IMG/VR virus record: IMGVR_UViG_3300012663_000707
Span: 70,897-119,043 of that record
Source of the DNA: a virus
Lineage: Duplodnaviria; Heunggongvirae; Uroviricota; Caudoviricetes
Length of the DNA: 48,147 nt
Strand: one strand, 5' to 3'
Part shown: positions 1 to 48,147 of the stretch, in pieces
Layout of the letters: every line of letters starts with the position of its first letter
Numbering within the stretch: the stretch's first letter is position 1
The notes under the pieces: model-generated
Told to the model about the DNA's origin: nothing
The model's input: only the letters and a program-made list of their open reading frames with translations
Databases searched by the model: none
Made by a program: the position numbers and the translations under genes

Positions 1-129
1 AGCGAATTTACTAAACTCAAATTTTACATCTGGGTTATTGAATGCTCGAGTCAAGTCTTGTGCGCCTGATGCGAATGCATACATAGTTCCACCTTGGATC
101 TGGGGTATTCTAACTAGAGGGGTTGCCAT
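1..129 (-). CDS. 5' part of a probable virion structural protein (MATPLVRIPQIQGGTMYAFASGAQDLTRAFNNPDVKFEFSKFA...), runs off the window edge
   Basis: Manual translation: ATG at 129, open to position 1, directly downstream of the 188-aa structural gene. Not in the ORF track. Confidence 0.75.
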   Translation of the reverse strand, partial: MATPLVRIPQIQGGTMYAFASGAQDLTRAFNNPDVKFEFSKFA

Positions 130-148
130 TTAGTTCCTTTTAATTTAT

Positions 149-715
149 TTAAGCGATAGTTGCCGCGTTAGATGCCATAATAAACCATTTGTTATTAAAA
201 CATCTTAATGTTACAGTTGAGTTTAATCCGTCTAATGCGATTGATGTTGCACCTAAAGATGCACCAGCCGCAGCGATGATTGCGTTTGCAGTTGAACCAA
301 CGTTGATGAACGTTACTTCTTGACCTTCTTGTCCCGCAGGAATTGTGAAGTTAGAGTCAATAAAGTAAGTAGCTGCCTCGATTGAAGTTGGAGCGTTATT
401 AGTAGTTGCCGAAGCAGCACTGCCAACAGTTCCACTTTTTACAAGTTTACCATCGATAACCAATGCACCGTTACATGTAACATCCACATCGAATGTTGCA
501 CCAGTTGCATCTACGTTAAGGAATTGAGTAGCACCTGCGCTAATGTTTAATGATTGAGTACTAAGACTAATCAATCCAGATAAGATCCCGGTTGTAGGAT
601 CAAGGAAAGAAGTGATAGATGCGATCTCATCATTCAAAAGCTCAAAGTTCATGTTGATCACCGGTCTAGACGATGAAACCGAATCTGTTCCTAGAATTTC
701 AGTAATGTTTGCCAT
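149..715 (-). CDS. Probable virion (tail/baseplate-associated) protein, 188 aa
   Basis: Ser/Thr/Ala/Gly-rich beta-strand-like composition, inside the structural operon. No family recognised. Confidence 0.55.
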   Translation of the reverse strand: MANITEILGTDSVSSSRPVINMNFELLNDEIASITSFLDPTTGILSGLISLSTQSLNISAGATQFLNVDATGATFDVDVTCNGALVIDGKLVKSGTVGSAASATTNNAPTSIEAATYFIDSNFTIPAGQEGQEVTFINVGSTANAIIAAAGASLGATSIALDGLNSTVTLRCFNNKWFIMASNAATIA

Positions 716-724
716 TTTTGTTTT

Positions 725-3448
725 TTATTTTACTTTTATCATGTTTCGTCTTACGACGTTAGTATTTCCATAGGTATCTTCCGCATTTAATTGAATGGAA
801 TAATATCCAGTCTTTTGAAATACGTAGGTTAACCACATACTATTATAGTATATATCATTAATCTCTGGGTTGCTTTCATTAACGATCTTCCACACTGGAT
901 TCTTCATTCCGGCCATCTGGCTTGAATCAACTGCAAATGTTAAGTGTGTTGATTTTTCAACTTCAGCAAAATCCTTAAAGATTCTCATATTGTCAAACGT
1001 CGGGTTATAGCAAACTGCATGTACTTCGCCTGAAATTAAACCGTTAGGTGTTAAAGTCACAGACTCAAAGTCATAAGTTTTAGAATAACCTTTAGATACT
1101 GCTTGGATATATTTAACATCATAGGTTGAAGAGCCTAAATCTTCATAAATTACATTGTAAATAAATTTACTAATCACAGCATCAGTAGACGCATTCAGTT
1201 CAGTTGTAATTGCAGTCCAAGCAACTAAGTCACCATAACCAGTTGGTGTCGCTGCAGTTACTTCATGCAACCCAGTAACCAATTGGTTGGTTGTATAATT
1301 AAAATGTTGGATATTTAATTCATCGCCAGACTCAATCCAATCTATTTTAAATGATGCCGCTAAATCAGCGCCAACTCTAGTTGCATCCCATGTTAGGTGT
1401 TTAGTATCGTTCCATCCATATTCAGATAATTCCCATCTATAAGGACCTGTTGTTTCAGAAAAACCAGTCTCAGAAAATGGATCTGCATATCTTCTTACGA
1501 TTGAGAAATTAAGACCTTGACTTTCATCATGTATATAGTTAGATCTATCCAATGTAAGATAGAGTGAAGCAATTGCATCTTCAATTTTAGTTTTGCTATT
1601 TTGTGCATTGTTCCAGTATCCACCTGCTTTATTCCAGCTAGGTGTCAAATCATTCCATCCGGTTGACTCTAACCACTTGTAGACACCATATAATTCAATT
1701 TCTTTAACTCCAACAGTGATAGCTTCTTTCTTTCTATAATGTGATCTATGGCCATATAAATCATATAAGCGCATCTCCACTTCATAGTTACCCATATAAG
1801 GTAATACTAATGGCATTTGAATGTAATAGTAATCTTCGTTTGAATTAACAATCGGACCTCTTGCTGTAAATGAATATCCATTTGGACCTGTTACAACCCA
1901 TTCTACTTCATATACCCATTTTTTCCACCAGCTAATCCAAGTAATTCCAGGATCTAAAGCATCATACCATGTGAATTTAGCTTCGTCCCATATATCATCA
2001 AAACTAGGTACTCCATCTAATATGATTGGACATCCTACTGGAATTTCATCATTCCATGTTGACAAGTCTCTATCATTATATGATTGGTAAAAATCTTCAA
2101 AGATACTACGCATTTCAAAAAAGTCAGCCTCATTTAAATTTGCATAACCACCAAACGGCATATTTAAGAAATAATCATAGTTACTAGCAACATCATTTTG
2201 ATCTAATGTAGTTCCATACACCAGTGCTAAATCTTCAATAAAGAAACTTCTATTTAGCGGTAAGTTTTGAAATGCTATTTTATGTCCTTCGCTAAAATAA
2301 GCAATAGGGTTCTGGTTATTCCAAACGTTAATACTATTTTGTGTATAAAAATCTGCCTCTGCAGTAATATCTATAATTTTAGCATTTAAAGGTAAGTATT
2401 CCTTTTGTAATTTATTTTTTAAACCATATAATTTAATTAAGATCTCATCAGGTGTAAAATCAAATACTTCTCTTACAGTCGGAAAGTCCCATTCATCGAA
2501 TTCACCAGTAGGTTCATTTAATTTATAAACCAAACTGAATCTACTAGTTTTCTTCATAGTACTTGAAGGTACTTGAAGTGCCATCTTTTTTCTGGTTAAT
2601 TCACCAGCAGCAGAAGCATTAGGAACTGGAATTGCATATAATTTACCGAAAGAATCCCCGGCAGAATCTATATTCATCCAGTATTCTTTTAAGGTTAATG
2701 TGTTATAGCCAAAAAAGTCAATCGCATTTAAGATTGCTTTATACGTTCCAACGAATGGTTTGATATTGTGTAACTCAAGTAAGAGTTCTTTTCTTTTCTG
2801 GTTTAACAAGATATAATCTGGTGACATCTCGGTAACATCATGTTCTCTAAACAAGATAAAGTCACCTTCATCTAATGTAGCACCAAAGTTATCTAATAAA
2901 ACTTTAAGACGTTCATCTTCTGCTACAACTTCACCATAAAAACTAATCTTAGCGATTAATGTATCTATAGTACCGTCATTTGCATAAACATTTAAAGTAC
3001 GTTCATGTCTACCATCATTTTCAGATTTTAAAGCGATATTTAATTGAATCGCAGTTGGCGTCTTTTTATTTAATACTTTAAATCCATTTGAATCAATTGA
3101 ATCTACTTCAGACCAGGCAGATAATACTTTTTCATCAGTTGCTAAAATACTAACAGTAGGAATACCATTTTCTAATTTAGCAGTATACATCATAATGTCA
3201 GTTGATGAATCTACTATATCTTCCCATCTAAATTTAAATTTGTATGTAGAATTACTATCAGCCAACGGAGTATTAAAAGTAACGTCACCTAAATAGGTAC
3301 ATTCTTCCAGAATAAAGACGTTTGCAGTCTCATATAATCCGGTTGATACTTCATCTAAATAAACAGTTCCGGTCCAGACACCATTAGTATCTTGAACCAA
3401 GTTCATATCGTATTCAGTACCTCTAAAAAATCTTAAGTTATTGTACAT
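725..3448 (-). CDS. Baseplate wedge protein (T4 gp7/P2 gpI-like segment) with C-terminal PKD/Ig-like domain
   Basis: PFVGTYKAILNAIDFFGY resembles the gp7/gpI wedge motif. Follows the gp6 homolog. C-terminal YVFQKTGYYSIQLNAEDTYG is PKD-like. Confidence 0.6.
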   Translation of the reverse strand: MYNNLRFFRGTEYDMNLVQDTNGVWTGTVYLDEVSTGLYETANVFILEECTYLGDVTFNTPLADSNSTYKFKFRWEDIVDSSTDIMMYTAKLENGIPTVSILATDEKVLSAWSEVDSIDSNGFKVLNKKTPTAIQLNIALKSENDGRHERTLNVYANDGTIDTLIAKISFYGEVVAEDERLKVLLDNFGATLDEGDFILFREHDVTEMSPDYILLNQKRKELLLELHNIKPFVGTYKAILNAIDFFGYNTLTLKEYWMNIDSAGDSFGKLYAIPVPNASAAGELTRKKMALQVPSSTMKKTSRFSLVYKLNEPTGEFDEWDFPTVREVFDFTPDEILIKLYGLKNKLQKEYLPLNAKIIDITAEADFYTQNSINVWNNQNPIAYFSEGHKIAFQNLPLNRSFFIEDLALVYGTTLDQNDVASNYDYFLNMPFGGYANLNEADFFEMRSIFEDFYQSYNDRDLSTWNDEIPVGCPIILDGVPSFDDIWDEAKFTWYDALDPGITWISWWKKWVYEVEWVVTGPNGYSFTARGPIVNSNEDYYYIQMPLVLPYMGNYEVEMRLYDLYGHRSHYRKKEAITVGVKEIELYGVYKWLESTGWNDLTPSWNKAGGYWNNAQNSKTKIEDAIASLYLTLDRSNYIHDESQGLNFSIVRRYADPFSETGFSETTGPYRWELSEYGWNDTKHLTWDATRVGADLAASFKIDWIESGDELNIQHFNYTTNQLVTGLHEVTAATPTGYGDLVAWTAITTELNASTDAVISKFIYNVIYEDLGSSTYDVKYIQAVSKGYSKTYDFESVTLTPNGLISGEVHAVCYNPTFDNMRIFKDFAEVEKSTHLTFAVDSSQMAGMKNPVWKIVNESNPEINDIYYNSMWLTYVFQKTGYYSIQLNAEDTYGNTNVVRRNMIKVK

Positions 3449-3720
3449 TACTTCGTATTAGTGTCGTCTTTTTTGACGGTATAATTTTTAAAATTCTTTA
3501 AATGTCTAATCCCACCCATAAGTTCATATAGGTAATCATTGACAAATATTAAGAATGCTCTAACAGTTGAGTTTCTTAGCAAGTGTCTAGATAGATTCTT
3601 TTCCATCAAGTTGTCTTTATAGTTATTTGGCGCATAAAGACGTACATCACTTCTGGTTTTAACAGAATCATAAAGCTTTGCTTTTTTATAACCAAATAAA
3701 TTATCGAATAAACCAGCCAT
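3448..3720 (-). CDS. Small baseplate-associated protein, 90 aa
   Basis: Stop/start overlaps with both neighbours, between gp6-like and gp7-like genes. Confidence 0.6.
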   Translation of the reverse strand: MAGLFDNLFGYKKAKLYDSVKTRSDVRLYAPNNYKDNLMEKNLSRHLLRNSTVRAFLIFVNDYLYELMGGIRHLKNFKNYTVKKDDTNTK

Positions 3721-5549
3721 TATTTAAGTGTTTTTCTTGTTCCTGATTGGATTCTAGTATAAATCTTATTAGAAACTGTTTCCGTATCAAAGTTAACACT
3801 TAATGCTGCTTCAGCATTAATTAAAGCGTCATCAATAATTACGTCACCTTCTCTATCTTGCCAGCCGCCTCTAAATACAGCAACTTCGTCTTTCTCCATT
3901 ATAATATCACCCCATTGGTCTAGACCTGCAATATCATACGGTATTACGGTAGCTTCAGTTACAGGAACTTTAGTCACAGTATCTACCTTTTTAAAGAATA
4001 CATATTTTTGTTTACCGTTACCAATACTTTCTAAAAGTACAGGTTCTTGTGGTGAAACTGTAGATGTGATTGATTCATAATAACCCAATCTTCTAGCAGT
4101 CTCTTCAGTCTCTGATATAAATCTAACGTTTACTGCATCAATACCATCAATCGCTTCTAGAATATAAATAATATCCGACTTTGGTAATTTATCTCTTCTA
4201 GTTACGTTTAATAAATATTCAGAAACTTTAGTACGGATTTGGTTATAGATCTCTTCTTTAGTAAAACCTTCAAAGTATCTAACATTAATATCCATACTAT
4301 ATTTTCTAACTTGTGGTTTAACAAAACTAACTTCAGTTGTCACCATCATTTGCCCTGAATCTTGCAATACTTTATACATTGCATCATATTCAGATTGTGC
4401 AAAAAACATTTCTTCTTGTGGAATTGAAAAATAATCTTGTCCAGAACCTAATTTTCTTTTAACATCCGGCACTGCAAAAATATAGATAACGTTATCATCA
4501 TCTAAATAAGCATCATCTGTGCTATTATAAGCATCGATGTAACTAAAAATACCATATCTTGATAAGAAGTACTCATAGTTATCTGGAGACGCTAGTACGT
4601 ATGACTTAGAGGCCATTGGTGTTAATATCTTTGTGAATCTTGTAGATTCTGCATCTGAACCCATTTTAGGTGCAGATGTCACAGTTACATCTAAGAAATC
4701 ATCTAATTTAATAAAATTGTCTAAAGAATCACTTCCTTCATCTACCCATTTAATTGTAATCCCGGACGCATCTGCTAAATTACCTTTAGTACCTTCGTGT
4801 TTTAAATATTCAACATTGATTTTAGAACCTCTAACTGGAACCATTCCAAAGTTATCATTTCCAAAATAAACATCTAATCCATTAGAGATTGCAGTCTTAA
4901 CCATGTATGCTTTTTCGTTTGCATTCATATCATAAAGTGATACATGCTTAGTCCAAGTCTCACCGTTTACTGCAACTTGGATTCTATTATGATCAGTTAA
5001 GCCTTTTGTTTTAATATTAAAAGATTGCATTTTTTCACCAGTTGATGTAACAACTTGTGTTTCAAATGTACCTTGTACAAATGGAATTGTTAAAGTACCA
5101 TTATAAGATTTGTCAATTTTAAATGCATCTTTGTCACTTAATAAAGTATAAGTAAGACCGTTACTATCAATTGAAAATTGTGCTTGACCTGAAATAATTA
5201 ATGTACTACCGCCGATTTTACTAAAATCAACTCCTGGTTTCCATCTTAATTGAAGTTCACCGAAAGCTGCATGGCCTCTAGTTGCATCATGTCCTGCAAG
5301 TCTAGCAAGTCCATAAATAGATTCAGGTTGTTGTGCAGTATAGATATTTTGTTCTACTGTTGAATCTTCGATATAGAACATTAAAAGTTCACCCATTTCA
5401 GAAAGAACTGAAAGAATCTGTGCATAAGGTGATGCTTCCGTGAAAAGTGTATTTGCACGACCATAAGCCCTAGCAATATAAGTCTTGGCATCGTTACGAA
5501 TACCAGCTGCAGTTACCCTTAGCTTATTTAGAAAATTAAGTTCAGCCAT
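3720..5549 (-). CDS. gp6: Baseplate wedge subunit, T4 gp6/baseplate J-like
   Basis: N-terminal EASPYAQILSVLSEM...EQNIYTAQQPESIYGLARLAGH matches the gp6 pattern. GSDAES and LASPDNYE match the gpJ/gp6 core. Adjacent to gp25. Confidence 0.85.
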   Translation of the reverse strand: MAELNFLNKLRVTAAGIRNDAKTYIARAYGRANTLFTEASPYAQILSVLSEMGELLMFYIEDSTVEQNIYTAQQPESIYGLARLAGHDATRGHAAFGELQLRWKPGVDFSKIGGSTLIISGQAQFSIDSNGLTYTLLSDKDAFKIDKSYNGTLTIPFVQGTFETQVVTSTGEKMQSFNIKTKGLTDHNRIQVAVNGETWTKHVSLYDMNANEKAYMVKTAISNGLDVYFGNDNFGMVPVRGSKINVEYLKHEGTKGNLADASGITIKWVDEGSDSLDNFIKLDDFLDVTVTSAPKMGSDAESTRFTKILTPMASKSYVLASPDNYEYFLSRYGIFSYIDAYNSTDDAYLDDDNVIYIFAVPDVKRKLGSGQDYFSIPQEEMFFAQSEYDAMYKVLQDSGQMMVTTEVSFVKPQVRKYSMDINVRYFEGFTKEEIYNQIRTKVSEYLLNVTRRDKLPKSDIIYILEAIDGIDAVNVRFISETEETARRLGYYESITSTVSPQEPVLLESIGNGKQKYVFFKKVDTVTKVPVTEATVIPYDIAGLDQWGDIIMEKDEVAVFRGGWQDREGDVIIDDALINAEAALSVNFDTETVSNKIYTRIQSGTRKTLK

Positions 5550-5563
5550 TTTATTTTGTCTTT

Positions 5564-5917
5564 TTAAGCATTTATGCTTATCATATATTTACTATCGATA
5601 ATTATATCAATAAAGGCAGAGTCTCTAACTTCACCTCGTTGAAACATAACATCAACTTTTACATTGTATTTACTAAATAACGGACAATACGCAATCATTT
5701 GTGCTTGAATATGCGATGTCAATTGATTTTCATTAAAATTAAGCGTATATAAAACATCTTCTAAATTACAACCCAAATCTGGTGAACCTAGAATATCGCC
5801 CCTTTTAGTAAATAAAATCATCTCGATCTGTGCAATTAACATTTCAATCTCACTCTCGATTTGAATTTCATTCGGTAAGTAATTGGGATCTCCCGTTGTT
5901 TTTATATACAGTTCCAT
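5564..5917 (-). CDS. gp25: Baseplate wedge subunit, gp25/GPW-like
   Basis: IEMILFTKRGDILGSPDLGCNL matches the gp25 'L.T.pGER...P.fG..l' motif. Size 117 aa. Confidence 0.85.
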   Translation of the reverse strand: MELYIKTTGDPNYLPNEIQIESEIEMLIAQIEMILFTKRGDILGSPDLGCNLEDVLYTLNFNENQLTSHIQAQMIAYCPLFSKYNVKVDVMFQRGEVRDSAFIDIIIDSKYMISINA

Positions 5918-5938
5918 TTATCTATATATTTTGTTTTT

Positions 5939-6784
5939 TTAGCTATGGAACATCCAGTCCACACCTTCGTCACCTTTGATTTCTTCTTCAATTACAGATA
6001 ATTCATCATCACCCATCGACTTAATAGCATCATAATCAAACTCAACGTTACCAGGTAATGCGAATTTAAAGATACCTAATTTAGCACCTAATGATTGTTT
6101 GATTTTAGCTGAACAATATCTAAAAAAGATTTCATCGTTGAACAGTGCACAATCTGGAATTGTCTCATATACATGAAGTACAACGTCACCTTTAGGTGTA
6201 TCACCCATGATCTTTAAATCACCTGTTAATTGAGAGTAATGGAAAGATACTGGATTTTCCAAGATCATTCTTGACATATCTATTAAAGATGCGTTAAGTA
6301 CATAATATTGTAATTCTTCTGCAGTGTCAGAAATACCGGCACCGTTGTACATTCTACTGAATAACATTTTTTCTACCGAGAAGTCACTACCTGATTGGAA
6401 ACGAAGGTCCATTCCACCGCCGATTCCATTAAATCCACTGGCTAAATCATAAAGTCCAAAAACTGAATAAACTTCGCCGCCTCCAGTTACTGGATCTGGG
6501 CCAGGAAGGGTTAGTGTTCTGTTATTTTTAAAATAATCAGTATCAAATACATCCTTAGGAATTACATAATAGTTTTCTGCAACGGAATACTCATACTTTT
6601 TATAGAACCATTTCTTAGCTCTTTTAATGATATTCATAATTTCCTTTTGCGGAAGTTGAATCGGAATCATACATGCTCCTGTAATATCATCTCCTAATTC
6701 TTCTAGGAAAGCATTTAAACAATTTTCATCATAACCTCTAGGTGTATTTAAACCTTGTTCATTACCACTTCTGATTTCACTCAT
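5939..6784 (-). CDS. gp13: Neck protein, T4 gp13-like
   Basis: N-terminal 'IQLPQKEIMNIIKRAKKWF' and C-terminal 'RYCSAKIKQSLG..LG.FKFALPGNVEFDYDAIKSMGDDEL' follow the gp13 pattern. Confidence 0.75.
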   Translation of the reverse strand: MSEIRSGNEQGLNTPRGYDENCLNAFLEELGDDITGACMIPIQLPQKEIMNIIKRAKKWFYKKYEYSVAENYYVIPKDVFDTDYFKNNRTLTLPGPDPVTGGGEVYSVFGLYDLASGFNGIGGGMDLRFQSGSDFSVEKMLFSRMYNGAGISDTAEELQYYVLNASLIDMSRMILENPVSFHYSQLTGDLKIMGDTPKGDVVLHVYETIPDCALFNDEIFFRYCSAKIKQSLGAKLGIFKFALPGNVEFDYDAIKSMGDDELSVIEEEIKGDEGVDWMFHS

Positions 6785-6788
6785 TTTA

Positions 6789-8096
6789 TTATCTTATTTT
6801 TTTACTTGTAACAACTTCAGTATCTTCAAATCTAGCGTTTGGTCCAACCATACCTTCTCTAAAGATTCCACCTGTCATTCTTCCTTTAAAGATACCATCT
6901 TTACCGAAGACATAACAGTTAATTACTTCACAACTACCATGTACATATGAAGATTCTATTTTAGACTCTTTAATTTTGGTACCAGCGTAGAAATTACATC
7001 TAATTAAATTAGCACCTTTCACGTTTGAGTTATAAAAGTTAGAGCGTTCGATATTACCACCAACTTCACAATCAAAAAATTCACAATTTTCTAATAAATA
7101 AGAGATTCCAAATTTACCATCTTTAATCTGAATTTTACTAATATCGGTATCGTAATTGACAACACCTTTTTCTAACCCGCCGTTAACAATAAGGTTCATC
7201 ACTTGTTGTTTAATTCTAGGCCAGTGCATTTTTATAATCTGATCATGTTGTTGTAGATCTACTAATAAATGAATACCAGGCCAGTTCTCATTAAGCTTTT
7301 TATAATCTTTTAAAGCCTCAACAACCGGTAGGTTTTTATTTAGGATTTTTCTTAATTCGATTTTATTCTCTTCAGTAAACCTAGGATCTTTACAAGAATC
7401 CCACATTTGCATCAAGAACATTTCAGTTAAATGAAATATATCATCTTGTTTCTTCTCGTAATTTTCACCACCTAAGTATCTAAACTCTAAGTAATTCTTT
7501 TCTTTCTTAGAGAAGTTAATTCCGTAATATTTTGTATCTGCAAATTTGTAACTATTAGAAGCAATGTTGTTACCATCAAAGAAATATGCTTCATCTTTAG
7601 GCATAACCCATTTAATAGATTTTGCATAAACTGATTTCTCTCTATTTGGAAAGAATTTATAGACTTGCTTTTCGTTAAAGTCTAAAATAAATTTAAGGAC
7701 ATTCATCTTAGAAACCATTGCTGGATCTTCTAAGTATTTTTTATCGAAAGATAAATTAATATGGATTGACGCTCTATCATTGGTATATCCGTTTTCTTTA
7801 ATCCAATCTAGAACTTGTATGATCATAATCCTTGCATTCCTATAAGGAATTGCACCGGTTACTAATTCAAGTAGGCCTTTACCACCCGACATGTCAGGTT
7901 CGATCTTGAATATTTTATCAGAGGGTTGAAATTCTGAATGGGCCTTAGTCTCTAATCTAATTTCTCGACCTAGCAACTTACTTAGTTTATCACAAGTAGT
8001 TTCTAGGTCGAGATTAGAATAGAATTCGAACTCAACGCCGACTAATGCAGCGTTAAGAATTGATACGCGATTCGAATTATAGGTTAACTTTTGCAT
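6789..8096 (-). CDS. Putative amidoligase (COOH-NH2 ligase type 2, glutamine synthetase/GCS fold) with C-terminal beta-helix-like repeats
   Basis: Motifs GVEFEF, IEPDMS...LELVT, SIHINLS, KYYGIN, YLEFR. C-terminal N/S/C-F repeats. Confidence 0.7.
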   Translation of the reverse strand: MQKLTYNSNRVSILNAALVGVEFEFYSNLDLETTCDKLSKLLGREIRLETKAHSEFQPSDKIFKIEPDMSGGKGLLELVTGAIPYRNARIMIIQVLDWIKENGYTNDRASIHINLSFDKKYLEDPAMVSKMNVLKFILDFNEKQVYKFFPNREKSVYAKSIKWVMPKDEAYFFDGNNIASNSYKFADTKYYGINFSKKEKNYLEFRYLGGENYEKKQDDIFHLTEMFLMQMWDSCKDPRFTEENKIELRKILNKNLPVVEALKDYKKLNENWPGIHLLVDLQQHDQIIKMHWPRIKQQVMNLIVNGGLEKGVVNYDTDISKIQIKDGKFGISYLLENCEFFDCEVGGNIERSNFYNSNVKGANLIRCNFYAGTKIKESKIESSYVHGSCEVINCYVFGKDGIFKGRMTGGIFREGMVGPNARFEDTEVVTSKKIR

Positions 8097-8121
8097 GCTA
8101 TAGTATGATATTACTTTGTTT

Positions 8122-8129
8122 TATATATC
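8122..8129 (-). promoter_or_regulatory. Late-type promoter GATATATA (amidoligase, gp13)
   Basis: Recurrent intergenic octamer. Confidence 0.6.
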
Positions 8130-8148
8130 ACACTCTGCATGTCATAAA

Positions 8149-9459
8149 TTATTCTGGTAGTTTAAGAAAAACTTTATTTGTTTCTACTTCAATTCTTGTA
8201 ATCTGAACTGTGATTTTATCTCCTATTTTTGAAGAAGCAATCATATCTTCACCGACTTCGCTAACATGTAGTAAACCTACAACGCCTTCTTCGATAGTAA
8301 CGAATAAACCGTATTCTTTTTTGCTTTTAACTTCTACTTCAACGATAGCAGGAATCTGGTATCTTGATGCAATAGTTAACCAAGGATTAATAGTATCGTT
8401 GATTTTTTGAGTCAATGTGATTTTAGTATCTGATACAATATCTTTCACTTTAAACTTAATGTCATCACCGGGTTTAATAGATCTAGATTTAAAGACCTTC
8501 ATTGTTTCTTCATCCAAATCATTTACGTGGATCATACCAGTTAAACAACCGTCGAATTCAACAAAGACACCATACTTAGCGGTACCTGTAACTTGACCTA
8601 CGATTTCTTGTTCGATGTTTTCTCTTAGATCAGCAATAGTACTTGGAATTAAAGCTTGCAAATATTTTCTATGTGAAACCACTAGAGTACCACGCTCCGG
8701 AGAGAAACTTACTGGAACTACATACATTTCTTCACCAATAATTGATGTAAAGTCATGTAGTTTATTGATACCTGCTAATGAACCTGGCATAAAACAGTCA
8801 ATGCCCATTACAGTTACGATATAACCACCGCCTTCGATCATACTACTTACTTTACCAACCCAAGCTGTATCTTGTGTATCGATTGCGTTTCTAAGGTCTA
8901 CAAACGTTTTCTGTTTAACACCACCTGAAATACTTCCTAAGATATGTGTGTTAGGTTTGTAGTTAGTAATTAAAACTGCAGTCTCTTCACCCATTGTTAG
9001 AGCCTTGATATAATCAGGTTCACGATCATATTTGACATAGATCAATTCACGGTAACCGATGTCTACTGTAATCCATTCACCATTGATTGCGTAAACTTTA
9101 CCATCGTAAATTTCACCTGCACTAATTTCAGTTTTAAGATTTTGTTCTGAGACATGACCTTCCATTAAATCATAAAGTTCTTGAGCATAAGATGCACGTG
9201 AGTAAACCTTGTCGCCATTTTTTGTTTTAATGTGTGGATTACCTTTTCTTAGAACAGAAGGGCAAGAAGATTCATACTCTGCCCATTTAAAAGAACCATC
9301 TTCATTGTACCATTCGTTATGGTCATCCAAGATCGGATTCTCTTTTTTAAATTTGATTGGATCGAAATCCTGACCTTTTGATTTTGTTGGTTGTTCTTTA
9401 ACAACCTCATCTACCAACGCAACTTGTCCAGCGCGTGGTCTTTTGTTTTTTTGGTTCAT
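8149..9459 (-). CDS. rpsA: Phage-encoded ribosomal protein bS1 homolog, four S1 domains plus N-terminal extension
   Basis: Four S1/OB repeats: GEIYDGKV..VDIGY; GGYIV..CFMPGSL..VVSHRK; YGVFVEF..GMIHVNDL; YGLFVTIEEGVVGLLHVSEV. These align by eye with bS1 D1-D4. Confidence 0.85.
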   Translation of the reverse strand: MNQKNKRPRAGQVALVDEVVKEQPTKSKGQDFDPIKFKKENPILDDHNEWYNEDGSFKWAEYESSCPSVLRKGNPHIKTKNGDKVYSRASYAQELYDLMEGHVSEQNLKTEISAGEIYDGKVYAINGEWITVDIGYRELIYVKYDREPDYIKALTMGEETAVLITNYKPNTHILGSISGGVKQKTFVDLRNAIDTQDTAWVGKVSSMIEGGGYIVTVMGIDCFMPGSLAGINKLHDFTSIIGEEMYVVPVSFSPERGTLVVSHRKYLQALIPSTIADLRENIEQEIVGQVTGTAKYGVFVEFDGCLTGMIHVNDLDEETMKVFKSRSIKPGDDIKFKVKDIVSDTKITLTQKINDTINPWLTIASRYQIPAIVEVEVKSKKEYGLFVTIEEGVVGLLHVSEVGEDMIASSKIGDKITVQITRIEVETNKVFLKLPE

Positions 9460-9487
9460 TTATTTTTATATTAAAAGTGTAACATAT

Positions 9488-9495
9488 TATATATC
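9488..9495 (-). promoter_or_regulatory. Late-type promoter GATATATA (bS1)
   Basis: Recurrent intergenic octamer. Confidence 0.6.
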
Positions 9496-9526
9496 CTCTT
9501 ATTTTTGAAAATATTTTCAAAAAAGC

Positions 9527-9566
9527 TTTTTAGTGTCAATCTTTTTTATTATATTTACACTGTTAC
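9527..9566 (+). promoter_or_regulatory. Early-type promoter core in + orientation, antisense to the baseplate operon
   Basis: 30 nt identical to minus-strand copies 1 and 4 (TGTCAATCTTTTTTATTATATTTACACTGT). Lacks the upstream GTTAATAAC box. Confidence 0.65.
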
Positions 9567-10405
9567 TTAACGATCGCCTTCTCATAGAAGCCAGAATAGC
9601 CCATGATGATGTCTCCCCATGTAGGATCGTCACTTTCGTCATCTGCATTTTTTATCTTCCTTTTAACTGCTCTTTTACTAGCCTTACTTAATGGATATGT
9701 TCCTATTGCTCCAATAAATTGAATAGTTTTAGTTTGAATTTGAAGGCCATTAATTTCAACGCCATCCGGATCCTTTACTTTATAATCTTCTGGTTTTGCA
9801 CCTTCACATTCTGCAAGATCAGCAGATTCTAATTCACCTTCGATTTTTTCCTTTATTGCAAATATTGGGTCAACTAATGCTTTAATTGTAGCAATACCAG
9901 ACATACCGCCTAGACCCATCTCTTTTACAAGATGTAATATTTTAGATGTTAAAACCAGAACCAATAAAATAGCCGCTTTAATTTTTACAAGACTTAAATA
10001 AAGTCTAAGTGCGGAAGATGCAGGGTTTGGTGCACCTGGAGCAATCATCGTTGGCATTGCAGCATCTGCAACGGCTTTGACCAAACTCTTAGGTATTTCA
10101 GTAACTTCTGCTTTAAGCTGTGATAACATAGCAATAAGTTCTGCTCTTTTAGAATCAATGAAAGCTTTACCTGATTTTTTCATCTGTTCTATATAAGCAT
10201 CCTTTTGCTTCTTGATCATTACCTTTACATCTTCTTCAGGAATTTCATTTTCTTCTGCAATTCTTTTTGATTCTTTTTCAATTTCTTCAAAACCAGCAAC
10301 AATCGCTACAAATAAAGAAATAATAGCATCGGCACTCGGAACTGAAATCGATAAGGCTTCGATTGTTTCATCAACTACGCATATGAGTTTATCTAATTCT
10401 TCCAT
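9563..10405 (-). CDS. Hypothetical helical protein, 280 aa, downstream of the spike gene
   Basis: Long ORF 2 nt downstream of the gp5-like gene. Coiled-coil N-half and a hydrophobic central helix. Confidence 0.7.
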   Translation of the reverse strand: MEELDKLICVVDETIEALSISVPSADAIISLFVAIVAGFEEIEKESKRIAEENEIPEEDVKVMIKKQKDAYIEQMKKSGKAFIDSKRAELIAMLSQLKAEVTEIPKSLVKAVADAAMPTMIAPGAPNPASSALRLYLSLVKIKAAILLVLVLTSKILHLVKEMGLGGMSGIATIKALVDPIFAIKEKIEGELESADLAECEGAKPEDYKVKDPDGVEINGLQIQTKTIQFIGAIGTYPLSKASKRAVKRKIKNADDESDDPTWGDIIMGYSGFYEKAIVK

Positions 10406-10407
10406 AT

Positions 10408-11082
10408 TTAAATAATAGTCTGTTTAATTTTAGCTAATGTAGCTTGGATGATCCCAAGTTTTAATGAACTAGTAGGTAACATCGGGGCTCCGGTTGCTGG
10501 ATGTGTATGTGAAATTATTGCATCTAACATATCAGATAAAGTATCTTGTAAGGTTTGACCTTTTACTGCAGGTTCTGTTTCATCGCCATATGAACTTGCA
10601 ATGTAAATGTTATCTGAATGTAGATACATTTTACCATCGGCAGCAAGTCGAATCATAGGCTGTTCTGTTTTAGAATCACCAGTTGCTATAATCAATCCAT
10701 CTTCTGGAGAATAGTATATCCTAATTTTTCGTTCAGCATCATAAACAAGACTTACTACATTGTAAGGCTCATTTGACGCATTTAAAACTTCTTCCTTTAA
10801 TTCTTTATTCTGATCAATTTGAAACCAGTATTCAGGGTGGTATAAATTACCATTATCAAATCTTACAGCTACTATATCACCTTTCCTAGGCACCGAATTA
10901 GATCCTACGTGATCTCTATTCATAGGTGTTGCCCATGGAATAGCAGATGACGGTAATAAATCAAATTTACCGTATACCTTAATCTTACATCTACCGTTAT
11001 TTAATGGATCTTGATTGTCAACAACCTCACCGATCCAATGTGTATCCCTAAGATTGTCTTCAAATACATCAATATTACTCAT
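10408..11082 (-). CDS. gp5: Central baseplate spike (gp5 N-terminal OB-fold / P2 gpV type), no lysozyme domain
   Basis: WIGEVVDNQDPLNNGRCKIKV...IPWA...VPRKGDIVAVRFDNG is the gp5 OB motif. C-terminal SHTHP is an HxH apex. Confidence 0.85.
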   Translation of the reverse strand: MSNIDVFEDNLRDTHWIGEVVDNQDPLNNGRCKIKVYGKFDLLPSSAIPWATPMNRDHVGSNSVPRKGDIVAVRFDNGNLYHPEYWFQIDQNKELKEEVLNASNEPYNVVSLVYDAERKIRIYYSPEDGLIIATGDSKTEQPMIRLAADGKMYLHSDNIYIASSYGDETEPAVKGQTLQDTLSDMLDAIISHTHPATGAPMLPTSSLKLGIIQATLAKIKQTII

Positions 11083-12649
11083 ATACGTTGTCGTTTAAGT
11101 TACCGTCTGGTGAACTGTCAATTCCAGGACCATTATAAACATTACTAAGATCCGAAGCGACTTTAGTTTTTTCTTTTTTCTTGTTTAATAGTTGGGTTGC
11201 AAGTATTGGTATTGCACCAAGTGCATTTGCACTTGCTAATCCAATTGCATTTCTAATATCCATACCAGGACCCATACCATATACATTACCCAATAGCAAC
11301 TTTCTAAGGTTTTTAAGGTTTTGATTCCCACTATTTGCAATAAATGAATCTACTGCTTGAGCTCCAAAATTAATAGCGGCATCCGCAAGAGGTCCTCTGT
11401 TAAATCCGTACACGTTACCAGCGTTTAAATTTCTATTATTTGCAATAGCATCACCTGCTCTACTAGATTCATATACATTACCTACAGGGCTTGCACTTCC
11501 ATTTTGTTCAGATTCATTTATAGTTCCACCTGATTCTGCACTAGACTCATACACATTACCAGTAGCACCTGACGCTCTATCAGGAACTCCAGTTCCAGTT
11601 GGTGCATCAGCACCACCTTCCGATTGTTTTACTTTAGCAGTATCATCCATTGGATCATACGGATTTCTTACATCAGCCGGACTTGCACCACCTCGTACTC
11701 TTTCATTTCGTCTTAATAAATCATCTAACGGTAAGTTAGGTCCTCCGTTTGCTACTAAAGTTTCAGCATGCTTATAAAAAATACCTATTTTAGCTTTTTT
11801 AACTTCAGGGTTTTTAGAAAGTTCGGCAAATGTTTCTTGTCCAGAATTCATATCAAACTCGCATCCTACTAGTCTAATTGCAAATACAGGTTTGGTTTCA
11901 CCTACTGCAATTGATTCAAAGTTTTCTTTTGTAAAACCTGAAGCATACTTTGCATCTGCATTTCTGTTATCTTGTGTAGAATTACTATAAATTTCATATG
12001 CTGTAGCGCCACGGTATGAACCTAAAAGCGGACTACCAGTATTTGCTTGGAACGCACGTACTTCAGTAACATAAATATCCATTGTAAACCTAGAAACATT
12101 TGTAGGTAAAACTCTAACGTGTCTTCTTGTATCCCAAACAATATTTCTATATAGATCCATTAATTTTGTAGCAGTTAACTCAATATTCTCCTCTAAACAT
12201 TCGATTTCAATCTTAGGTTTTTCAGCAGCTTTCCAAGGTTCATCTTCAGTAATTGTTCTAGCTACTTCTAAACCAGTCACCGTTTGCCAAAACCAAGGCA
12301 TTTCAATATTAATCTTTCTAAAGATATTAATAAATGATCTTAATTGTGCAGCTTTTTTAGCACCATAGAAGAAGTCAGTATTACTAACCGTATTTTCAAA
12401 GTAATTAAGTGCTGTTTTTTGCGGTATACCATTAGTATATGTAGCAGGTCCGAACAATGGTGATGCTTCAGCATCATCAAAGTGAATCAAAAAGAAAAAT
12501 GATAATAACGTTGGTTCTTCATGTATAGAACTAGAACGCATTGAACCCTTTTTAAATGTTGAAATAGGTGGCAAATAAGTAGAGTACTGCTTAGCGGCAG
12601 CAATATTTGCGGCATTAATCGACTGTACTATTTGGTTACTATTATCCAT
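11075..12649 (-). CDS. Tail-tube-fold baseplate protein (gp19/gp54-like) with low-complexity C-terminus
   Basis: WFWQTVTGLE...IEIECLE...LMDLYRN...AIRLVGCEF resembles the tube fold. Position in the hub gene cluster. Confidence 0.45.
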   Translation of the reverse strand: MDNSNQIVQSINAANIAAAKQYSTYLPPISTFKKGSMRSSSIHEEPTLLSFFFLIHFDDAEASPLFGPATYTNGIPQKTALNYFENTVSNTDFFYGAKKAAQLRSFINIFRKINIEMPWFWQTVTGLEVARTITEDEPWKAAEKPKIEIECLEENIELTATKLMDLYRNIVWDTRRHVRVLPTNVSRFTMDIYVTEVRAFQANTGSPLLGSYRGATAYEIYSNSTQDNRNADAKYASGFTKENFESIAVGETKPVFAIRLVGCEFDMNSGQETFAELSKNPEVKKAKIGIFYKHAETLVANGGPNLPLDDLLRRNERVRGGASPADVRNPYDPMDDTAKVKQSEGGADAPTGTGVPDRASGATGNVYESSAESGGTINESEQNGSASPVGNVYESSRAGDAIANNRNLNAGNVYGFNRGPLADAAINFGAQAVDSFIANSGNQNLKNLRKLLLGNVYGMGPGMDIRNAIGLASANALGAIPILATQLLNKKKEKTKVASDLSNVYNGPGIDSSPDGNLNDNVYE

Positions 12650-12680
12650 CTTATTTTATATATTTAAATTTTTAGGATCC

Positions 12681-14222
12681 TTACTTAGAATTCTCTAGCT
12701 GTACACTTACATCAACTGCTTTACCTGGCCATTCTCTTCTAATTAATGTAAGTTCCTGGACCATTCTATTTGTATCTTTTTTGTATTTGTAATTTATATT
12801 CTGAATAATATAATAGCCACTTAACATGTGGTTTAATACCATATCAGGATCTCCATTAGACTTTACTTCTGCATTTTTAGCATCTCCATCTTTACGAGTC
12901 AATGATTCATTTAATGTACCTACTGTAGCAGCAGCTTCTTTAAATGCAGCTCTCGTCTTAGTAGTCTTTGGATCCGTATCATAAATCATAATAGGAATCT
13001 TCTGGTATTTATATAAAGATGGATTAAACGAACCTAATTTTACAATTACTTTCATTTTTTCAACTTCAGCCTGGTTTTGGTGATCGACTAGTTGTGCATA
13101 CAAAGCATTAGGATGCGTATTACCTAATCCATCTTCTCCACAATCTTGTCTCCCAAACCATTTATGTTTTAATTCAGTTTTAGTCCTATCTTCTTTATCT
13201 CTTCTGCTGCCTCTTAATGGTTCATCAGAATCGGGCATGCTTTTAGATACAAATGGTTCAACTTGTAATTCAATACGTTTGGTACCATCATCACCGTTAT
13301 CATCATAGTAAAGAATCTTTCTACCATAACCATTGATAGCACTGATATATGCTGAATTATTTACAATCTTATATTCTTCGATATACATTGTAGACATTTT
13401 CATAGAGAAGTCGTTAGTTAACATCAATGGAGCAACCAAGTTATCACCTGTTTCTGGATCTTTAGCATTTTCTGCCATTGATTCTTTAAACGCTGTAAAG
13501 TTAGCTTGAATTTCACCTAACGGTGGACTCTCGGAATCAAAGATTCTATTTATATCAATATAATTTAAATAGTAAAATTGATCAATATACCAAGTAGTAA
13601 AAGATTCTTCAGAAACGTGGGCTCCAGATACAACATCATTAATAAATGTAACATAATCAACCCAAGGCTGAATTCTAGTTTGTTTATCATCAGATTCTGC
13701 TATATTTGTAGCCAAACCTAATTTAAGATCTTTAGCAATTAATTCCATATGATCAATACTAGGTCCTATATCATAGTGCTTACAAACCTCAGCGGTAATG
13801 TTAGGTATTTTTACACGGCCGTTAAAAGAAATCGTAGGATTTTCATTAGGACTACTACTATTCATCTTAATTTCTGATAGTTCAAAATCCATATGGATTG
13901 TCTTAAACGTATCATTATTTTTTGAATTTAAGAATACAGTAACACAATCGCCATCTCTTGGATAAAACTCAGAATCAAATAATTTTTTACGATCGACTAC
14001 TCTACATCTTATCGTAGGCATTTTACCATCAAGCTTTAACTCAAATAATTCAATATCGGTATCGGTAAAGTCATAGTTGCTAATCTTTAAATAAGGTTGC
14101 AAGCTTGCAATAGACTTGGTTTGTCTATCACCGCCTTCTTCTTCTTTTAAAGAATCAAACTTTATATCCGTAGGTCTAATTGTCGGTTCTACTACCGCAA
14201 GTATATGGTGGTCTAATTTCAT
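12681..14222 (-). CDS. Probable baseplate hub protein (gp27/gpD-like)
   Basis: Size and position between gp53-like and spike genes. C-terminal LSGYYIIQNINYKY..QELTLIR is typical of hub proteins. Confidence 0.5.
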   Translation of the reverse strand: MKLDHHILAVVEPTIRPTDIKFDSLKEEEGGDRQTKSIASLQPYLKISNYDFTDTDIELFELKLDGKMPTIRCRVVDRKKLFDSEFYPRDGDCVTVFLNSKNNDTFKTIHMDFELSEIKMNSSSPNENPTISFNGRVKIPNITAEVCKHYDIGPSIDHMELIAKDLKLGLATNIAESDDKQTRIQPWVDYVTFINDVVSGAHVSEESFTTWYIDQFYYLNYIDINRIFDSESPPLGEIQANFTAFKESMAENAKDPETGDNLVAPLMLTNDFSMKMSTMYIEEYKIVNNSAYISAINGYGRKILYYDDNGDDGTKRIELQVEPFVSKSMPDSDEPLRGSRRDKEDRTKTELKHKWFGRQDCGEDGLGNTHPNALYAQLVDHQNQAEVEKMKVIVKLGSFNPSLYKYQKIPIMIYDTDPKTTKTRAAFKEAAATVGTLNESLTRKDGDAKNAEVKSNGDPDMVLNHMLSGYYIIQNINYKYKKDTNRMVQELTLIRREWPGKAVDVSVQLENSK

Positions 14223-14228
14223 ATGTTA

Positions 14229-14987
14229 TTAATTACAGTTAGCGCCTGAGCCATTAGTAGAAGGATTACCAGATGGGTTAGTACCATCGTTTTCGTTACC
14301 GCCTTTAGTATCGGCTTTTCCACCATCTCTGGCGTTACTACTTAAATATCTATCTATTTCACCTTTGTTTATACGTTCAACTGTATTGGCATCTCTCGTT
14401 GCCGCTGGTGTTATTTGTGCTGAAGTAGCAATAGGATTATCATTACCAATACCCGCTGTATTAGGTGTATTGGATGTGTTTGCAGCGGCAGTTTGTGCTG
14501 CTGCACCAAATTGTACTTCACCGTTAGGCAAGAATTGATATGCTTTCTGTCCAGCTGGAATTACGTTCGGTGGCAATAAAGCCTCTTTGTTGTATTTCTT
14601 TTTTAAGACTTCCATTCTAGCAGCATCTTTCTTAGGCATTCTTTTGGTGTCCATATAAAGTTGCTTGATCATATTATCATCTACAACAGAAGGTCTATCC
14701 AACATAAAGTAAGCAATACCATCAAACGGAATTAATAACTCATCACCTTCAGCAATTGAGAACGGATCTGATATACCATTGAATTTTAGGATTATATCAA
14801 TACTTGATTGTGGTCCCATGTAATCAATAGTAATTAAATCGGGTCGACCCGCTTCATCAGCTGTAACAATATGTTTTTTATATATAAAGTCTTCTTTACG
14901 ATCATAATAGTTAAACATCATAGTTGGTTGTGCCAACAAGAGTTTTATTCCATCGGTTGCTTTATGTAAAAGTGATTTTAATTCCAT
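14229..14987 (-). CDS. gp53: Baseplate wedge protein, gp53/LysM (tail X)-like
   Basis: HIVTADEAGRPDLITIDYMG...IILKFNGISDPFSIAEGDELLIP. Confidence 0.7.
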   Translation of the reverse strand: MELKSLLHKATDGIKLLLAQPTMMFNYYDRKEDFIYKKHIVTADEAGRPDLITIDYMGPQSSIDIILKFNGISDPFSIAEGDELLIPFDGIAYFMLDRPSVVDDNMIKQLYMDTKRMPKKDAARMEVLKKKYNKEALLPPNVIPAGQKAYQFLPNGEVQFGAAAQTAAANTSNTPNTAGIGNDNPIATSAQITPAATRDANTVERINKGEIDRYLSSNARDGGKADTKGGNENDGTNPSGNPSTNGSGANCN

Positions 14988-15001
14988 CTTAATATTTCTT
15001 A

Positions 15002-16897
15002 TTAACCTGCTGCATAGTTTGAGATTCTGTGAACTAATCCAGCGTTTGTCTTTTTACCGTATGAATCGACATCCATGATCGTATTAAGATCTGGTGCATT
15101 TTCAACATCAGGTTGTAGATATAATCTACCACGCCCAGCGTTAAACATTGATTCAATGTCAGCCTTATCTCTAGGACGGCCACTTTTCAATTTAACTGTA
15201 CATGTAACTTTACTAGGGAAACCTTCTAATGACATCGGTCCTTCAAATTCAAAGTTAGCATCTGTCATCGCTAAGTTACCAATTACGCAAATCGGTGACA
15301 ATGGATTACCGATCGTTAAATGCCATTGTCCAGTTGGATCACCAGATAAGAATGCAGCGGCAACTTGACCACCTTGTGCACCCATCGGACCACCAAACAT
15401 TTTCATTAATCCACCACCAATAAATTGATCTAAGATCTTTGAGTTTCCAAGTCCATTTAAAGCTCCAGCTGCATCACCAGACATGATTGCATCTGCTGCA
15501 GCACCTAGACCAGCCATTAAATCTTTACCACCCTTAGTAATCATATTAGACATGTCGTCCATTAATGATTTACCAAAACCAGCATAGTCACCGTTTCTCA
15601 ATTTTTCATAATCACCGAATGGTTTACCGGTGCGTTTACCAGAACCACCACCAACATATCTAGTGGCACCTCCCCAGAAAGGAGCTGTACTATATGTCAG
15701 AGCTAGAAGGTTTGCTATAGTATCCATGAATGCAATCCTTGGCGATGTATTTGGATAAGCTTTAATATTATAATGAAATTTAAGTGAGAATTCTTGTTCA
15801 AATTCTAAACCTTGATCTCTCGCTAATACTTTCTTAATTACGTTTAATGGGCCAAATATATGGTTTGGATAAGTATCTTTAAATGGGTCACCACCACCTT
15901 GGTACATATTCTTTCTTGCAGCGGCATCAGCACTATAACCATTAATACCAGCTTCAATACCGGATAAAAGGTTATTACCATCAAACAATGAACCTAAGGC
16001 TCCTCGACGATTATCACCTGATGCAGATGCTGCTTGTAAAGTCTGCATCTCAGATTCAGTTTCTTTCCAGTTATATTTTACACTAAATTTTATTACCTCT
16101 TTAAGATCATTTCCTAATGCAGGAGATAACCATGTAATTGCTCTAGCTAAATCGGGTTGTGTAGTATCAATCGGTTTAGGTTGACCTGCTTTAAATTCTG
16201 TTGTATTTACAATATCATCAGGAATTGGAAATGCAAATCTACGTAATGTTATCATATAGTCATTTGAAATCTGACCATAATGTTCACATTGTGCAAAATC
16301 AGCTAATTTATATGCAAAACTTTTTGAATCAAGTCTATTAGCATATGTAATAATTTTTTGAGCAGATGGATCTAATACATAATCAGGGATCATCGCTTGT
16401 CCATACTCTTTATAGAACGAATTCAGATTTCCAGGTTCTACTCCAGGTAGATTAAAATATTTAAATAATGCCCAATCATTAAATTTCGATCTTAAAGCTA
16501 AACCCGCATGTATAGTTTCACCTTTAGATGCATCAGTAGTACTATTACCTATTTTATATTTTCTAGATTGTTGTTCTTTAGCACCATACATACTGGTTTG
16601 GTTTGAATCAACCGAACTAGGATCTACTATTGCAGGACTATCAGGAAACGGTTGTACCGGTGGAAGTTCAAGAATAGGATGCACAACTTGAGTTGTAGTT
16701 GTTTCTACAATCTCAACGCCTTTGGGATCAGTCTTACCAGTCTTCTTCTCAGTAACCACTGTTTCTTTCCAAGTAGCTGCTACATAATCAACAGATCCTG
16801 TTTGGAACTGTGTACCATCACTTAGTTTCTCCAGAGTAAAGATTCCATCGTCATCTGAAATATACTTAACTTGATATGGTGTTGTTTCTCCTGCCAT
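15002..16897 (-). CDS. Baseplate tail-tube cap/initiator-like protein (gp48-like)
   Basis: C-terminal FEQEFSLKFHY...WHLTIGNP...LAMTDANFEF...FPSKVTCTVKLK matches the gp48/tube-fold pattern. Confidence 0.5.
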   Translation of the reverse strand: MAGETTPYQVKYISDDDGIFTLEKLSDGTQFQTGSVDYVAATWKETVVTEKKTGKTDPKGVEIVETTTTQVVHPILELPPVQPFPDSPAIVDPSSVDSNQTSMYGAKEQQSRKYKIGNSTTDASKGETIHAGLALRSKFNDWALFKYFNLPGVEPGNLNSFYKEYGQAMIPDYVLDPSAQKIITYANRLDSKSFAYKLADFAQCEHYGQISNDYMITLRRFAFPIPDDIVNTTEFKAGQPKPIDTTQPDLARAITWLSPALGNDLKEVIKFSVKYNWKETESEMQTLQAASASGDNRRGALGSLFDGNNLLSGIEAGINGYSADAAARKNMYQGGGDPFKDTYPNHIFGPLNVIKKVLARDQGLEFEQEFSLKFHYNIKAYPNTSPRIAFMDTIANLLALTYSTAPFWGGATRYVGGGSGKRTGKPFGDYEKLRNGDYAGFGKSLMDDMSNMITKGGKDLMAGLGAAADAIMSGDAAGALNGLGNSKILDQFIGGGLMKMFGGPMGAQGGQVAAAFLSGDPTGQWHLTIGNPLSPICVIGNLAMTDANFEFEGPMSLEGFPSKVTCTVKLKSGRPRDKADIESMFNAGRGRLYLQPDVENAPDLNTIMDVDSYGKKTNAGLVHRISNYAAG

Positions 16898-16917
16898 TTA
16901 TTAGATCTTCTTTTTTC

Positions 16918-16925
16918 TATATATC
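16918..16925 (-). promoter_or_regulatory. Late-type promoter GATATATA at the head of the baseplate operon
   Basis: Recurrent intergenic octamer. Confidence 0.65.
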
Positions 16926-16950
16926 TGGCTTAACATATTAATGTATTATG

Positions 16951-17550
16951 TCATAGCCATTCTGCTCCATCTAATTCGGATGAAGTTGGCCTATATAATA
17001 GGTCATCGACCCAATCTGGGTCCTTAGGATATTTATCTAACAAAAATCGTTCTAGTGATTTAATAAATTCACCTCTAGTATGAATATGGAATTGACCAGA
17101 TGAATATGTAGATCTAGTTGTTAGATCATATAATTCTTTTAATTTCTGTTGGATTAAAAATGTTTGGATGTTATTGAACAATTCTACTTGTTCACCCCTA
17201 GTTTTTGTACAAAAAACTGAGTCTACTGTGATTAGATAACTTTTCCAGTGTTGGCCATTGAACACTTCGTTCTCAACTATTTCAACAGTACTGTAGTTGT
17301 CTCTTTTTAAATTGATCTTAGTATCTCTACCTTCAAAATCTTTAATAAATCTACCGCCAAATAGATTGGCTTTTAAAAAGAAGATATTATCATAGAACTT
17401 CTTGATTCTAATTTGATACTGTGGATTAACATCATCAAACTTAATGTCATAGATCATTGCCCTAACAGGAATTAATATGTTAGGTTGCTGTGTTGTTGAA
17501 ATTAAAGCTTGGATTTGTTCTCCTTTTGCAAAAAGTTTATGCTTAATCAT
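16951..17550 (-). CDS. Hypothetical protein (likely start MIKHKLF)
   Basis: Long ORF with codon-like composition. Start trimmed to reduce overlap. Confidence 0.65.
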   Translation of the reverse strand: MIKHKLFAKGEQIQALISTTQQPNILIPVRAMIYDIKFDDVNPQYQIRIKKFYDNIFFLKANLFGGRFIKDFEGRDTKINLKRDNYSTVEIVENEVFNGQHWKSYLITVDSVFCTKTRGEQVELFNNIQTFLIQQKLKELYDLTTRSTYSSGQFHIHTRGEFIKSLERFLLDKYPKDPDWVDDLLYRPTSSELDGAEWL

Positions 17551-17944
17551 TGTCAATAAATTTAACGTTATCAAATTTGCTTAAGACGCCTCTTTTTGGA
17601 AACTCATTCATATTAATGATAGTTAAATTAAATTCAAATCCATCAGGCGCTAATGTACTGATATATTCTTTTAGATTACAAGCAGTCTCTTTGTCTAAAT
17701 TTTTAAACATATAGAGAATCTGAGTTTGCTCTTCATTGCATCGATCTGCAATAACTCTAGATAGAAGTTTCATGATGTACAATGAAACTATAACTTCCGA
17801 AGGGTCCTTACTATAAGGGTCGCTTTTTACTAGTCTATTTTGAATTTCATGAAACGAAATTACCAGGTCGTTTTTTTGCGACCTGGCTAATTTCTCAAAT
17901 TCAGTTCTTGTCTTGCACCAGACTCCTTCGATTTTTAAAAGCAT
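17543..17944 (-). CDS. Hypothetical protein, 133 aa
   Basis: Tightly packed ORF in the operon. Confidence 0.65.
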   Translation of the reverse strand: MLLKIEGVWCKTRTEFEKLARSQKNDLVISFHEIQNRLVKSDPYSKDPSEVIVSLYIMKLLSRVIADRCNEEQTQILYMFKNLDKETACNLKEYISTLAPDGFEFNLTIINMNEFPKRGVLSKFDNVKFIDND

Positions 17945-18261
17945 TATTTAATTAAATCCGACAAAATCTGAAGTTCTGCTTCAAGTGTTTTGATACGGTT
18001 CTTTATTTCTTCAGCTGTCGGTTGGTATTTCTTACCCCAAGCAACACTGATATTTACTTTATTGCCATCTAAATCAGTTCCTACATCAATACCAAGATCC
18101 AAAATAAGGTCATTAAAGAATTTGACCTGATTAATACGAGCTTTATCTTCGAAGTCATAAACTCTTCTAGAGATATGTTCTTCGCCAGCTCCATTGACAT
18201 TATCGTCAATTACATGTTTGACTAACCCGTTATCTGCAGGTTCGATACTGATTGAAATCAT
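17944..18261 (-). CDS. Hypothetical protein, 105 aa, C-terminal coiled coil
   Basis: Tightly packed ORF. Confidence 0.65.
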   Translation of the reverse strand: MISISIEPADNGLVKHVIDDNVNGAGEEHISRRVYDFEDKARINQVKFFNDLILDLGIDVGTDLDGNKVNISVAWGKKYQPTAEEIKNRIKTLEAELQILSDLIK

Positions 18262-18269
18262 ACTGGTTA

Positions 18270-18665
18270 TTATTGATTTGTTCTAGCGACTAATGCATTT
18301 TTAGCAGCTCTTTGTAATTCACGAGCAGCTTTTTTATTAGCTCTATAATTTTCACGGTCTTTAACTGCCATTAATGACCAAGCTTCTTCAAGCATTGTAA
18401 CTTCTTCTTGGTTATAACCCATTCCGAACCATGTAGATTTGCAACCTTGCAAAATAGCTTCAAGTCTAGTTGCAGTTAATTCGTCATTGTGATCTTGGTG
18501 TGCTTGGTGGATCTTTCTACCAGCTTCCGCAGCTTCAGCTTTAAATGCTTTAAAGGCAGGGTGGTGGTAACCTAGTTTTTTAAGAACCTTTAAGATTCCG
18601 TTTTCACGTAGCATTGATCTTCTAACTCTACGGTTAGGTGGTAATTGTTGTGTTTGTTCTTTCAT
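18270..18665 (-). CDS. Hypothetical basic helical protein, 131 aa
   Basis: ATGA overlap with the upstream gene. Confidence 0.65.
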   Translation of the reverse strand: MKEQTQQLPPNRRVRRSMLRENGILKVLKKLGYHHPAFKAFKAEAAEAGRKIHQAHQDHNDELTATRLEAILQGCKSTWFGMGYNQEEVTMLEEAWSLMAVKDRENYRANKKAARELQRAAKNALVARTNQ

Positions 18666-19204
18666 TTTTGATAGTAATTAATGATGAATGATGATATTTG
18701 TTCTTTAAGTAATTCCTTCATATTATTTATTTGATTTTCTATGAGCATAGAAATCTGATCATTTAGATCTTCTTCGTTAACGTCCATTTGTTCTTTCAAC
18801 AAATCATATACTGCAGGTGCTGGTAAATTTACTTCAATAGGCACTAGTGCCTTATTTTTAGTACTCATTTTTTCTAGCATTGCAATCATTACATTGAATT
18901 CAGCTTTAGGTTCAGCTTGAACTTCTGGCTTTACTTTTGCAGGTGGAGGTGGTGTGTTTTTATGTCCCGGCATATTATTAGGTGTAAATCCTAAATCACT
19001 AGACATATTTTCAGCTTCTTTTAACGATCTAGTTTGTAATAGACATTCGTTAACTAAGCTTGGATTAATCCTAGTTCCATCTGTAAATAAGAGCCACCCA
19101 GCATCATCCTGTATTTCGGACGGTGTTACAATATCGCCTGCTCTTTCAGTTTTAGTCCATACGAAATAGACTTCTTGTTTCTTTTGTTCAGTTTCTGCCA
19201 TCAT
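18662..19204 (-). CDS. Hypothetical protein (likely start MMAETEQ)
   Basis: ORF track 18662..19255. Start trimmed to avoid a 44-nt overlap. Confidence 0.65.
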   Translation of the reverse strand: MMAETEQKKQEVYFVWTKTERAGDIVTPSEIQDDAGWLLFTDGTRINPSLVNECLLQTRSLKEAENMSSDLGFTPNNMPGHKNTPPPPAKVKPEVQAEPKAEFNVMIAMLEKMSTKNKALVPIEVNLPAPAVYDLLKEQMDVNEEDLNDQISMLIENQINNMKELLKEQISSFIINYYQK

Positions 19205-19211
19205 AGCCTTT

Positions 19212-19421
19212 TTATTCAGTAACTTTTTGATTAGTTTCAGTACCATTGTACTCATTATTTATAAATTGTTCCAAGAATCTTAAAGATTCAACTGATCCCA
19301 GTATTGCGTCAGCTTTTATGAACCTTTTAACCCATGATTCCATAAAGGCATCATATCCTCTTTCAGTTAAATCTTTCTTCAGAACCGCAAGTTCTGGTAA
19401 GTACATCTTGTTAAATCCCAT
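19212..19421 (-). CDS. Hypothetical protein, 69 aa
   Basis: Start overlaps the helicase stop codon. Confidence 0.6.
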   Translation of the reverse strand: MGFNKMYLPELAVLKKDLTERGYDAFMESWVKRFIKADAILGSVESLRFLEQFINNEYNGTETNQKVTE

Positions 19422-21154
19422 CAGTTTATTGTTTTAATTCTTTCTTTGAAACTAGGAGGGAAGAATCCCTGTTTATTTATCAAGCTTCGAAAACAAGCAT
19501 CTAACACATAAGTTACTGCCCAATCATCTTCACTTCTAACAGATCTTCCAACACCTTGCATAATTGAGATTCCAGTTTTCCAGTCATACCATTCATTACT
19601 ATATTCGGTCTTTGCTTTAATCAAAGGATCGCCTAATGAAGGGTAAGGTACTTTAAAGAAAACTTGAAATCTGCTAACATCATCCTTTAAATCCAGTCCT
19701 TCTAATATTGAAGGTCCCATAAGTATTTTATCATCAGATTCTTTAAAGTTTCTTAATGCTTCTTTTTTACTTTTACTATCTGCGTAATCTATGATTCTCT
19801 TTGCATTTTTAGAATACTCATAAATATACTTGCTAAAAGCATAAGAACCAGAATGTATGATTCCACGTTGACCTTTATGTTTGTTTAGAATCTGATCTAA
19901 GATCTTAACTACTTCAGGTAAACTTGCCTCTTTCTCTCGCATGCTTAATTTGTGTCGATTGATAAAGACTACCGGTGATTTATCATAGTTAAATGTATTG
20001 TCCATTCTGATAAACTTGGCATTCTTAATACCCATGATTTTTACATAAGATTTAGGATCTCCAATCGTAGCACTCATGAACACTTTAAAGCCTGCTTTTT
20101 TATGTAAGTATTTTTGGATCATCGCTTGCTCTTCAACACACATGAACTTTGCTTCTTCATCAGTCTGGTCGATTACCATAGCTTCTAAGCCTACTTCTTT
20201 GATCAAGTCAACATAGTCATCAAACTTACAGTAAACATCCTTTAAACGATCGAACGTAGTCATGGCGGCTTGCCAATCTCTAGGCATCGGTTGATTTTTA
20301 TATCTCTTGTTTGCAAGTCCTTTAGCAACCGTTGCTGCTTTTCTGTAGATCTTAGCAATCCCTCTAAAGTTTTGCATCTCTTTAAATAGATCTGCTTTAG
20401 TTCGAACTGTCATCAATCGGTGTACAATTGATTTAACATTCCCAATCGTAGCAACTTCAGTACCTATATTATGTCGTTCGATAAAACGATTGGCAACACT
20501 GAAACGATCAACAACACTCATATCAATCCTAGGACTAAAATGGTTTTGTACAATTTCATCTACTTTATGTGCCTCATCAAAGAAGACAAAGTCGCGTTGT
20601 TCAAACGGAACTGTTTTACCTTCAATTAGCATTCTATCTTCTACATAATTGCGTTGGATTAACCAGTAACTATAATTAAATAGAGCAACTGGTTGATCGA
20701 TTGCTCGGCGTCGGTTATTCAAGTATTCACATTGTCCATAGCATTCTAGCTTTTCAGCTTGCTCATATCCAATACCTCTTAGTTTACAGTCACCTAATGA
20801 AAAAGGTAAACCGTTGACAGTACACTCATAATTGTCCACACCTCTAATTGAAGGCCAACGAAGACCTAATCTGTGTATGTCCGATTCATATTGATCTTGT
20901 AGAGTCAAATCACTGGTTATCAGGTAACCGCGTAAACCCATTTCTTTTAAGATATAAGAAGACCACATTGCGATCAGAGACTTACCGGTTCCTGTTGGTG
21001 CATCAATTACTAATGTACCTTCTGGATCTTCATGATATGCAGTTACAACTGCGGTAATCACTTCCCGTTGTCCTCTTCTAAAAGAAAAGTCTTTTCCAAA
21101 TGCACCTTTTTCTAAGGCTGCATCAATTATTTGATTTATAGATCGTTCCAACAT
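19421..21154 (-). CDS. dinG: DinG/XPD-family SF2 helicase with probable Fe-S cysteines
   Basis: APTGTGKS, DEAH, MSATI, ILEGLD..D, FFKVPYPS, QGVGRSVRSEDD. Four Cys in the Fe-S region. Confidence 0.9.
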   Translation of the reverse strand: MLERSINQIIDAALEKGAFGKDFSFRRGQREVITAVVTAYHEDPEGTLVIDAPTGTGKSLIAMWSSYILKEMGLRGYLITSDLTLQDQYESDIHRLGLRWPSIRGVDNYECTVNGLPFSLGDCKLRGIGYEQAEKLECYGQCEYLNNRRRAIDQPVALFNYSYWLIQRNYVEDRMLIEGKTVPFEQRDFVFFDEAHKVDEIVQNHFSPRIDMSVVDRFSVANRFIERHNIGTEVATIGNVKSIVHRLMTVRTKADLFKEMQNFRGIAKIYRKAATVAKGLANKRYKNQPMPRDWQAAMTTFDRLKDVYCKFDDYVDLIKEVGLEAMVIDQTDEEAKFMCVEEQAMIQKYLHKKAGFKVFMSATIGDPKSYVKIMGIKNAKFIRMDNTFNYDKSPVVFINRHKLSMREKEASLPEVVKILDQILNKHKGQRGIIHSGSYAFSKYIYEYSKNAKRIIDYADSKSKKEALRNFKESDDKILMGPSILEGLDLKDDVSRFQVFFKVPYPSLGDPLIKAKTEYSNEWYDWKTGISIMQGVGRSVRSEDDWAVTYVLDACFRSLINKQGFFPPSFKERIKTIN

Positions 21155-21663
21155 ACTACTTCGCTTACTTTAATTCCTGCTTTTTCTAATAATTCAATTC
21201 CGGACATATCTCTATAGCCCTCAGAATAGAAGACTCTTTTAATTCCAGCTTGAATGATTAATTTAGAGCAATCAAAACAAGGTGCTGTTGTGGTATATAG
21301 ATCTGCATCGCCTGATGTCATTGTAGATTTTGCCAATTTAGTAATGGCATTAGATTCGGCGTGCAATACTTCACGTTTAGTTTTAAATACAGTTTTCTTA
21401 CAAGTGTCTCCGACACAAAAGTAACCATCATCTTCTAGAAGGTCTACTGCAATTGGATTTTCTGCATAGTCAACTTTAACTTCAGTAATTTCAACATCTT
21501 CACATGCATTATCAAAGCCATGTGGTGTTCCGTTATAACCGAATGAAACTATCTGTTCATCCTTAACAATAATACATCCAACCTTTCTACGTTCAGCGTA
21601 ACTCAACTTAGCAGTTTGGTATGCAATTTGCATGTATATTTTATCTATTGGTATTCTAGGCAT
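21136..21663 (-). CDS. dCMP deaminase
   Basis: GYNGTP, HAESNAI, PCFDC zinc motifs. Confidence 0.92.
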   Translation of the reverse strand: MPRIPIDKIYMQIAYQTAKLSYAERRKVGCIIVKDEQIVSFGYNGTPHGFDNACEDVEITEVKVDYAENPIAVDLLEDDGYFCVGDTCKKTVFKTKREVLHAESNAITKLAKSTMTSGDADLYTTTAPCFDCSKLIIQAGIKRVFYSEGYRDMSGIELLEKAGIKVSEVVCWNDL

Positions 21664-21674
21664 ATTAAAAAATA

Positions 21675-21705
21675 AAAGTCGTCCATGGATTATATGGACG
21701 ACTTT
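21675..21705 (-). terminator. Intrinsic terminator downstream of the acidic protein gene
   Basis: 12-bp stem AAAGTCGTCCAT/ATGGACGACTTT followed by TATTTTTT on the minus strand. Confidence 0.8.
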
Positions 21706-21728
21706 ACAAAAGTTTATTATGTATAATC

Positions 21729-22229
21729 TTATTTCGCAGCCCAGGCTTCTTTAACCTCGTCGATTTTTTTAATGAAAGCTTCTTTCATTTGATTACATGC
21801 TGCTTCGTACATTTCAACTGTTAATTCACCTTCACGTACTTTCTCGTGCGCTTTTTCTAATGTATCAGCTCCTAATGCAGCACATAATGCAGCATTTTCT
21901 TTCATGTAAGATTCAATTGTGTGCTCTTCGTAATCATCACCTTCATACTCACATGCTTCTTTACAAGCAGACTCATAACATTTTTTTAACAACTCAGATA
22001 CAGGACCTTCTTCCTCTTCATCATCGTCTTCCTCTTCAGACTCTTCTTCTTCATCATCGGATTCTTCTTCAGACTCGTCAGATTCTTCTTCCTCTTCTTC
22101 AGGTGATTCAATCTCTTCCTCTTCGGTTTCTTGTTCCTTATTTCCTAAGTCTTCTACTTCGGTTTCTTCTACTTGAGGTGCAGATGCTTTAGTGAAATAC
22201 TCTTCAAATGATAAAATTTTGTTTGCCAT
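21729..22229 (-). CDS. Highly acidic protein with variant targeting motif (MANKILSFEEYF); candidate head core/internal protein
   Basis: Long poly-Glu/Asp tract. Own GATATATA promoter (22248-22255) and terminator. Confidence 0.7.
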   Translation of the reverse strand: MANKILSFEEYFTKASAPQVEETEVEDLGNKEQETEEEEIESPEEEEEESDESEEESDDEEEESEEEDDDEEEEGPVSELLKKCYESACKEACEYEGDDYEEHTIESYMKENAALCAALGADTLEKAHEKVREGELTVEMYEAACNQMKEAFIKKIDEVKEAWAAK

Positions 22230-22247
22230 TATATGTTTTCTTTTTTT

Positions 22248-22255
22248 TATATATC
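22248..22255 (-). promoter_or_regulatory. Late-type promoter GATATATA (acidic protein)
   Basis: Recurrent intergenic octamer. Confidence 0.6.
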
Positions 22256-22257
22256 AA

Positions 22258-23982
22258 TTATTCTTCAGAATCAATAATATCCTTAATGTTACGGTCTAAA
22301 TCCCTAACTGTACGTTGGTCTTTATTTTTAATTTGACCCATGATTCTTCTAACTTCAGAATCGGCAACCTTCATAAGCATATCAGTCTCTTTCATTCTAA
22401 CTTCCAGCTTAATCTTCTTCACATATTGTTGTAAAGCTTCACTGTCACCTGCTAGATCATCGATAGCATCTACTAACGTTTCTTCTTGTTTAGATAAGAT
22501 TGCTATTTTTTTGTTGTGTACATCTTCGGATCTATCATCATTACCACTGTATGACGATGTTCCAAATGATGAGTTTGTAGTATACTCACCATCTTTAGCT
22601 GCATCTAACTCTTCTTTATATCTTTCAACTGGATCACCTTCAAGTTCTAATGTTCCAAGTTCAACTCTAACTTTAAAAAGTTCATCAGCTAATTTACCAA
22701 TCTTTCTTCTAATGAATGGATTTTTAAATAAACCTTTAATAAAGTCAAGGAAACCTTCATCGACTGCAGGTCTTAAGATCTCAAGTATTTCATTCTTAGG
22801 AACTCTACCGCCCATTACATTATATACATGTTCTATTGTCGCATTTAATTCAGCATCTTCAGTAGATTCGGTAACAAATTGTTCAAATAATTTTACATGC
22901 TTAAGAGCTTTAACATTTTCAGAAGCCTCTTCTTTCTCGATTTCTTTCATCTTTTCCATAGCCCAATCAACTCCTTCATCACCACCCCAGATTAACCAAG
23001 CAACGTAACCTTTATCTTTCCAAGGTTCATCTTTGAATTCAGCTGCAATTGTACTGTTCTTTCTATGTCTATTAAATTGTGCCATTCTAGAAACTACATC
23101 TCTAGAAAGTTGTTCACCTTTAGCAAGTTGGTTTGCTCTTGCCCAACCAACTGGTGTACCAGCATCAACTTCATCTCTGCCATATTTTTCTTTCCAATCA
23201 AGTGCTTGTTGAGCATTCTTAGATGCTGCTGATGGATAGTCATTATAAACTGCTTCGGTTTTACTAACCTCAATCAATAGACTTTCTTTTTTTAATTCGT
23301 CAGCTTTCTTTTTCATTTCCTTTTTAGCTTTTTCTGATTCCTTAGCAGTTTTAATCTTCTGTTTCAAAGCAAGTTGCTGTCTTGTAAGTGATACTTTAGT
23401 AGCATCTGTTTTTGCAATCTCGGCTTGTGTCTTAAATAAACTAGCTGACAATTTATCAGATGGTTCTGCTTTACCTTCTTTTTGCTTTTTCTGTAGATCT
23501 TTAATTTTATCTACTGCGTCTTCACCTTTAGAATTAATCTTACTAAACTTCTTAGTTAGATCTTTAAATTTCTGTATGATGGTTTTAGGTTTCTTTTTAC
23601 CTTTCTCTAGGAGCAAAGATTCAAGCGTTTGACCTTCTGGCATTCTAACCATTGTATGTCTAACTGCAAAGTCTTCTTTTGGTTTTTTAATGAAACCGAA
23701 TTCTTTATAGAACTTCTCAAGTCTAGAAACTGAACTAGCACCAAAGTCTTTGCTTGGCGTTAGATAGATCTTTCTACCTTGTTGGTCAGCATAGTCACAG
23801 ATTTCCTGCATTACCATACTACCGATACCAGAACCTCGTTGATCCTTAGGTACTTCAATTCTAGATAGATCAAGCCATTTGCCATTATCATATAGATCCA
23901 ACACGATACTGTACTTGGTCTCCAAGTCTCTTAGCACCGCAGCTTCATTTACGAAATTTTCAAATAACTTAACTTTTTTCAT
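22258..23982 (-). CDS. Multidomain protein: targeting motif + GNAT acetyltransferase + Lys-rich coiled coil + conserved phage 'AWLIWGGDEG' domain + second internal motif + helical domain
   Basis: Likely start MKKVKLFENFVNE at 23982, 1 nt after the upstream stop. GNAT motif A (VPKDQRGSGIGS) and LEKFYKEFGF. Confidence 0.75.
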   Translation of the reverse strand: MKKVKLFENFVNEAAVLRDLETKYSIVLDLYDNGKWLDLSRIEVPKDQRGSGIGSMVMQEICDYADQQGRKIYLTPSKDFGASSVSRLEKFYKEFGFIKKPKEDFAVRHTMVRMPEGQTLESLLLEKGKKKPKTIIQKFKDLTKKFSKINSKGEDAVDKIKDLQKKQKEGKAEPSDKLSASLFKTQAEIAKTDATKVSLTRQQLALKQKIKTAKESEKAKKEMKKKADELKKESLLIEVSKTEAVYNDYPSAASKNAQQALDWKEKYGRDEVDAGTPVGWARANQLAKGEQLSRDVVSRMAQFNRHRKNSTIAAEFKDEPWKDKGYVAWLIWGGDEGVDWAMEKMKEIEKEEASENVKALKHVKLFEQFVTESTEDAELNATIEHVYNVMGGRVPKNEILEILRPAVDEGFLDFIKGLFKNPFIRRKIGKLADELFKVRVELGTLELEGDPVERYKEELDAAKDGEYTTNSSFGTSSYSGNDDRSEDVHNKKIAILSKQEETLVDAIDDLAGDSEALQQYVKKIKLEVRMKETDMLMKVADSEVRRIMGQIKNKDQRTVRDLDRNIKDIIDSEE

Positions 23983-23983
23983 T

Positions 23984-24508
23984 TTAACGTATTTCATCAA
24001 TTGCTGGTCTATGCCAGATTTTACTATCTTCGTATGAAAGATATTCAATAGTTGCGATTTCAGCAGCTTTTTTTAAGCTATCATCTACCGTTTTAAATAA
24101 ACTTTTCATGAAAGGTTTATCATCAATCTTTAACGGACCTTCTGAAAAGTCTACCCAATCCCTAACAAAATTAATTTGTTTACCTAATTGACGTTCTTTA
24201 GTTTTAATTAAACCAAACAGTTTTCTTTTGTATTTAGGAAATGGCTCAAAATATACAGAGTACTCATATGCAGGTTTGTTTACTTGACCTCCTGACATAT
24301 CAGAAGTCATTCCCATATTTAGACCCCAAAATTTAACTACAAAACGACCGAGTTCAAAATCTTTATACCACATGTCATCAAAGCCACCTTCTGACCACTC
24401 TTCACTATGGCGAACCAATCCGCGTTTCTTAAATTCCTTTTCGTATTCTTTAAAGTTATTCATGTAACCTTCACTTACGAATTGTTCAAATAGTTTTATA
24501 TGTTTCAT
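23984..24508 (-). CDS. Hypothetical protein with MKHIKLFEQFVSE N-terminal motif
   Basis: Operonic ORF carrying the shared motif. Confidence 0.7.
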   Translation of the reverse strand: MKHIKLFEQFVSEGYMNNFKEYEKEFKKRGLVRHSEEWSEGGFDDMWYKDFELGRFVVKFWGLNMGMTSDMSGGQVNKPAYEYSVYFEPFPKYKRKLFGLIKTKERQLGKQINFVRDWVDFSEGPLKIDDKPFMKSLFKTVDDSLKKAAEIATIEYLSYEDSKIWHRPAIDEIR

Positions 24509-25170
24509 AATGGTATATATTTTAATGGATTCGTACTACTGGATAGTTTACCTTTTTTTAGAATAAAGTATTCTTGTTCGACATAAGCAGTCCAGTCTCC
24601 TGGTAACCTATGTCCTTGCTTTTTTATGTATTCGAAATATAATCTACCTCTTTTTGTCTGAGCAATAGGTTTACCTTCTTCTTCATCTTCCATCTTAGGT
24701 GCGATGCGAATTTCTTGAAGTTTTATCCATTCAATCTCACTGACTTCTTTTACTATAACATCTGTAATATCGGCTACTGTAGTAAGAACTCTAAATTGCT
24801 CACCAAAGTTTGTTAGTTTATTATCATCTCTATCCTCAAGATCAAATGAAACTACTAATGTCAAATTATAATCTTGTGGCTTAGCAGCACCTGGTTTTGT
24901 ACCAAAATTAATATAAGTATGCTTTTCATACCAACACGCCATTTTAACAATGTATGATGCATTCTCGCTTTGGAATTTATATTCAATCGAAGGCAACTCA
25001 TGGTAGTTTGAATCCAGCTTCGATCTATCAGTTAAACTTAACATGCCCATCCATGAGTCAACTTTTATGTTACCAACTCGTTTCCAAGAGTATGGTCTAG
25101 ATCCTTCTCCAATCTCATTAACCGGATAAGTTTCATTTATAAAGTCTTCAAATAGGTGGATATGCTTCAC
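24505..25170 (-). CDS. Hypothetical protein with (M)KHIHLFEDFINE motif (GTG start)
   Basis: Operonic ORF carrying the shared motif. Confidence 0.7.
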   Translation of the reverse strand: MKHIHLFEDFINETYPVNEIGEGSRPYSWKRVGNIKVDSWMGMLSLTDRSKLDSNYHELPSIEYKFQSENASYIVKMACWYEKHTYINFGTKPGAAKPQDYNLTLVVSFDLEDRDDNKLTNFGEQFRVLTTVADITDVIVKEVSEIEWIKLQEIRIAPKMEDEEEGKPIAQTKRGRLYFEYIKKQGHRLPGDWTAYVEQEYFILKKGKLSSSTNPLKYIPL

Positions 25171-25171
25171 T

Positions 25172-25729
25172 TTAATTAATCTTTATTTCAGTCTTTTCTC
25201 CATCTGCATGTGAATAGACAACATGTGACGGTTCGATGTCATATTCCAAATTACTAAACATCTCAACGTATTTAGCACCCATACCCTTCTTTAAATAAGC
25301 TATGGTGCAATGTGGATGATAATCTGGATATGAAGTTGTATGTGGCAATTCTGTTAAAGCTTTGTTACAGTTATGCAAACATTGTTCAGCGCCATCTGGA
25401 TATTTAACATCTAATTTCAATACATCATATTCGTTTTCAAATAGAGAAACGTTATGCAGTACTAATTTGTCAAATGTAGAATTACCAATTACGTTTTTAA
25501 TTCGATCTAAGGTTACATCATTATGTAAACCATAAAGTAAGGTTACATGTGATTCATCTTCCAAGCCAAAAGTTCTATCGTTTTCTTCAACATATAAATC
25601 TTCTTGATCAATTTTTGCATGGATGTTTTCTAATTGGTCGAAATTAAAATATAACATGACACAACCATATTCATATGTGTCGCCAGTTTTCTCCATAATA
25701 AAGTCTTCAAATAATTTAATTGTTCTCAT
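25172..25729 (-). CDS. 2H phosphoesterase, T4 57B/Acb1-like, with MRTIKLFEDFIME motif
   Basis: Two HxT motifs (SHVTLLYG, PHCTIAY) plus PDYHPH. Start set at ATG 25729. Confidence 0.8.
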   Translation of the reverse strand: MRTIKLFEDFIMEKTGDTYEYGCVMLYFNFDQLENIHAKIDQEDLYVEENDRTFGLEDESHVTLLYGLHNDVTLDRIKNVIGNSTFDKLVLHNVSLFENEYDVLKLDVKYPDGAEQCLHNCNKALTELPHTTSYPDYHPHCTIAYLKKGMGAKYVEMFSNLEYDIEPSHVVYSHADGEKTEIKIN

Positions 25730-25731
25730 AA

Positions 25732-26421
25732 TCAAAAGTTAGGTATACCACCAATTTCTTTGGCTCTCTTTCTCCACAAAGTCAAAACTTGTTCTCTTTC
25801 ATCACTTGAAAGATAGTCTTGTGTGTCTAAGTATTTATTTACCGTAAATTCCATAGGTTCTTTACGTTTCTTTGCTTCGTATCTTAATCCTTGTAGATTT
25901 GCATCTACTTCTTTGGGCAACATTAAGTAAGTTACTTTCGGTAAGAAACCTTGGTCGATCATAAGTCTCATATACTGATCATCTTCGATCGGTTTACCAG
26001 CTCTATAATTACCAACACCTTCACCATCTTGAGTTATATGTTCCATCTCATGTCTCATCACATCAGCTAAATGCATATAGATCTCTTGGAAATATCCAGG
26101 CAACCATTCAGGATTTACAGCGAAATCAATGTTAATGAATGGAGTCATATCTTCATCATCGTCATCAATATCTCTACCATCAGCTCCGGTACTATTTAGA
26201 ACCTCAAAGCCTTTTACCTTTTTATTCATATGTAAGGTTGCAGTTAGATCAAACTCTAAACCAGAATCTTCTATCTGTTCAAAATATTCTGCTGACTTTG
26301 CACCTGATTTCCATTCCTGGATCCAAGTTTTAAATGCAGCTTTCACCAATCTGCCGGCGATACCATCATATGATGATCTACCTTCAGATATAAAATCTTG
26401 GAAATTAACTACTTTTTTCAT
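25732..26421 (-). CDS. Zincin-like metallopeptidase with MKKVVNFQDFISE motif
   Basis: RHEMEHITQ (HExxH) and downstream EVDA third-ligand candidate. Confidence 0.65.
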   Translation of the reverse strand: MKKVVNFQDFISEGRSSYDGIAGRLVKAAFKTWIQEWKSGAKSAEYFEQIEDSGLEFDLTATLHMNKKVKGFEVLNSTGADGRDIDDDDEDMTPFINIDFAVNPEWLPGYFQEIYMHLADVMRHEMEHITQDGEGVGNYRAGKPIEDDQYMRLMIDQGFLPKVTYLMLPKEVDANLQGLRYEAKKRKEPMEFTVNKYLDTQDYLSSDEREQVLTLWRKRAKEIGGIPNF

Positions 26422-26425
26422 ATTT

Positions 26426-26433
26426 TATATATC
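26426..26433 (-). promoter_or_regulatory. Late-type promoter GATATATA at the head of the motif-protein operon
   Basis: 4 nt upstream of ATG, just after a terminator. Confidence 0.65.
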
Positions 26434-26442
26434 ATAAAAATA

Positions 26443-26466
26443 AAGGGGAGCCATTTGACTCCCCTT
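26443..26466 (-). terminator. Intrinsic terminator upstream of the late promoter at 26426
   Basis: AAGGGGAG/CTCCCCTT stem followed by TATTTTT on the minus strand. Confidence 0.75.
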
Positions 26467-26502
26467 CATAAACTAAAAACAATATGTAACTATTAAATTT
26501 GA

Positions 26503-26757
26503 TTAACAACCATTTTCAGGTTGTTGTGGCTCAACTGCCGTAGGCTGTACTTGCGTGTTATCTACGAAAATAGACTTTAAAGTTTCTAAGTAGCTATCAG
26601 CATCTGCGATAGTACGAACTAATTTGTCCATCTCCTCGATAACTTGTGGGTGTTCGCCAATACCCACTGAATTATTTGTATAAATTTCAAGGGTTGCCAA
26701 AGCTTCTAATCTTTGGGCTTCATACTTTGCACGTAGTGCTTTAATTTTCAGACTCAT
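26503..26757 (-). CDS. Small conserved T4-like phage hypothetical protein (..VGIGEH.. motif)
   Basis: Helix-NNSVGIGEHPQ-helix pattern recalled from marine T4-like phage hypotheticals. Confidence 0.65.
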   Translation of the reverse strand: MSLKIKALRAKYEAQRLEALATLEIYTNNSVGIGEHPQVIEEMDKLVRTIADADSYLETLKSIFVDNTQVQPTAVEPQQPENGC

Positions 26758-26947
26758 TTTGTGTTTTATTTAAAATACGTAATTCATTGATGATGTCACC
26801 CATACCGCTTATGATAATCGCAGGGATTGCAAAAAACCAAAAGTAACCATTGTTAAAATTTGATAGTGCAAGAATCCATAGGATAATCGACTGGATTGAC
26901 ATCTGTTTTTCAGAGATGTAGCTAAACGCTTTAGAAATTATATTCAT
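26741..26947 (-). CDS. Small membrane protein
   Basis: Two hydrophobic segments. Confidence 0.55.
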   Translation of the reverse strand: MNIISKAFSYISEKQMSIQSIILWILALSNFNNGYFWFFAIPAIIISGMGDIINELRILNKTQNESEN

Positions 26948-26970
26948 GTAAAGTTTAAATTAATTATATC

Positions 26971-27891
26971 TTATACAAGTTCAACTGCAAATTGTTTCAT
27001 GTAACGATACCATGCTTGTTCTTTAGCTTTTGCTTCTAATTCAATGTCTAAGTCTAATCCATAATCATTGATCTTGTCATAAATATAATCTGCATGTGCT
27101 CGGTTCATTACTGAATTATCTTCATAAACTTGCTTTGCAGATGAATAATGACAAAGTTGCTTGATACCTTCTGGCCATGTAGTTGCTGCAAGTTTAAGAG
27201 CTTCTTCCTGTGTTAAAGAACCAGGGTGACACCAATGATGATGATAGTCAAATGTAACCGGAGTACCAATCATACCATGTAAGATCTTAAGATCTTCTAC
27301 AGTGTACTGAGATTGCTTGTCATCATTTTCGATAACCAATCTAGCTCTGGCTCCTTCAGTTAAACGACGAAAGTTATCAACAAATCGCTGCAATACAACT
27401 TCCTTGCCACCTTGTGTTGTGTTAACGTGGATGTTTATTGCTGCATATTGATTTCTAGGTAAACCCATCAAATCCATAACCTCAGCATGCTGGTTCAATT
27501 CTTTGATAGACTTATCAACTACTGCATCATTGGTACTTGCAATAACACAGAAGTGTCCTGGATGGAATGTGATGCGTTGTCCAGATGCCTTAGCTATTTT
27601 ACCACAACCAGACAATACATTGCTAATTCGTTCGTAATCTGGTAGATCTTTGAACTCATATTCGCTCATCCATGGAAAGATGTCACTTGACATTCTATAT
27701 AATTTTACACCATGTTGCTGATTCCAAAGCAAGATACGACTTAGATCACGGACATTCTGTAATGCCAACGATGAAGCATATTCGATACCTTTAGCCTGGA
27801 ATGTGCGCTTAACCATACCTCGGTTGGTAGTTATTTTCTGTTTGCCCAATTCCATATTGATACAACAGTATCCGTAGTTAGTTTTTGTCAT
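26971..27891 (-). CDS. uvsE: UV-damage endonuclease UvsE/UVDE
   Basis: GYCCIN, YRMSSDIFPW, TFHPG, IENDD, FDYHHH, HADYI, ELEAKAKE. Confidence 0.92.
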   Translation of the reverse strand: MTKTNYGYCCINMELGKQKITTNRGMVKRTFQAKGIEYASSLALQNVRDLSRILLWNQQHGVKLYRMSSDIFPWMSEYEFKDLPDYERISNVLSGCGKIAKASGQRITFHPGHFCVIASTNDAVVDKSIKELNQHAEVMDLMGLPRNQYAAINIHVNTTQGGKEVVLQRFVDNFRRLTEGARARLVIENDDKQSQYTVEDLKILHGMIGTPVTFDYHHHWCHPGSLTQEEALKLAATTWPEGIKQLCHYSSAKQVYEDNSVMNRAHADYIYDKINDYGLDLDIELEAKAKEQAWYRYMKQFAVELV

Positions 27892-28096
27892 TGAATTGTT
27901 TTATAACTTTAATAAAAAATGATATGGCGAATATTGGCCAGATAATAAGTACATAAATACGTTCTACCACAGTAAACCTGAGTTTTTCTGCGTCCGAGTC
28001 ACCGGTCAATCTTGTAATTTTATTGACCGTAAGATCATAAAGTAGATTGACCAAGACTCCAAACGTAATATACCAAACGATAATTTGAAAATTCAT
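27878..28096 (-). CDS. Small membrane protein
   Basis: Two TM-like segments. Confidence 0.55.
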   Translation of the reverse strand: MNFQIIVWYITFGVLVNLLYDLTVNKITRLTGDSDAEKLRFTVVERIYVLIIWPIFAISFFIKVIKQFNDKN

Positions 28097-28130
28097 ATTG
28101 TTGTACGAGTTCTATTGTGAATGTTTACAG

Positions 28131-28796
28131 TTAACTCATGGATGGATCCTCATGGTGATCATGTTCATGTGCCAACAGGCTTTTAATTGGTCGATCTTCG
28201 ATCAACTTCAAGACTTGTTGCAATGAGTATGGTTGAAAGTCTAAGCTTCCATCCATACCGACATCCATCATTTTACCTGGACCAACTTTAAATTGGTGTG
28301 GAGTATGCACGTGGCCATGGATATGTTTTACACCTTGACCCATATCTTGCCAAGAAGCTAACGGGTAGTGACTCATTACAAATCGGTGTTTTATCGCTTT
28401 ACCATTTTTAACATCTGGTTGAATTACAATAGTCACCATTCGTTGTTCGTTGACTGAAGCAAACAATTCACGTATTCCATCTCTATCGTTTAAGATATGG
28501 TGATCATGGTTACCCAAGAATAAGTGTATGTTTTTGCAACGCAATTGGTTTCTGAATTCTGCAATTTGTTCAAATCCACCGAATGACCAATCGCCCAAGT
28601 GAAATAAGATGTCGTTCTCGCCGACCAACATGTTGATGTTATCAACGATATTGATGTTCATTTCGTTAAGAGTTTTAAAGTCTCTTGTACCTCTAGCTCC
28701 GTCCCATTTTGAAACGCCGCGGCAAATATTGGTATGGTTATAGTGCGTATCGGAAGTAAAGAAGATTCTCTGTCCTGGGTTAACTACTACTTTCAT
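28131..28796 (-). CDS. Calcineurin-like metallophosphoesterase
   Basis: SDTH, LGD, GNHD, SHYP, HGHVH motifs. Confidence 0.92.
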   Translation of the reverse strand: MKVVVNPGQRIFFTSDTHYNHTNICRGVSKWDGARGTRDFKTLNEMNINIVDNINMLVGENDILFHLGDWSFGGFEQIAEFRNQLRCKNIHLFLGNHDHHILNDRDGIRELFASVNEQRMVTIVIQPDVKNGKAIKHRFVMSHYPLASWQDMGQGVKHIHGHVHTPHQFKVGPGKMMDVGMDGSLDFQPYSLQQVLKLIEDRPIKSLLAHEHDHHEDPSMS

Positions 28797-28812
28797 TTGT
28801 TCTTGTTTTAAT

Positions 28813-28886
28813 GTTACAGTGTAAATATAATAAAAAAGATTGACATAAAAAAATTTATTTGCAATTATTTGCCAAAAGTTATTAAC
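28813..28886 (-). promoter_or_regulatory. Repeated early-type (host sigma) promoter, copy 1
   Basis: GTTAATAAC...TGTCAATCTTTTTTATTATATTTACACTGTAAC. TAnnTTT(G/A) -7-like element. Confidence 0.75.
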
Positions 28887-28913
28887 AAAAAAAGAGTCCC
28901 GAAGGACTCTTTT
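28887..28913 (-). terminator. Intrinsic terminator closing the ncRNA locus
   Basis: AAAAGAGTCC-TTCG-GGACTCTTTT followed by a U-run. cUUCGg tetraloop. Confidence 0.9.
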
Positions 28914-28920
28914 AATATTA

Positions 28921-29181
28921 CAGGATCGTGGTTCGTGATTTTCTTCCCGGCGGAATAACCCTCTTTAGCGTCTTCGGCTTATTGCTTTCACGAGGACGTA
29001 CTCAACTTCGGCCCATCTTACTTGTCTACCTATTTGGGGTGGTATGACGTGTGACCCATTTTCCAGTGTTAGTCTTCACCTTGCCTGCAGCTTCAATGTT
29101 TAAAGTAGCGAACTAGTTTAAACTCCACTGTTGTTCAGACTTCTGTCTAGATGTAGTGTTACTTTTTGCAGCACCGATCCT
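28921..29181 (-). ncRNA. Candidate structured ncRNA, unit 2 (~260 nt; Y-RNA-like, DUF2828-associated)
   Basis: 5' AGGATCG pairs with 3' CGATCCT. GTGCTGCAAA follows the 5' stem and TGTAA follows the 3' stem. Internal hairpins. ~46% GC by hand count. No credible ORF. Confidence 0.6.
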
Positions 29182-29184
29182 TTA

Positions 29185-29244
29185 CGGGTTCCGTTTCCTT
29201 TTGCTTAATTGTAGTTGCTAGTGTATAGTTTGCTGTAAGGAACC
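29185..29244 (-). ncRNA. Candidate ncRNA, unit 1 (~60 nt; Y-RNA-like)
   Basis: GGTTCC-TTACAGCAAA-[A/C-rich loop]-GGAACC-CGTAA, starting about 10 nt after a GATATATA promoter. Confidence 0.6.
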
Positions 29245-29254
29245 ATATGTTGTT

Positions 29255-29262
29255 TATATATC
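29255..29262 (-). promoter_or_regulatory. Late-type promoter GATATATA driving the ncRNA locus
   Basis: Same octamer precedes many late genes in the window. Confidence 0.65.
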
Positions 29263-29283
29263 CAGCTTAAACTTTGTTTCAGT

Positions 29284-30717
29284 TTAAGCTGTAATTTTAG
29301 TGTAACGATCAGACATAATAGTCTTATCCATGATTTGTTGCGGAGATTGAATATCACCACCAAGTAAACTTGTCATGATTGCTGGTGAAAATCCAGATAC
29401 CAATGCAGTTCCTGCTTTATCGAATGCTACTGGTACACCACCATTTCTGGATTGGATGTTCCAATAAACAATCTGAGGTATTGTGTAACCTGCAGCATCG
29501 TACATTCTCTCAATCATTTGCTGAGCAGTAGGATTCCAAGTAGATCCTGTATTCCCCCAACCACTTGCTCTAGTTGCCGAATTAAATTCCATATCTGATA
29601 AGATAAGAATCTTGTTTGGCATCTCATCTTGAGACAAATTATGACGAGTGGCCTGATCTAAGATCAATTTAAAAGTTGCCTCAAGATTCGTAGACATTCC
29701 CCAATCGGAACGTGACATCTGTGTGTAGCGATCTTTTAATGAGCCACTTAATACTTGTAACTGTGGATTGTCCGAGAATGTGATGAATGCATCTTTGAAA
29801 GGACCTTCATTTCTTTCAGAAATATAAAGACCTAATGAGATTGCAACATCCATGCAAGTTACGGTTTTGCTACCTCCGGCTGGAGTTGACATAGAACCTG
29901 ATACATCCACAACTGGTAAAATCATATCGTTTGCACCTTCCATGTAATTCGGAAGAGCTTTCCATTGTTCGTTTGCAACAGTTGAGTTACCACGGTACAA
30001 CGACTTAGTAATATCATAAGGGTAAACTGCACCTGCATTGATTTTAGCTTCACCTTTCACTAAAGATTGGATATAAGCCGAATAACTTTCGTATGCGTTT
30101 TTACCAAATGCTTTTTGGTATCTTGCTGAAGCTACAGATGGTAACTTACCGAATTCGATAGTGTCCCATTCTTTAGCACACATTTTAGTTTCAACTACAT
30201 TGGTTAAACCAACTAGAGATTTACGGTATTGCTTTGGAGTCATACCCATAAAGTTACGTAACTTTACAGCTGCTGCACCTTTACGAGGCATCCATTTAGC
30301 ACACAATCCATTTTCTGCGATTAACGCATCAGAGATTAATGTCATCGCATCTTTTTCAAGACGAGTACCGATCAATTCTAATAGATCATCCCAACGACCA
30401 AACTCAGAAACGAATTCTAAATTTGCTTTAAGTGTCAAGTCATGTTCTTCAGCTAAATACTTGATGATGTCACGGAATACTTGACGTTCTCCAGCTCCAC
30501 CACGAACATCACGAGCCCAAAACAAAAGCTTCATTGCACGTTTCGGATCTTCATTAAATGCTTTTGAAAAGGTTGCGATCAAACGTTGTTTGTCTTGTCC
30601 TCTCATTGCGCCAATGTTAAAAAATAGATCTACACAAGCATTCAACGAAGTTGAGTTTGTTGCCATACCATTTTCTGTTACTTGGTCTTCTTGTCTTAAA
30701 GCGTCTACGAATTTCAT
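29284..30717 (-). CDS. DUF2828-family protein (Ro60/TROVE-like helical domain + vWA)
   Basis: TENG, WARDVRGGAGER, FGRWDDL, AKWMPR, INAGAVYPYDI, QWKALP, vWA MIDAS DVSGS, SDMEF, YWNI, VSGFSP. Confidence 0.88.
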   Translation of the reverse strand: MKFVDALRQEDQVTENGMATNSTSLNACVDLFFNIGAMRGQDKQRLIATFSKAFNEDPKRAMKLLFWARDVRGGAGERQVFRDIIKYLAEEHDLTLKANLEFVSEFGRWDDLLELIGTRLEKDAMTLISDALIAENGLCAKWMPRKGAAAVKLRNFMGMTPKQYRKSLVGLTNVVETKMCAKEWDTIEFGKLPSVASARYQKAFGKNAYESYSAYIQSLVKGEAKINAGAVYPYDITKSLYRGNSTVANEQWKALPNYMEGANDMILPVVDVSGSMSTPAGGSKTVTCMDVAISLGLYISERNEGPFKDAFITFSDNPQLQVLSGSLKDRYTQMSRSDWGMSTNLEATFKLILDQATRHNLSQDEMPNKILILSDMEFNSATRASGWGNTGSTWNPTAQQMIERMYDAAGYTIPQIVYWNIQSRNGGVPVAFDKAGTALVSGFSPAIMTSLLGGDIQSPQQIMDKTIMSDRYTKITA

Positions 30718-30770
30718 TATTTTTAAGTTTGTTTAAGTAATATGCGTTGTGTTATTGTTTGTTTCAAAAA

Positions 30771-31382
30771 TTATTGCCAGTTTAAAAATTTAGAGTAATC
30801 TCGTTCTTTAATTACTTCGATCCACAGATTTTCATACTTGCGTTCCTTCGGTTTTAAAATATGTCTAGGTTGTTCTCTAAATAATCTAGGGATCTGATCA
30901 GGATCATATGTTCTACCTTGTTTAATCGAAAGCAAATGAAGATACAACTCTCTTGTTGTCCCATCAAATGTTTCCATGATTGTTTTAACTTCATCCGAAT
31001 CCATCTCAAATTCTTTAGCCAATTCAGTTTTTAACTGGTGCAACAGATTTGCTTCGGTTTCTAAATGAGTCTTCATAATCGAGTTCTTACGCTTATTCGT
31101 AAGCTTACGGATATAAATGGTTTGGTCTTCTAGACTTTCGTCAGTTAACCATGGTTTCTCAATCTTAAGTTGATTAATCTTATGTTCAAAGATTTTGTCT
31201 TCAAGATACCATTCACGACCTAAGTGATTAAATTCAAACTCGCCGAACTCAATGCGTTGTAGCAACTCCGGAGCACCTTTATATAAAGCTTGCTTTGGTA
31301 ATTTAACAACACCATGAAATCTGCGCCACCATGTAAATGTCTTCATACTTCTACTTTTCGTAACCGATGCTAAGTCCAACAT
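30771..31382 (-). CDS. Hypothetical protein, ~200 aa
   Basis: Long ORF between the RNA ligase and DUF2828 genes. Confidence 0.65.
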   Translation of the reverse strand: MLDLASVTKSRSMKTFTWWRRFHGVVKLPKQALYKGAPELLQRIEFGEFEFNHLGREWYLEDKIFEHKINQLKIEKPWLTDESLEDQTIYIRKLTNKRKNSIMKTHLETEANLLHQLKTELAKEFEMDSDEVKTIMETFDGTTRELYLHLLSIKQGRTYDPDQIPRLFREQPRHILKPKERKYENLWIEVIKERDYSKFLNWQ

Positions 31383-31400
31383 TTAGCCAGATAAAAATAA

Positions 31401-31437
31401 GTTCATATGACCCATTTAACCATGGGTCATATGTAAC
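31401..31437 (-). terminator. Hairpin/terminator downstream of the RNA ligase
   Basis: CATATGACCCAT/ATGGGTCATATG 12-bp stem followed by TTATTTTT on the minus strand. Confidence 0.75.
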
Positions 31438-31501
31438 TTTTACTGTAGGCCATATATACAGTTGACATGAAACTTTAAAAAAATCGAATTTCATAAGTGT
31501 T

Positions 31502-32605
31502 TTATACTAAATTACTAAAAGGTTTACTATATTCTGGTTTTACTAAATTCCAAACACGTTCGGAAACGTTCTTACCGTTTGCAATTCCAAAGATGATACC
31601 ATGGTTTACATCAGTCAATGCCAATACTCTTTCTGCAAACTCCTTTTGAGTTAACATTCCATCTCGCATGATTGATGAACAAGTTGCAATATGCAGCATC
31701 ATCGTATCTTTGAAGTCCTTTTTAATTTTAGTTTGAGTAGCATGTACCCAATCGTAAAATTCATCAGGTACATCTTTCAACATCTCTTCCGGTAATTTAC
31801 CGAACTTCATTAAGTTCTCCCAAATATCATAAGATGAACAGTTCGTTAACACTCGGTGCAATGCAACATAGTCTTCGAACTTGATTTTGACTCTTAAGTT
31901 AGAAGGAAAGAAACGCAAGACGTAACCTTCTTCATTGGCTTTATTCAAAGCTTTCAAAGTTGAATATAATTCAGGACCCAAATCAAAGACTTGAGTAGTC
32001 TTAACGATGTCTGATTTTTTAATACCTCTTCCTTTTAAAACAGCCATCGCTGTAGTCCAATGTAACTCATCGTTTCCAGGTTCCCAATTGTAAGTTCGGT
32101 TTAAGACCACTCCTAAGAATGTAATCTTCTCCTTTTTGTAATTAACCACAATTCTATTTTCCGGATATATGATCTCTACGATGTAAGCAAATGAAGGATC
32201 GAAAGCTGGCAAAGTATATTTAGCCTTTAAGATCTCTAAACCTCGGATAGCTTGATCAGATGTGAAAGATCCTCGTGTTGATAAAATCCATTCACCTTCA
32301 TAATTAAACAAGATACCTAAGGATCCATCCATTTTCTCTTGAACGTAAACGTAGTCAGAAGTCAACCATGGAATATCATTAGTTGGTAATTCTTCGTAGT
32401 TAAAGAATTTTGGAAATGGCTTAATGATAACCTTACCAGTTTCGTCGTCAGTGATGACACCTCGACAAGCCAAAGTTATCTCATCCCAATGCTTCTCATA
32501 TTGAGTAGATTGAGAATAATTGTAGATTGATAATGGCAAAGTAGGATGTGACTGACGAATCAACCAACCTTCTTCTACATACTTATCTAATATTGCTTTG
32601 TTCAT
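31502..32605 (-). CDS. rnlA: RNA ligase, T4 Rnl1 family (true start MNKAILD at 32605)
   Basis: IYNY, CRG, KPFPKFFN, motif I EKMDGSLG, TRGSF, EIIYP, EEGYV, KIKFEDY. Confidence 0.9.
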   Translation of the reverse strand: MNKAILDKYVEEGWLIRQSHPTLPLSIYNYSQSTQYEKHWDEITLACRGVITDDETGKVIIKPFPKFFNYEELPTNDIPWLTSDYVYVQEKMDGSLGILFNYEGEWILSTRGSFTSDQAIRGLEILKAKYTLPAFDPSFAYIVEIIYPENRIVVNYKKEKITFLGVVLNRTYNWEPGNDELHWTTAMAVLKGRGIKKSDIVKTTQVFDLGPELYSTLKALNKANEEGYVLRFFPSNLRVKIKFEDYVALHRVLTNCSSYDIWENLMKFGKLPEEMLKDVPDEFYDWVHATQTKIKKDFKDTMMLHIATCSSIMRDGMLTQKEFAERVLALTDVNHGIIFGIANGKNVSERVWNLVKPEYSKPFSNLV

Positions 32606-32614
32606 TTTGTTTTT

Positions 32615-32689
32615 GTTACAGTGCAAATATAATAAAAAAGCCTGACATAAAAAAATATCAGGCCAATTATTTTGCAAAAAGTTATTAAC
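32615..32689 (-). promoter_or_regulatory. Early-type promoter, copy 2 (perfect TATATTTG -7 element) with embedded hairpin + U-run
   Basis: GTTAATAAC...GCCTGA-N12-TCAGGC-TTTTTTATTATATTTGCACTGTAAC. Confidence 0.78.
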
Positions 32690-32705
32690 AATAACTAAGG
32701 TTTGA

Positions 32706-33095
32706 TTATCTAGATACCTTAGCTCTAGTACCTTGTATCTGTGTAAATGGTAGATTAGAACCTTTAACTTCGATAGTACCGTATGCAAATGAGATGTGGT
32801 GTGGTTGCGCTCCAACTTTACTTTTTACAGCAGCAACATAAGCTGCAGCAGCTTCGTCTTCAGTATCGTAGATCGATAATATTTCTATTTCGAAAGAAGC
32901 CAATTGTGTATTCATACTGCTTTTAAGATACATTGTAGTACCTTCAAAATCTATAGCGTTATCTGAGACAACAGCATATTTAGTTTCACCTTTTGCTGGA
33001 GTTCCAGCAACATCGACTTGATACTTACTAAAGTAATAGTAACCTCCGTCAACCGACTCGTTAATGAGTTCTCCGAATAATTTTACGTGTTTCAT
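32706..33095 (-). CDS. Hypothetical protein with MKHVKLFGELINE motif
   Basis: Shared N-terminal motif. Confidence 0.65.
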   Translation of the reverse strand: MKHVKLFGELINESVDGGYYYFSKYQVDVAGTPAKGETKYAVVSDNAIDFEGTTMYLKSSMNTQLASFEIEILSIYDTEDEAAAAYVAAVKSKVGAQPHHISFAYGTIEVKGSNLPFTQIQGTRAKVSR

Positions 33096-33213
33096 CTTTT
33101 ATATTTTTTTTTAAACATAATAATTTATTTTATTTATCCTTTTTTATTTCTCTAATTTGATAGATATTTTGTGAGGGTCCAGCATAAGCTGGAAATAAAA
33201 ATAATTTGTTAAG

Positions 33214-33366
33214 ATGGCAAAGGCAAAAATCAGTACAGGCGGCCCAACTTTTCATGCTAAACCTAAAAGAAAACGTCCAGGTGTTCATTCTAAAAAGAAG
33301 AATTCTGTGCACAAAGTAGGCAAGCATTATAACAAAGCTAATCGCGGCCAAGGTACTGGCAGATGA
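33214..33366 (+). CDS. Small basic protein, 50 aa (MAKAKISTGGPTFHAKPKRKRPGVHSKKKNSVHKVGKHYNKANRGQGTGR)
   Basis: Manual translation. A-rich leader, possible GATAGATA promoter variant near 33157, K/R-rich, RGQG C-terminus like small basic phage proteins. Only credible + strand gene. Confidence 0.7.
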   Translation: MAKAKISTGGPTFHAKPKRKRPGVHSKKKNSVHKVGKHYNKANRGQGTGR

Positions 33367-33402
33367 ACTCAGGAGACTAGAAGGGTTGTGGAAACCCAAC
33401 CC

Positions 33403-34065
33403 TTATTTTTCTTTCCATATAAAACCACGTTGCCATTCATCTGAATTTAATCTAGAGTCATTAGGATTATTTGTATGTGATCTTTTCCCTGATTTATTAA
33501 TTATCCAAATTCTAGAAGACGCATAGTTACTATAATTTTTCTTATGGTCATCTGTCCGTACCTTACCAGTGTTTGATTTCGAAATATTATTTGCCCATTC
33601 TTGTTTTTCTAAATCCGACATTTTATAATATGAAGGTTTGTCGTACATCGGGTTGTTTTCACCAGAAAGAGATTTAGACATTTTTTGTTTATGTTCTTCA
33701 GAGAGAGGCCCTGTTTTCTTTCCCTTGTTCCATGGAATATTCCCTTTTTTTGAATTAGACATTTTATCTCTAAGTTCTTTAGTCCATATTTTACCACCGG
33801 AACCTCCGATTTCCATATTATACGTATCTTTACGATCTACAAAAGATTCGTTTACTAAACATCTTTCCTTAGATAGCATATCTTCTATATTATCAAAAAC
33901 GTACAAAATATCTTTAGTAAAATTGGCCAATCCATATTTTTTAATAGCCTTTTTTATTAAAACACCGGAGCCCATATAACAATCATCTATGTTTTCGGTC
34001 CTGTGTGAACCAATATAGATCTTATGATTGACCTTATTTGTAATTTTGTATACTAAATAATACAT
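33403..34065 (-). mobile_element. Free-standing GIY-YIG homing endonuclease (Seg-like) with NUMOD3 repeats
   Basis: VYKITN..IYIGSH...YMGSG...YN. NUMOD3-like [27 protein letters not shown]. Very AT-rich. Confidence 0.88.
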
Positions 34066-34107
34066 TCATATCGCTTTATTGTATATATGAATATTTACTA
34101 ATAATTT

Positions 34108-34563
34108 TTAAAAAGAACCATAGTTTACTTGGAAACAGGCGACTCCGTTCTCTCTCCACATTTTAACTACTTTATCTCGGTCATCGTAAACGCACATGAT
34201 CTCGTTGCCCGCTGAAATTTCAACATCCAACCAAAACTTTTTAAGTTTATCATCCGGCGTAAAGTCACCATGTGGTCGCATTCGTAAAAAGTCAAATTCA
34301 ACACCATACTTAGATAACCATGATTCAGTTTCTTTTTTAGAAATAACATCTCTACCTGAAAAGATACCAACTCGGAATCCAGTTTGTTTTAATGCTTGAA
34401 ACGTTTTGATCACAGCTACAATAGGTTCATCAAGTTCAATGTTCTCTGGAGCAAAAAAGATCTTCCAGTTAATCTTACCGTCAGCTTTAGTAGCTTTAGT
34501 TCTACGTTTATCAATGTTCGCTAGAGTTCCATCTAGATCGAAGATTATTGTTGGTTTTGCCAT
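34108..34563 (-). CDS. HAD-family polynucleotide 3'-phosphatase (T4 PNKP C-terminal domain homolog)
   Basis: FDLDGTLA, SGRD, MRP..D..PDD..KK, YDDR..VV.MWR..G. Confidence 0.85.
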   Translation of the reverse strand: MAKPTIIFDLDGTLANIDKRRTKATKADGKINWKIFFAPENIELDEPIVAVIKTFQALKQTGFRVGIFSGRDVISKKETESWLSKYGVEFDFLRMRPHGDFTPDDKLKKFWLDVEISAGNEIMCVYDDRDKVVKMWRENGVACFQVNYGSF

Positions 34564-34566
34564 GTC

Positions 34567-34980
34567 TTATAATTTAATTTCGAAACGATCTCTCATTCTA
34601 GTCAATGCTTCATCCGGGACTCCGTGTTCATTTACACCACCATGTCTATTTTCAACAATTAGAGTAGTAACTCGGTAGTCCCAATGATCTGCCATCTTAA
34701 AGTAAGATTCCATTTCCCATTCTTGTGTAAATGTATTTGATACGATGATTGTGCTATTATGTCCAGTTGTATGGTTTAGCAACATTGCATGTTCAACGCT
34801 ATTTTGACACCATTGGTGAGCATCCTTTAATTTTGTAGCATCGAATTGATATTCTCCATCTTTCATAAAGAACATATCGGCTTCAAAATGTGCGTAGCCA
34901 GCCCCACCGGCTCCCAATAATTTAGCGGTTGATGTTTTACCTGATCCAGGTATACCTCGTAATAGTATTAAATTTTTCAT
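34567..34980 (-). CDS. P-loop polynucleotide kinase-like protein (AAA_33)
   Basis: LRGIPGSGKTS, EAD, SNTF, HGVP. Adjacent to the PNKP phosphatase half. Confidence 0.82.
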   Translation of the reverse strand: MKNLILLRGIPGSGKTSTAKLLGAGGAGYAHFEADMFFMKDGEYQFDATKLKDAHQWCQNSVEHAMLLNHTTGHNSTIIVSNTFTQEWEMESYFKMADHWDYRVTTLIVENRHGGVNEHGVPDEALTRMRDRFEIKL

Positions 34981-34992
34981 TGTTGTATTGTT

Positions 34993-35066
34993 GTTATAGT
35001 GTAAATATAATAAAAAAGTCTGAGACTAAAAAATCTCAGACCATTTATTTTGTAAAAGTTATTAAC
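34993..35066 (-). promoter_or_regulatory. Early-type promoter, copy 3, with embedded terminator-like hairpin
   Basis: GTTAATAAC...GTCTGAGA-N8-TCTCAGAC-TTTTTTATTATATTTACACTATAAC. Confidence 0.78.
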
Positions 35067-35352
35067 AAATTTCTGGTTTAGCAAACTTAAGGCCCCACAT
35101 TAAAGATACAAATCCCATTTCGTAAGTTGCAGTTTTAGATGTCATCTTAAGGCTCTTCTTAAGATATGCTTCACCCCAGGTTTTCCATTCGTCATTTTGT
35201 TCTTCAGTCATGGTCCATTCAGTGTACCATGCATCCTTACGTCCTACAATATCATCGTAGGTTACTTGATGTCCGGCAATCTCAAACATTTTATTGATTA
35301 GATCTTTGACTGCAAGCTCGTATTTTTCTTGTCTACTTATGCGCTTTGCCAT
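35062..35352 (-). CDS. Hypothetical protein, 96 aa
   Basis: Operonic ORF. Confidence 0.65.
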   Translation of the reverse strand: MAKRISRQEKYELAVKDLINKMFEIAGHQVTYDDIVGRKDAWYTEWTMTEEQNDEWKTWGEAYLKKSLKMTSKTATYEMGFVSLMWGLKFAKPEIC

Positions 35353-35608
35353 AATTAGGTGATGATCTTAAGATTTTCTTTTTAAGTTTGAAAAGGTCGT
35401 CAATAGAAGCACTGCATCGTTTAAATAGAATTTGATGTCGTTCGTATGTTATCGAATTAGGTACATCAGACTTCCATTTGTTAATGGCAAGATTTGCATA
35501 TTTACGAGCAGCCTCTAATTGATCTATAGTTGTACAAGATTGAATTACTGCAATAACACGGTTGTATATTGTACGTATTTCATTTACTTTAGGATCTAAA
35601 TTAGCCAT
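35333..35608 (-). CDS. Hypothetical protein (likely start MANLDPK)
   Basis: Start trimmed to avoid overlap with the nucleotidase. Confidence 0.55.
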   Translation of the reverse strand: MANLDPKVNEIRTIYNRVIAVIQSCTTIDQLEAARKYANLAINKWKSDVPNSITYERHQILFKRCSASIDDLFKLKKKILRSSPNYGKAHK

Positions 35609-35613
35609 GACTT

Positions 35614-36057
35614 TTATTTTAAGTAAGTTAGAACTTGATTCCATGTTGGAAACATTCGACTTCCAAATAAGATATGTTCACCTTTAAACTCTCCAGCTCC
35701 GTTTTGAGTTCGGTCATCAATTAAATAGCTTCCGATCATCAAACTCTTATTATGGGTTAAGATTAGTCGCTTATGTGCATTTTGACCTAGGTGTTGTTCA
35801 CACCATATACGTTTAGCAGTCCAAGCTTCTAAGTTAGTCCAAGGTGCAGTAGATAGAATATAAACGTCATATTGTTCAGCAAGTTGATTAAATGCTTCTA
35901 ATGCACCTTCCATTGGGTTTGCTGTAAGAAATACTTCAGCATCTGTATCTAGGATTTCACCTAGTTTCGAAAGACCATCATGACCGTATTTTTTAACGAC
36001 TGCAGCTTTGATATTAACCAATACGCCATCCATGTCGATATAAACTATCTGCTTCAT
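35614..36057 (-). CDS. 5'(3')-deoxyribonucleotidase (NT5C-like HAD)
   Basis: IDMDGVL, LSTAPW, KRIW, KRLILTHNK, LIDDR..NGA.EF.GE.I.FG. Confidence 0.88.
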   Translation of the reverse strand: MKQIVYIDMDGVLVNIKAAVVKKYGHDGLSKLGEILDTDAEVFLTANPMEGALEAFNQLAEQYDVYILSTAPWTNLEAWTAKRIWCEQHLGQNAHKRLILTHNKSLMIGSYLIDDRTQNGAGEFKGEHILFGSRMFPTWNQVLTYLK

Positions 36058-36058
36058 A

Positions 36059-36274
36059 TTATTTGTTGTTAACTTTTGTAGTTGATTTGATCATAATACC
36101 AGATAAGATATTAAGACCTAAAGCTTGAAAGAAACCAATTTCGTTAACACCGTTAACTGCTGGTACTAAGCAAGCGTTCCACAATAATTGAGTTGGCCAT
36201 GCTAAAACTATAGCAGCAAAGATTATAACCATAAATGCTGCAATGACCGTTTTGATTTGTTCTGTTCTATCCAT
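36059..36274 (-). CDS. Small two-TM membrane protein, first gene after an early promoter
   Basis: Hydrophobic helices. Confidence 0.65.
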   Translation of the reverse strand: MDRTEQIKTVIAAFMVIIFAAIVLAWPTQLLWNACLVPAVNGVNEIGFFQALGLNILSGIMIKSTTKVNNK

Positions 36275-36288
36275 TTTGTTTGTTTTTT

Positions 36289-36362
36289 GTTACAGTGTAA
36301 ATATAATAAAAAAGATTGACATAAAAAAATTATTTGACAACTATTTGAGCAAAGTTATTAAC
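36289..36362 (-). promoter_or_regulatory. Early-type promoter, copy 4
   Basis: GTTAATAAC...TGTCAATCTTTTTTATTATATTTACACTGTAAC. Confidence 0.78.
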
Positions 36363-36365
36363 AAT

Positions 36366-36599
36366 TTACTCAACAAATTCAAACTTCTTAATCTTAAACT
36401 TTTTCATCCAAATTTTAATGAAAGATTCTCCGACACCAACTTCAACCATTTCATATTTGTGATCAATGATTGGCTTCTTCTTTTTCACATCAATTACCGT
36501 ATCTACGTTTTGTGTGGTGACCATCATGTAATGTACACTAGATCTTACAGATTTTTTGTAAACTACCACTACAGGATTACGTTTAAACTCTTGTTCCAT
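36366..36599 (-). CDS. Hypothetical protein (likely start MEQEFK)
   Basis: TAATG overlap with the upstream gene. Confidence 0.6.
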   Translation of the reverse strand: MEQEFKRNPVVVVYKKSVRSSVHYMMVTTQNVDTVIDVKKKKPIIDHKYEMVEVGVGESFIKIWMKKFKIKKFEFVE

Positions 36600-36943
36600 T
36601 ATTTCCAAAACAATTGCACACATAATAAGGCTACTGATAACCCCAAAGAAATTAAGGTCTTTGTGTTCATGCCTTCATTCATGATAAAATAGGTAAGCAT
36701 CGAAAAGGCTAAGATACCTGTTGCAAATCCGATGAATCTTCCTGGCCAAAGTTGACCGTCATAGTATTCCACTAAGTATTTAGTGGCAGTGATAAACGTA
36801 TAAGAGATTATCGTACCTCCGACTATAGAAACTACCCATGGATTCTTCTTAATTATAGGCCAAACAAATTGACCGTTAGTTTGAAGCCATACCAATGACT
36901 GACCAAACAGGAATAATAAGATCCCTATGAGTAATTGTCTCAA
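36599..36943 (-). CDS. Four-TM membrane protein
   Basis: Four hydrophobic segments in 114 aa. Confidence 0.7.
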   Translation of the reverse strand: MRQLLIGILLFLFGQSLVWLQTNGQFVWPIIKKNPWVVSIVGGTIISYTFITATKYLVEYYDGQLWPGRFIGFATGILAFSMLTYFIMNEGMNTKTLISLGLSVALLCVQLFWK

Positions 36944-37566
36944 AATAGTGATTCGGTTTTAGTAAGCATGTGACTGATAAATGATGCACGGTGGTGCTCG
37001 GTAGCACCATGTTCTAGAATTGCATCTCGGTGTTGTTTAGTACCGTAACCTTTGTTCGAACCCCAACCGTAAAACTCATTACCTTCGCTTAATTGTTTCA
37101 TTAAACGATCTCTTTCAGTTTTAGCAAGGATAGATGCAGCTGCAATCGAAACGTACATGTTGTCACCTCCGACTACAGTTTCAAACGGAATTCCATTCCA
37201 ACCATGGAACTGATCTCCATCAACTAGAATGAAATCAAATTCCTTTTCTTTACTAACAGCATCCAAGCATTGCTTCATACCATGCAAGGTCGCTTTCAAG
37301 ATGTTTGTGGACTCGATCTCTGATACATCGATATGTTTCACAGCAAACGCAATTGCGTTGTCCAGAACTAGTTTACGAGCCTCTGCTCGTTCTGGTTCAC
37401 TTAATAGTTTTGAGTCTTTAATTAACTCGTGTTGGAAACCATAAGGCATAATACATGCAGCAACGGTTACTGGGCCAGCTAAGGCACCTCGACCTGCTTC
37501 ATCTAGTCCAATCTCAACTATGTTAGGATTTTCTGTATGACTGTGTTTCAATAAGATGTGTTTCAT
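36940..37566 (-). CDS. rnhB: Ribonuclease HII
   Basis: GLDEAGRG.LAGPV, DSK, VDG, GD...SIAAASILAK..RD, KGYGT..H. Confidence 0.93.
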   Translation of the reverse strand: MKHILLKHSHTENPNIVEIGLDEAGRGALAGPVTVAACIMPYGFQHELIKDSKLLSEPERAEARKLVLDNAIAFAVKHIDVSEIESTNILKATLHGMKQCLDAVSKEKEFDFILVDGDQFHGWNGIPFETVVGGDNMYVSIAAASILAKTERDRLMKQLSEGNEFYGWGSNKGYGTKQHRDAILEHGATEHHRASFISHMLTKTESLF

Positions 37567-37609
37567 ATAACTTGTTTGTTGATGTTATATGAAACACATG
37601 CATTATTGT

Positions 37610-38335
37610 TTATTTTTGAGAATCGTTGTCAACTCTCCATTTATCATAACGGTTAACAACATCTTGTAGAATCTTAGCTCTAACAATATCCTTCTCTTCA
37701 AATCTGTGATGTCCTACACCTCTAACACCCTCCATTAGTTTAACAAAACCAGGAAGACCTACATTGTTCTTAGGTATATCATATTGGCTAATATCTCCGG
37801 TTACTAGAACCTTTGAGTTCTTACCCATTCTAGTTACGAAAAGCATTAGTTGTTTAAATGTTGCATTTTGTGCTTCATCTAAGATCATTAATGCATCGTC
37901 GAATGTGTCACCTCTCATGAATGCAAGAGGTTTAAATTCAATAATATTTTGTTTGATTAGGGCTTCAGTCAATTCAGTTCCAATTATCTTTTTAAAATTA
38001 GAAATGTATGACTGCATGTAAGGATCAATTTTATCGGCAATATCTCCAGGAAGGAATCCTAGTTTTTCACCAGATTCTTGTATTGGCTTGCAAAGTATTA
38101 ATGTGCTTATTTGTTTGGTTGCAAGTAAATGTAATGCTGTGTAGCATGCAGTAAATGTTTTGGATGTTCCGGCGGGTCCAGAACAAAATGTAATTTCGTT
38201 TTTTTCTATAGTATTGCAATATTCTCGTTGACTAGGTTTTAATTGTACTCCGACTAGATCTAATTCTTTAACATTCTGTTTTCTTGTTGTCGTTGCCGGT
38301 TTGCTTTGTTGTGTTCCTTCAGTCTTTTTGCGCAT
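37610..38335 (-). CDS. phoH: PhoH-like ATPase
   Basis: GPAGTSKT, GFLPGDI, PLAFMRG.TF, LDEAQN, TRMG, TGD..Q.D. Confidence 0.93.
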   Translation of the reverse strand: MRKKTEGTQQSKPATTTRKQNVKELDLVGVQLKPSQREYCNTIEKNEITFCSGPAGTSKTFTACYTALHLLATKQISTLILCKPIQESGEKLGFLPGDIADKIDPYMQSYISNFKKIIGTELTEALIKQNIIEFKPLAFMRGDTFDDALMILDEAQNATFKQLMLFVTRMGKNSKVLVTGDISQYDIPKNNVGLPGFVKLMEGVRGVGHHRFEEKDIVRAKILQDVVNRYDKWRVDNDSQK

Positions 38336-38353
38336 ATATTGTAAAATTATTTT

Positions 38354-38614
38354 TTAATCCCCAGCCATTATGACTAGTTCCTTTAACTTTAAAAGCTTGG
38401 TGCATTTTTCGTATTCCTCAAGTTCTTCAAAATACTTAATCATCAAGTCTATAAACTTGCTTCGTTGGCCGATACCATGTGGGATTTCAATTAATCGTTC
38501 GTTGTCTTTGAACACAATGAAGCGATTCACCGTCTTGGTAAAGTTCCTTGTGATTTGGTAGTAAGATGCTCTCATCAAACTATCTCGATCCGTATTTGAA
38601 AGGAAACTGCTCAT
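38354..38614 (-). CDS. Small protein with C-terminal UVR-like motif (YFEELEEYEKCTKL)
   Basis: Motif shared with two neighbouring genes. Confidence 0.65.
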   Translation of the reverse strand: MSSFLSNTDRDSLMRASYYQITRNFTKTVNRFIVFKDNERLIEIPHGIGQRSKFIDLMIKYFEELEEYEKCTKLLKLKELVIMAGD

Positions 38615-38732
38615 TTTTCAACTGCTCTTTTTATATTCGATGCGAACGTGGACGCACCTTTACATATATATTTAATACCATCTATCCTGTGCGACAGAAT
38701 CGTATCAAAAAATATACCACAATATCTACATA

Positions 38733-38927
38733 TTAATCTTTATTGATTAAATCTTTTTTCTTTTGTAGATGTTTTGCTTTTGAAAGATCAGCTCTTTTTT
38801 TAGATGATGGTTTCTCGAACTCTTGGCGATTGCGCAGTTCGTTTAGTTGTTTAGTCTTAATGACTTTTGATTTATATTTCTTTAAGGCTTTTTCTATATT
38901 GCCTGATTCTACTTCGATGATCAACAT
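38733..38927 (-). CDS. rpsU: Phage-encoded ribosomal protein bS21 (Bacteroidota type)
   Basis: [21 protein letters not shown]...LRNRQEFEKPS..KR. Confidence 0.9.
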   Translation of the reverse strand: MLIIEVESGNIEKALKKYKSKVIKTKQLNELRNRQEFEKPSSKKRADLSKAKHLQKKKDLINKD

Positions 38928-39202
38928 GACTCTACCTCCTTTTTAATTTTTAGCATGCTTGCGCATTTCTCGTAATCCTCTCTTTTTTCATAGTAACTAA
39001 TGATTTCGCCTATGATTTCTAGTTTACGTTCTTTGGTCATATCAGATAATACGACATAAGATGGATGTGCATTAATTGCATCGTACAGAATATTAAAGAA
39101 TGCGTCTTTACCTCTTAAGGCACTTGTTAGTGTCATAATTATCGTAAAGGCATCTCGACCTTCCATTTTAGGTCTTCTATTCGAAAAGAAATTACTTTCC
39201 AT
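38921..39202 (-). CDS. Small protein with UVR-like motif ([14 protein letters not shown]); 3' end contains the rpsU SD
   Basis: Overlaps the rpsU start. Confidence 0.7.
38934..38943 (-). promoter_or_regulatory. Strong Shine-Dalgarno (AAAGGAGGT) upstream of rpsU
   Basis: Minus strand AAAAAGGAGGTAGAGTC-ATG. No comparable SD seen before the other starts inspected. Confidence 0.85.
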
Positions 39203-40010
39203 TGCTGAGTTGTTTGATTTTATCTATATATTCTAGTTGCTCATCATTTAACTCTGGGTATGATGCGTTAACTCTACATAAGATAGAACCTCTTTTTTCT
39301 GTTCCGTAAATTGGAAAACCTTTCTCTTGTAGTCTAAGAGTTTTACCAGGGTGAGTTCCCTTTGGTATCTTTAATAGTAATTGACCCTCTGGTGTCATGA
39401 TTGGCACTTTGGTTCCAGCCATAATTGACCACCACGGAGTTGTAGTTTCAATCCATATGTCATCACCTTGCAGAATAAATCTTGAATCTGGGATCACGTT
39501 AATAGTAACCAGTAGGTCTCCTTTAGGTAACGTAGTATTATATGGGTGTTGGTGTCCTCTACCTTGAACTCTAAACTTTTGCCCAGTCTTAAGACCTGGT
39601 TTAAAGTTCATGTTTATTGTACCATCCGGTAAATTAAAAGATTTACTTGTACCATTAAAAGCTTCACCAAATGAGATATGAACTTCAACCGGTAAGTCCT
39701 GGCCTTTTTGTGGTGCATTCGATCGATGTGAGTTACCGAACATCTGATCAAACAAACTAGAAAAATCTACGTTATTATTGTTGCCATAACCAAAACTAGA
39801 AAAGAAATCCTGATTTGTTCGTTTGGCATCGTAACTTTTACGTTTCTGTTCGTCACCTAAAACTGAATAAGCTTCTGCAACTTGTTTAAACTTTTCGTCA
39901 CCTCCTGGATTTACATCTGGGTGATATTGTTTACTTAAGTTACGGTAAGCCTTTTTGATTTCGTCAGCAGTTGCTTGTTCAGCAACACCTAACGTTTGGT
40001 AGTGACTCAT
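39192..40010 (-). CDS. dnaJ: DnaJ-class co-chaperone lacking the Zn finger (CbpA-like)
   Basis: J domain ([26 protein letters not shown]) plus DnaJ C-terminal domain. Confidence 0.9.
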
Positions 40011-40231
40011 TATTTTTCAGAAATTTGCTGATCTCTGAAGTCTGTGCTTTTAACATTAGCACCTGTTGTATTAATCTTCTCTCGAAGGTCTGCTCGAAGA
40101 TTTCTTTCGTGTAACTTTTCGACAGTTAACTTGCGTTTCTCAGTAGCTTCTTCTCGGTTATTCTGTTTATCTAAAGCATCTGCTATTCTTGTTAGTTGTT
40201 TTAACAACTCTCTTGCAATCTTATCTTCCAT
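40010..40231 (-). CDS. Hypothetical coiled-coil protein, 73 aa
   Basis: Operonic ORF. Confidence 0.6.
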
Positions 40232-40502
40232 ATCGGTTTTTAATTAGATCAGAATTTCCATTCTGAAAATCTTGGTACGGCAACGAATTATCTTTTTGAT
40301 CTTTGCGAGGCCCGTTTACCATTTTAGTATCTTTGTAAGGATTTGTTTCACCAATTTTATTTCGCAACCAATCATCTAAGTCTTGGACACTAGCGTGGAA
40401 ATGTCTAATTTTATGAAGGTTAGCATCTTCAACGTTTCCGTCAACTGCTACGATCGTATTAGATTCATTTATATACTGGTTGAATGGTTTAACAAATTTC
40501 AT
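40221..40502 (-). CDS. Hypothetical protein with MKFVKPFNQYINE motif
   Basis: Shared motif. GATATATA 4 nt upstream of ATG. Confidence 0.65.
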   Translation of the reverse strand: MKFVKPFNQYINESNTIVAVDGNVEDANLHKIRHFHASVQDLDDWLRNKIGETNPYKDTKMVNGPRKDQKDNSLPYQDFQNGNSDLIKNRYGR

Positions 40503-40506
40503 ACAT

Positions 40507-40514
40507 TATATATC
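40507..40514 (-). promoter_or_regulatory. Late-type promoter GATATATA (motif protein, dnaJ, rpsU block)
   Basis: 4 nt upstream of ATG. Confidence 0.6.
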
Positions 40515-40841
40515 CTACTCAGATATACTTTTTATGTTGACTATCTCTTCGATGTTGGTTAAATGATTTCGAAGTAATGCACATTTTTCATATTCTTCAA
40601 GATCAATGTAGTAATTAATCATGGTATGCAATGTAACTTTTAATGCTTCAAGTTCATCCAGGTCCATCATACGTAGATGCCAGTCGGACAATCCTTTTTC
40701 CTTGATTGATTTATAGTTATTCTCAATTGCAATAACCATCATCTTCTCTCTAAATTCGTTAAGATTAGATTCAAATTCCTTGGCGCTTTCGTTCATGAAA
40801 TCTTCAAAATCAAAATCTTCGTCGTTGAAATCGTTAAACAT
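40515..40841 (-). CDS. Acidic small protein with UVR-like motif (YYIDLEEYEKCALLRN)
   Basis: Third copy of the motif. Confidence 0.65.
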   Translation of the reverse strand: MFNDFNDEDFDFEDFMNESAKEFESNLNEFREKMMVIAIENNYKSIKEKGLSDWHLRMMDLDELEALKVTLHTMINYYIDLEEYEKCALLRNHLTNIEEIVNIKSISE

Positions 40842-40844
40842 ATC

Positions 40845-41129
40845 TTACTTATTTTTAAATTGTTGATTATAACTAGGGTAATTTCTGATCCAATGGTTAC
40901 GTTCCATGTAAGAATCTTTCCATGTTGGTTTAACACCGTACGTTTCGATGTATTTTTCAACAAACAAACTAGCATCGCAATCTTCTTCAAGATAAGCCAT
41001 GGTTCCCTTCTTATTTATATAAGAGAATTCGCTGATTTGAGCTTGGATACCAAGTTGTTCCAAAAGTTGCACCTTAACTCCGATCCAACCATGTCCAGGA
41101 TCTGTGTAATATTTGAATGTATTTTTCAT
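40845..41129 (-). CDS. Conserved phage hypothetical early protein (DPGHGW...YLEEDCDA)
   Basis: First gene after early promoter copy 5. Motif recalled from phage/ICE hypotheticals. Confidence 0.7.
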   Translation of the reverse strand: MKNTFKYYTDPGHGWIGVKVQLLEQLGIQAQISEFSYINKKGTMAYLEEDCDASLFVEKYIETYGVKPTWKDSYMERNHWIRNYPSYNQQFKNK

Positions 41130-41140
41130 CTTGTTTGTTT

Positions 41141-41214
41141 GTTACAGTGTAAATATAATAAAAAAACTTGAAACAAAAAAATATTTTACAACTTATTTTG
41201 TAAAAGTTATTAAC
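41141..41214 (-). promoter_or_regulatory. Early-type promoter, copy 5
   Basis: GTTAATAAC...TTTTTTTATTATATTTACACTGTAAC. Confidence 0.78.
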
Positions 41215-41217
41215 AAT

Positions 41218-41979
41218 TTAGAATGGAGCATCTGACCATTCATCTAAGATCTCGTGTCCACCTAATCGAAGCATAATGTTTGCACATGCTTTAATATCCT
41301 TTTCACAATATGTAACGATTTCTGGTAAACGACCTTCCCAATAGAATCGGTTTACTTGATAACCTGCCATGTCATCTTTAGGTGTTGGAATATCTAAAAG
41401 TTCTGCTAGATGGCCAAGTCGTGCTGAAGATCCAGCTCCATAACTACCAAATGACCAGATCTCTTTAGTGTCTATAAGACAAGTTTCCCATGGTTTAAGT
41501 TTCTGTACTTGGAACTCTCTGATCACAGATACTTTATTGATCACTGCTCGTTTAACAATATAAGGAATATCAAATCCTTTTACATAGTGACCAACCCATT
41601 TCATAGAAGGGTATTTGTTCATAATACCAGCGGAGGTTCGCATAAATTCATTCAGCAAAACTGCTTCATCATCACCAGAAAAAGACTTGGCGTTAAAACC
41701 AACTGGATTATTGTCATCATCAAACTTAATCTGCCCGATTGAGATACAGACAATCTTACCCCATTCTGGATAAAGACCGCCCATTCTAGGATACATTTCG
41801 TTTTCGTCTAGAACTTCACCAAGTTCAGATCTATTTTGTTCTTTAAGTTGCACAAATCGTTCTTGCCAAAATGGTGCTAATTTTGGGTTCTTATCAAGAA
41901 GTTCTTGCAGGGTTTCAGTCTGCGTTGTAGTCTCGATGTCGATGAAAATCATCCTCTTTAATTCGTCTACTGTATACAT
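41218..41979 (-). CDS. Stand-alone PolB-type 3'-5' exonuclease (DEDD)
   Basis: FIDIET (ExoI), GH..KGFDIPY (ExoII), YCEKDI (ExoIII), KPWE. Confidence 0.85.
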   Translation of the reverse strand: MYTVDELKRMIFIDIETTTQTETLQELLDKNPKLAPFWQERFVQLKEQNRSELGEVLDENEMYPRMGGLYPEWGKIVCISIGQIKFDDDNNPVGFNAKSFSGDDEAVLLNEFMRTSAGIMNKYPSMKWVGHYVKGFDIPYIVKRAVINKVSVIREFQVQKLKPWETCLIDTKEIWSFGSYGAGSSARLGHLAELLDIPTPKDDMAGYQVNRFYWEGRLPEIVTYCEKDIKACANIMLRLGGHEILDEWSDAPF

Positions 41980-41994
41980 TGCTTTTAAACTAAA

Positions 41995-42020
41995 AAACGC
42001 CTAGAATATTCTAGACGTTT
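41995..42020 (-). terminator. Probable terminator hairpin upstream of the exonuclease
   Basis: AAACG-(T)-CTAGAA-TA-TTCTAG-(G)-CGTTT followed by a T-run on the minus strand. Confidence 0.6.
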
Positions 42021-42045
42021 GTTATATTGTTATGTTTTAGTTTGT

Positions 42046-42156
42046 TTATTCTGACTTAGTCAAGAACTTCCAAACCAATCCAACTAATGTGTTAGCTCTG
42101 TACTTTCTACCTTTATGGTTTAGCAAGAAGCTTTTCTTTTCGTTTACCTGTTTCAT
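42046..42156 (-). CDS. Microprotein, 36 aa (MKQVNEKKSFLLNHKGRKYRANTLVGLVWKFLTKSE)
   Basis: Manual translation. Fills the gap between the 81-aa gene and the terminator. A-rich leader. Confidence 0.5.
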   Translation of the reverse strand: MKQVNEKKSFLLNHKGRKYRANTLVGLVWKFLTKSE

Positions 42157-42165
42157 ATTTTAATT

Positions 42166-42411
42166 TTAATTGTGATCCCAATCACGATGAGATCTTAAAT
42201 GCGAATAACTGTCATATGGCAGTGAAACCATAACATATCCTCCCGTGACAGAATATGGCAATTGATTCTCGTTCAACCAATATGATGGTGCATCTAAGAT
42301 TCTTTCGTTTAAGAAATCAAATAACTCATCTAGTTGCATGTGGTGCACCCAAATGTTAATATACATACATTTCATATCTGGCATTCCCATATCAATCCAT
42401 TTTAACTTCAA
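42166..42411 (-). CDS. Hypothetical protein, 81 aa
   Basis: Operonic ORF. Confidence 0.6.
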   Translation of the reverse strand: MKLKWIDMGMPDMKCMYINIWVHHMQLDELFDFLNERILDAPSYWLNENQLPYSVTGGYVMVSLPYDSYSHLRSHRDWDHN

Positions 42412-43342
42412 ACCTTTCAGGTTCTAAATCTACCGTTTTCTTATCAAGGTAGTCACTAAATTCTTTTAGAGATTTATCTGTTTGTGCATCAACATCTCTA
42501 CCATAGAAGTCGTTGAACAAGACTCTATAAATATGCACTGTTGAATCAAAAGGTACTCCTGGTTGCGAGTTACTTTCAATTACATAAAGTTTACCATCTT
42601 TGTCTTCCATTACGTCAAAACAAATGTAAGGTAGGTCTTCGAAGATCTTACCGAATTTAGCAACAAGTGCTTTAAAACGATCATCAATCTTAGCAGCATC
42701 ATGCTTAATGTACTTAAACATCATTTGCTCTTTACCTTCACCATCTCCGTTTTTAGCTTTATCATTCATCGGTTGACGTTCCATCCAATAGAAACATTCG
42801 CCTTTAAATGTAATTAGTCTATGTTCTGATTTTTTATCAACGTATTCTGAATAGATGTCAAACTTAGAATGGTCTGCTTTATCAAAGCTTTCTTGATCTT
42901 TAAAGATTTGAATGCCCAATCCAGAGTGTCCTTCCGCTGGTTTTGCAATCATTGGAAAACCGATCTCTTTTACAGCTTCATCTTTGTTATCAATAGTCTT
43001 AGGAATATTCTCATCACCATCTACCAATTTATGAAATTCAGCTTTAGAACCTGATTTCTTAATATGATCTGGGTGGTTATAAATATTTTCGGCCTTGATT
43101 AAACCATCATCAAGAAGTGTTTGTACAACCTTAGAATTATAAGTCAATACTGGCAACTCAGGATTAATCTTAATCTTCTTATAGTTTTCCAAAGTGATCT
43201 GTATAAAATAATTGTCTGCAGCGAAACCTTTATAACTCCACCAACGATGACCACTTCCTGGGTCAATAGCAAGATAAATCTTTTGTAGATCTTTGCCGTC
43301 TTTATCCTGAGAGAAATCCTCAAATATTCTTACCTTCTTCAT
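42392..43342 (-). CDS. ATP-grasp ligase (RimK-like) with MKKVRIFEDF N-terminal motif
   Basis: IPKT, GFPMIAKPAEGHSGLGI, SEYVDKKSEHR, FDVMEDKDGKLYVIESNSQPG. Confidence 0.82.
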   Translation of the reverse strand: MKKVRIFEDFSQDKDGKDLQKIYLAIDPGSGHRWWSYKGFAADNYFIQITLENYKKIKINPELPVLTYNSKVVQTLLDDGLIKAENIYNHPDHIKKSGSKAEFHKLVDGDENIPKTIDNKDEAVKEIGFPMIAKPAEGHSGLGIQIFKDQESFDKADHSKFDIYSEYVDKKSEHRLITFKGECFYWMERQPMNDKAKNGDGEGKEQMMFKYIKHDAAKIDDRFKALVAKFGKIFEDLPYICFDVMEDKDGKLYVIESNSQPGVPFDSTVHIYRVLFNDFYGRDVDAQTDKSLKEFSDYLDKKTVDLEPERFEVKMD

Positions 43343-43346
43343 GTAT

Positions 43347-43354
43347 TATATATC
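43347..43354 (-). promoter_or_regulatory. Late-type promoter GATATATA (ATP-grasp)
   Basis: 4 nt upstream of ATG. Confidence 0.6.
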
Positions 43355-43783
43355 CTAGTCTTCAAAGACTTCGACCTTCTTGGTTTTTTCTACTAATTCA
43401 GACCAAACACCAACGTATCTTGTAGCTTTTACAATATGGTTATCAACCCAATGGTAGTTTCCACCTCTTGGCTTATTCAACAATAGGCCATGGTATTTAA
43501 AGCCATGTTGATTCAACCAAGCTTCAGTTACTTCTCGGTGTTCATCTGTTCTGCTGGTAAAGAATGTGATGATATGTCCTTCATCGTACCATTTATTTAA
43601 GATCTCTTTAGCATCCAAATAAGGTAGAACTGTAGCCATTCTTTCTGGTTCTTCGTTTGGTACGTCATCGGTAATAGTTCCATCTATATCGATTAGATAG
43701 TTCTTTACATTTCCAGACAATATTGGACTTGCCAAATGACCTGATTCGTCGGTTATTGAATTAAGTTTTATTTCGTTATTCAT
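43355..43783 (-). CDS. HAD-superfamily phosphatase, Bacteroidota-like
   Basis: LIDIDGTI, FTSR, KPRGG. Resembles a flavobacterial gene often mislabelled phosphoheptose isomerase. Confidence 0.75.
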   Translation of the reverse strand: MNNEIKLNSITDESGHLASPILSGNVKNYLIDIDGTITDDVPNEEPERMATVLPYLDAKEILNKWYDEGHIITFFTSRTDEHREVTEAWLNQHGFKYHGLLLNKPRGGNYHWVDNHIVKATRYVGVWSELVEKTKKVEVFED

Positions 43784-43786
43784 AGT

Positions 43787-45100
43787 TTAATGTTTACTGT
43801 TTCTCATAAATGACACGCAAATATATCTACGGCCACTGTGTATCGGTCTTGCACCATGTAAGTGTGTTATAAGTCCAGGATGCAATGTTGCCATTCCGAT
43901 TCGCTTTGGATTTGATAACAATTGGTATTTAGGAAACCAAGTACCTCCGCCTTCAAATTCATCATTTAATTTAACCACCATTGTAATGTGACTAAAGTCA
44001 TGGTGTAATGCTAAATGTGATTGTCGGTCGGTTGTGTATCTTGCTAGAAAGTTCTCAGAATTCATTGGTTGCCAACCATTGCCTTCAAGCTTCCAAAGGT
44101 GAATTACTAATGGACTAATAACTTCTTCAAGAACTCGTTTATAAATCTCATTAAGTCCGATCTCTTCTAATAGAACGTCATTAGTCGGATAGAATTCATG
44201 TCGATCTAAAGTCCACTTGTCTTCTGCTTCTGCTAATGCAATTGCTTCTCTACAGAATTTATCAGTAAAGAGTTGGAATTCGAATACATTATTTCCAAGA
44301 TCATCAATCATTAAATCATATTCACCTTTGGCAATTGTATGATTTAAATATTTAGCTTTCCATGATTCCCAGTCTGAGGTATCAAGTATTTCGTATTGTG
44401 TATGTCCCATAATTGTGGATGGTTTATCAAATCTATTTTGTATAATTGCGTCTTCTCGTAATGCAATCCCAGATAAAACTGGTGGATACATTTTTTTAAT
44501 GTCTTCTCTAGGATGTTCAGCTTGTAATGCAATTAATAACTCATCCGAAGGAATCAAGTTCTTTTCCAAATTTGGATTTGCAAGTATCTTCTTAGCACCA
44601 TCGATTGATAAGATATAAGCATGAGAATTGTAATGCATTTTAGGTATAACCCAATCTTGCATATTAAGCTCTTCATCTGGTTCACCGAATTTATTTCTAC
44701 CTAAAGTAGCAATGTCCCAAAGATAAAAGAATTCTAGAGGTTTAAAATCGATCTCGTTCCATTTTTTAACTGGCCAAAAGTCTTCTTCTAAAATCAAAGC
44801 AAACTTAACTTCGTCGGCAACCATTTTCTTATAGACATTTAAATGGCTAATTGCACATCCGATTTCACCTGGTAACATATCTCTATTCCACCATTCATTA
44901 GTTTCGGCAGTACCTAAATTCCAACCAGTATAATGACTTAGATTTTCTGGTGTATGTTCCGTATGGCCATTATGTGCTTGTACTATTTCATAAGGAATTC
45001 CAAACGGAAGATCTAGTCTATTCAATCGATCTAATATTTCGATTTGTTTTGTTCTATCAGATGCTGCAAGCGAGATGATATAGATCTTCTCTAGATTCAT
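43787..45100 (-). CDS. Fusion of GT25 glycosyltransferase and PLOD-type 2OG-Fe(II) (lysyl) hydroxylase
   Basis: GT25: IYIISL, GEIGCAISH, ILEED, HAYILS..GAKK. Dioxygenase: FLARY, HHD, GGGT, H.H, R.YICVSF. Start set at MNLEK (ATGA overlap). Confidence 0.85.
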   Translation of the reverse strand: MNLEKIYIISLAASDRTKQIEILDRLNRLDLPFGIPYEIVQAHNGHTEHTPENLSHYTGWNLGTAETNEWWNRDMLPGEIGCAISHLNVYKKMVADEVKFALILEEDFWPVKKWNEIDFKPLEFFYLWDIATLGRNKFGEPDEELNMQDWVIPKMHYNSHAYILSIDGAKKILANPNLEKNLIPSDELLIALQAEHPREDIKKMYPPVLSGIALREDAIIQNRFDKPSTIMGHTQYEILDTSDWESWKAKYLNHTIAKGEYDLMIDDLGNNVFEFQLFTDKFCREAIALAEAEDKWTLDRHEFYPTNDVLLEEIGLNEIYKRVLEEVISPLVIHLWKLEGNGWQPMNSENFLARYTTDRQSHLALHHDFSHITMVVKLNDEFEGGGTWFPKYQLLSNPKRIGMATLHPGLITHLHGARPIHSGRRYICVSFMRNSKH

Positions 45101-46137
45101 TTCGTAAAACCTTCCGTGATTTTTCTGTGCCATTCAAGTATTCTAAATTCCCAAGATTGTTGACGAGACCAATCAATACAAGATCGAACCGCTTTATCTT
45201 TTAATTCTGTGCCTAAGTTATTTAGTATTTGTATTGCCAAATCCCATTTTGTTTCTCCATCTTCTAGGATAATACCCGAGTAAACCGTTTCTGCTAAAGC
45301 TGCAACATCGGTTGTAATTGGTAAACATCCAGCATATTGCATTTCAAGCGCTGTTATGCAGTAAGTCTCTTCGTATGAAGTTAAGTAAGGCCAATACTCG
45401 GCAAGAAGCATAGATCTATGTAATTCTTCTTGATTTTGATTTCCACGTACAATGATTCCTGTTTGTTCTAAGAGCTTTGTCTCTTTTTGTAGATAATCTA
45501 ATGACTCTAAAGAGTAAGATGGACAGAAGACCTCTAACGTTGCATTGGGTTTAATCTGGAGGATACGATCCCAGTTCTGTAACAATTCCGTAAGACCACG
45601 CTCTGGTGCTGAACTCCAAATGAATCTATTTTTAATTTTAGTAGGATTACCTATAAAACTAGACTTGTCAATTCCATTACCGATTACACTAATGTTCTTA
45701 TGCCCAAATTTAGTATGCCAGTCGTTAGCATGCCAATTAGTTAAACAGATAATTTGATCTACTTGGTCAAATAATTCAATTGAGTTTTCTAACTGAGTGC
45801 CTTTATACCAAGAATGCCAATCGGTGTTATGTGCCCAAAAGATCTTCTTAGCACGAGTATAATCTTTGAATTCTAAAATAAAATGAATGTAACTTGCAGA
45901 TATGATTATATCAAACTGATTTGATTCTTGTTGGTGCAGCTTTTCGGTAGGTAACCATGTAACACCATTATGTTCTGCTTCAACTACATCACCAGATATG
46001 AACACTTGGTGTCCATACATCTTTAGGCCTTCTGCAAGTTTGATGCATGCAATCTCAGTGCCACCTAATCCAATTGATTTAAATAGATCTGGACTTAGTT
46101 TTTGTTTTTGATAACCAACGTAAATTAAGATCCGCAT
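45097..46137 (-). CDS. GT-B glycosyltransferase, family 4-like
   Basis: GLGGTE, WSSAPERGL, EETYCITALEMQYAGC. Confidence 0.85.
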   Translation of the reverse strand: MRILIYVGYQKQKLSPDLFKSIGLGGTEIACIKLAEGLKMYGHQVFISGDVVEAEHNGVTWLPTEKLHQQESNQFDIIISASYIHFILEFKDYTRAKKIFWAHNTDWHSWYKGTQLENSIELFDQVDQIICLTNWHANDWHTKFGHKNISVIGNGIDKSSFIGNPTKIKNRFIWSSAPERGLTELLQNWDRILQIKPNATLEVFCPSYSLESLDYLQKETKLLEQTGIIVRGNQNQEELHRSMLLAEYWPYLTSYEETYCITALEMQYAGCLPITTDVAALAETVYSGIILEDGETKWDLAIQILNNLGTELKDKAVRSCIDWSRQQSWEFRILEWHRKITEGFTK

Positions 46138-46140
46138 TCT

Positions 46141-46218
46141 TTATTTGTAATGCTGACCTGTTACAAATGCCGCAGTGTTATTAGGGCCTCCGTGTATTGT
46201 GACTTGTTTATTTGACAT
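46141..46218 (-). CDS. 25-aa micro-ORF (MSNKQVTIHGGPNNTAAFVTGQHYK)
   Basis: Manual translation. A-rich leader. Stop 3 nt before the GT4 ATG. Confidence 0.45.
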   Translation of the reverse strand: MSNKQVTIHGGPNNTAAFVTGQHYK

Positions 46219-46244
46219 GATTGTATTTTTAAATAATTAGCTTA

Positions 46245-46610
46245 TTAAAATCTAATTTGCATCTGAGTTTTCAAATCTTTTGAACCATCTTCTTTTAAGA
46301 TTACTGGTCTACAATTAATTAAACCACTAACTTTTTCTTCTCTTAATGTTATAGTAGCACTAATAAGTTCATATGTCTCACCTTCTCCAACTTCTGGTTT
46401 ATGTGAGTTATAGATACTATTTAGTTGTTCTACTACTTCTGTAGAAATTTCTTCAGAAGGGTTTGTTGCGTAGAATGCTACAATAGTTTCTTTAAGAACT
46501 TCTTTTGCTGCATCATCTGCAGAATTAAATAATGCTGTTTCAGCTTCTGTAATTGGATAGTGTGCTGGAGTTGTCCATACACCTTCTTGACTTGATCTAT
46601 ATGTTTTCAT
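46245..46610 (-). CDS. Hypothetical protein following the fibre gene (possible fibre chaperone)
   Basis: Position only. Confidence 0.6.
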   Translation of the reverse strand: MKTYRSSQEGVWTTPAHYPITEAETALFNSADDAAKEVLKETIVAFYATNPSEEISTEVVEQLNSIYNSHKPEVGEGETYELISATITLREEKVSGLINCRPVILKEDGSKDLKTQMQIRF

Positions 46611-46619
46611 AATTTATTT

Positions 46620-48146
46620 TTATATTGTTACAACAACGTTACTTCCATTTACACACTGTAATATTGTTGGTGCACCCGAAGATGTATAATAATCCCCGTA
46701 ATTTTTAATACAAAAGGCTGCTCTACCAGAGAGCAAATAATTAGTTAATGTATTATCATCATTACCAAATGAATTTACACCACCTATACAGTGATTGAAC
46801 TGACCAGCTACTGTTAATCCAGTTGTATCCCAAGCAAATGAATTACCACCAGCAACACAGTTATTAAATATACCGTCTGCTAATTTACCAAATGCTGCTC
46901 CACCAGCTATACAGTTTGTAAAAATACCATTAGCTGCTTGATAGCCAAAACTTAAGCCTCCATATGCTGCACAATTAGTGAATGTTCCACTTGCATATCC
47001 ATATCCTGCTCCAGGATCACCTGCACCAAATGCATATGCCAAACCACCACCAGTGGTAGGAGAACCTACTCTACAATTTATAAATAAACCACTTGCTTCA
47101 TAACCACCAAAACCTTCGCAATTAATAAGAGTACAATTTTCAAAAGTACCACTTGCCATACCTTGGCGAGTCATTCTATTATATCCAAATGAGAATATTA
47201 GAGCAGTACAGTTTTTGAAGAAACCAAGTGCTTCTGCAGTATTACCAGTTGAAGAGTATCCAAATGCGTATGCTTCAGCTTTACAATTAGTAAATACAGC
47301 ATTAGGTTCTATAAGAACTGAGGCACCTACAAAACCTGTATGACAACCAAAACTATACCAACTACTCTTACAATCTGTAAAAGTTGTACCAGCAATATAA
47401 ACAGTTCCACCACTAGGTCCAAAATTACCTGCATAACCAAAAGAAGAAGCTGGCGTTGGATCCGTTGTTGATACCAAGCACTTATTAAATGTTGAATCTA
47501 TAATTCCTGCATCAACAAGTGCAGCACCAAATGAATTTGATCCAGCAACACAGTTTTCAAAAGTACAAGCTTGAATGGTAACTGTTTGTGGTGTAGATTG
47601 AGGAGGTGTTACAAAAGGAATAGGTGCAAATAATACCATAGATGATCCAAAGGAATTGCTTCCTGCAGTACAATTTTTAAATGTGTGTCCATTCATTGTT
47701 ATTCCTGCACCAAATGAAAAATCACTAGCAATACATGTATCAAATGTAATAGATGTAGTACTTGGGTCAATAAGTATTTGACCATTATTTGGGCTTGCAT
47801 CAATACCTTTAATAGTACAATAACTACTGCTAACTAAGAAAGTTGTAAGAATAACATCTGCTATTCCAGAAAGGCTAATGACATTTACATAATCAGCATC
47901 TAGTTCCCAACCATATGATCCATTATAAGCAGACATATCATATATACCTGGAGCTACTAGAACTGTAAATGGATTTGTTAAAGATTTAGGATTTCCGTTA
48001 GGATTAGCTGCAGCTGCTAAATCGTAAGCAGCTTTTAATCCTGCACCATTTTCTGTAGGTGTACCTGTACTATTAGCTAATATATAGTTAGTACCTTCTA
48101 ATAAAGTACCTGCAGCACCATTTACACCACTTGTTCCAGAAGTACC
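46620..48146 (-). CDS. Tail-fibre/spike-like protein, 5'-truncated by the window: Gly-X-Y stretch then Cys-rich parallel beta-helix repeats
   Basis: Frame is open from 47936 to the edge (GTSGTSGVNGAAGTLLEG...). Repeats F-x-N-C-x-A...S-F-G. Confidence 0.7.
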   Translation of the reverse strand, partial: GTSGTSGVNGAAGTLLEGTNYILANSTGTPTENGAGLKAAYDLAAAANPNGNPKSLTNPFTVLVAPGIYDMSAYNGSYGWELDADYVNVISLSGIADVILTTFLVSSSYCTIKGIDASPNNGQILIDPSTTSITFDTCIASDFSFGAGITMNGHTFKNCTAGSNSFGSSMVLFAPIPFVTPPQSTPQTVTIQACTFENCVAGSNSFGAALVDAGIIDSTFNKCLVSTTDPTPASSFGYAGNFGPSGGTVYIAGTTFTDCKSSWYSFGCHTGFVGASVLIEPNAVFTNCKAEAYAFGYSSTGNTAEALGFFKNCTALIFSFGYNRMTRQGMASGTFENCTLINCEGFGGYEASGLFINCRVGSPTTGGGLAYAFGAGDPGAGYGYASGTFTNCAAYGGLSFGYQAANGIFTNCIAGGAAFGKLADGIFNNCVAGGNSFAWDTTGLTVAGQFNHCIGGVNSFGNDDNTLTNYLLSGRAAFCIKNYGDYYTSSGAPTILQCVNGSNVVVTI

Positions 48147-48147
48147 A

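Follow-up and report, generated by a model that had tools for sequence, protein, structure and literature searches.

What does a short N-terminal peptide do when it recurs on one unrelated phage protein after another? The question is raised by the window, a 48,147-nucleotide stretch of a 119-kb contig from an uncultured T4-like jumbo phage, in which about 10 otherwise unrelated proteins have in common the 13-residue N-terminal leader MKxxKLFExF(I/V)xE. A sequence-only reading had taken the leader for a capsid-targeting tag like that of T4 internal proteins, and the tagged proteins for an "ejectome", a label that we use in a putative sense. Here, we suggest that the leader is likely a T4-type capsid-targeting propeptide cut by the prohead protease and that tagged proteins are probably packaged and injected.

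Leader-bearing genes in the window and contig

Genes with a leader, an internal copy, and promoter-like motifs in the window are:

21729..22229, minus: hyperacidic protein, 166 aa, pI 4.1, partial weak leader MANKILSFEEYFTK
22258..23982, minus: 574-aa three-module protein, clear leader MKKVKLFENFVNE (Pfam, PHROG)
22867..22902, minus: internal leader KHVKLFEQFVTE, residues 361-372 of the 574-aa protein, putative polyprotein cleavage site
23984..24508, minus: 174-aa protein, clear leader MKHIKLFEQFVSE, no family assigned
24505..25170, minus: 221-aa protein, GTG start, clear leader (M)KHIHLFEDFINE
25172..25729, minus: 185-aa 2H phosphoesterase (LigT/Acb1-like), clear leader MRTIKLFEDFIME (Pfam)
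25732..26421, minus: 229-aa HExxH (RHEMEH) zincin-like protein, clear leader MKKVVNFQDFISE
26425..26433, minus: late-promoter-like GATATATAA, 4 nt before the ATG at 26421
32706..33095, minus: 129-aa protein, clear leader MKHVKLFGELINE, no family assigned
40221..40502, minus: 93-aa protein, clear leader MKFVKPFNQYINE
40506-40513, minus: promoter-like GGATATATAA, 4 nt before the ATG at 40502
40515..40841, minus: 108-aa acidic protein, longer leader MFNDFNDEDFDFEDFMNE with core FEDFMNE at residues 12-18
42392..43342, minus: 316-aa ATP-grasp enzyme, degenerate leader MKKVRIFEDFSQD (Pfam, PHROG)
43346-43353, minus: promoter-like GGATATATAA, 4 nt before the ATG at 43342

The reading had counted at least nine tagged genes. 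All nine N-termini are present at their minus-strand starts, with two that deviate: the protein starting at 22229 has the first half of the leader and lacks the (I/V)xE end, and that starting at 43342 is leader-like, with Ser in place of I/V and Asp in place of Glu. The leader is thus weak in the former and degenerate in the latter, and it is clear in eight window genes. Orthologs of the latter in relatives have a canonical version (MKRIKLFEQFIAE; MKRIKLFEQFI(A/T)E). Two copies had been overlooked, the leader of the gene starting at 40841 and the internal copy in the 574-aa protein. A genome-wide motif scan, which the reading had proposed as a check, found at least six additional copies on the remainder of the contig (G000), at contig starts 13347, 40976, 42642, 45793, 47211, and 52882, and an additional weak one at 5125. 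In total, leaders number 10 in the window and at least 17 across the contig. The tagged proteins are indeed mutually unrelated, as had been claimed, with no pairwise BLAST matches at E < 0.01 among 17 mature parts.

The recurrence of the leader exceeds chance. Its core, F..[FYL][IVLM].E, occurs at 11/1703 N-terminal versus 7/35124 internal positions (Fisher p = 5e-11), and shuffled proteins yield 0.25 occurrences on average and never more than 2. The consensus is MKHIKLFEQF[IV]NE. Among 216 nonredundant leaders, in which positions 7, 10, 11 (I/V/L/M), and 13 were preset by the search pattern, the unconstrained positions 2, 4, 5, 6, and 8 carry 2.8-3.8 bits of information, position 14 (A/S/K/E/G) carries 1.2 bits, and those beyond it carry <0.7 bits. 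Conservation collapses directly after Glu13, the proteins starting at 22229 and 43342 being the exceptions to the (I/V)xE end, and stand-alone, leaderless homologs of the HExxH and 2H proteins start within a few residues of this boundary. Synonymous codons of the leader are mixed (TTT/TTC, 134/84; AAT/AAC, 80/44; GAA/GAG, 174/53), with three codons in use for Ile and three for Val. Because these codons vary freely, selection acts on the leader peptide.

Distribution and cargo in relatives

The leader is present in at least 120 IMG/VR stretches. Five relatives of 234-256 kb each have 8-17 strict copies versus 0 for a reversed control, and in one complete relative, about 14 of 15 consecutive genes bear it. 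Cellular genomes nearly lack the leader, with only five matches in 596 Gb of prokaryote genomes, one of which is a 254-kb phage-like contig. Cargo of the leader falls into 103-113 unrelated clusters, and that of relatives includes Tad3 (E = 8e-19), 2H/Acb1, CHAP, and a Zeta_toxin-type kinase. No leader was found on the replication or tail proteins that were recognized. The nearest GenBank phages by capsid protein (LR756500, Lak-A1, and Tenacibaculum phages PTm1 and pT24) share the head type and have no leader copies, so the head type does not require the leader. In PTm1, there is no recurring leader of any kind.

Cargo in the window had been named as an acetyltransferase, a phosphoesterase, a protease, and a ligase, which is roughly right. 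The 574-aa protein is organized as leader, GNAT domain (residues 31-103), middle module (about 231-362), internal leader, and 200-aa C-terminal module. Its GNAT membership follows from scores above cut-off for Acetyltransf_10 (26.9; cut-off 23.6) and Acetyltransf_1 (26.5; cut-off 20.7), and it matches PHROG 10691 (a 3925-position profile) and 2859. Relatives encode the middle module as a gene of its own, with a leader, and the internal leader is identical in an 83%-identical relative (P0121) in which neighboring residues differ. The supposed ligase is the ATP-grasp enzyme (Pfam CPSase_L_D2 above cut-off; PHROG 2599, RimK-like).

The phosphoesterase belongs to the 2H superfamily (2_5_RNA_ligase2, 32.9 bits; cut-off 27) and has both HxT motifs (HVT and HCT), with H61, T63, H140, and T142 invariant in 35 homologs. 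As a candidate for Acb1 proper, it scored 22.7 bits against a 27-bit cut-off and was not assigned to that family. More than 1000 2H homologs have lineage-specific leaders (MKHIKLFEEFIxE, MIKSFTQFVNE, MIKLLDLLLE, and MKLTKIxKxILxE), each ending in (I/L/V)xE immediately ahead of the domain, which starts KKGDxYxYGC; the 2H homolog of Maribacter phage Molly has no leader.

The supposed protease is the zincin-like protein, the first of a block of six tagged genes. Its HExxH motif held up, as R123, H124, E125, E127, H128, and E171 are invariant in 34 homologs, most of which are domains within multidomain proteins of 400-1580 aa. The fold match is weak: the AF2 model (pLDDT 92.7; residues 1-6 disordered) gave no Foldseek matches at E <= 0.001 and VIA-align Z scores of at most 5.4, in weak rows that include many zincins, and the protein has no Pfam match.

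Of the remaining genes, 24505..25170 has a weak DUF6934-like signal (Pfam, 16.5 bits, under the cut-off) and only viral clusters in Atlas. The 93-aa protein has a leader-bearing relative that is 74% identical over 69 aa, and the ortholog of the 108-aa protein in a relative starts MEDDFNFEDFMEE. Profile searches with the hyperacidic protein gave no Pfam or PHROG match; its acidic run recalls the tail of T4 gp67, a resemblance only. Some cargo is large (574 aa) or without obvious use on injection, which counts against packaging, as do the two deviant leaders and the leaderless phages that have this head type.

A T4-type head module and match to the T4 signal

Every sequence-level prediction of a T4-type capsid-targeting sequence that could be tested here was borne out. 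First, the same contig encodes a head module in T4 gene order: portal (Portal_T4, 242 bits), small core protein, protease-scaffold, and capsid protein (Gp23, 162 bits). The gp21-family protease, a Peptidase_S77 domain fused to the scaffold (670 aa; 46-49 bits versus a cut-off of 27), aligns to T4 gp21 across GELDHP/GELNHP and ISSRAAG/VSSRGLG, with catalytic His and Ser conserved. This fusion gene is present in five of five 234-256-kb relatives. Its N-terminal NNLLIVE11 does not vary among four relatives and resembles LLIE9 of T4 gp21 (PMC9026906), and its scaffold part is rich in (L/V/I)AE repeats. Second, the 117-aa protein, whose gene falls between those of portal and protease in synteny with T4 gp67/gp68, has a canonical leader in relatives, where it forms the largest leader-bearing cluster. 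Counting against the parallel, the N-terminus of the capsid protein had no BLAST alignment to the T4 gp23 propeptide; a site in this protein, between MANLINE and AEIRG, was read by eye only.

Third, conserved leader residues correspond to the critical residues of the T4 capsid-targeting sequence (CTS). T4 IPII and IPIII start MKTYQEFIAE, and experiments assign residues 4 and 7 of the CTS to targeting and residues 8 and 10 to processing (PMC9026906). Aligned in register, Y4, F7, I8, and E10 of the CTS correspond to F7, F10, I/V11, and E13 of the leader. A seven-column PSSM built from the clade only scores T4 YQEFIAE at 14.1 bits, a score reached by about 0.1% of shuffled N-termini. Fourth, the conserved stretch of the leader extends as far as its terminal (I/V/L)xE and no further.

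The last match is also what a signal for processing alone would leave, because the (I/V/L)xE end and sharp boundary after Glu13 indicate cleavage rather than targeting. A prohead-type or other protease could use the leader as a zymogen signal to activate late enzymes in the cytoplasm, with no packaging, and the internal copy in the 574-aa protein would fit plain polyprotein processing. However, gp21-family proteases are known to work within the prohead (PMC9026906), the aromatic pair, a targeting rather than a processing element in T4, is among the best-conserved leader positions, and the small protein of the head module bears the identical type of leader. We consider processing without packaging unlikely.

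Promoter-like motifs

Fifth, the promoter-like motif of tagged genes is that which heads portal, protease, and capsid genes. The motif GATATATAA(A/T)A is 4 nt ahead of the ATG in the genes starting at 26421, 40502, and 43342 and 18 nt upstream in that starting at 22229. The genes starting at 25729, 25170, 24508, and 23982 follow in close succession downstream of 26421, and 32706..33095 has no promoter-like motif upstream, in agreement with the earlier claim that all but the latter gene are behind a late promoter or in an operon headed by one. Across the contig, the coding strand has 28 occurrences of ATATATA[AG] and the other strand 5; as a consensus match only, the motif heads portal, protease-scaffold, capsid, and tail genes as well as 9-10 tagged genes.

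All five of the promoter-like motifs that abut an ATG are 4 nt from the start of a tagged gene. This arrangement could mean that late promoter, ATG, and first codons move together as a mobile expression cassette, of which the leader is for the most part a by-product. The cassette would capture and express new genes, with the conserved codons serving translation initiation on near-leaderless mRNA or forming a recombination site. Junctions are suggestive as well: ORF 43355-43783 ends KKVEVFED (stop) just ahead of the promoter and MKKVRIFEDF, relatives have KPF(A/I)EFKGI (stop) at the junction upstream of the 43342 gene, and many leaders of one relative (G005) are near-identical as DNA. But free variation in synonymous codons points to selection on the peptide, leaders are also present in promoterless genes internal to the operon (24508, 25170, and 25729) and at residue 361 of a protein, and conservation stops exactly at the Glu that fits the protease motif. 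As the main explanation, a cassette is in our estimation quite improbable. It can nevertheless coexist with targeting, since T-even internal-protein loci also recombine at their shared leader. Cassette mobility may account for part of the spread of the leader, given that ATG-abutting promoters are all on tagged genes and that leader DNA is near-identical in one relative.

That the leader directs proteins to another destination (tail or baseplate, membrane, or an intracellular phage compartment) is very unlikely, as nothing specific favors it beyond the ability in principle of an N-terminal amphipathic peptide to bind many partners, and the leader is acidic and without a hydrophobic signal-peptide core, is absent from the tail and baseplate proteins checked, and matches the T4 capsid signal in register.

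Proposed mechanism and implications

For the T4-type propeptide, we infer, by analogy with T4, core binding, cleavage, virion residence, and ejection of tagged proteins by the following steps. Late in infection, tagged proteins would be produced alongside head proteins, and their aromatic pair, F7 and F10, would dock them on the scaffold or core assembling at the portal. The capsid shell would close around them, after which the S77 (gp21-type) protease would recognize (I/V/L)-x-E and cut after Glu13, leaving mature proteins free in the head. Internal copies in multimodule fusions would be cut likewise, turning a polyprotein into separate cargo. At the next infection, cargo would exit with the DNA and act ahead of any phage gene expression. 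More tentatively, it is possible that a T4-like clade of ~235-256 kb, probably phages of Bacteroidota, preloads dozens of enzymes per virion (>100 families, among them known antagonists of immune signals such as Tad3 and Acb1-like phosphodiesterases) via one leader, with the prohead protease also cutting polyproteins internally.

Should the leader function as its T4 counterpart does, sequence alone would mark out capsid-borne proteins delivered at the very start of infection, a class otherwise found only via virion proteomics of cultured phages. In this clade, that class would far exceed its T4 equivalent in size and be richer in enzymes. Because it would include relatives of anti-CBASS and anti-Thoeris proteins, leader-bearing genes constitute a candidate list of early-acting counter-defense and host-takeover factors, and, if the clade does preload its enzymes in this way, genome sequences could directly reveal the anti-defense proteins that uncultured phages inject. 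The leader also aids annotation by fixing start codons (GTG at 25170 and ATG at 23982, for example). The CTS of T4 is already in use for packaging foreign proteins, and the leader described here suggests a second, longer packaging tag.

Comparison with known systems

The closest parallel is the CTS of T4, which is on the internal proteins designated IPI, IPII, and IPIII and on Alt and is removed by gp21, the prohead protease (Mullaney & Black 1996, as covered by the reviews PMC9026906 and PMC3012670). Both are short N-terminal leaders common to otherwise unrelated proteins, with Aromatic-x-x-Phe-Ile-x-Glu in register (MKTYQEFIAE versus MKHIKLFEQFINE), small residues favored after Glu, a gp21-family protease, T4 head gene order, and leader-bearing genes clustered in variable regions. 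The leader here is three residues longer and has an additional conserved K-L. Such proteins number four in T4 and at least 17 on the 119-kb contig, and the clade has >100 cargo families. Many of the putative cargo proteins here are enzymes instead of small basic proteins, protease and scaffold form a single fusion, and fused proteins have internal leader copies.

In giant phages phiKZ, 201phi2-1, and SPN3US, a gp21 homolog cleaves the propeptides of head and ejection proteins behind the Glu of (S/A/G)-x-E (PMC5694885, PMC10052503). There, too, many head-internal proteins are cut after Glu by a related protease and the propeptides are thought to be targeting signals, but they mostly exceed 100 residues instead of being one common short peptide, and the cleavage motif has a small residue at P3 in place of I/V/L. 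Phage P1 Dar (defense against restriction) packages anti-defense proteins in the head and delivers them with DNA (PMC9024508, PMC12810830), as is putatively the case here, in another head lineage and with no comparable short leader common to the N-termini. Phages and conjugative elements also encode polyvalent proteins, which have effector-like domains and are predicted to be delivered with DNA (Iyer et al. 2017, PMC5512222). The repertoire of these proteins, with zincin-like metallopeptidase, acetyltransferase, and phosphoesterase-type domains, resembles that of the window, as do their multidomain forms, given that HExxH homologs are mostly in multidomain proteins and the 574-aa protein is a three-module fusion. 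In this clade, however, modules are mostly separate genes with one leader each, and the proposed cutter is the prohead protease acting at leader-like junctions rather than an embedded metallopeptidase.

Leaders in the window and across the contig

Genes are named here by their minus-strand start positions in the window. The nine N-termini that the sequence-only reading had assigned to a 13-residue MKxxKLFExF(I/V)xE leader are all present. Seven are clear (23982, 24508, 25170, 25729, 26421, 33095, and 40502; gene 25170 starts with GTG), and two deviate. The leader of 22229, MANKILSFEEYFTK, has the first half alone, and in that of 43342, MKKVRIFEDFSQD, the I/V is lost and Asp replaces the final Glu; orthologs of 43342 in relatives start with MKRIKLFEQFI(A/T)E. 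The window holds two additional copies, one at the start of 40841 (MFNDFNDEDFDFEDFMNE) and one internal (KHVKLFEQFVTE, residues 361–372 of a 574-aa protein, window 22867–22902). The proposed genome-wide motif scan added, in the contig's own numbering, starts at 13347, 40976, 42642, 45793, 47211, and 52882, and a weak one at 5125. The core motif is enriched 33-fold at N-termini (Fisher p = 5e-11), with 11 occurrences observed versus a mean of 0.25 in shuffled proteins.

The conserved unit is a peptide. In a nonredundant set of 227 leaders from IMG/VR loci and the contig, each conserved position is encoded by a mix of synonymous codons (TTT/TTC 134/84, AAT/AAC 80/44, and GAA/GAG 174/53), and Ile and Val each use three codons. 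Positions left free by the search pattern are still conserved (K2, I/V4, K5, L6, and E8; 2.8–3.8 bits), and position 14 (A/S/K/E/G) holds 1.2 bits, with less than 0.7 bits beyond. Mixed codons, conservation at free positions, and the drop after position 13 show that selection acts on a 13-residue peptide ending in Glu. We consider it likely that the leader is a capsid targeting propeptide of the T4 type, which the S77 prohead protease would remove after Glu13. The further step, ejection of the leader-bearing proteins into the host, we regard as evenly balanced.

Promoter-like motifs and the possible spread of leaders

On the coding strand there are 28 copies of the promoter-like motif ATATATA[AG], versus 5 on the opposite strand; it lies upstream of portal, protease-scaffold, capsid, and tail genes as well as 9–10 leader-bearing genes. 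The sequence-only reading had placed all listed genes but 33095 behind a late promoter or in an operon headed by one, and this holds: the motif heads 26421, 22229, 40502, and 43342, genes 25729 to 23982 trail 26421 gap-free, and 33095 is without a motif. In five cases, a late-promoter-like sequence abuts the start codon.

Copies of GATATATAA(A/T)A located 4 nt 5′ of an ATG, all five at leader-bearing genes
26425–26433, window
40506–40513, window
43346–43353, window
52886–52893, contig numbering
5129–5136, contig numbering

This arrangement suggests late mRNAs with almost no 5′ leader and a promoter-ATG-leader cassette that is portable. A second, intergenic motif lies ∼15–20 nt 5′ of untagged genes and probably serves the phage as its early or middle type of promoter.

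Copies of the intergenic cassette TTTTTTATTATATTTACAC(T/G)(A/G)TAAC
28813–28833, minus strand
34993–35013, minus strand
36289–36309, minus strand
41141–41161, minus strand

One gene headed by a copy of this cassette (40845–41129) precedes the leader-bearing gene at 40841.

The main rival to capsid targeting is that the leader is mainly part of a mobile promoter-ATG-leader cassette. This has some support, since the ATG-abutting promoters belong to leader-bearing genes in five of five cases and upstream ORFs end in fragments of the leader. A cassette would explain how the leader spread, but not why conservation as far as a Glu is seen in the peptide rather than in the DNA, and its mobility is compatible with capsid targeting. 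The ORF at 43355–43783, which precedes the ATP-grasp gene, has the leader fragment KKVEVFED at its C-terminus, and the promoter-like motif and MKKVRIFEDF follow directly; upstream of ATP-grasp orthologs at loci L023 and L067, the ORF end is KPF(A/I)EFKGI. Such fragments resemble scars left by recombination inside leaders. Paralogy was rejected because similarity ends with the leader; mutual similarity was not detectable among the mature parts of 17 leader-bearing proteins. A secretion or lipoprotein signal was rejected because the leader is acidic and without a hydrophobic core.

Cargo and variation of leaders

The cargo of the putative targeting leader is diverse.

Named cargo proteins in the window
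22258–23982, minus strand, 574-aa protein with GNAT domain, middle module, internal leader, and C-terminal module
25172–25729, minus strand, 2H phosphoesterase
25732–26421, minus strand, HExxH protein
42392–43342, minus strand, ATP-grasp protein (RimK type)

Among the effectors predicted beforehand, the acetyltransferase is a GNAT, the phosphoesterase a 2H protein, and the ligase an ATP-grasp protein. The 2H protein has both HxT motifs, and its Acb1 profile score is under the cut-off. The predicted protease is the HExxH protein, in which RHExEH and E171 are invariant (AF2 pLDDT of 92.7) and for which fold searches (Foldseek vs PDB; VIA-align wide) returned no significant match. Other cargo in the window comprises one hyperacidic protein and five proteins without a credible family. 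Relaxed Pfam searches found no credible family for cargo of 174, 129, 93, and 108 aa or for the middle and C-terminal modules of the 574-aa protein; they gave a DUF6934 signal under the cut-off for a 221-aa protein, and the remaining rows were at chance level.

In relatives, 196 complete leader-bearing proteins form 103 unrelated clusters. The few Pfam matches include Tad3 (Type I Thoeris inhibitor; E = 8e-19 for one member of the alignment of 103 IMG/VR representatives), 2H/Acb1, CHAP, a Zeta-toxin-type kinase, and a cytidylyltransferase. No leader was found on recognized replication or tail proteins.

Leaders vary on the same cargo. The 2H phosphoesterase has more than 1000 homologs, and across the best 120 of these the catalytic domain is constant and the leader lineage-specific, with several forms (MKHIKLFEEFIxE, MIKSFTQFVNE, MIKLLDLLLE, and MKLTKIxKxILxE), each closing with (I/L/V)xE and with KKGDxYxYGC immediately next. 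The homolog in the cultured Maribacter phage Molly is without a leader. Stand-alone leaderless homologs of the HExxH protein begin a few residues from the predicted cut, and most homologs are domains within multidomain proteins of 400–1580 aa, with ...(L/I)(N/T)E↓GRYD just before the domain. Three modules are fused in the 574-aa protein, and in relatives the middle one has a gene of its own, likewise with a leader. The internal leader that precedes the last module is unchanged in a relative of 83% identity, in which the flanks differ; a homolog search with that last module retrieved nothing beyond a single, truncated copy of the fusion. Leader variants and fusion junctions fit a detachable address label that would double as a protease site.

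Large HExxH-containing proteins (413–1322 aa) have a different common N-terminal leader, MNxLxKxLIxPLLE, ending in LxE (homologs P0128, P0136, P0138–P0142, P0146, P0148, P0149, P0153, P0156, P0157, and P0163). This leader may belong to a second targeting class that a different group of phages uses.

Head genes

Head genes on the contig follow the order of T4: first a gp20-type portal, then a 117-aa small protein, next a 670-aa fusion, and last a gp23-type capsid protein. The fusion combines an S77 (gp21-type) protease with a scaffold-like region in which (L/V/I)AE repeats abound. Its alignment to T4 gp21 spans the catalytic His and Ser motifs (GELDHP/GELNHP and ISSRAAG/VSSRGLG). The protease N-terminal LLIVE11, invariant among four relatives, recalls LLIE9 of T4 gp21, which is discussed as an autocleavage site (PMC9026906). 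The small protein, encoded between portal and protease, is syntenic with gp67 and gp68 of the T4 core, and no other leader-bearing cluster is as large as the one it forms. In relatives its leader is canonical (MKKLIKTFEQFIFE or, on many contigs, MKYIKLFEQFIKE); on the contig studied here it is degenerate (MKIFKTFESYMNS).

In the scaffold part (contig 2704–4716, locus L010), residues 280–335 hold tandem 14-residue repeats (SIQYSEHVAEKADQ, SIQYAEHLAEKLDQ, GISYSEHLAE), after which comes the internal, leader-like VKDFANYLAE; by their sequence, these form a run of leader-resembling candidate cleavage sites. The capsid protein (contig 1159–2598, L010) starts with MANLINE↓AEIRG, a site read by eye only that resembles the T4 gp23 cut FLTE↓AEIGG; a further INE lies at residues 24–26. 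In BLASTP against T4 gp23, the C-terminal half alone aligns and the N-termini do not, so the propeptide cleavage site is not mappable by homology.

Distribution and source phage

The strict degenerate DNA pattern of the leader matches at least 120 IMG/VR stretches. Five relatives of 234–256 kb (one complete, with terminal repeats) have 8–17 strict copies each, versus 0 in the reversed control, and the S77-scaffold fusion is in five of five. In the complete relative, ∼14 of 15 consecutive genes in one block are leader-bearing. The 246-kb relative (G005; L140/L141) encodes at least eight paralogs of ∼170–300 aa (several of 211 aa) that start with MKHIKLFEQFISEEETPKLSAKDIFIPRRLKERW; they have near-identical leader DNA and are scattered genome-wide, with one site adjoining the protease gene.

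Across 596 Gb of prokaryote genomes, the strict pattern has only five matches. One of these, a 254-kb contig in a Bacteroidetes MAG (CAIWBA010000291.1, L163), has five leader-bearing genes in 8 kb and is thus probably a phage genome of the leader clade binned with the MAG of its host, which hints at the host phylum. The strict pattern was not found in LR756500.1, Tenacibaculum phages PTm1 and pT24, or Lak-A1, and a loose scan of all 303 ORFs of PTm1 revealed no recurring leader. In LR756502.1 (L145), a 642-kb uncultured huge phage, adjacent genes around a 2H homolog (5185–8183) start with MKYIMTFESI, MKYIKLFESI, MKYIKYFEAI, and MIKKYLEFMKE. Judged from these N-termini, the MKYIKxFE family is related to, yet distinct from, the leader of the contig.

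The 119-kb contig, of which the window covers bases 70897–119043, is 44% complete (CheckV), has ∼34% GC, and holds nearly all genes on the minus strand. The closest matches to its capsid protein are those of uncultured huge phages (51% identity for LR756500), followed by Lak Prevotella megaphages and Tenacibaculum phages PTm1 and pT24; because of these relatives, the phage is a distant T4-type jumbo phage, probably of Bacteroidota. Marine or freshwater Bacteroidota are the probable hosts of the clade. Window 19000–27000 had no megablast match among GenBank phages.

Comparison with T4 internal proteins

That T4 has a capsid targeting sequence (CTS), and that T-even internal proteins are diverse, has long been known. 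IPII and IPIII of T4 start with MKTYQEFIAE and IPI with MKTFKEF...ITE; MKHIKLFEQFINE, a form of the leader of the contig's clade, is longer than the IPIII CTS. Residues Y4, F7, I8, and E10 of T4 are in register with the four most conserved positions of the leader, F7, F10, I/V11, and E13. A 7-column PSSM built from the clade alone gives the T4 CTS 14.1 bits, which ∼0.1% of shuffled N-termini reach. The first 10 residues of IPIII are enough for encapsidation; targeting depends on residues 4 and 7 and processing on residues 8 and 10, and Asp at position 10 blocks processing and keeps targeting (PMC9026906, a review of Black's work). Speculatively, this last rule would have the 43342 protein, with its Asp, targeted but left uncleaved.

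The CTS has already been proposed as a means for T4-like phages to load varied proteins (PMC9026906 and PMC3012670). In the literature searched, no description of the leader in uncultured phages was found. Relative to that literature, what appears to be undescribed is the longer leader, its enzymatic and anti-defense-like cargo, its internal copies in polyproteins, and its scale, with ∼13% of the contig's genes and more than 100 cargo families.

What the first reader, a model, noticed from the sequence alone, without database searches (positions are those of the whole stretch)
28887..30717. Candidate new RNP system: DUF2828 (Ro60/vWA-like) gene followed by its own tandem Y-RNA-like ncRNA cassette
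Seen on the minus strand after the DUF2828 stop: a 10-bp hairpin (29263-29291), then a GATATATA promoter, then two units, then a cUUCGg terminator. Unit 1: GGTTCC-TTACAGCAAA-loop-GGAACC-CGTAA. Unit 2: AGGATCG-GTGCTGCAAA-~240 nt-CGATCCT-GTAA. The stems differ in sequence but both pair 5' with 3' ends. Both flanks are shared (KTRCWGCAAA and YGTAA) while the interiors differ about six-fold in length. Known: Ro60/Rsr (TROVE+vWA) binds the end-paired stem of Y RNAs and is linked to RNA repair. DUF2828 is uncharacterised. Inference: DUF2828 binds a constant stem/CWGCAA handle that presents variable cargo (decoy, guide or scaffold).
Basis: partly seen in the sequence, partly recalled or inferred. Interest (0 to 1): 0.9.

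Follow-up and report, generated by a model that had tools for sequence, protein, structure and literature searches.

The report
Phage Ro60-like protein, two partner RNAs
An uncultured T4-like phage encodes a ring-shaped protein that folds like the RNA-binding autoantigen Ro60, followed by two structured RNAs sharing one conserved "handle"; the pairing recurs in very different phages and probably forms a Y-RNA-like particle whose RNA half I could not find described in print.

Summary
On the minus strand the DUF2828/DUF7788 gene (29284-30717) is followed by a gene-start box, two RNA units (29244-29183 and 29180-28918) and a strong terminator.

- **Shared handle.** Each unit has a 6-bp helix joining its ends, then K-U-R-C-W-GCAA, and Y-G-U after the 3' arm.
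- **Conservation.** The 330-nt cassette is 70-80% conserved in about 45 related viral contigs, with compensatory changes in both closing stems and in an internal hairpin. A rule-based scan found at least one unit downstream of the gene in 73 of 77 loci, while neighbouring protein genes vary.
- **Other phages.** A covariance model built from these units finds same-strand units beside the homologous gene in Staphylococcus, Listeria, Mycobacterium, Felix O1, Fusobacterium, Bacillus and Campylobacter phages.
- **RNA identity.** No Rfam family reaches threshold. The nearest is the Dictyostelium Class I RNA.

Binding and expression are inferred, not shown. Earlier notes of this scan report the same protein-RNA pairing on other genomes. 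New here are the minimal two-RNA cassette and a 258-nt unit with a conserved structured cargo.

The parts
29284..30717 (-). Gene for a 477-aa DUF2828 + DUF7788 protein, predicted as a Ro60-like HEAT-repeat ring plus a vWA domain with an intact MIDAS motif (D271, S273, S275, T343, D375)
   Evidence: Pfam. PHROG 850 'RNA-binding protein', E 9e-162. AF2 model pLDDT 92.8, pTM 0.91. Ro60 structures are the top matches. Invariant MIDAS columns.
29263..29291 (-). 11-bp hairpin spanning the stop codon of the gene, with no U-tract on the minus strand
   Evidence: Conservation in relatives was not examined.
29253..29262 (-). GATATATAAA box ending 8 nt upstream of unit 1's first G. This is a gene-start or promoter-like motif of this phage.
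   Evidence: All four exact copies in the window are on the minus strand, and three of the four lie just upstream of a start codon or of unit 1. An equivalent A/T box (ATATAAA or AAATAAAA) sits 7-9 nt before unit 1 in about 50 relatives, including those with an ORF inserted between the gene and the RNAs.
29183..29244 (-). Unit 1, a small handle RNA. 5' arm 29244-29239, motif UUACAGCAA 29238-29230, A-rich variable interior with three NAGCAA repeats, 3' arm 29192-29187, tail CGUA.
   Evidence: Alignment A2 shows one compensatory pair. At least 12 stem types occur across relatives. R1 scores it 59.7 bits, the only hit in the 119-kb contig. Weak Rfam RF01414 hit.
28918..29180 (-). Unit 2, a large handle RNA. 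5' arm 29180-29175, motif GUGCUGCAA 29174-29166, variable UUCG-capped hairpin 29123-29098, conserved 3' domain about 29060-28930, 3' arm 28928-28923, tail UGUAA.
   Evidence: Alignments A1 and A5. Closing stem CG:21/AU:9. Hairpin UUCC-GCCG-GGAA (28955-28944) CG:18/UA:12, with further pair types in distant relatives. Long-range CCC(29038-29036)/GGG(28961-28959) pairs as CG:13/UA:4. Tentative hairpin GACU(29074-29071)/GGUC(29056-29053). G+C 45%.
28883..28913 (-). Intrinsic terminator: 10-bp stem, UUCG loop, U7
   Evidence: Relatives carry different hairpin-plus-U-run sequences at the same place.

Best explanation
The locus encodes a phage ribonucleoprotein of the Ro60/Y-RNA type, built from a different protein family and a different RNA family.

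The DUF2828/DUF7788 protein forms a Ro60-like ring with a vWA domain. The two RNAs downstream are probably made as one transcript, starting at the GATATATAAA box and ending at the UUCG terminator, and perhaps then cut apart.

Each RNA carries the same handle: a 6-bp helix joining its 5' and 3' ends, the single-stranded motif U-N-C-N-GCAA just after the 5' arm, and Y-G-U after the 3' arm. I infer that the protein docks on this handle.

What differs between the RNAs is the interior, or cargo. Unit 1 has a short A-rich loop. Unit 2 has a roughly 240-nt multi-helix domain. By analogy with Y RNAs, the cargo would tether the protein to a second partner, or present a decoy to it. That partner could be a host RNA-processing or RNA-cleaving factor.

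What is shown: the fold, the RNA conservation and covariation, and the genomic linkage. What is inferred: expression, binding, and the tether or decoy role.

For: **The RNAs are real.** The intergenic region is 70-80% identical over 350-460 nt in about 45 contigs whose proteins are 83-88% identical. Homology-only alignments show compensatory changes in both closing stems and in an internal hairpin. More distant relatives add further stem types and a covarying long-range helix.

**Linkage.** 73 of 77 related loci have a unit within 1.2 kb downstream, against 13 of 70 control segments. The flanking protein genes are not conserved: the RNA ligase appears in 5 loci and the phosphoesterase in 3. 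The cassette stays with the gene even when an ORF is inserted between them.

**Distant phages.** Model R1 finds full-length, same-strand units within 0.5-1.1 kb of the homologous gene in seven cultured phages of different hosts. Whole-genome scans put the best hit next to that gene in three of five genomes.

**Handle on the gene's own start site.** In five KVP40-type Vibrio phages the handle encloses the Shine-Dalgarno sequence and start codon of the DUF2828 gene itself. This is the layout expected for autogenous repression.

**Precedent.** Ro60 genes lie next to their Y RNA genes in more than 250 bacteria and phages (PMC4201824). A Thermus phage Ro60 binds two phage-encoded Y-like RNAs and host PNPase (PMC12135203).
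Against: - No tool here tests protein-RNA binding, and there are no expression data for this uncultured phage.
- Ro60 recognises mainly a helix strand (GGUCCGA or GNCGAAG), whereas the conserved feature here is a single-stranded CWGCAA. The docking mode cannot simply be transferred from Ro60.
- Sequence searches find no Ro60 or TROVE relationship.
- The pairing is not universal at the sensitivity used. R1 found no convincing unit within 2.5-3 kb of the gene in Aeromonas AsFcp_2, Pseudomonas Milchi or Sinorhizobium phiM19, and 4 of 77 related loci had none.
- Individual R1 hits in cultured phages are weak (E 1e-4 to 0.3). Their position, not their score, carries the argument.
- The stem statistics are circular, because those units were chosen by a pairing rule.
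Confidence: 0.7

Rival explanations
1. The units are independent phage small RNAs, such as regulators, sponges or processed tRNA-operon by-products. They act without the DUF2828 protein and sit near it only because both belong to the phage's RNA and tRNA gene neighbourhood.
For: In many phages the gene lies in or beside tRNA arrays. In Citrobacter phage Ci1 the motif sits inside a tRNA. No binding evidence exists.
Against: This window has no tRNA at all, yet the cassette hugs the gene. Across 77 loci the RNAs are the only constant neighbour. The handle occurs on the gene's own ribosome-binding site in KVP40-type phages.
Confidence: 0.13
2. The units are cis-acting parts of the DUF2828 mRNA, such as 3'-UTR stabilisers, processing sites or autoregulatory operators, rather than separate trans-acting RNAs.
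For: The hairpin after the stop codon has no U-run, so read-through from the gene is possible. A handle overlaps the translation start of the gene in Vibrio phages.
Against: A gene-start box precedes unit 1 in this window and in relatives. The cassette keeps that box when a 300-400-nt ORF is inserted between the gene and the RNAs. In Listeria, Fusobacterium, Bacillus and Campylobacter phages the units lie upstream of the gene. A 130-nt conserved structured cargo is more than an operator needs.
Confidence: 0.1
3. The protein is a vWA or other enzyme-like factor unrelated to RNA, and the Ro60 resemblance is a generic helical-repeat-plus-vWA similarity.
Confidence: 0.04

Closest known systems
Ro60 (Rsr) with Y RNAs: bacterial Rsr-YrlA/YrlB/Yrn1 (Chen et al. 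2014, PMC4201824) and Thermus phage phiLo Ro60 with Yrl1/Yrl2 (Hu et al. 2025, PMC12135203)
   Same: A ring-shaped HEAT-repeat domain plus a vWA domain with MIDAS. Partner RNA genes lie next to the protein gene. The RNA 5' and 3' ends pair in a stem that carries the conserved element. A constant docking part is combined with a variable module. Phage-encoded examples exist.
   Different: The protein belongs to Pfam DUF2828/DUF7788, not TROVE, and no sequence-level hit to any solved Ro60 was found. No Y_RNA or YrlA covariance-model hit appeared in the window or in 16 related loci. The conserved element is single-stranded U-N-C-N-GCAA rather than GGUCCGA or GNCGAAG in the helix. No tRNA-like D/T module was recognised in this window's units.
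Class I RNAs of dictyostelid social amoebae (Rfam RF01414; Kjellin et al. 2021, PMC7919456)
   Same: The architecture is the same. There is a 5' G, a 6-bp stem joining the ends whose sequence varies by compensatory change, a motif directly after the 5' arm (Rfam consensus CUUACAGCAA, identical in unit 1), a variable A/U-rich interior, and C-UGU at the 3' end. Length is about 60 nt. RF01414 is the best non-tRNA Rfam match to these units (17.1 bits here; 30.7 and 28.8 bits in relatives). Four of the five positions the paper calls nearly invariant are also invariant in the phage units.
   Different: All scores are below the gathering score of 41.5. Class I RNAs are reported only from Dictyostelia, use the DUSE promoter, and have an RRM protein (Rnp1A) as their known binder. 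Unit 2 is four times longer. Whether dictyostelids have a DUF2828 protein was not testable here.
Bas63 gp130 (Felixounavirus), PhageMaP preprint 10.1101/2024.10.10.617714
   Same: Felix O1-type homologues are about 44% identical to the window's protein. The preprint notes the Ro60-like fold, the position upstream of the tRNA genes, and suggests Y-RNA-like partners.
   Different: The preprint reports an anti-defence phenotype (it counters ppl) but identifies no partner RNA. Here the RNA family is defined, but no phenotype is known.

Membership tests
Pfam DUF2828 (PF11443) / DUF7788 (PF25043) | Score above the curated Pfam cut-offs | tested here: met
   183.5 bits (cut-off 27.1) and 125 bits (cut-off 29)
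Ro60 / TROVE family | Sequence membership: TROVE PF05731 profile or phmmer hit to a solved Ro60 | tested here: not met
   No TROVE hit even at E up to 10. No Ro60 among PDB sequence hits at E up to 1.
Ro60 / TROVE family | Fold: HEAT-repeat ring followed by a vWA domain | tested here: met
Ro60 / TROVE family | MIDAS motif (DxSxS ... T ... D) in the vWA domain | tested here: met
   D271, S273, S275, T343 and D375 are invariant in 93 homologues
Ro60 / TROVE family | Binds a stem-closed noncoding RNA encoded nearby | not testable with these tools
   Adjacency is shown. Binding needs an experiment.
Y RNA / YrlA (Rfam RF00019, RF02553) | Covariance-model match | tested here: not met
   No hit at the gathering score in the window, none at E up to 10 in the intergenic region, none in 16 related loci
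Y RNA / YrlA (Rfam RF00019, RF02553) | 5' and 3' ends paired in a stem | tested here: met
Y RNA / YrlA (Rfam RF00019, RF02553) | Ro-binding motif GNCGAA(N)G in the 5' strand of the stem, and a tRNA-like D/T module | tested here: not met
   The 5' strand carries GGUUCC or GGAUCG followed by CWGCAA. ARAGORN and the Rfam tRNA model find nothing in the window. Two GNCGAAG strings occur inside unit 2's cargo, not in the stem.
Dictyostelid Class I RNA (RF01414) | Rfam gathering score of 41.5 bits | tested here: not met
   17.1 bits for unit 1. 30.7 and 28.8 bits for the homologous units in L055 and L050.
Dictyostelid Class I RNA (RF01414) | Short covarying stem joining the ends, an 11-nt motif after the 5' arm, and a conserved 5' G and 3' CUGU | tested here: met
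   Unit 1 reads G-GUUCC-UUACAGCAA...GGAAC-C-CGU. Unit 2 ends C-UGU.
Dictyostelid Class I RNA (RF01414) | Dictyostelid origin, DUSE promoter about 60 nt upstream, length 42-65 nt | tested here: not met
   The sequence is a phage contig. The upstream element is GATATATAAA at -8. Unit 2 is 258 nt long.

The most novel reading that the evidence does not exclude
The handle (end-joining 6-bp stem + UUACAGCAA + C-UGU) is the docking site of the whole DUF2828/DUF7788 protein family across domains of life. On this reading the abundant dictyostelid Class I RNAs, whose function is unknown, are the eukaryotic branch of the same ribonucleoprotein. Phages would use the particle to display interchangeable cargo, here a 240-nt structured domain, as a tether or decoy against host RNA-targeting factors. 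This would be a second ancient Ro-like RNP system, parallel to Ro60/Y RNA.
Probability: 0.2. Interest if true: 0.9.

Novelty: new variant of a known kind. Interest (0 to 1): 0.72.

Why it matters
Ro60/Y-RNA particles are a long-studied but still poorly understood RNA-surveillance system. This locus belongs to what looks like a parallel system, with a protein of the same fold but another family and an RNA family absent from Rfam 15.

I found no description of the RNA half in the searchable literature. The protein half is common: tblastn found homologues in 711 phage records, including Felix O1, KVP40 and Listeria, Staphylococcus and mycobacterial phages.

A defined handle makes several things directly testable:
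- which RNAs the protein binds;
- what the cargo recruits;
- whether this explains the anti-defence phenotype reported for Bas63 gp130.

The handle's close likeness to dictyostelid Class I RNAs also offers a concrete hypothesis for a class of eukaryotic RNAs whose function is unknown.

Tried and rejected
- **Known RNA families.** Rfam at gathering scores on the whole window gave no hit. Rfam at E up to 10 on the intergenic region gave only chance-level hits apart from RF01414. ARAGORN found no tRNA or tmRNA.
- **Single-sequence folding.** The region is not unusually stable (z = -1.1), so energy alone does not support structure.
- **Phage DNA searches.** A blastn search with the intergenic region gave only a 40-nt chance match. 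Megablast with 20 kb of the window gave nothing. The phage has no close cultured relative.
- **Loose pattern rule.** It has a high background. A second strict hit at 35933-35576(-) lies inside ORFs and was dismissed as chance.
- **Conserved operon.** The idea of an RNA-repair operon (Rnl1-like ligase at 31502-32815, metallophosphoesterase at 28131-28796) was rejected as a conserved feature. These neighbours occur in only 5 and 3 related loci.
- **Unit 2 structure.** A full secondary structure could not be fixed. RNAalifold on the close set and on the wide set agree only on the closing stem, the GCCG hairpin and the CCC/GGG helix. The GACU/GGUC hairpin is muddled by alignment shifts.
- **Motif hairpin.** The 4-bp GUAC...GUAC hairpin over the motif in unit 2 is not kept in distant relatives.
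- **Dictyostelid DUF2828.** AlphaFold DB cluster rows came back without organisms, and Swiss-Prot holds no such entry, so a dictyostelid DUF2828 protein could not be checked.
- **Literature.** Searches for DUF2828, DUF7788, 'Ro-like' and the motif found no description of the RNAs.
Full report
**What is in the window.** All of the following is on the minus strand.

- An ORF at 29284-30717 encodes a 477-aa protein that matches Pfam DUF7788 (E 4e-54) and DUF2828 (E 5e-36). It also matches PHROG 850, 'RNA-binding protein' (E 9e-162).
- An 11-bp hairpin at 29263-29291 overlaps the stop codon. No U-run follows it on this strand.
- The box GATATATAAA lies at 29262-29253.
- Two units follow, each with paired ends.
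  - Unit 1 (29244-29183): GGUUCC, UUACAGCAA, a 37-nt A-rich interior with three NAGCAA repeats, GGAACC, CGUA.
  - Unit 2 (29180-28918): GGAUCG, GUGCUGCAA, about 240 nt, CGAUCC, UGUAA.
- A canonical terminator follows: 10-bp stem, UUCG loop, U7 (28913-28883).
- Unit 2 has 45% G+C in a 35% G+C window.

Only the seventh A-U pair claimed for unit 2 is specific to this window.

**Origin of the DNA.** The window is part of a 119-kb IMG/VR contig, estimated 44% complete. It has no close cultured relative. Earlier notes of this scan on the same contig call it a T4-like phage of Bacteroidota and read GATATATA as its late promoter. I did not test the host assignment.

I did confirm that the box behaves as a gene-start signal here. 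All four exact copies are on the minus strand. Seventeen of the 19 copies with at most one mismatch are on the minus strand too. Most of the copies I inspected, exact or with one mismatch, lie 2-30 nt before a start codon or before unit 1.

**Are the RNAs real?**

*Nucleotide conservation.* A protein-guided search of IMG/VR returned 80 loci whose DUF2828 proteins are 58-88% identical to the window's. The 487-nt intergenic region aligns at 70-80% identity over 350-460 nt in about 45 of them.

*Covariation in unbiased alignments.* The following alignments were built from BLAST homology only, so they were not selected for pairing.
- The closing stem of unit 1 changes C-G to U-A in 2 of 30 sequences.
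- The closing stem of unit 2 changes C-G to A-U in 9 of 30.
- The hairpin UUCC-GCCG-GGAA changes to UUCU-GCCG-AGAA in 12 of 30.
- The motif after each 5' arm does not vary.

*More distant relatives (60-76% protein identity).* They keep units at the same place with other stems: GGUUUC/GAAACC, GGUUAU/AUAACC, GGAACG/CGUUCC, GAGUGG/CCACUC, GAAUGA/UCAUUC, GGAUAG/CUAUCC and AGGUGU/GCAUCU. They also add covariation for a long-range CCC/GGG helix (UCU/AGA in four sequences) and for the GCCG hairpin. Three contigs carry a 181-nt unit 2 lacking the sub-domain that this helix encloses, which fits the helix being real.

*Rule-based scan.* At least one unit lies within 1.2 kb downstream of the gene in 73 of 77 loci, against 13 of 70 control segments.

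*Limits.* The 100% pairing is circular, because those 37 units were picked by a pairing rule. I therefore do not count it as independent support. The interior of unit 1 and the middle of unit 2 vary freely, with indels not in multiples of three, so a small ORF is not the conserved feature.

**Linkage to the protein gene.** The neighbouring protein genes are not conserved. The Rnl1-like RNA ligase (31502-32815) is found in 5 related loci. The metallophosphoesterase (28131-28796) is found in 3. The 203-aa ORF between the ligase and the DUF2828 gene is found in none.

In 21 of the 53 loci listed a 300-400-nt insert, apparently a small ORF, separates the gene from the RNAs. The cassette stays in place and keeps an A/T box 7-9 nt before its first G. 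The RNA cassette is thus the only constant companion of the gene.

A covariance model built from 37 short units (R1) finds only unit 1 in the whole 119-kb contig. Unit 2 escapes the model because of its long interior.

**Distant phages.** tblastn finds homologues of the protein in 711 phage records. I ran R1 with filters off on 7-kb loci from twelve cultured phages. Full-length, same-strand hits fell immediately beside the gene in seven of them:
- Staphylococcus S-CoN_Ph11: three units downstream, best E 9e-5
- Listeria VEfB7: two units upstream
- Mycobacterium MiniMac: two units downstream
- Felix O1: units within the tRNA array downstream
- Fusobacterium Fnu1
- Bacillus PJN02
- Campylobacter F360

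Whole-genome scans of five of these phages put the best hit next to the gene in three. Individual scores are weak, and the position is the evidence. No convincing unit was seen within 2.5-3 kb of the gene in Aeromonas AsFcp_2, Pseudomonas Milchi or Sinorhizobium phiM19, so the pairing is frequent but not shown to be universal.

Two further observations fit recognition of the handle by the protein.
- In KVP40-type Vibrio phages a handle (GACAU, UUACAGCAA, loop, AUGUC, AG) encloses the Shine-Dalgarno sequence and start codon of the DUF2828 gene itself. It is conserved in five phages. This is the layout of an autogenous translational operator.
- In Citrobacter phage Ci1 a tRNA 600 nt downstream of the gene carries a roughly 40-nt insertion containing CUACAGCAA.

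**The protein.** Sequence methods see no Ro60. There was no TROVE profile hit at E up to 10 and no solved Ro60 at E up to 1.

An AlphaFold2 model built from 93 homologues is confident (pLDDT 92.8, pTM 0.91).
- Its 12 best Foldseek matches in the PDB are all Ro60-type proteins: Thermus phage phiLo, Xenopus, human and Deinococcus Rsr (E 8.5e-10 to 7e-7).
- Swiss-Prot models of Ro60 from five species rank first.
- The MIDAS residues of the vWA domain are invariant.

The protein therefore works like, and is probably a very distant relative of, Ro60. It is not a member of the TROVE family by sequence.

**Comparison with known RNAs.** No Y_RNA or YrlA match exists in the window or in 16 related loci, where only tRNAs reach threshold.

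The one Rfam family that recognises the units is RF01414, the Class I RNA of Dictyostelium. It scores 17.1 bits on unit 1 and 30.7 and 28.8 bits on the homologous units of two relatives. All are below the gathering score of 41.5.

The likeness is nevertheless specific. According to Kjellin et al. (PMC7919456), Class I RNAs have these features:
- a conserved 5' G;
- a 6-bp stem joining the ends that varies by compensatory change;
- an 11-nt unstructured motif after the 5' arm;
- a variable interior;
- a 3' CUGU whose C pairs with the 5' G;
- a length of about 60 nt.

Unit 1 shares each of these, and its CUUACAGCAA equals the Rfam consensus. I treat this as a resemblance, not membership. I could not test whether dictyostelids have a DUF2828 protein.

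**Mechanism.** Most likely (about 0.7), the protein docks on the handle and the RNP uses the variable interior as a second binding surface. This is how Y RNAs tether Ro60 to PNPase (PMC4201824), and how the phiLo phage Ro60 with its Yrl RNAs binds and attenuates host PNPase (PMC12135203).

The Bas63 homologue gp130 was reported to counter the ppl defence. Its authors guessed at tRNA-like Y RNAs without identifying any.

In this phage the system is minimal: one nearly 'empty' 58-nt handle RNA and one 258-nt RNA with a conserved multi-helix cargo. Shown: fold, conservation, covariation and linkage. Inferred: transcription from the GATATATAAA box, processing, binding, and the tether or decoy role.

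The rival readings are less likely, for the reasons given above:
- independent small RNAs (0.13);
- purely cis-acting mRNA elements (0.10);
- a non-RNA protein (0.04).

**Novelty.** The protein's Ro60-like nature is already in annotations and in one preprint. The RNA family is absent from Rfam 15, and my searches of the paper library found no description of it. Earlier notes of this scan report the same pairing on other genomes, so it is not unique to this window.

I class it as a new variant of a known kind, the Ro/Y-RNA-type RNP. This window contributes a clean two-RNA example, the large structured cargo and independent covariation evidence.

Noticed in passing
L002:2457-2498 (Vibrio phage PC-Liy1); also KVP40, nt-1, ValKK3, D525 (alignment A6): A handle (GACAU + UUACAGCAA ... 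AUGUC + AG) encloses the Shine-Dalgarno sequence and start codon of the DUF2828 gene itself. It lies just after a GTATAAT -10 box and is conserved in five KVP40-type phages. It looks like an autoregulatory operator.
   Followed up: partly
L001:4361-4595 (Citrobacter phage Ci1): A 115-nt tRNA (Rfam 55 bits) has a roughly 40-nt insertion in the anticodon region containing CUACAGCAA. A second 114-nt pseudo-tRNA follows. Both lie 500-700 nt downstream of the DUF2828 gene.
   Followed up: partly
window 8120-8129, 22246-22255, 26424-26433, 29253-29262, and one-mismatch copies (minus strand): GATATATAAA/T recurs almost only on the minus strand (17 of 19 matches with at most one mismatch). It typically lies just after a stop codon or terminator and, in most of the copies inspected, 2-30 nt before an ATG, which suggests a phage gene-start or late-promoter box with very short leaders.
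   Followed up: partly
window 29013-29006 and 28979-28970 (minus strand, inside unit 2): Two copies of GNCGAAG (GCCGAAG) lie in the conserved cargo. This string matches the motif GNCGAA(N)G that Chen et al. 2014 proposed for Rsr recognition in YrlA. AAGCCGAAGAC is invariant in 30 close relatives. It is short enough to be chance.
   Followed up: no
L072:4434-4580 versus L078:4431-4530: The first handle RNA of this clade contains a T-arm-like hairpin (GACAGG UUCAAAC CCUGUC) that is cleanly absent from the otherwise collinear L078 unit. The units in this clade also have a 14-bp outer stem (GGAAAAAUUGGUUU / AAACCAAUUUUUCC).
   Followed up: no
window 31502-32815 (-), 28131-28796 (-), 26971-27891 (-), 33403-34065 (-): The neighbours are a T4 Rnl1-like RNA ligase, a calcineurin-like metallophosphoesterase, a UvdE UV endonuclease and a GIY-YIG/NUMOD3 homing endonuclease. 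The ligase and phosphoesterase suggest RNA repair, but they are not conserved next to the DUF2828 gene in relatives.
   Followed up: partly
L055:4963-5017: A near-threshold Rfam hit to the cyanobacterial sRNA NsiR1 (37.7 bits against a gathering score of 39) falls on the terminator region just after unit 2 of this relative. It is probably a terminator look-alike.
   Followed up: no
window 35576-35933 (-): A second strict stem + UUACAGCAA + CGUA pattern (UAUUUC/GAAAUA, 358 nt apart) lies inside two ORFs. It was judged to be chance.
   Followed up: partly

Follow-up and report, generated by a model that had tools for sequence, protein, structure and literature searches.

A strong Shine-Dalgarno sequence before the bS21 gene of an uncultured, Bacteroidota-infecting phage

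Introduction

The anti-Shine-Dalgarno (anti-SD) sequence of Bacteroidia ribosomes is hidden under the proteins bS21, bS18 and bS6 (PMC7797042, PMC9976891, PMC13000457, PMC13000453), and Bacteroidota ribosomes that hold bS21 do not read Shine-Dalgarno (SD) sequences (PMC7797042). Ribosomes without bS21 are poor at initiating on mRNAs that have no SD (PMC9976891), and in Flavobacterium johnsoniae a reporter with an SD of a mere 7 nt (AGGAGGU) was translated more when bS21 was mutated or depleted (PMC9976891). The SDs of host rpsU genes measure 9–13 bp with a dG below -13, and the extended SD helix clashes with bound bS21 (PMC13000457, PMC13000453). These specialised ribosomes lacking bS21 are among the clearest cases of bacterial ribosome heterogeneity with a defined function, and their one known client so far is host rpsU. 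What, then, does a strong SD do in front of an rpsU gene carried by a phage? Phage bS21 has been proposed to replace the host's bS21, and an SD on the phage gene is not reported in PMC9723584 or in what PMC9976891 cites of Mizuno 2019; our literature search likewise found no description of an SD on phage rpsU. The original prediction, whose account of the Bacteroidota bS21 and anti-SD literature proved accurate, held that the phage gene keeps the SD used in host autoregulation.

Results and Discussion

The phage and its probable host

The window (the whole stretch of DNA analysed, 48,147 nt) is the terminal 48 kb of the 119,043-bp record (34% G+C) of an uncultured, T4-like, Bacteroidota-infecting phage, and nearly all of its genes lie on the minus strand. 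Phage identity was established by family matches to a baseplate wedge, a helicase and further phage families, and megablast of the rpsU locus against phage records returned zero matches. A tblastn search with the baseplate wedge matched 31 phage records, 25 of them with a named host, which was Prevotella, Tenacibaculum, Chryseobacterium or Flavobacterium in 23 of the 25 cases. Relatives of the helicase gave the same host picture, and homologues were present in marine assemblies, Tara Oceans among them. The hosts of the phage's relatives, its SD-less A-rich gene starts and its type of bS21 agree in giving good support to a Bacteroidota host, which is likely to be marine and Flavobacteriia-like. 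The SD had also been read as a pointer to Flavobacteriia. A Bacteroidota and probably Flavobacteriia-like host stood on the phage relatives and the bS21 type, but the SD alone cannot single out Flavobacteriia since Cytophagia, Chitinophagia and Sphingobacteriia likewise place SDs on rpsU (PMC7797042). The window encodes a second ribosome-related protein, of 436 aa with S1 RNA-binding domains (8149-9459, minus strand; PF00575, E = 2.9e-21).

The rpsU gene, its product and its gene array

The gene lies at the end of an array of overlapping genes with the following features:

38615..38732, minus strand: intergenic stretch of 118 nt, 3' of rpsU, the first gap of the array
38733..38927, minus strand: rpsU, encoding a phage bS21 of 64 aa (Pfam PF01165, 7JIL_z match, N-terminus)
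38921..39202, minus strand: upstream ORF of 93 aa with a UVR-like EDYEKC motif (ORF list, homologue C-termini)
39192..40010, minus strand: DnaJ-like co-chaperone (Pfam DnaJ and DnaJ_C), adjoining the upstream ORF in the overlapped array
40221-40502 and 40010-40231, minus strand: two small ORFs heading the array (ORF list), with overlaps of 11 nt and 1 nt
40507..40514, minus strand: GATATATA motif, candidate phage promoter, 4 nt ahead of the array's first ORF

The rpsU product matched the Pfam family Ribosomal_S21 (PF01165) above its curated threshold (E = 1.6e-11; 44.2 bits, cut-off 27), and its best PDB match was F. johnsoniae bS21 (7JIL_z; E = 1.6e-10, residues 1-61). The N-terminus, MLII, agrees with the family consensus. 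Bacteroidota-type bS21 is marked in its C-terminal helix by Tyr54, which stacks on A1534, followed by Ile55. In the alignment to 7JIL_z the phage protein has His53-Leu54 at these positions (His53 at window 38767-38769, minus strand), and Chen 2022 accepted His as compatible at the Tyr54 position (PMC9723584). His is common to the cluster of the closest relative (P0001) and the other close relatives have Tyr, so that, among the close relatives compared, His is confined to the sub-lineage with the full SD. With published phage-encoded bS21 (Mizuno 2019, as cited in PMC9976891; Chen 2022, PMC9723584) the gene shares a small product of apparent Bacteroidota type, a large, aquatic, myovirus-like phage as carrier, a residue in place of Tyr54 that is aromatic or His and, probably, expression late in infection. 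It differs from the published cases in its neighbours, which here are DnaJ, PhoH and RNase HII and not the capsid block. A tblastn search with the protein against phage records matched huge uncultured phages and one fecal contig only, and a profile search of genome contigs found one MAG contig, which carries no host signal because this type of bS21 is essentially viral.

The upstream ORF ends K K E V E S C followed by a stop that overlaps the rpsU ATG by 7 nt. This protein had no match in a Pfam search, nor did the two small ORFs heading the array, and the homologues of the upstream ORF end KKEVESC, KKEVEAC or KKEIEAC. The GATATATA motif occurs 9 times in the window, always on the minus strand, against 3.8 copies expected (at 849, 8122, 9488, 16918, 22248, 26426, 29255, 40507 and 43347), with no further copy between 40507 and rpsU. 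If this candidate promoter is active, a single transcript would carry all five genes, with rpsU at its end. A search for terminator-like sites on the minus strand found none in the 118-nt stretch behind rpsU. The gene is in any case not monocistronic, being the fifth of an overlapped array.

Two further features were also observed. In both cases inspected (gene starts 40502 and 43342) the GATATATA motif ends 4 nt before the ATG, and it may be a phage promoter yielding near-leaderless mRNAs or else an initiation motif. Three small paralogues (38354-38614, 38921-39202 and 40515-40841, all on the minus strand) share a UVR-domain-like C-terminal E-[ED]-Y-E-K-C; they are interleaved with rpsU and DnaJ, have homologues in marine assemblies and gave no Pfam match.

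A single strong Shine-Dalgarno sequence

The initiation region of rpsU consists of two elements:

38934..38942, minus strand: Shine-Dalgarno sequence AAAGGAGGT, forming 9 uninterrupted pairs with the canonical 3' tail of 16S rRNA
38928..38933, minus strand: spacer AGAGTC of 6 nt, between the SD and the ATG (38927-38925)

An SD shortly before the rpsU ATG, within the codons for KKEVES, had been predicted and was found exactly so in every detail, with AAAGGAGGT 6 nt before the ATG and encoded within the last 7 codons (KKEVESC) of the upstream ORF. Two extra A residues lie upstream of it (to 38944), one of which might pair after a mismatch. Spacer position -3 is G, and A is the commonest base at -3 genome-wide (60% of starts). 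RNA folding of the initiation region gave no significant structure that would hide the SD (z = -0.43).

For each of 129 starts on the minus strand, positions -21 to -4 were scanned for pairing with a 16S tail that is assumed to be the canonical Bacteroidia one and may not be the host's. The SD–anti-SD duplex at rpsU reached -13.8 to -14.3 kcal/mol (ViennaRNA duplexfold, where the papers used free_scan) and ranked first of the 129; the runner-up reached -11.2 kcal/mol but with a 14-nt spacer. Only 0.09% of all 18-nt coding-strand windows reach -13.8 kcal/mol. AAGGAGG occurs once in the 119,043 bp with both strands counted, and of 45 GGAGG sites in the genome the one at rpsU alone stands at SD spacing before a real start. 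Among non-rpsU starts of related bS21 phages, 0 of 404 distinct starts reached -13.8 kcal/mol and 0.25% reached -12. The rpsU SD is genuine, correctly spaced and the only one in this genome, and the concern that such sites might be common before other genes was settled by the genome-wide scan.

Exact 9-mers complementary to the 16S tail number three in the whole genome. The only other one on the coding strand (AGGAGGTGA; 39898-39906, minus strand) lies at codon 35 of DnaJ, internal to the J domain and with no start codon behind it. A decoy RNA carrying a long complement to the anti-SD was ruled out, no exact match of at least 10 nt being present anywhere in the genome.

The other starts were A-rich and SD-less, as had been predicted. 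Leaders at -15 to -1 contained 50–60% A and 5–12% G (background 36% A and 19% G), ATG was the start codon in 122 of 129 genes, and 128 of the 129 starts had no SD. SD regions paired less well than mock regions (mean -1.67 compared to -2.96 and -3.42), a depletion also described for Flavobacteriales by McNutt et al. (PMC9976891). SD-led late genes were ruled out for this genome, none appearing in the start scan. A host that reads SDs ordinarily, for which the site would be a normal ribosome-binding site, has a parallel in L392, another phage bS21 gene led by an SD but in a locus where SDs are common. Here this explanation is very improbable given the 128 SD-less starts, the depletion relative to mock regions and the Bacteroidota hosts of the phage's relatives.

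The site resembles the system of host rpsU autoregulation in Flavobacteriales and other Bacteroidota (Jha 2021, PMC7797042; McNutt 2023, PMC9976891; PMC13000457; PMC13000453), in which a strong SD also stands on the bS21 gene of a genome otherwise without SDs. Its 9 pairs and dG below -13 kcal/mol are within the range of host autoregulatory SDs, at the weak end of it (9 bp, -13.8), and its core is the canonical GGAGG. In contrast to host rpsU, the phage gene is virus-borne, its SD lies inside the coding end of the upstream gene with a 7-nt overlap, and there is no monocistronic leader. The sole bacterial example at hand, a Bacteroidota contig (L159) with a T9SS sorting domain and an xerD-like gene adjoining rpsU, served as a host-type comparison. 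Its rpsU (4245-4433) has an 11-bp SD, AGAAAGGAGGT, with a spacer of 9 nt compared to 6 nt in the phage.

Overlap, reading frame and codon choice at the site

Coupled genes classically have an SD in the 3' end of the preceding ORF, shortly ahead of a stop that overlaps the next start, and the SD here might tether terminating ribosomes at the 7-nt overlap for re-initiation on rpsU regardless of bS21 status. The genome has 20 overlapping gene junctions and the SD is found in the rpsU junction only, so that the SD is not a general coupling device; that candidate role was rejected on the 19 other overlaps. Bacteroidota ribosomes that hold bS21 would not read the SD in any event (PMC7797042), and relatives of the phage retain the overlap without an SD. 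Such an aid to coupling is improbable at this one junction too.

The run AAA-AAG before GGAGG (38938-38946, minus strand) resembles a slippery sequence, and a -1 frameshift on it would join the upstream protein and bS21, with an open -1 frame running through G-G-R-V into Met1 of bS21. The open stretch is, however, merely 4 codons long, no downstream structure is predicted (the same fold, z = -0.43), no fused protein was found among the searched hits of 35–112 residues, and the A-run follows from conserved K-K residues. A frameshift here is scarcely credible, and the slippery resemblance is most likely a coincidence of these residues.

The coding sequence offers a more serious alternative, in which the 9-mer merely encodes residues K-K-E-V at the end of the upstream ORF's product. 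Coupling or SD-independent initiation would then yield bS21, as in every relative; the SD would have no selected role, and any effect on bS21-free subunits would be incidental. Given the peptide, the chance of the tandem AAG-GAG is about 6% (AAG 30% and GAG 20% usage), and 1 of 13 K-E-V tripeptides is encoded in this way. The unconditional chance at this single gene, about 1e-4 to 1e-3, counts against this reading. A chance hit somewhere is, however, not negligible because many phage rpsU lineages exist and were looked at; with dozens to hundreds of them, one such hit would be expected at weaker thresholds.

Conservation among relatives

We examined 84 IMG/VR and 80 metagenome bS21 loci with 47–72% identity, and the SD was nearly absent across them. 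The gene order DnaJ, small ORF, rpsU was also found in three IMG/VR phages (L165, L166 and L167; 58–63% bS21 identity), all without an SD though the overlap of the Cys-stop with the ATG was retained. A nearer relative (L001; 68% bS21 identity) has AAAGGA only, at a spacing identical to that in the window. The two differ by a synonymous GAA-to-GAG change, which strengthens the SD with spacing unchanged, and by a Leu-to-Val change.

The closest relatives (88–95% identity; P0001-P0006, with upstream proteins P0121-P0129) were compared by their protein C-termini. Among the six closest upstream proteins (at least 88% identity), three end KKEVESC or KKEVEAC, the window's own included, and three end KKEIEAC. 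Val as opposed to Ile corresponds to G as opposed to A at the last G of GGAGG, and an Ile codon gives GGAGA at best; judged from the proteins, the full SD is therefore not fixed even at that depth. One core-SD substitution abolishes initiation on rpsU mRNA in F. johnsoniae (PMC13000457), so phages of the Ile type, lacking a full SD, evidently produce bS21 all the same. The motif KKE[VI]E, as a feature of the protein, is common to homologues of the upstream ORF down to 52% identity.

All bS21 genes were clustered at 85% identity and 35 IMG/VR lineages were sampled blind to the SD; counting their blind-sampled members, a well-placed strong SD was found in 0 of the 35. SD-bearing genes were scattered over the bS21 tree, with six changes for six rows, at least four of them forced by well-supported branches. 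The rpsU SD is not conserved by any of these measures, being absent from the syntenic loci, weak in L001, polymorphic for Val and Ile among the closest relatives and missing from the blind sample. Host SDs, by contrast, co-vary with the anti-SD across species. Lack of conservation at homologous loci had been named beforehand as the finding that would speak against the original prediction, and it is what we found.

The claim that the phage gene keeps its SD also fails on the origin of the site. Inheritance together with a captured host gene was ruled out, as the SD sits in a phage ORF whose homologous end is without an SD in relatives. A few base changes at the 3' end of the preceding phage gene created the SD where it now stands, within a narrow lineage. 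Since it is not conserved, we take the site for a recent fine-tuning step rather than something central to phage bS21. The phage locus matches the known host rpsU SD system in strength, uniqueness (strongest of the genome) and gene identity, and departs from that system in conservation and in the monocistronic leader.

Other SD-led rpsU genes in phages

Two SD-targeted scans of IMG/VR found two further Bacteroidota-type phage lineages with AGGAGG at or near the rpsU start. In both clades this is the strongest local anti-SD match, and their other genes are without SDs. The first, whose bS21 starts MIIVPVK, comprises 12–13 contigs of up to 166 kb (e.g., L393, L394, L397, L399 and L407). Here AAAAGGAGGA, itself the strongest local match to the anti-SD, stands in an intergenic leader with an A-rich spacer of 8–9 nt, rpsU looks stand-alone, and the site is identical in two variants with 15% divergence over coding positions. 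The second, with bS21 starting MLIVKLNN, comprises 34 contigs (e.g., L279 and L320), and its AGGAGG lies 7 nt before an ATG that precedes the conserved start by 9 nt. For most members (L279, L360, L370 and about 25 more) this ATG is directly followed by TAG, a start-stop mini-ORF separated from the rpsU ATG by three bases; in the sister contigs L320 and L354 it lies in frame and lengthens the protein by three residues. GGAAG replaces the SD core in sister sequences. In L120, a metagenome contig of phage-like character, GAAAGGAG precedes the ATG by five to six bases.

The contexts of the MIIVPVK and MLIVKLNN clades are unrelated to that of the window, and the bS21 tree puts all of them apart. 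Counting the window lineage, at least three lineages bear on repeated gain, and the presence of AGGAGG near rpsU in the two others indicates that the layout recurs sporadically. As a rough estimate, an SD is present at rpsU in roughly 1–3% of phage lineages compared to 0.25–0.5% at other starts, an excess that is suggestive and not significant because the denominator is uncertain. An SD at phage rpsU is a sporadic, labile trait. A broader reading holds that Bacteroidota phages repeatedly and independently equip their own bS21 gene with a host-like strong SD, that the phage copy is translated by 30S subunits with an empty bS21 site, and that it thereby plugs into the host's bS21 homeostat and takes over vacated ribosomes. 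We regard this as doubtful.

A possible role of the site

Our preferred explanation, to which we give a probability of about 45%, is that a young, lineage-specific SD makes synthesis of the phage bS21 respond to bS21-free 30S subunits. With the anti-SD buried by bS21, bS18 and bS6 in a Bacteroidota host, translation of rpsU by bS21-containing ribosomes would depend mainly on coupling to the overlapping ORF upstream; the initiation region, with G at -3 and -12, would be poor for them. Subunits without bS21 would expose a free anti-SD and start efficiently on AAAGGAGGU, beside the coupling route. The newly made bS21 would then fill the empty site and close the SD route, following the logic of host rpsU autoregulation. 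The likely payoff would be ribosomes kept filled with bS21, able to read the SD-less, A-rich late mRNAs of the phage, with no overproduction of the protein. The physics of such gating should hold for any such sequence in such a host, whether or not the sequence was selected for that purpose.

Gating of this kind is favoured by the uniqueness, strength and spacing of the SD, by the lack of any equally strong site among the 404 other starts and of an SD at the 19 other overlaps, by its tandem minority codons, by the synonymous GAA-to-GAG change relative to L001, by a bS21 of apparent Bacteroidia type and by relatives that infect Bacteroidota. The F. johnsoniae reporter data (PMC9976891) and the host SD range and clash with bS21 (PMC13000457, PMC13000453) point the same way, as does AGGAGG at rpsU in two other lineages, one conserved over 15% coding divergence. 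Against it stand the non-conservation, the scatter on the tree, an SD rate not clearly above background, a strength near the lower limit for hosts, the shorter spacer and the missing monocistronic leader. A regulatory role is plausible and unproven, as close relatives lack or weaken the site.

The same observations bear on the alternative that the 9-mer is a coding by-product. KKE[VI]E is kept at the protein level in distant homologues, the Val/Ile polymorphism hits the SD core, syntenic relatives have no SD at all, and SD-bearing genes have SD-less sister lineages on the tree; the 6% codon chance and the dozens to hundreds of phage rpsU lineages are also in its favour. It has to contend with the 404 other starts, none of them this strong, with rare codons in tandem at optimal spacing, with recurrence in other phage lineages and with a site that falls on precisely the gene predicted from host biology. 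We consider a coding by-product a real possibility that falls short of even odds.

If SD gating is at work, this would be the first virus gene to exploit the bS21-less ribosome subpopulation, and it would show how phage bS21, the commonest virus-encoded ribosomal protein, enters host ribosomes. The SD-less majority of phage bS21 genes and the lability of the site limit the generality and importance of the mechanism. Genetic tools exist for F. johnsoniae, and the gating claim is directly testable there. The Y54A substitution in F. johnsoniae bS21 weakens anti-SD sequestration (PMC9976891). Within the broader reading that we regard as doubtful, the change of the Tyr54 equivalent to His in the phage protein could loosen sequestration and give the loop positive feedback.

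A different arrangement was observed in many phage rpsU genes (L005-L010, L026-L027, L046-L057 and others), in which a GATAT(A/T)TGTAATAT-like box is conserved and ends at the ATG. This box leaves no space for an SD in those leaders, which suggests that the rpsU transcripts concerned are leaderless or near-leaderless.
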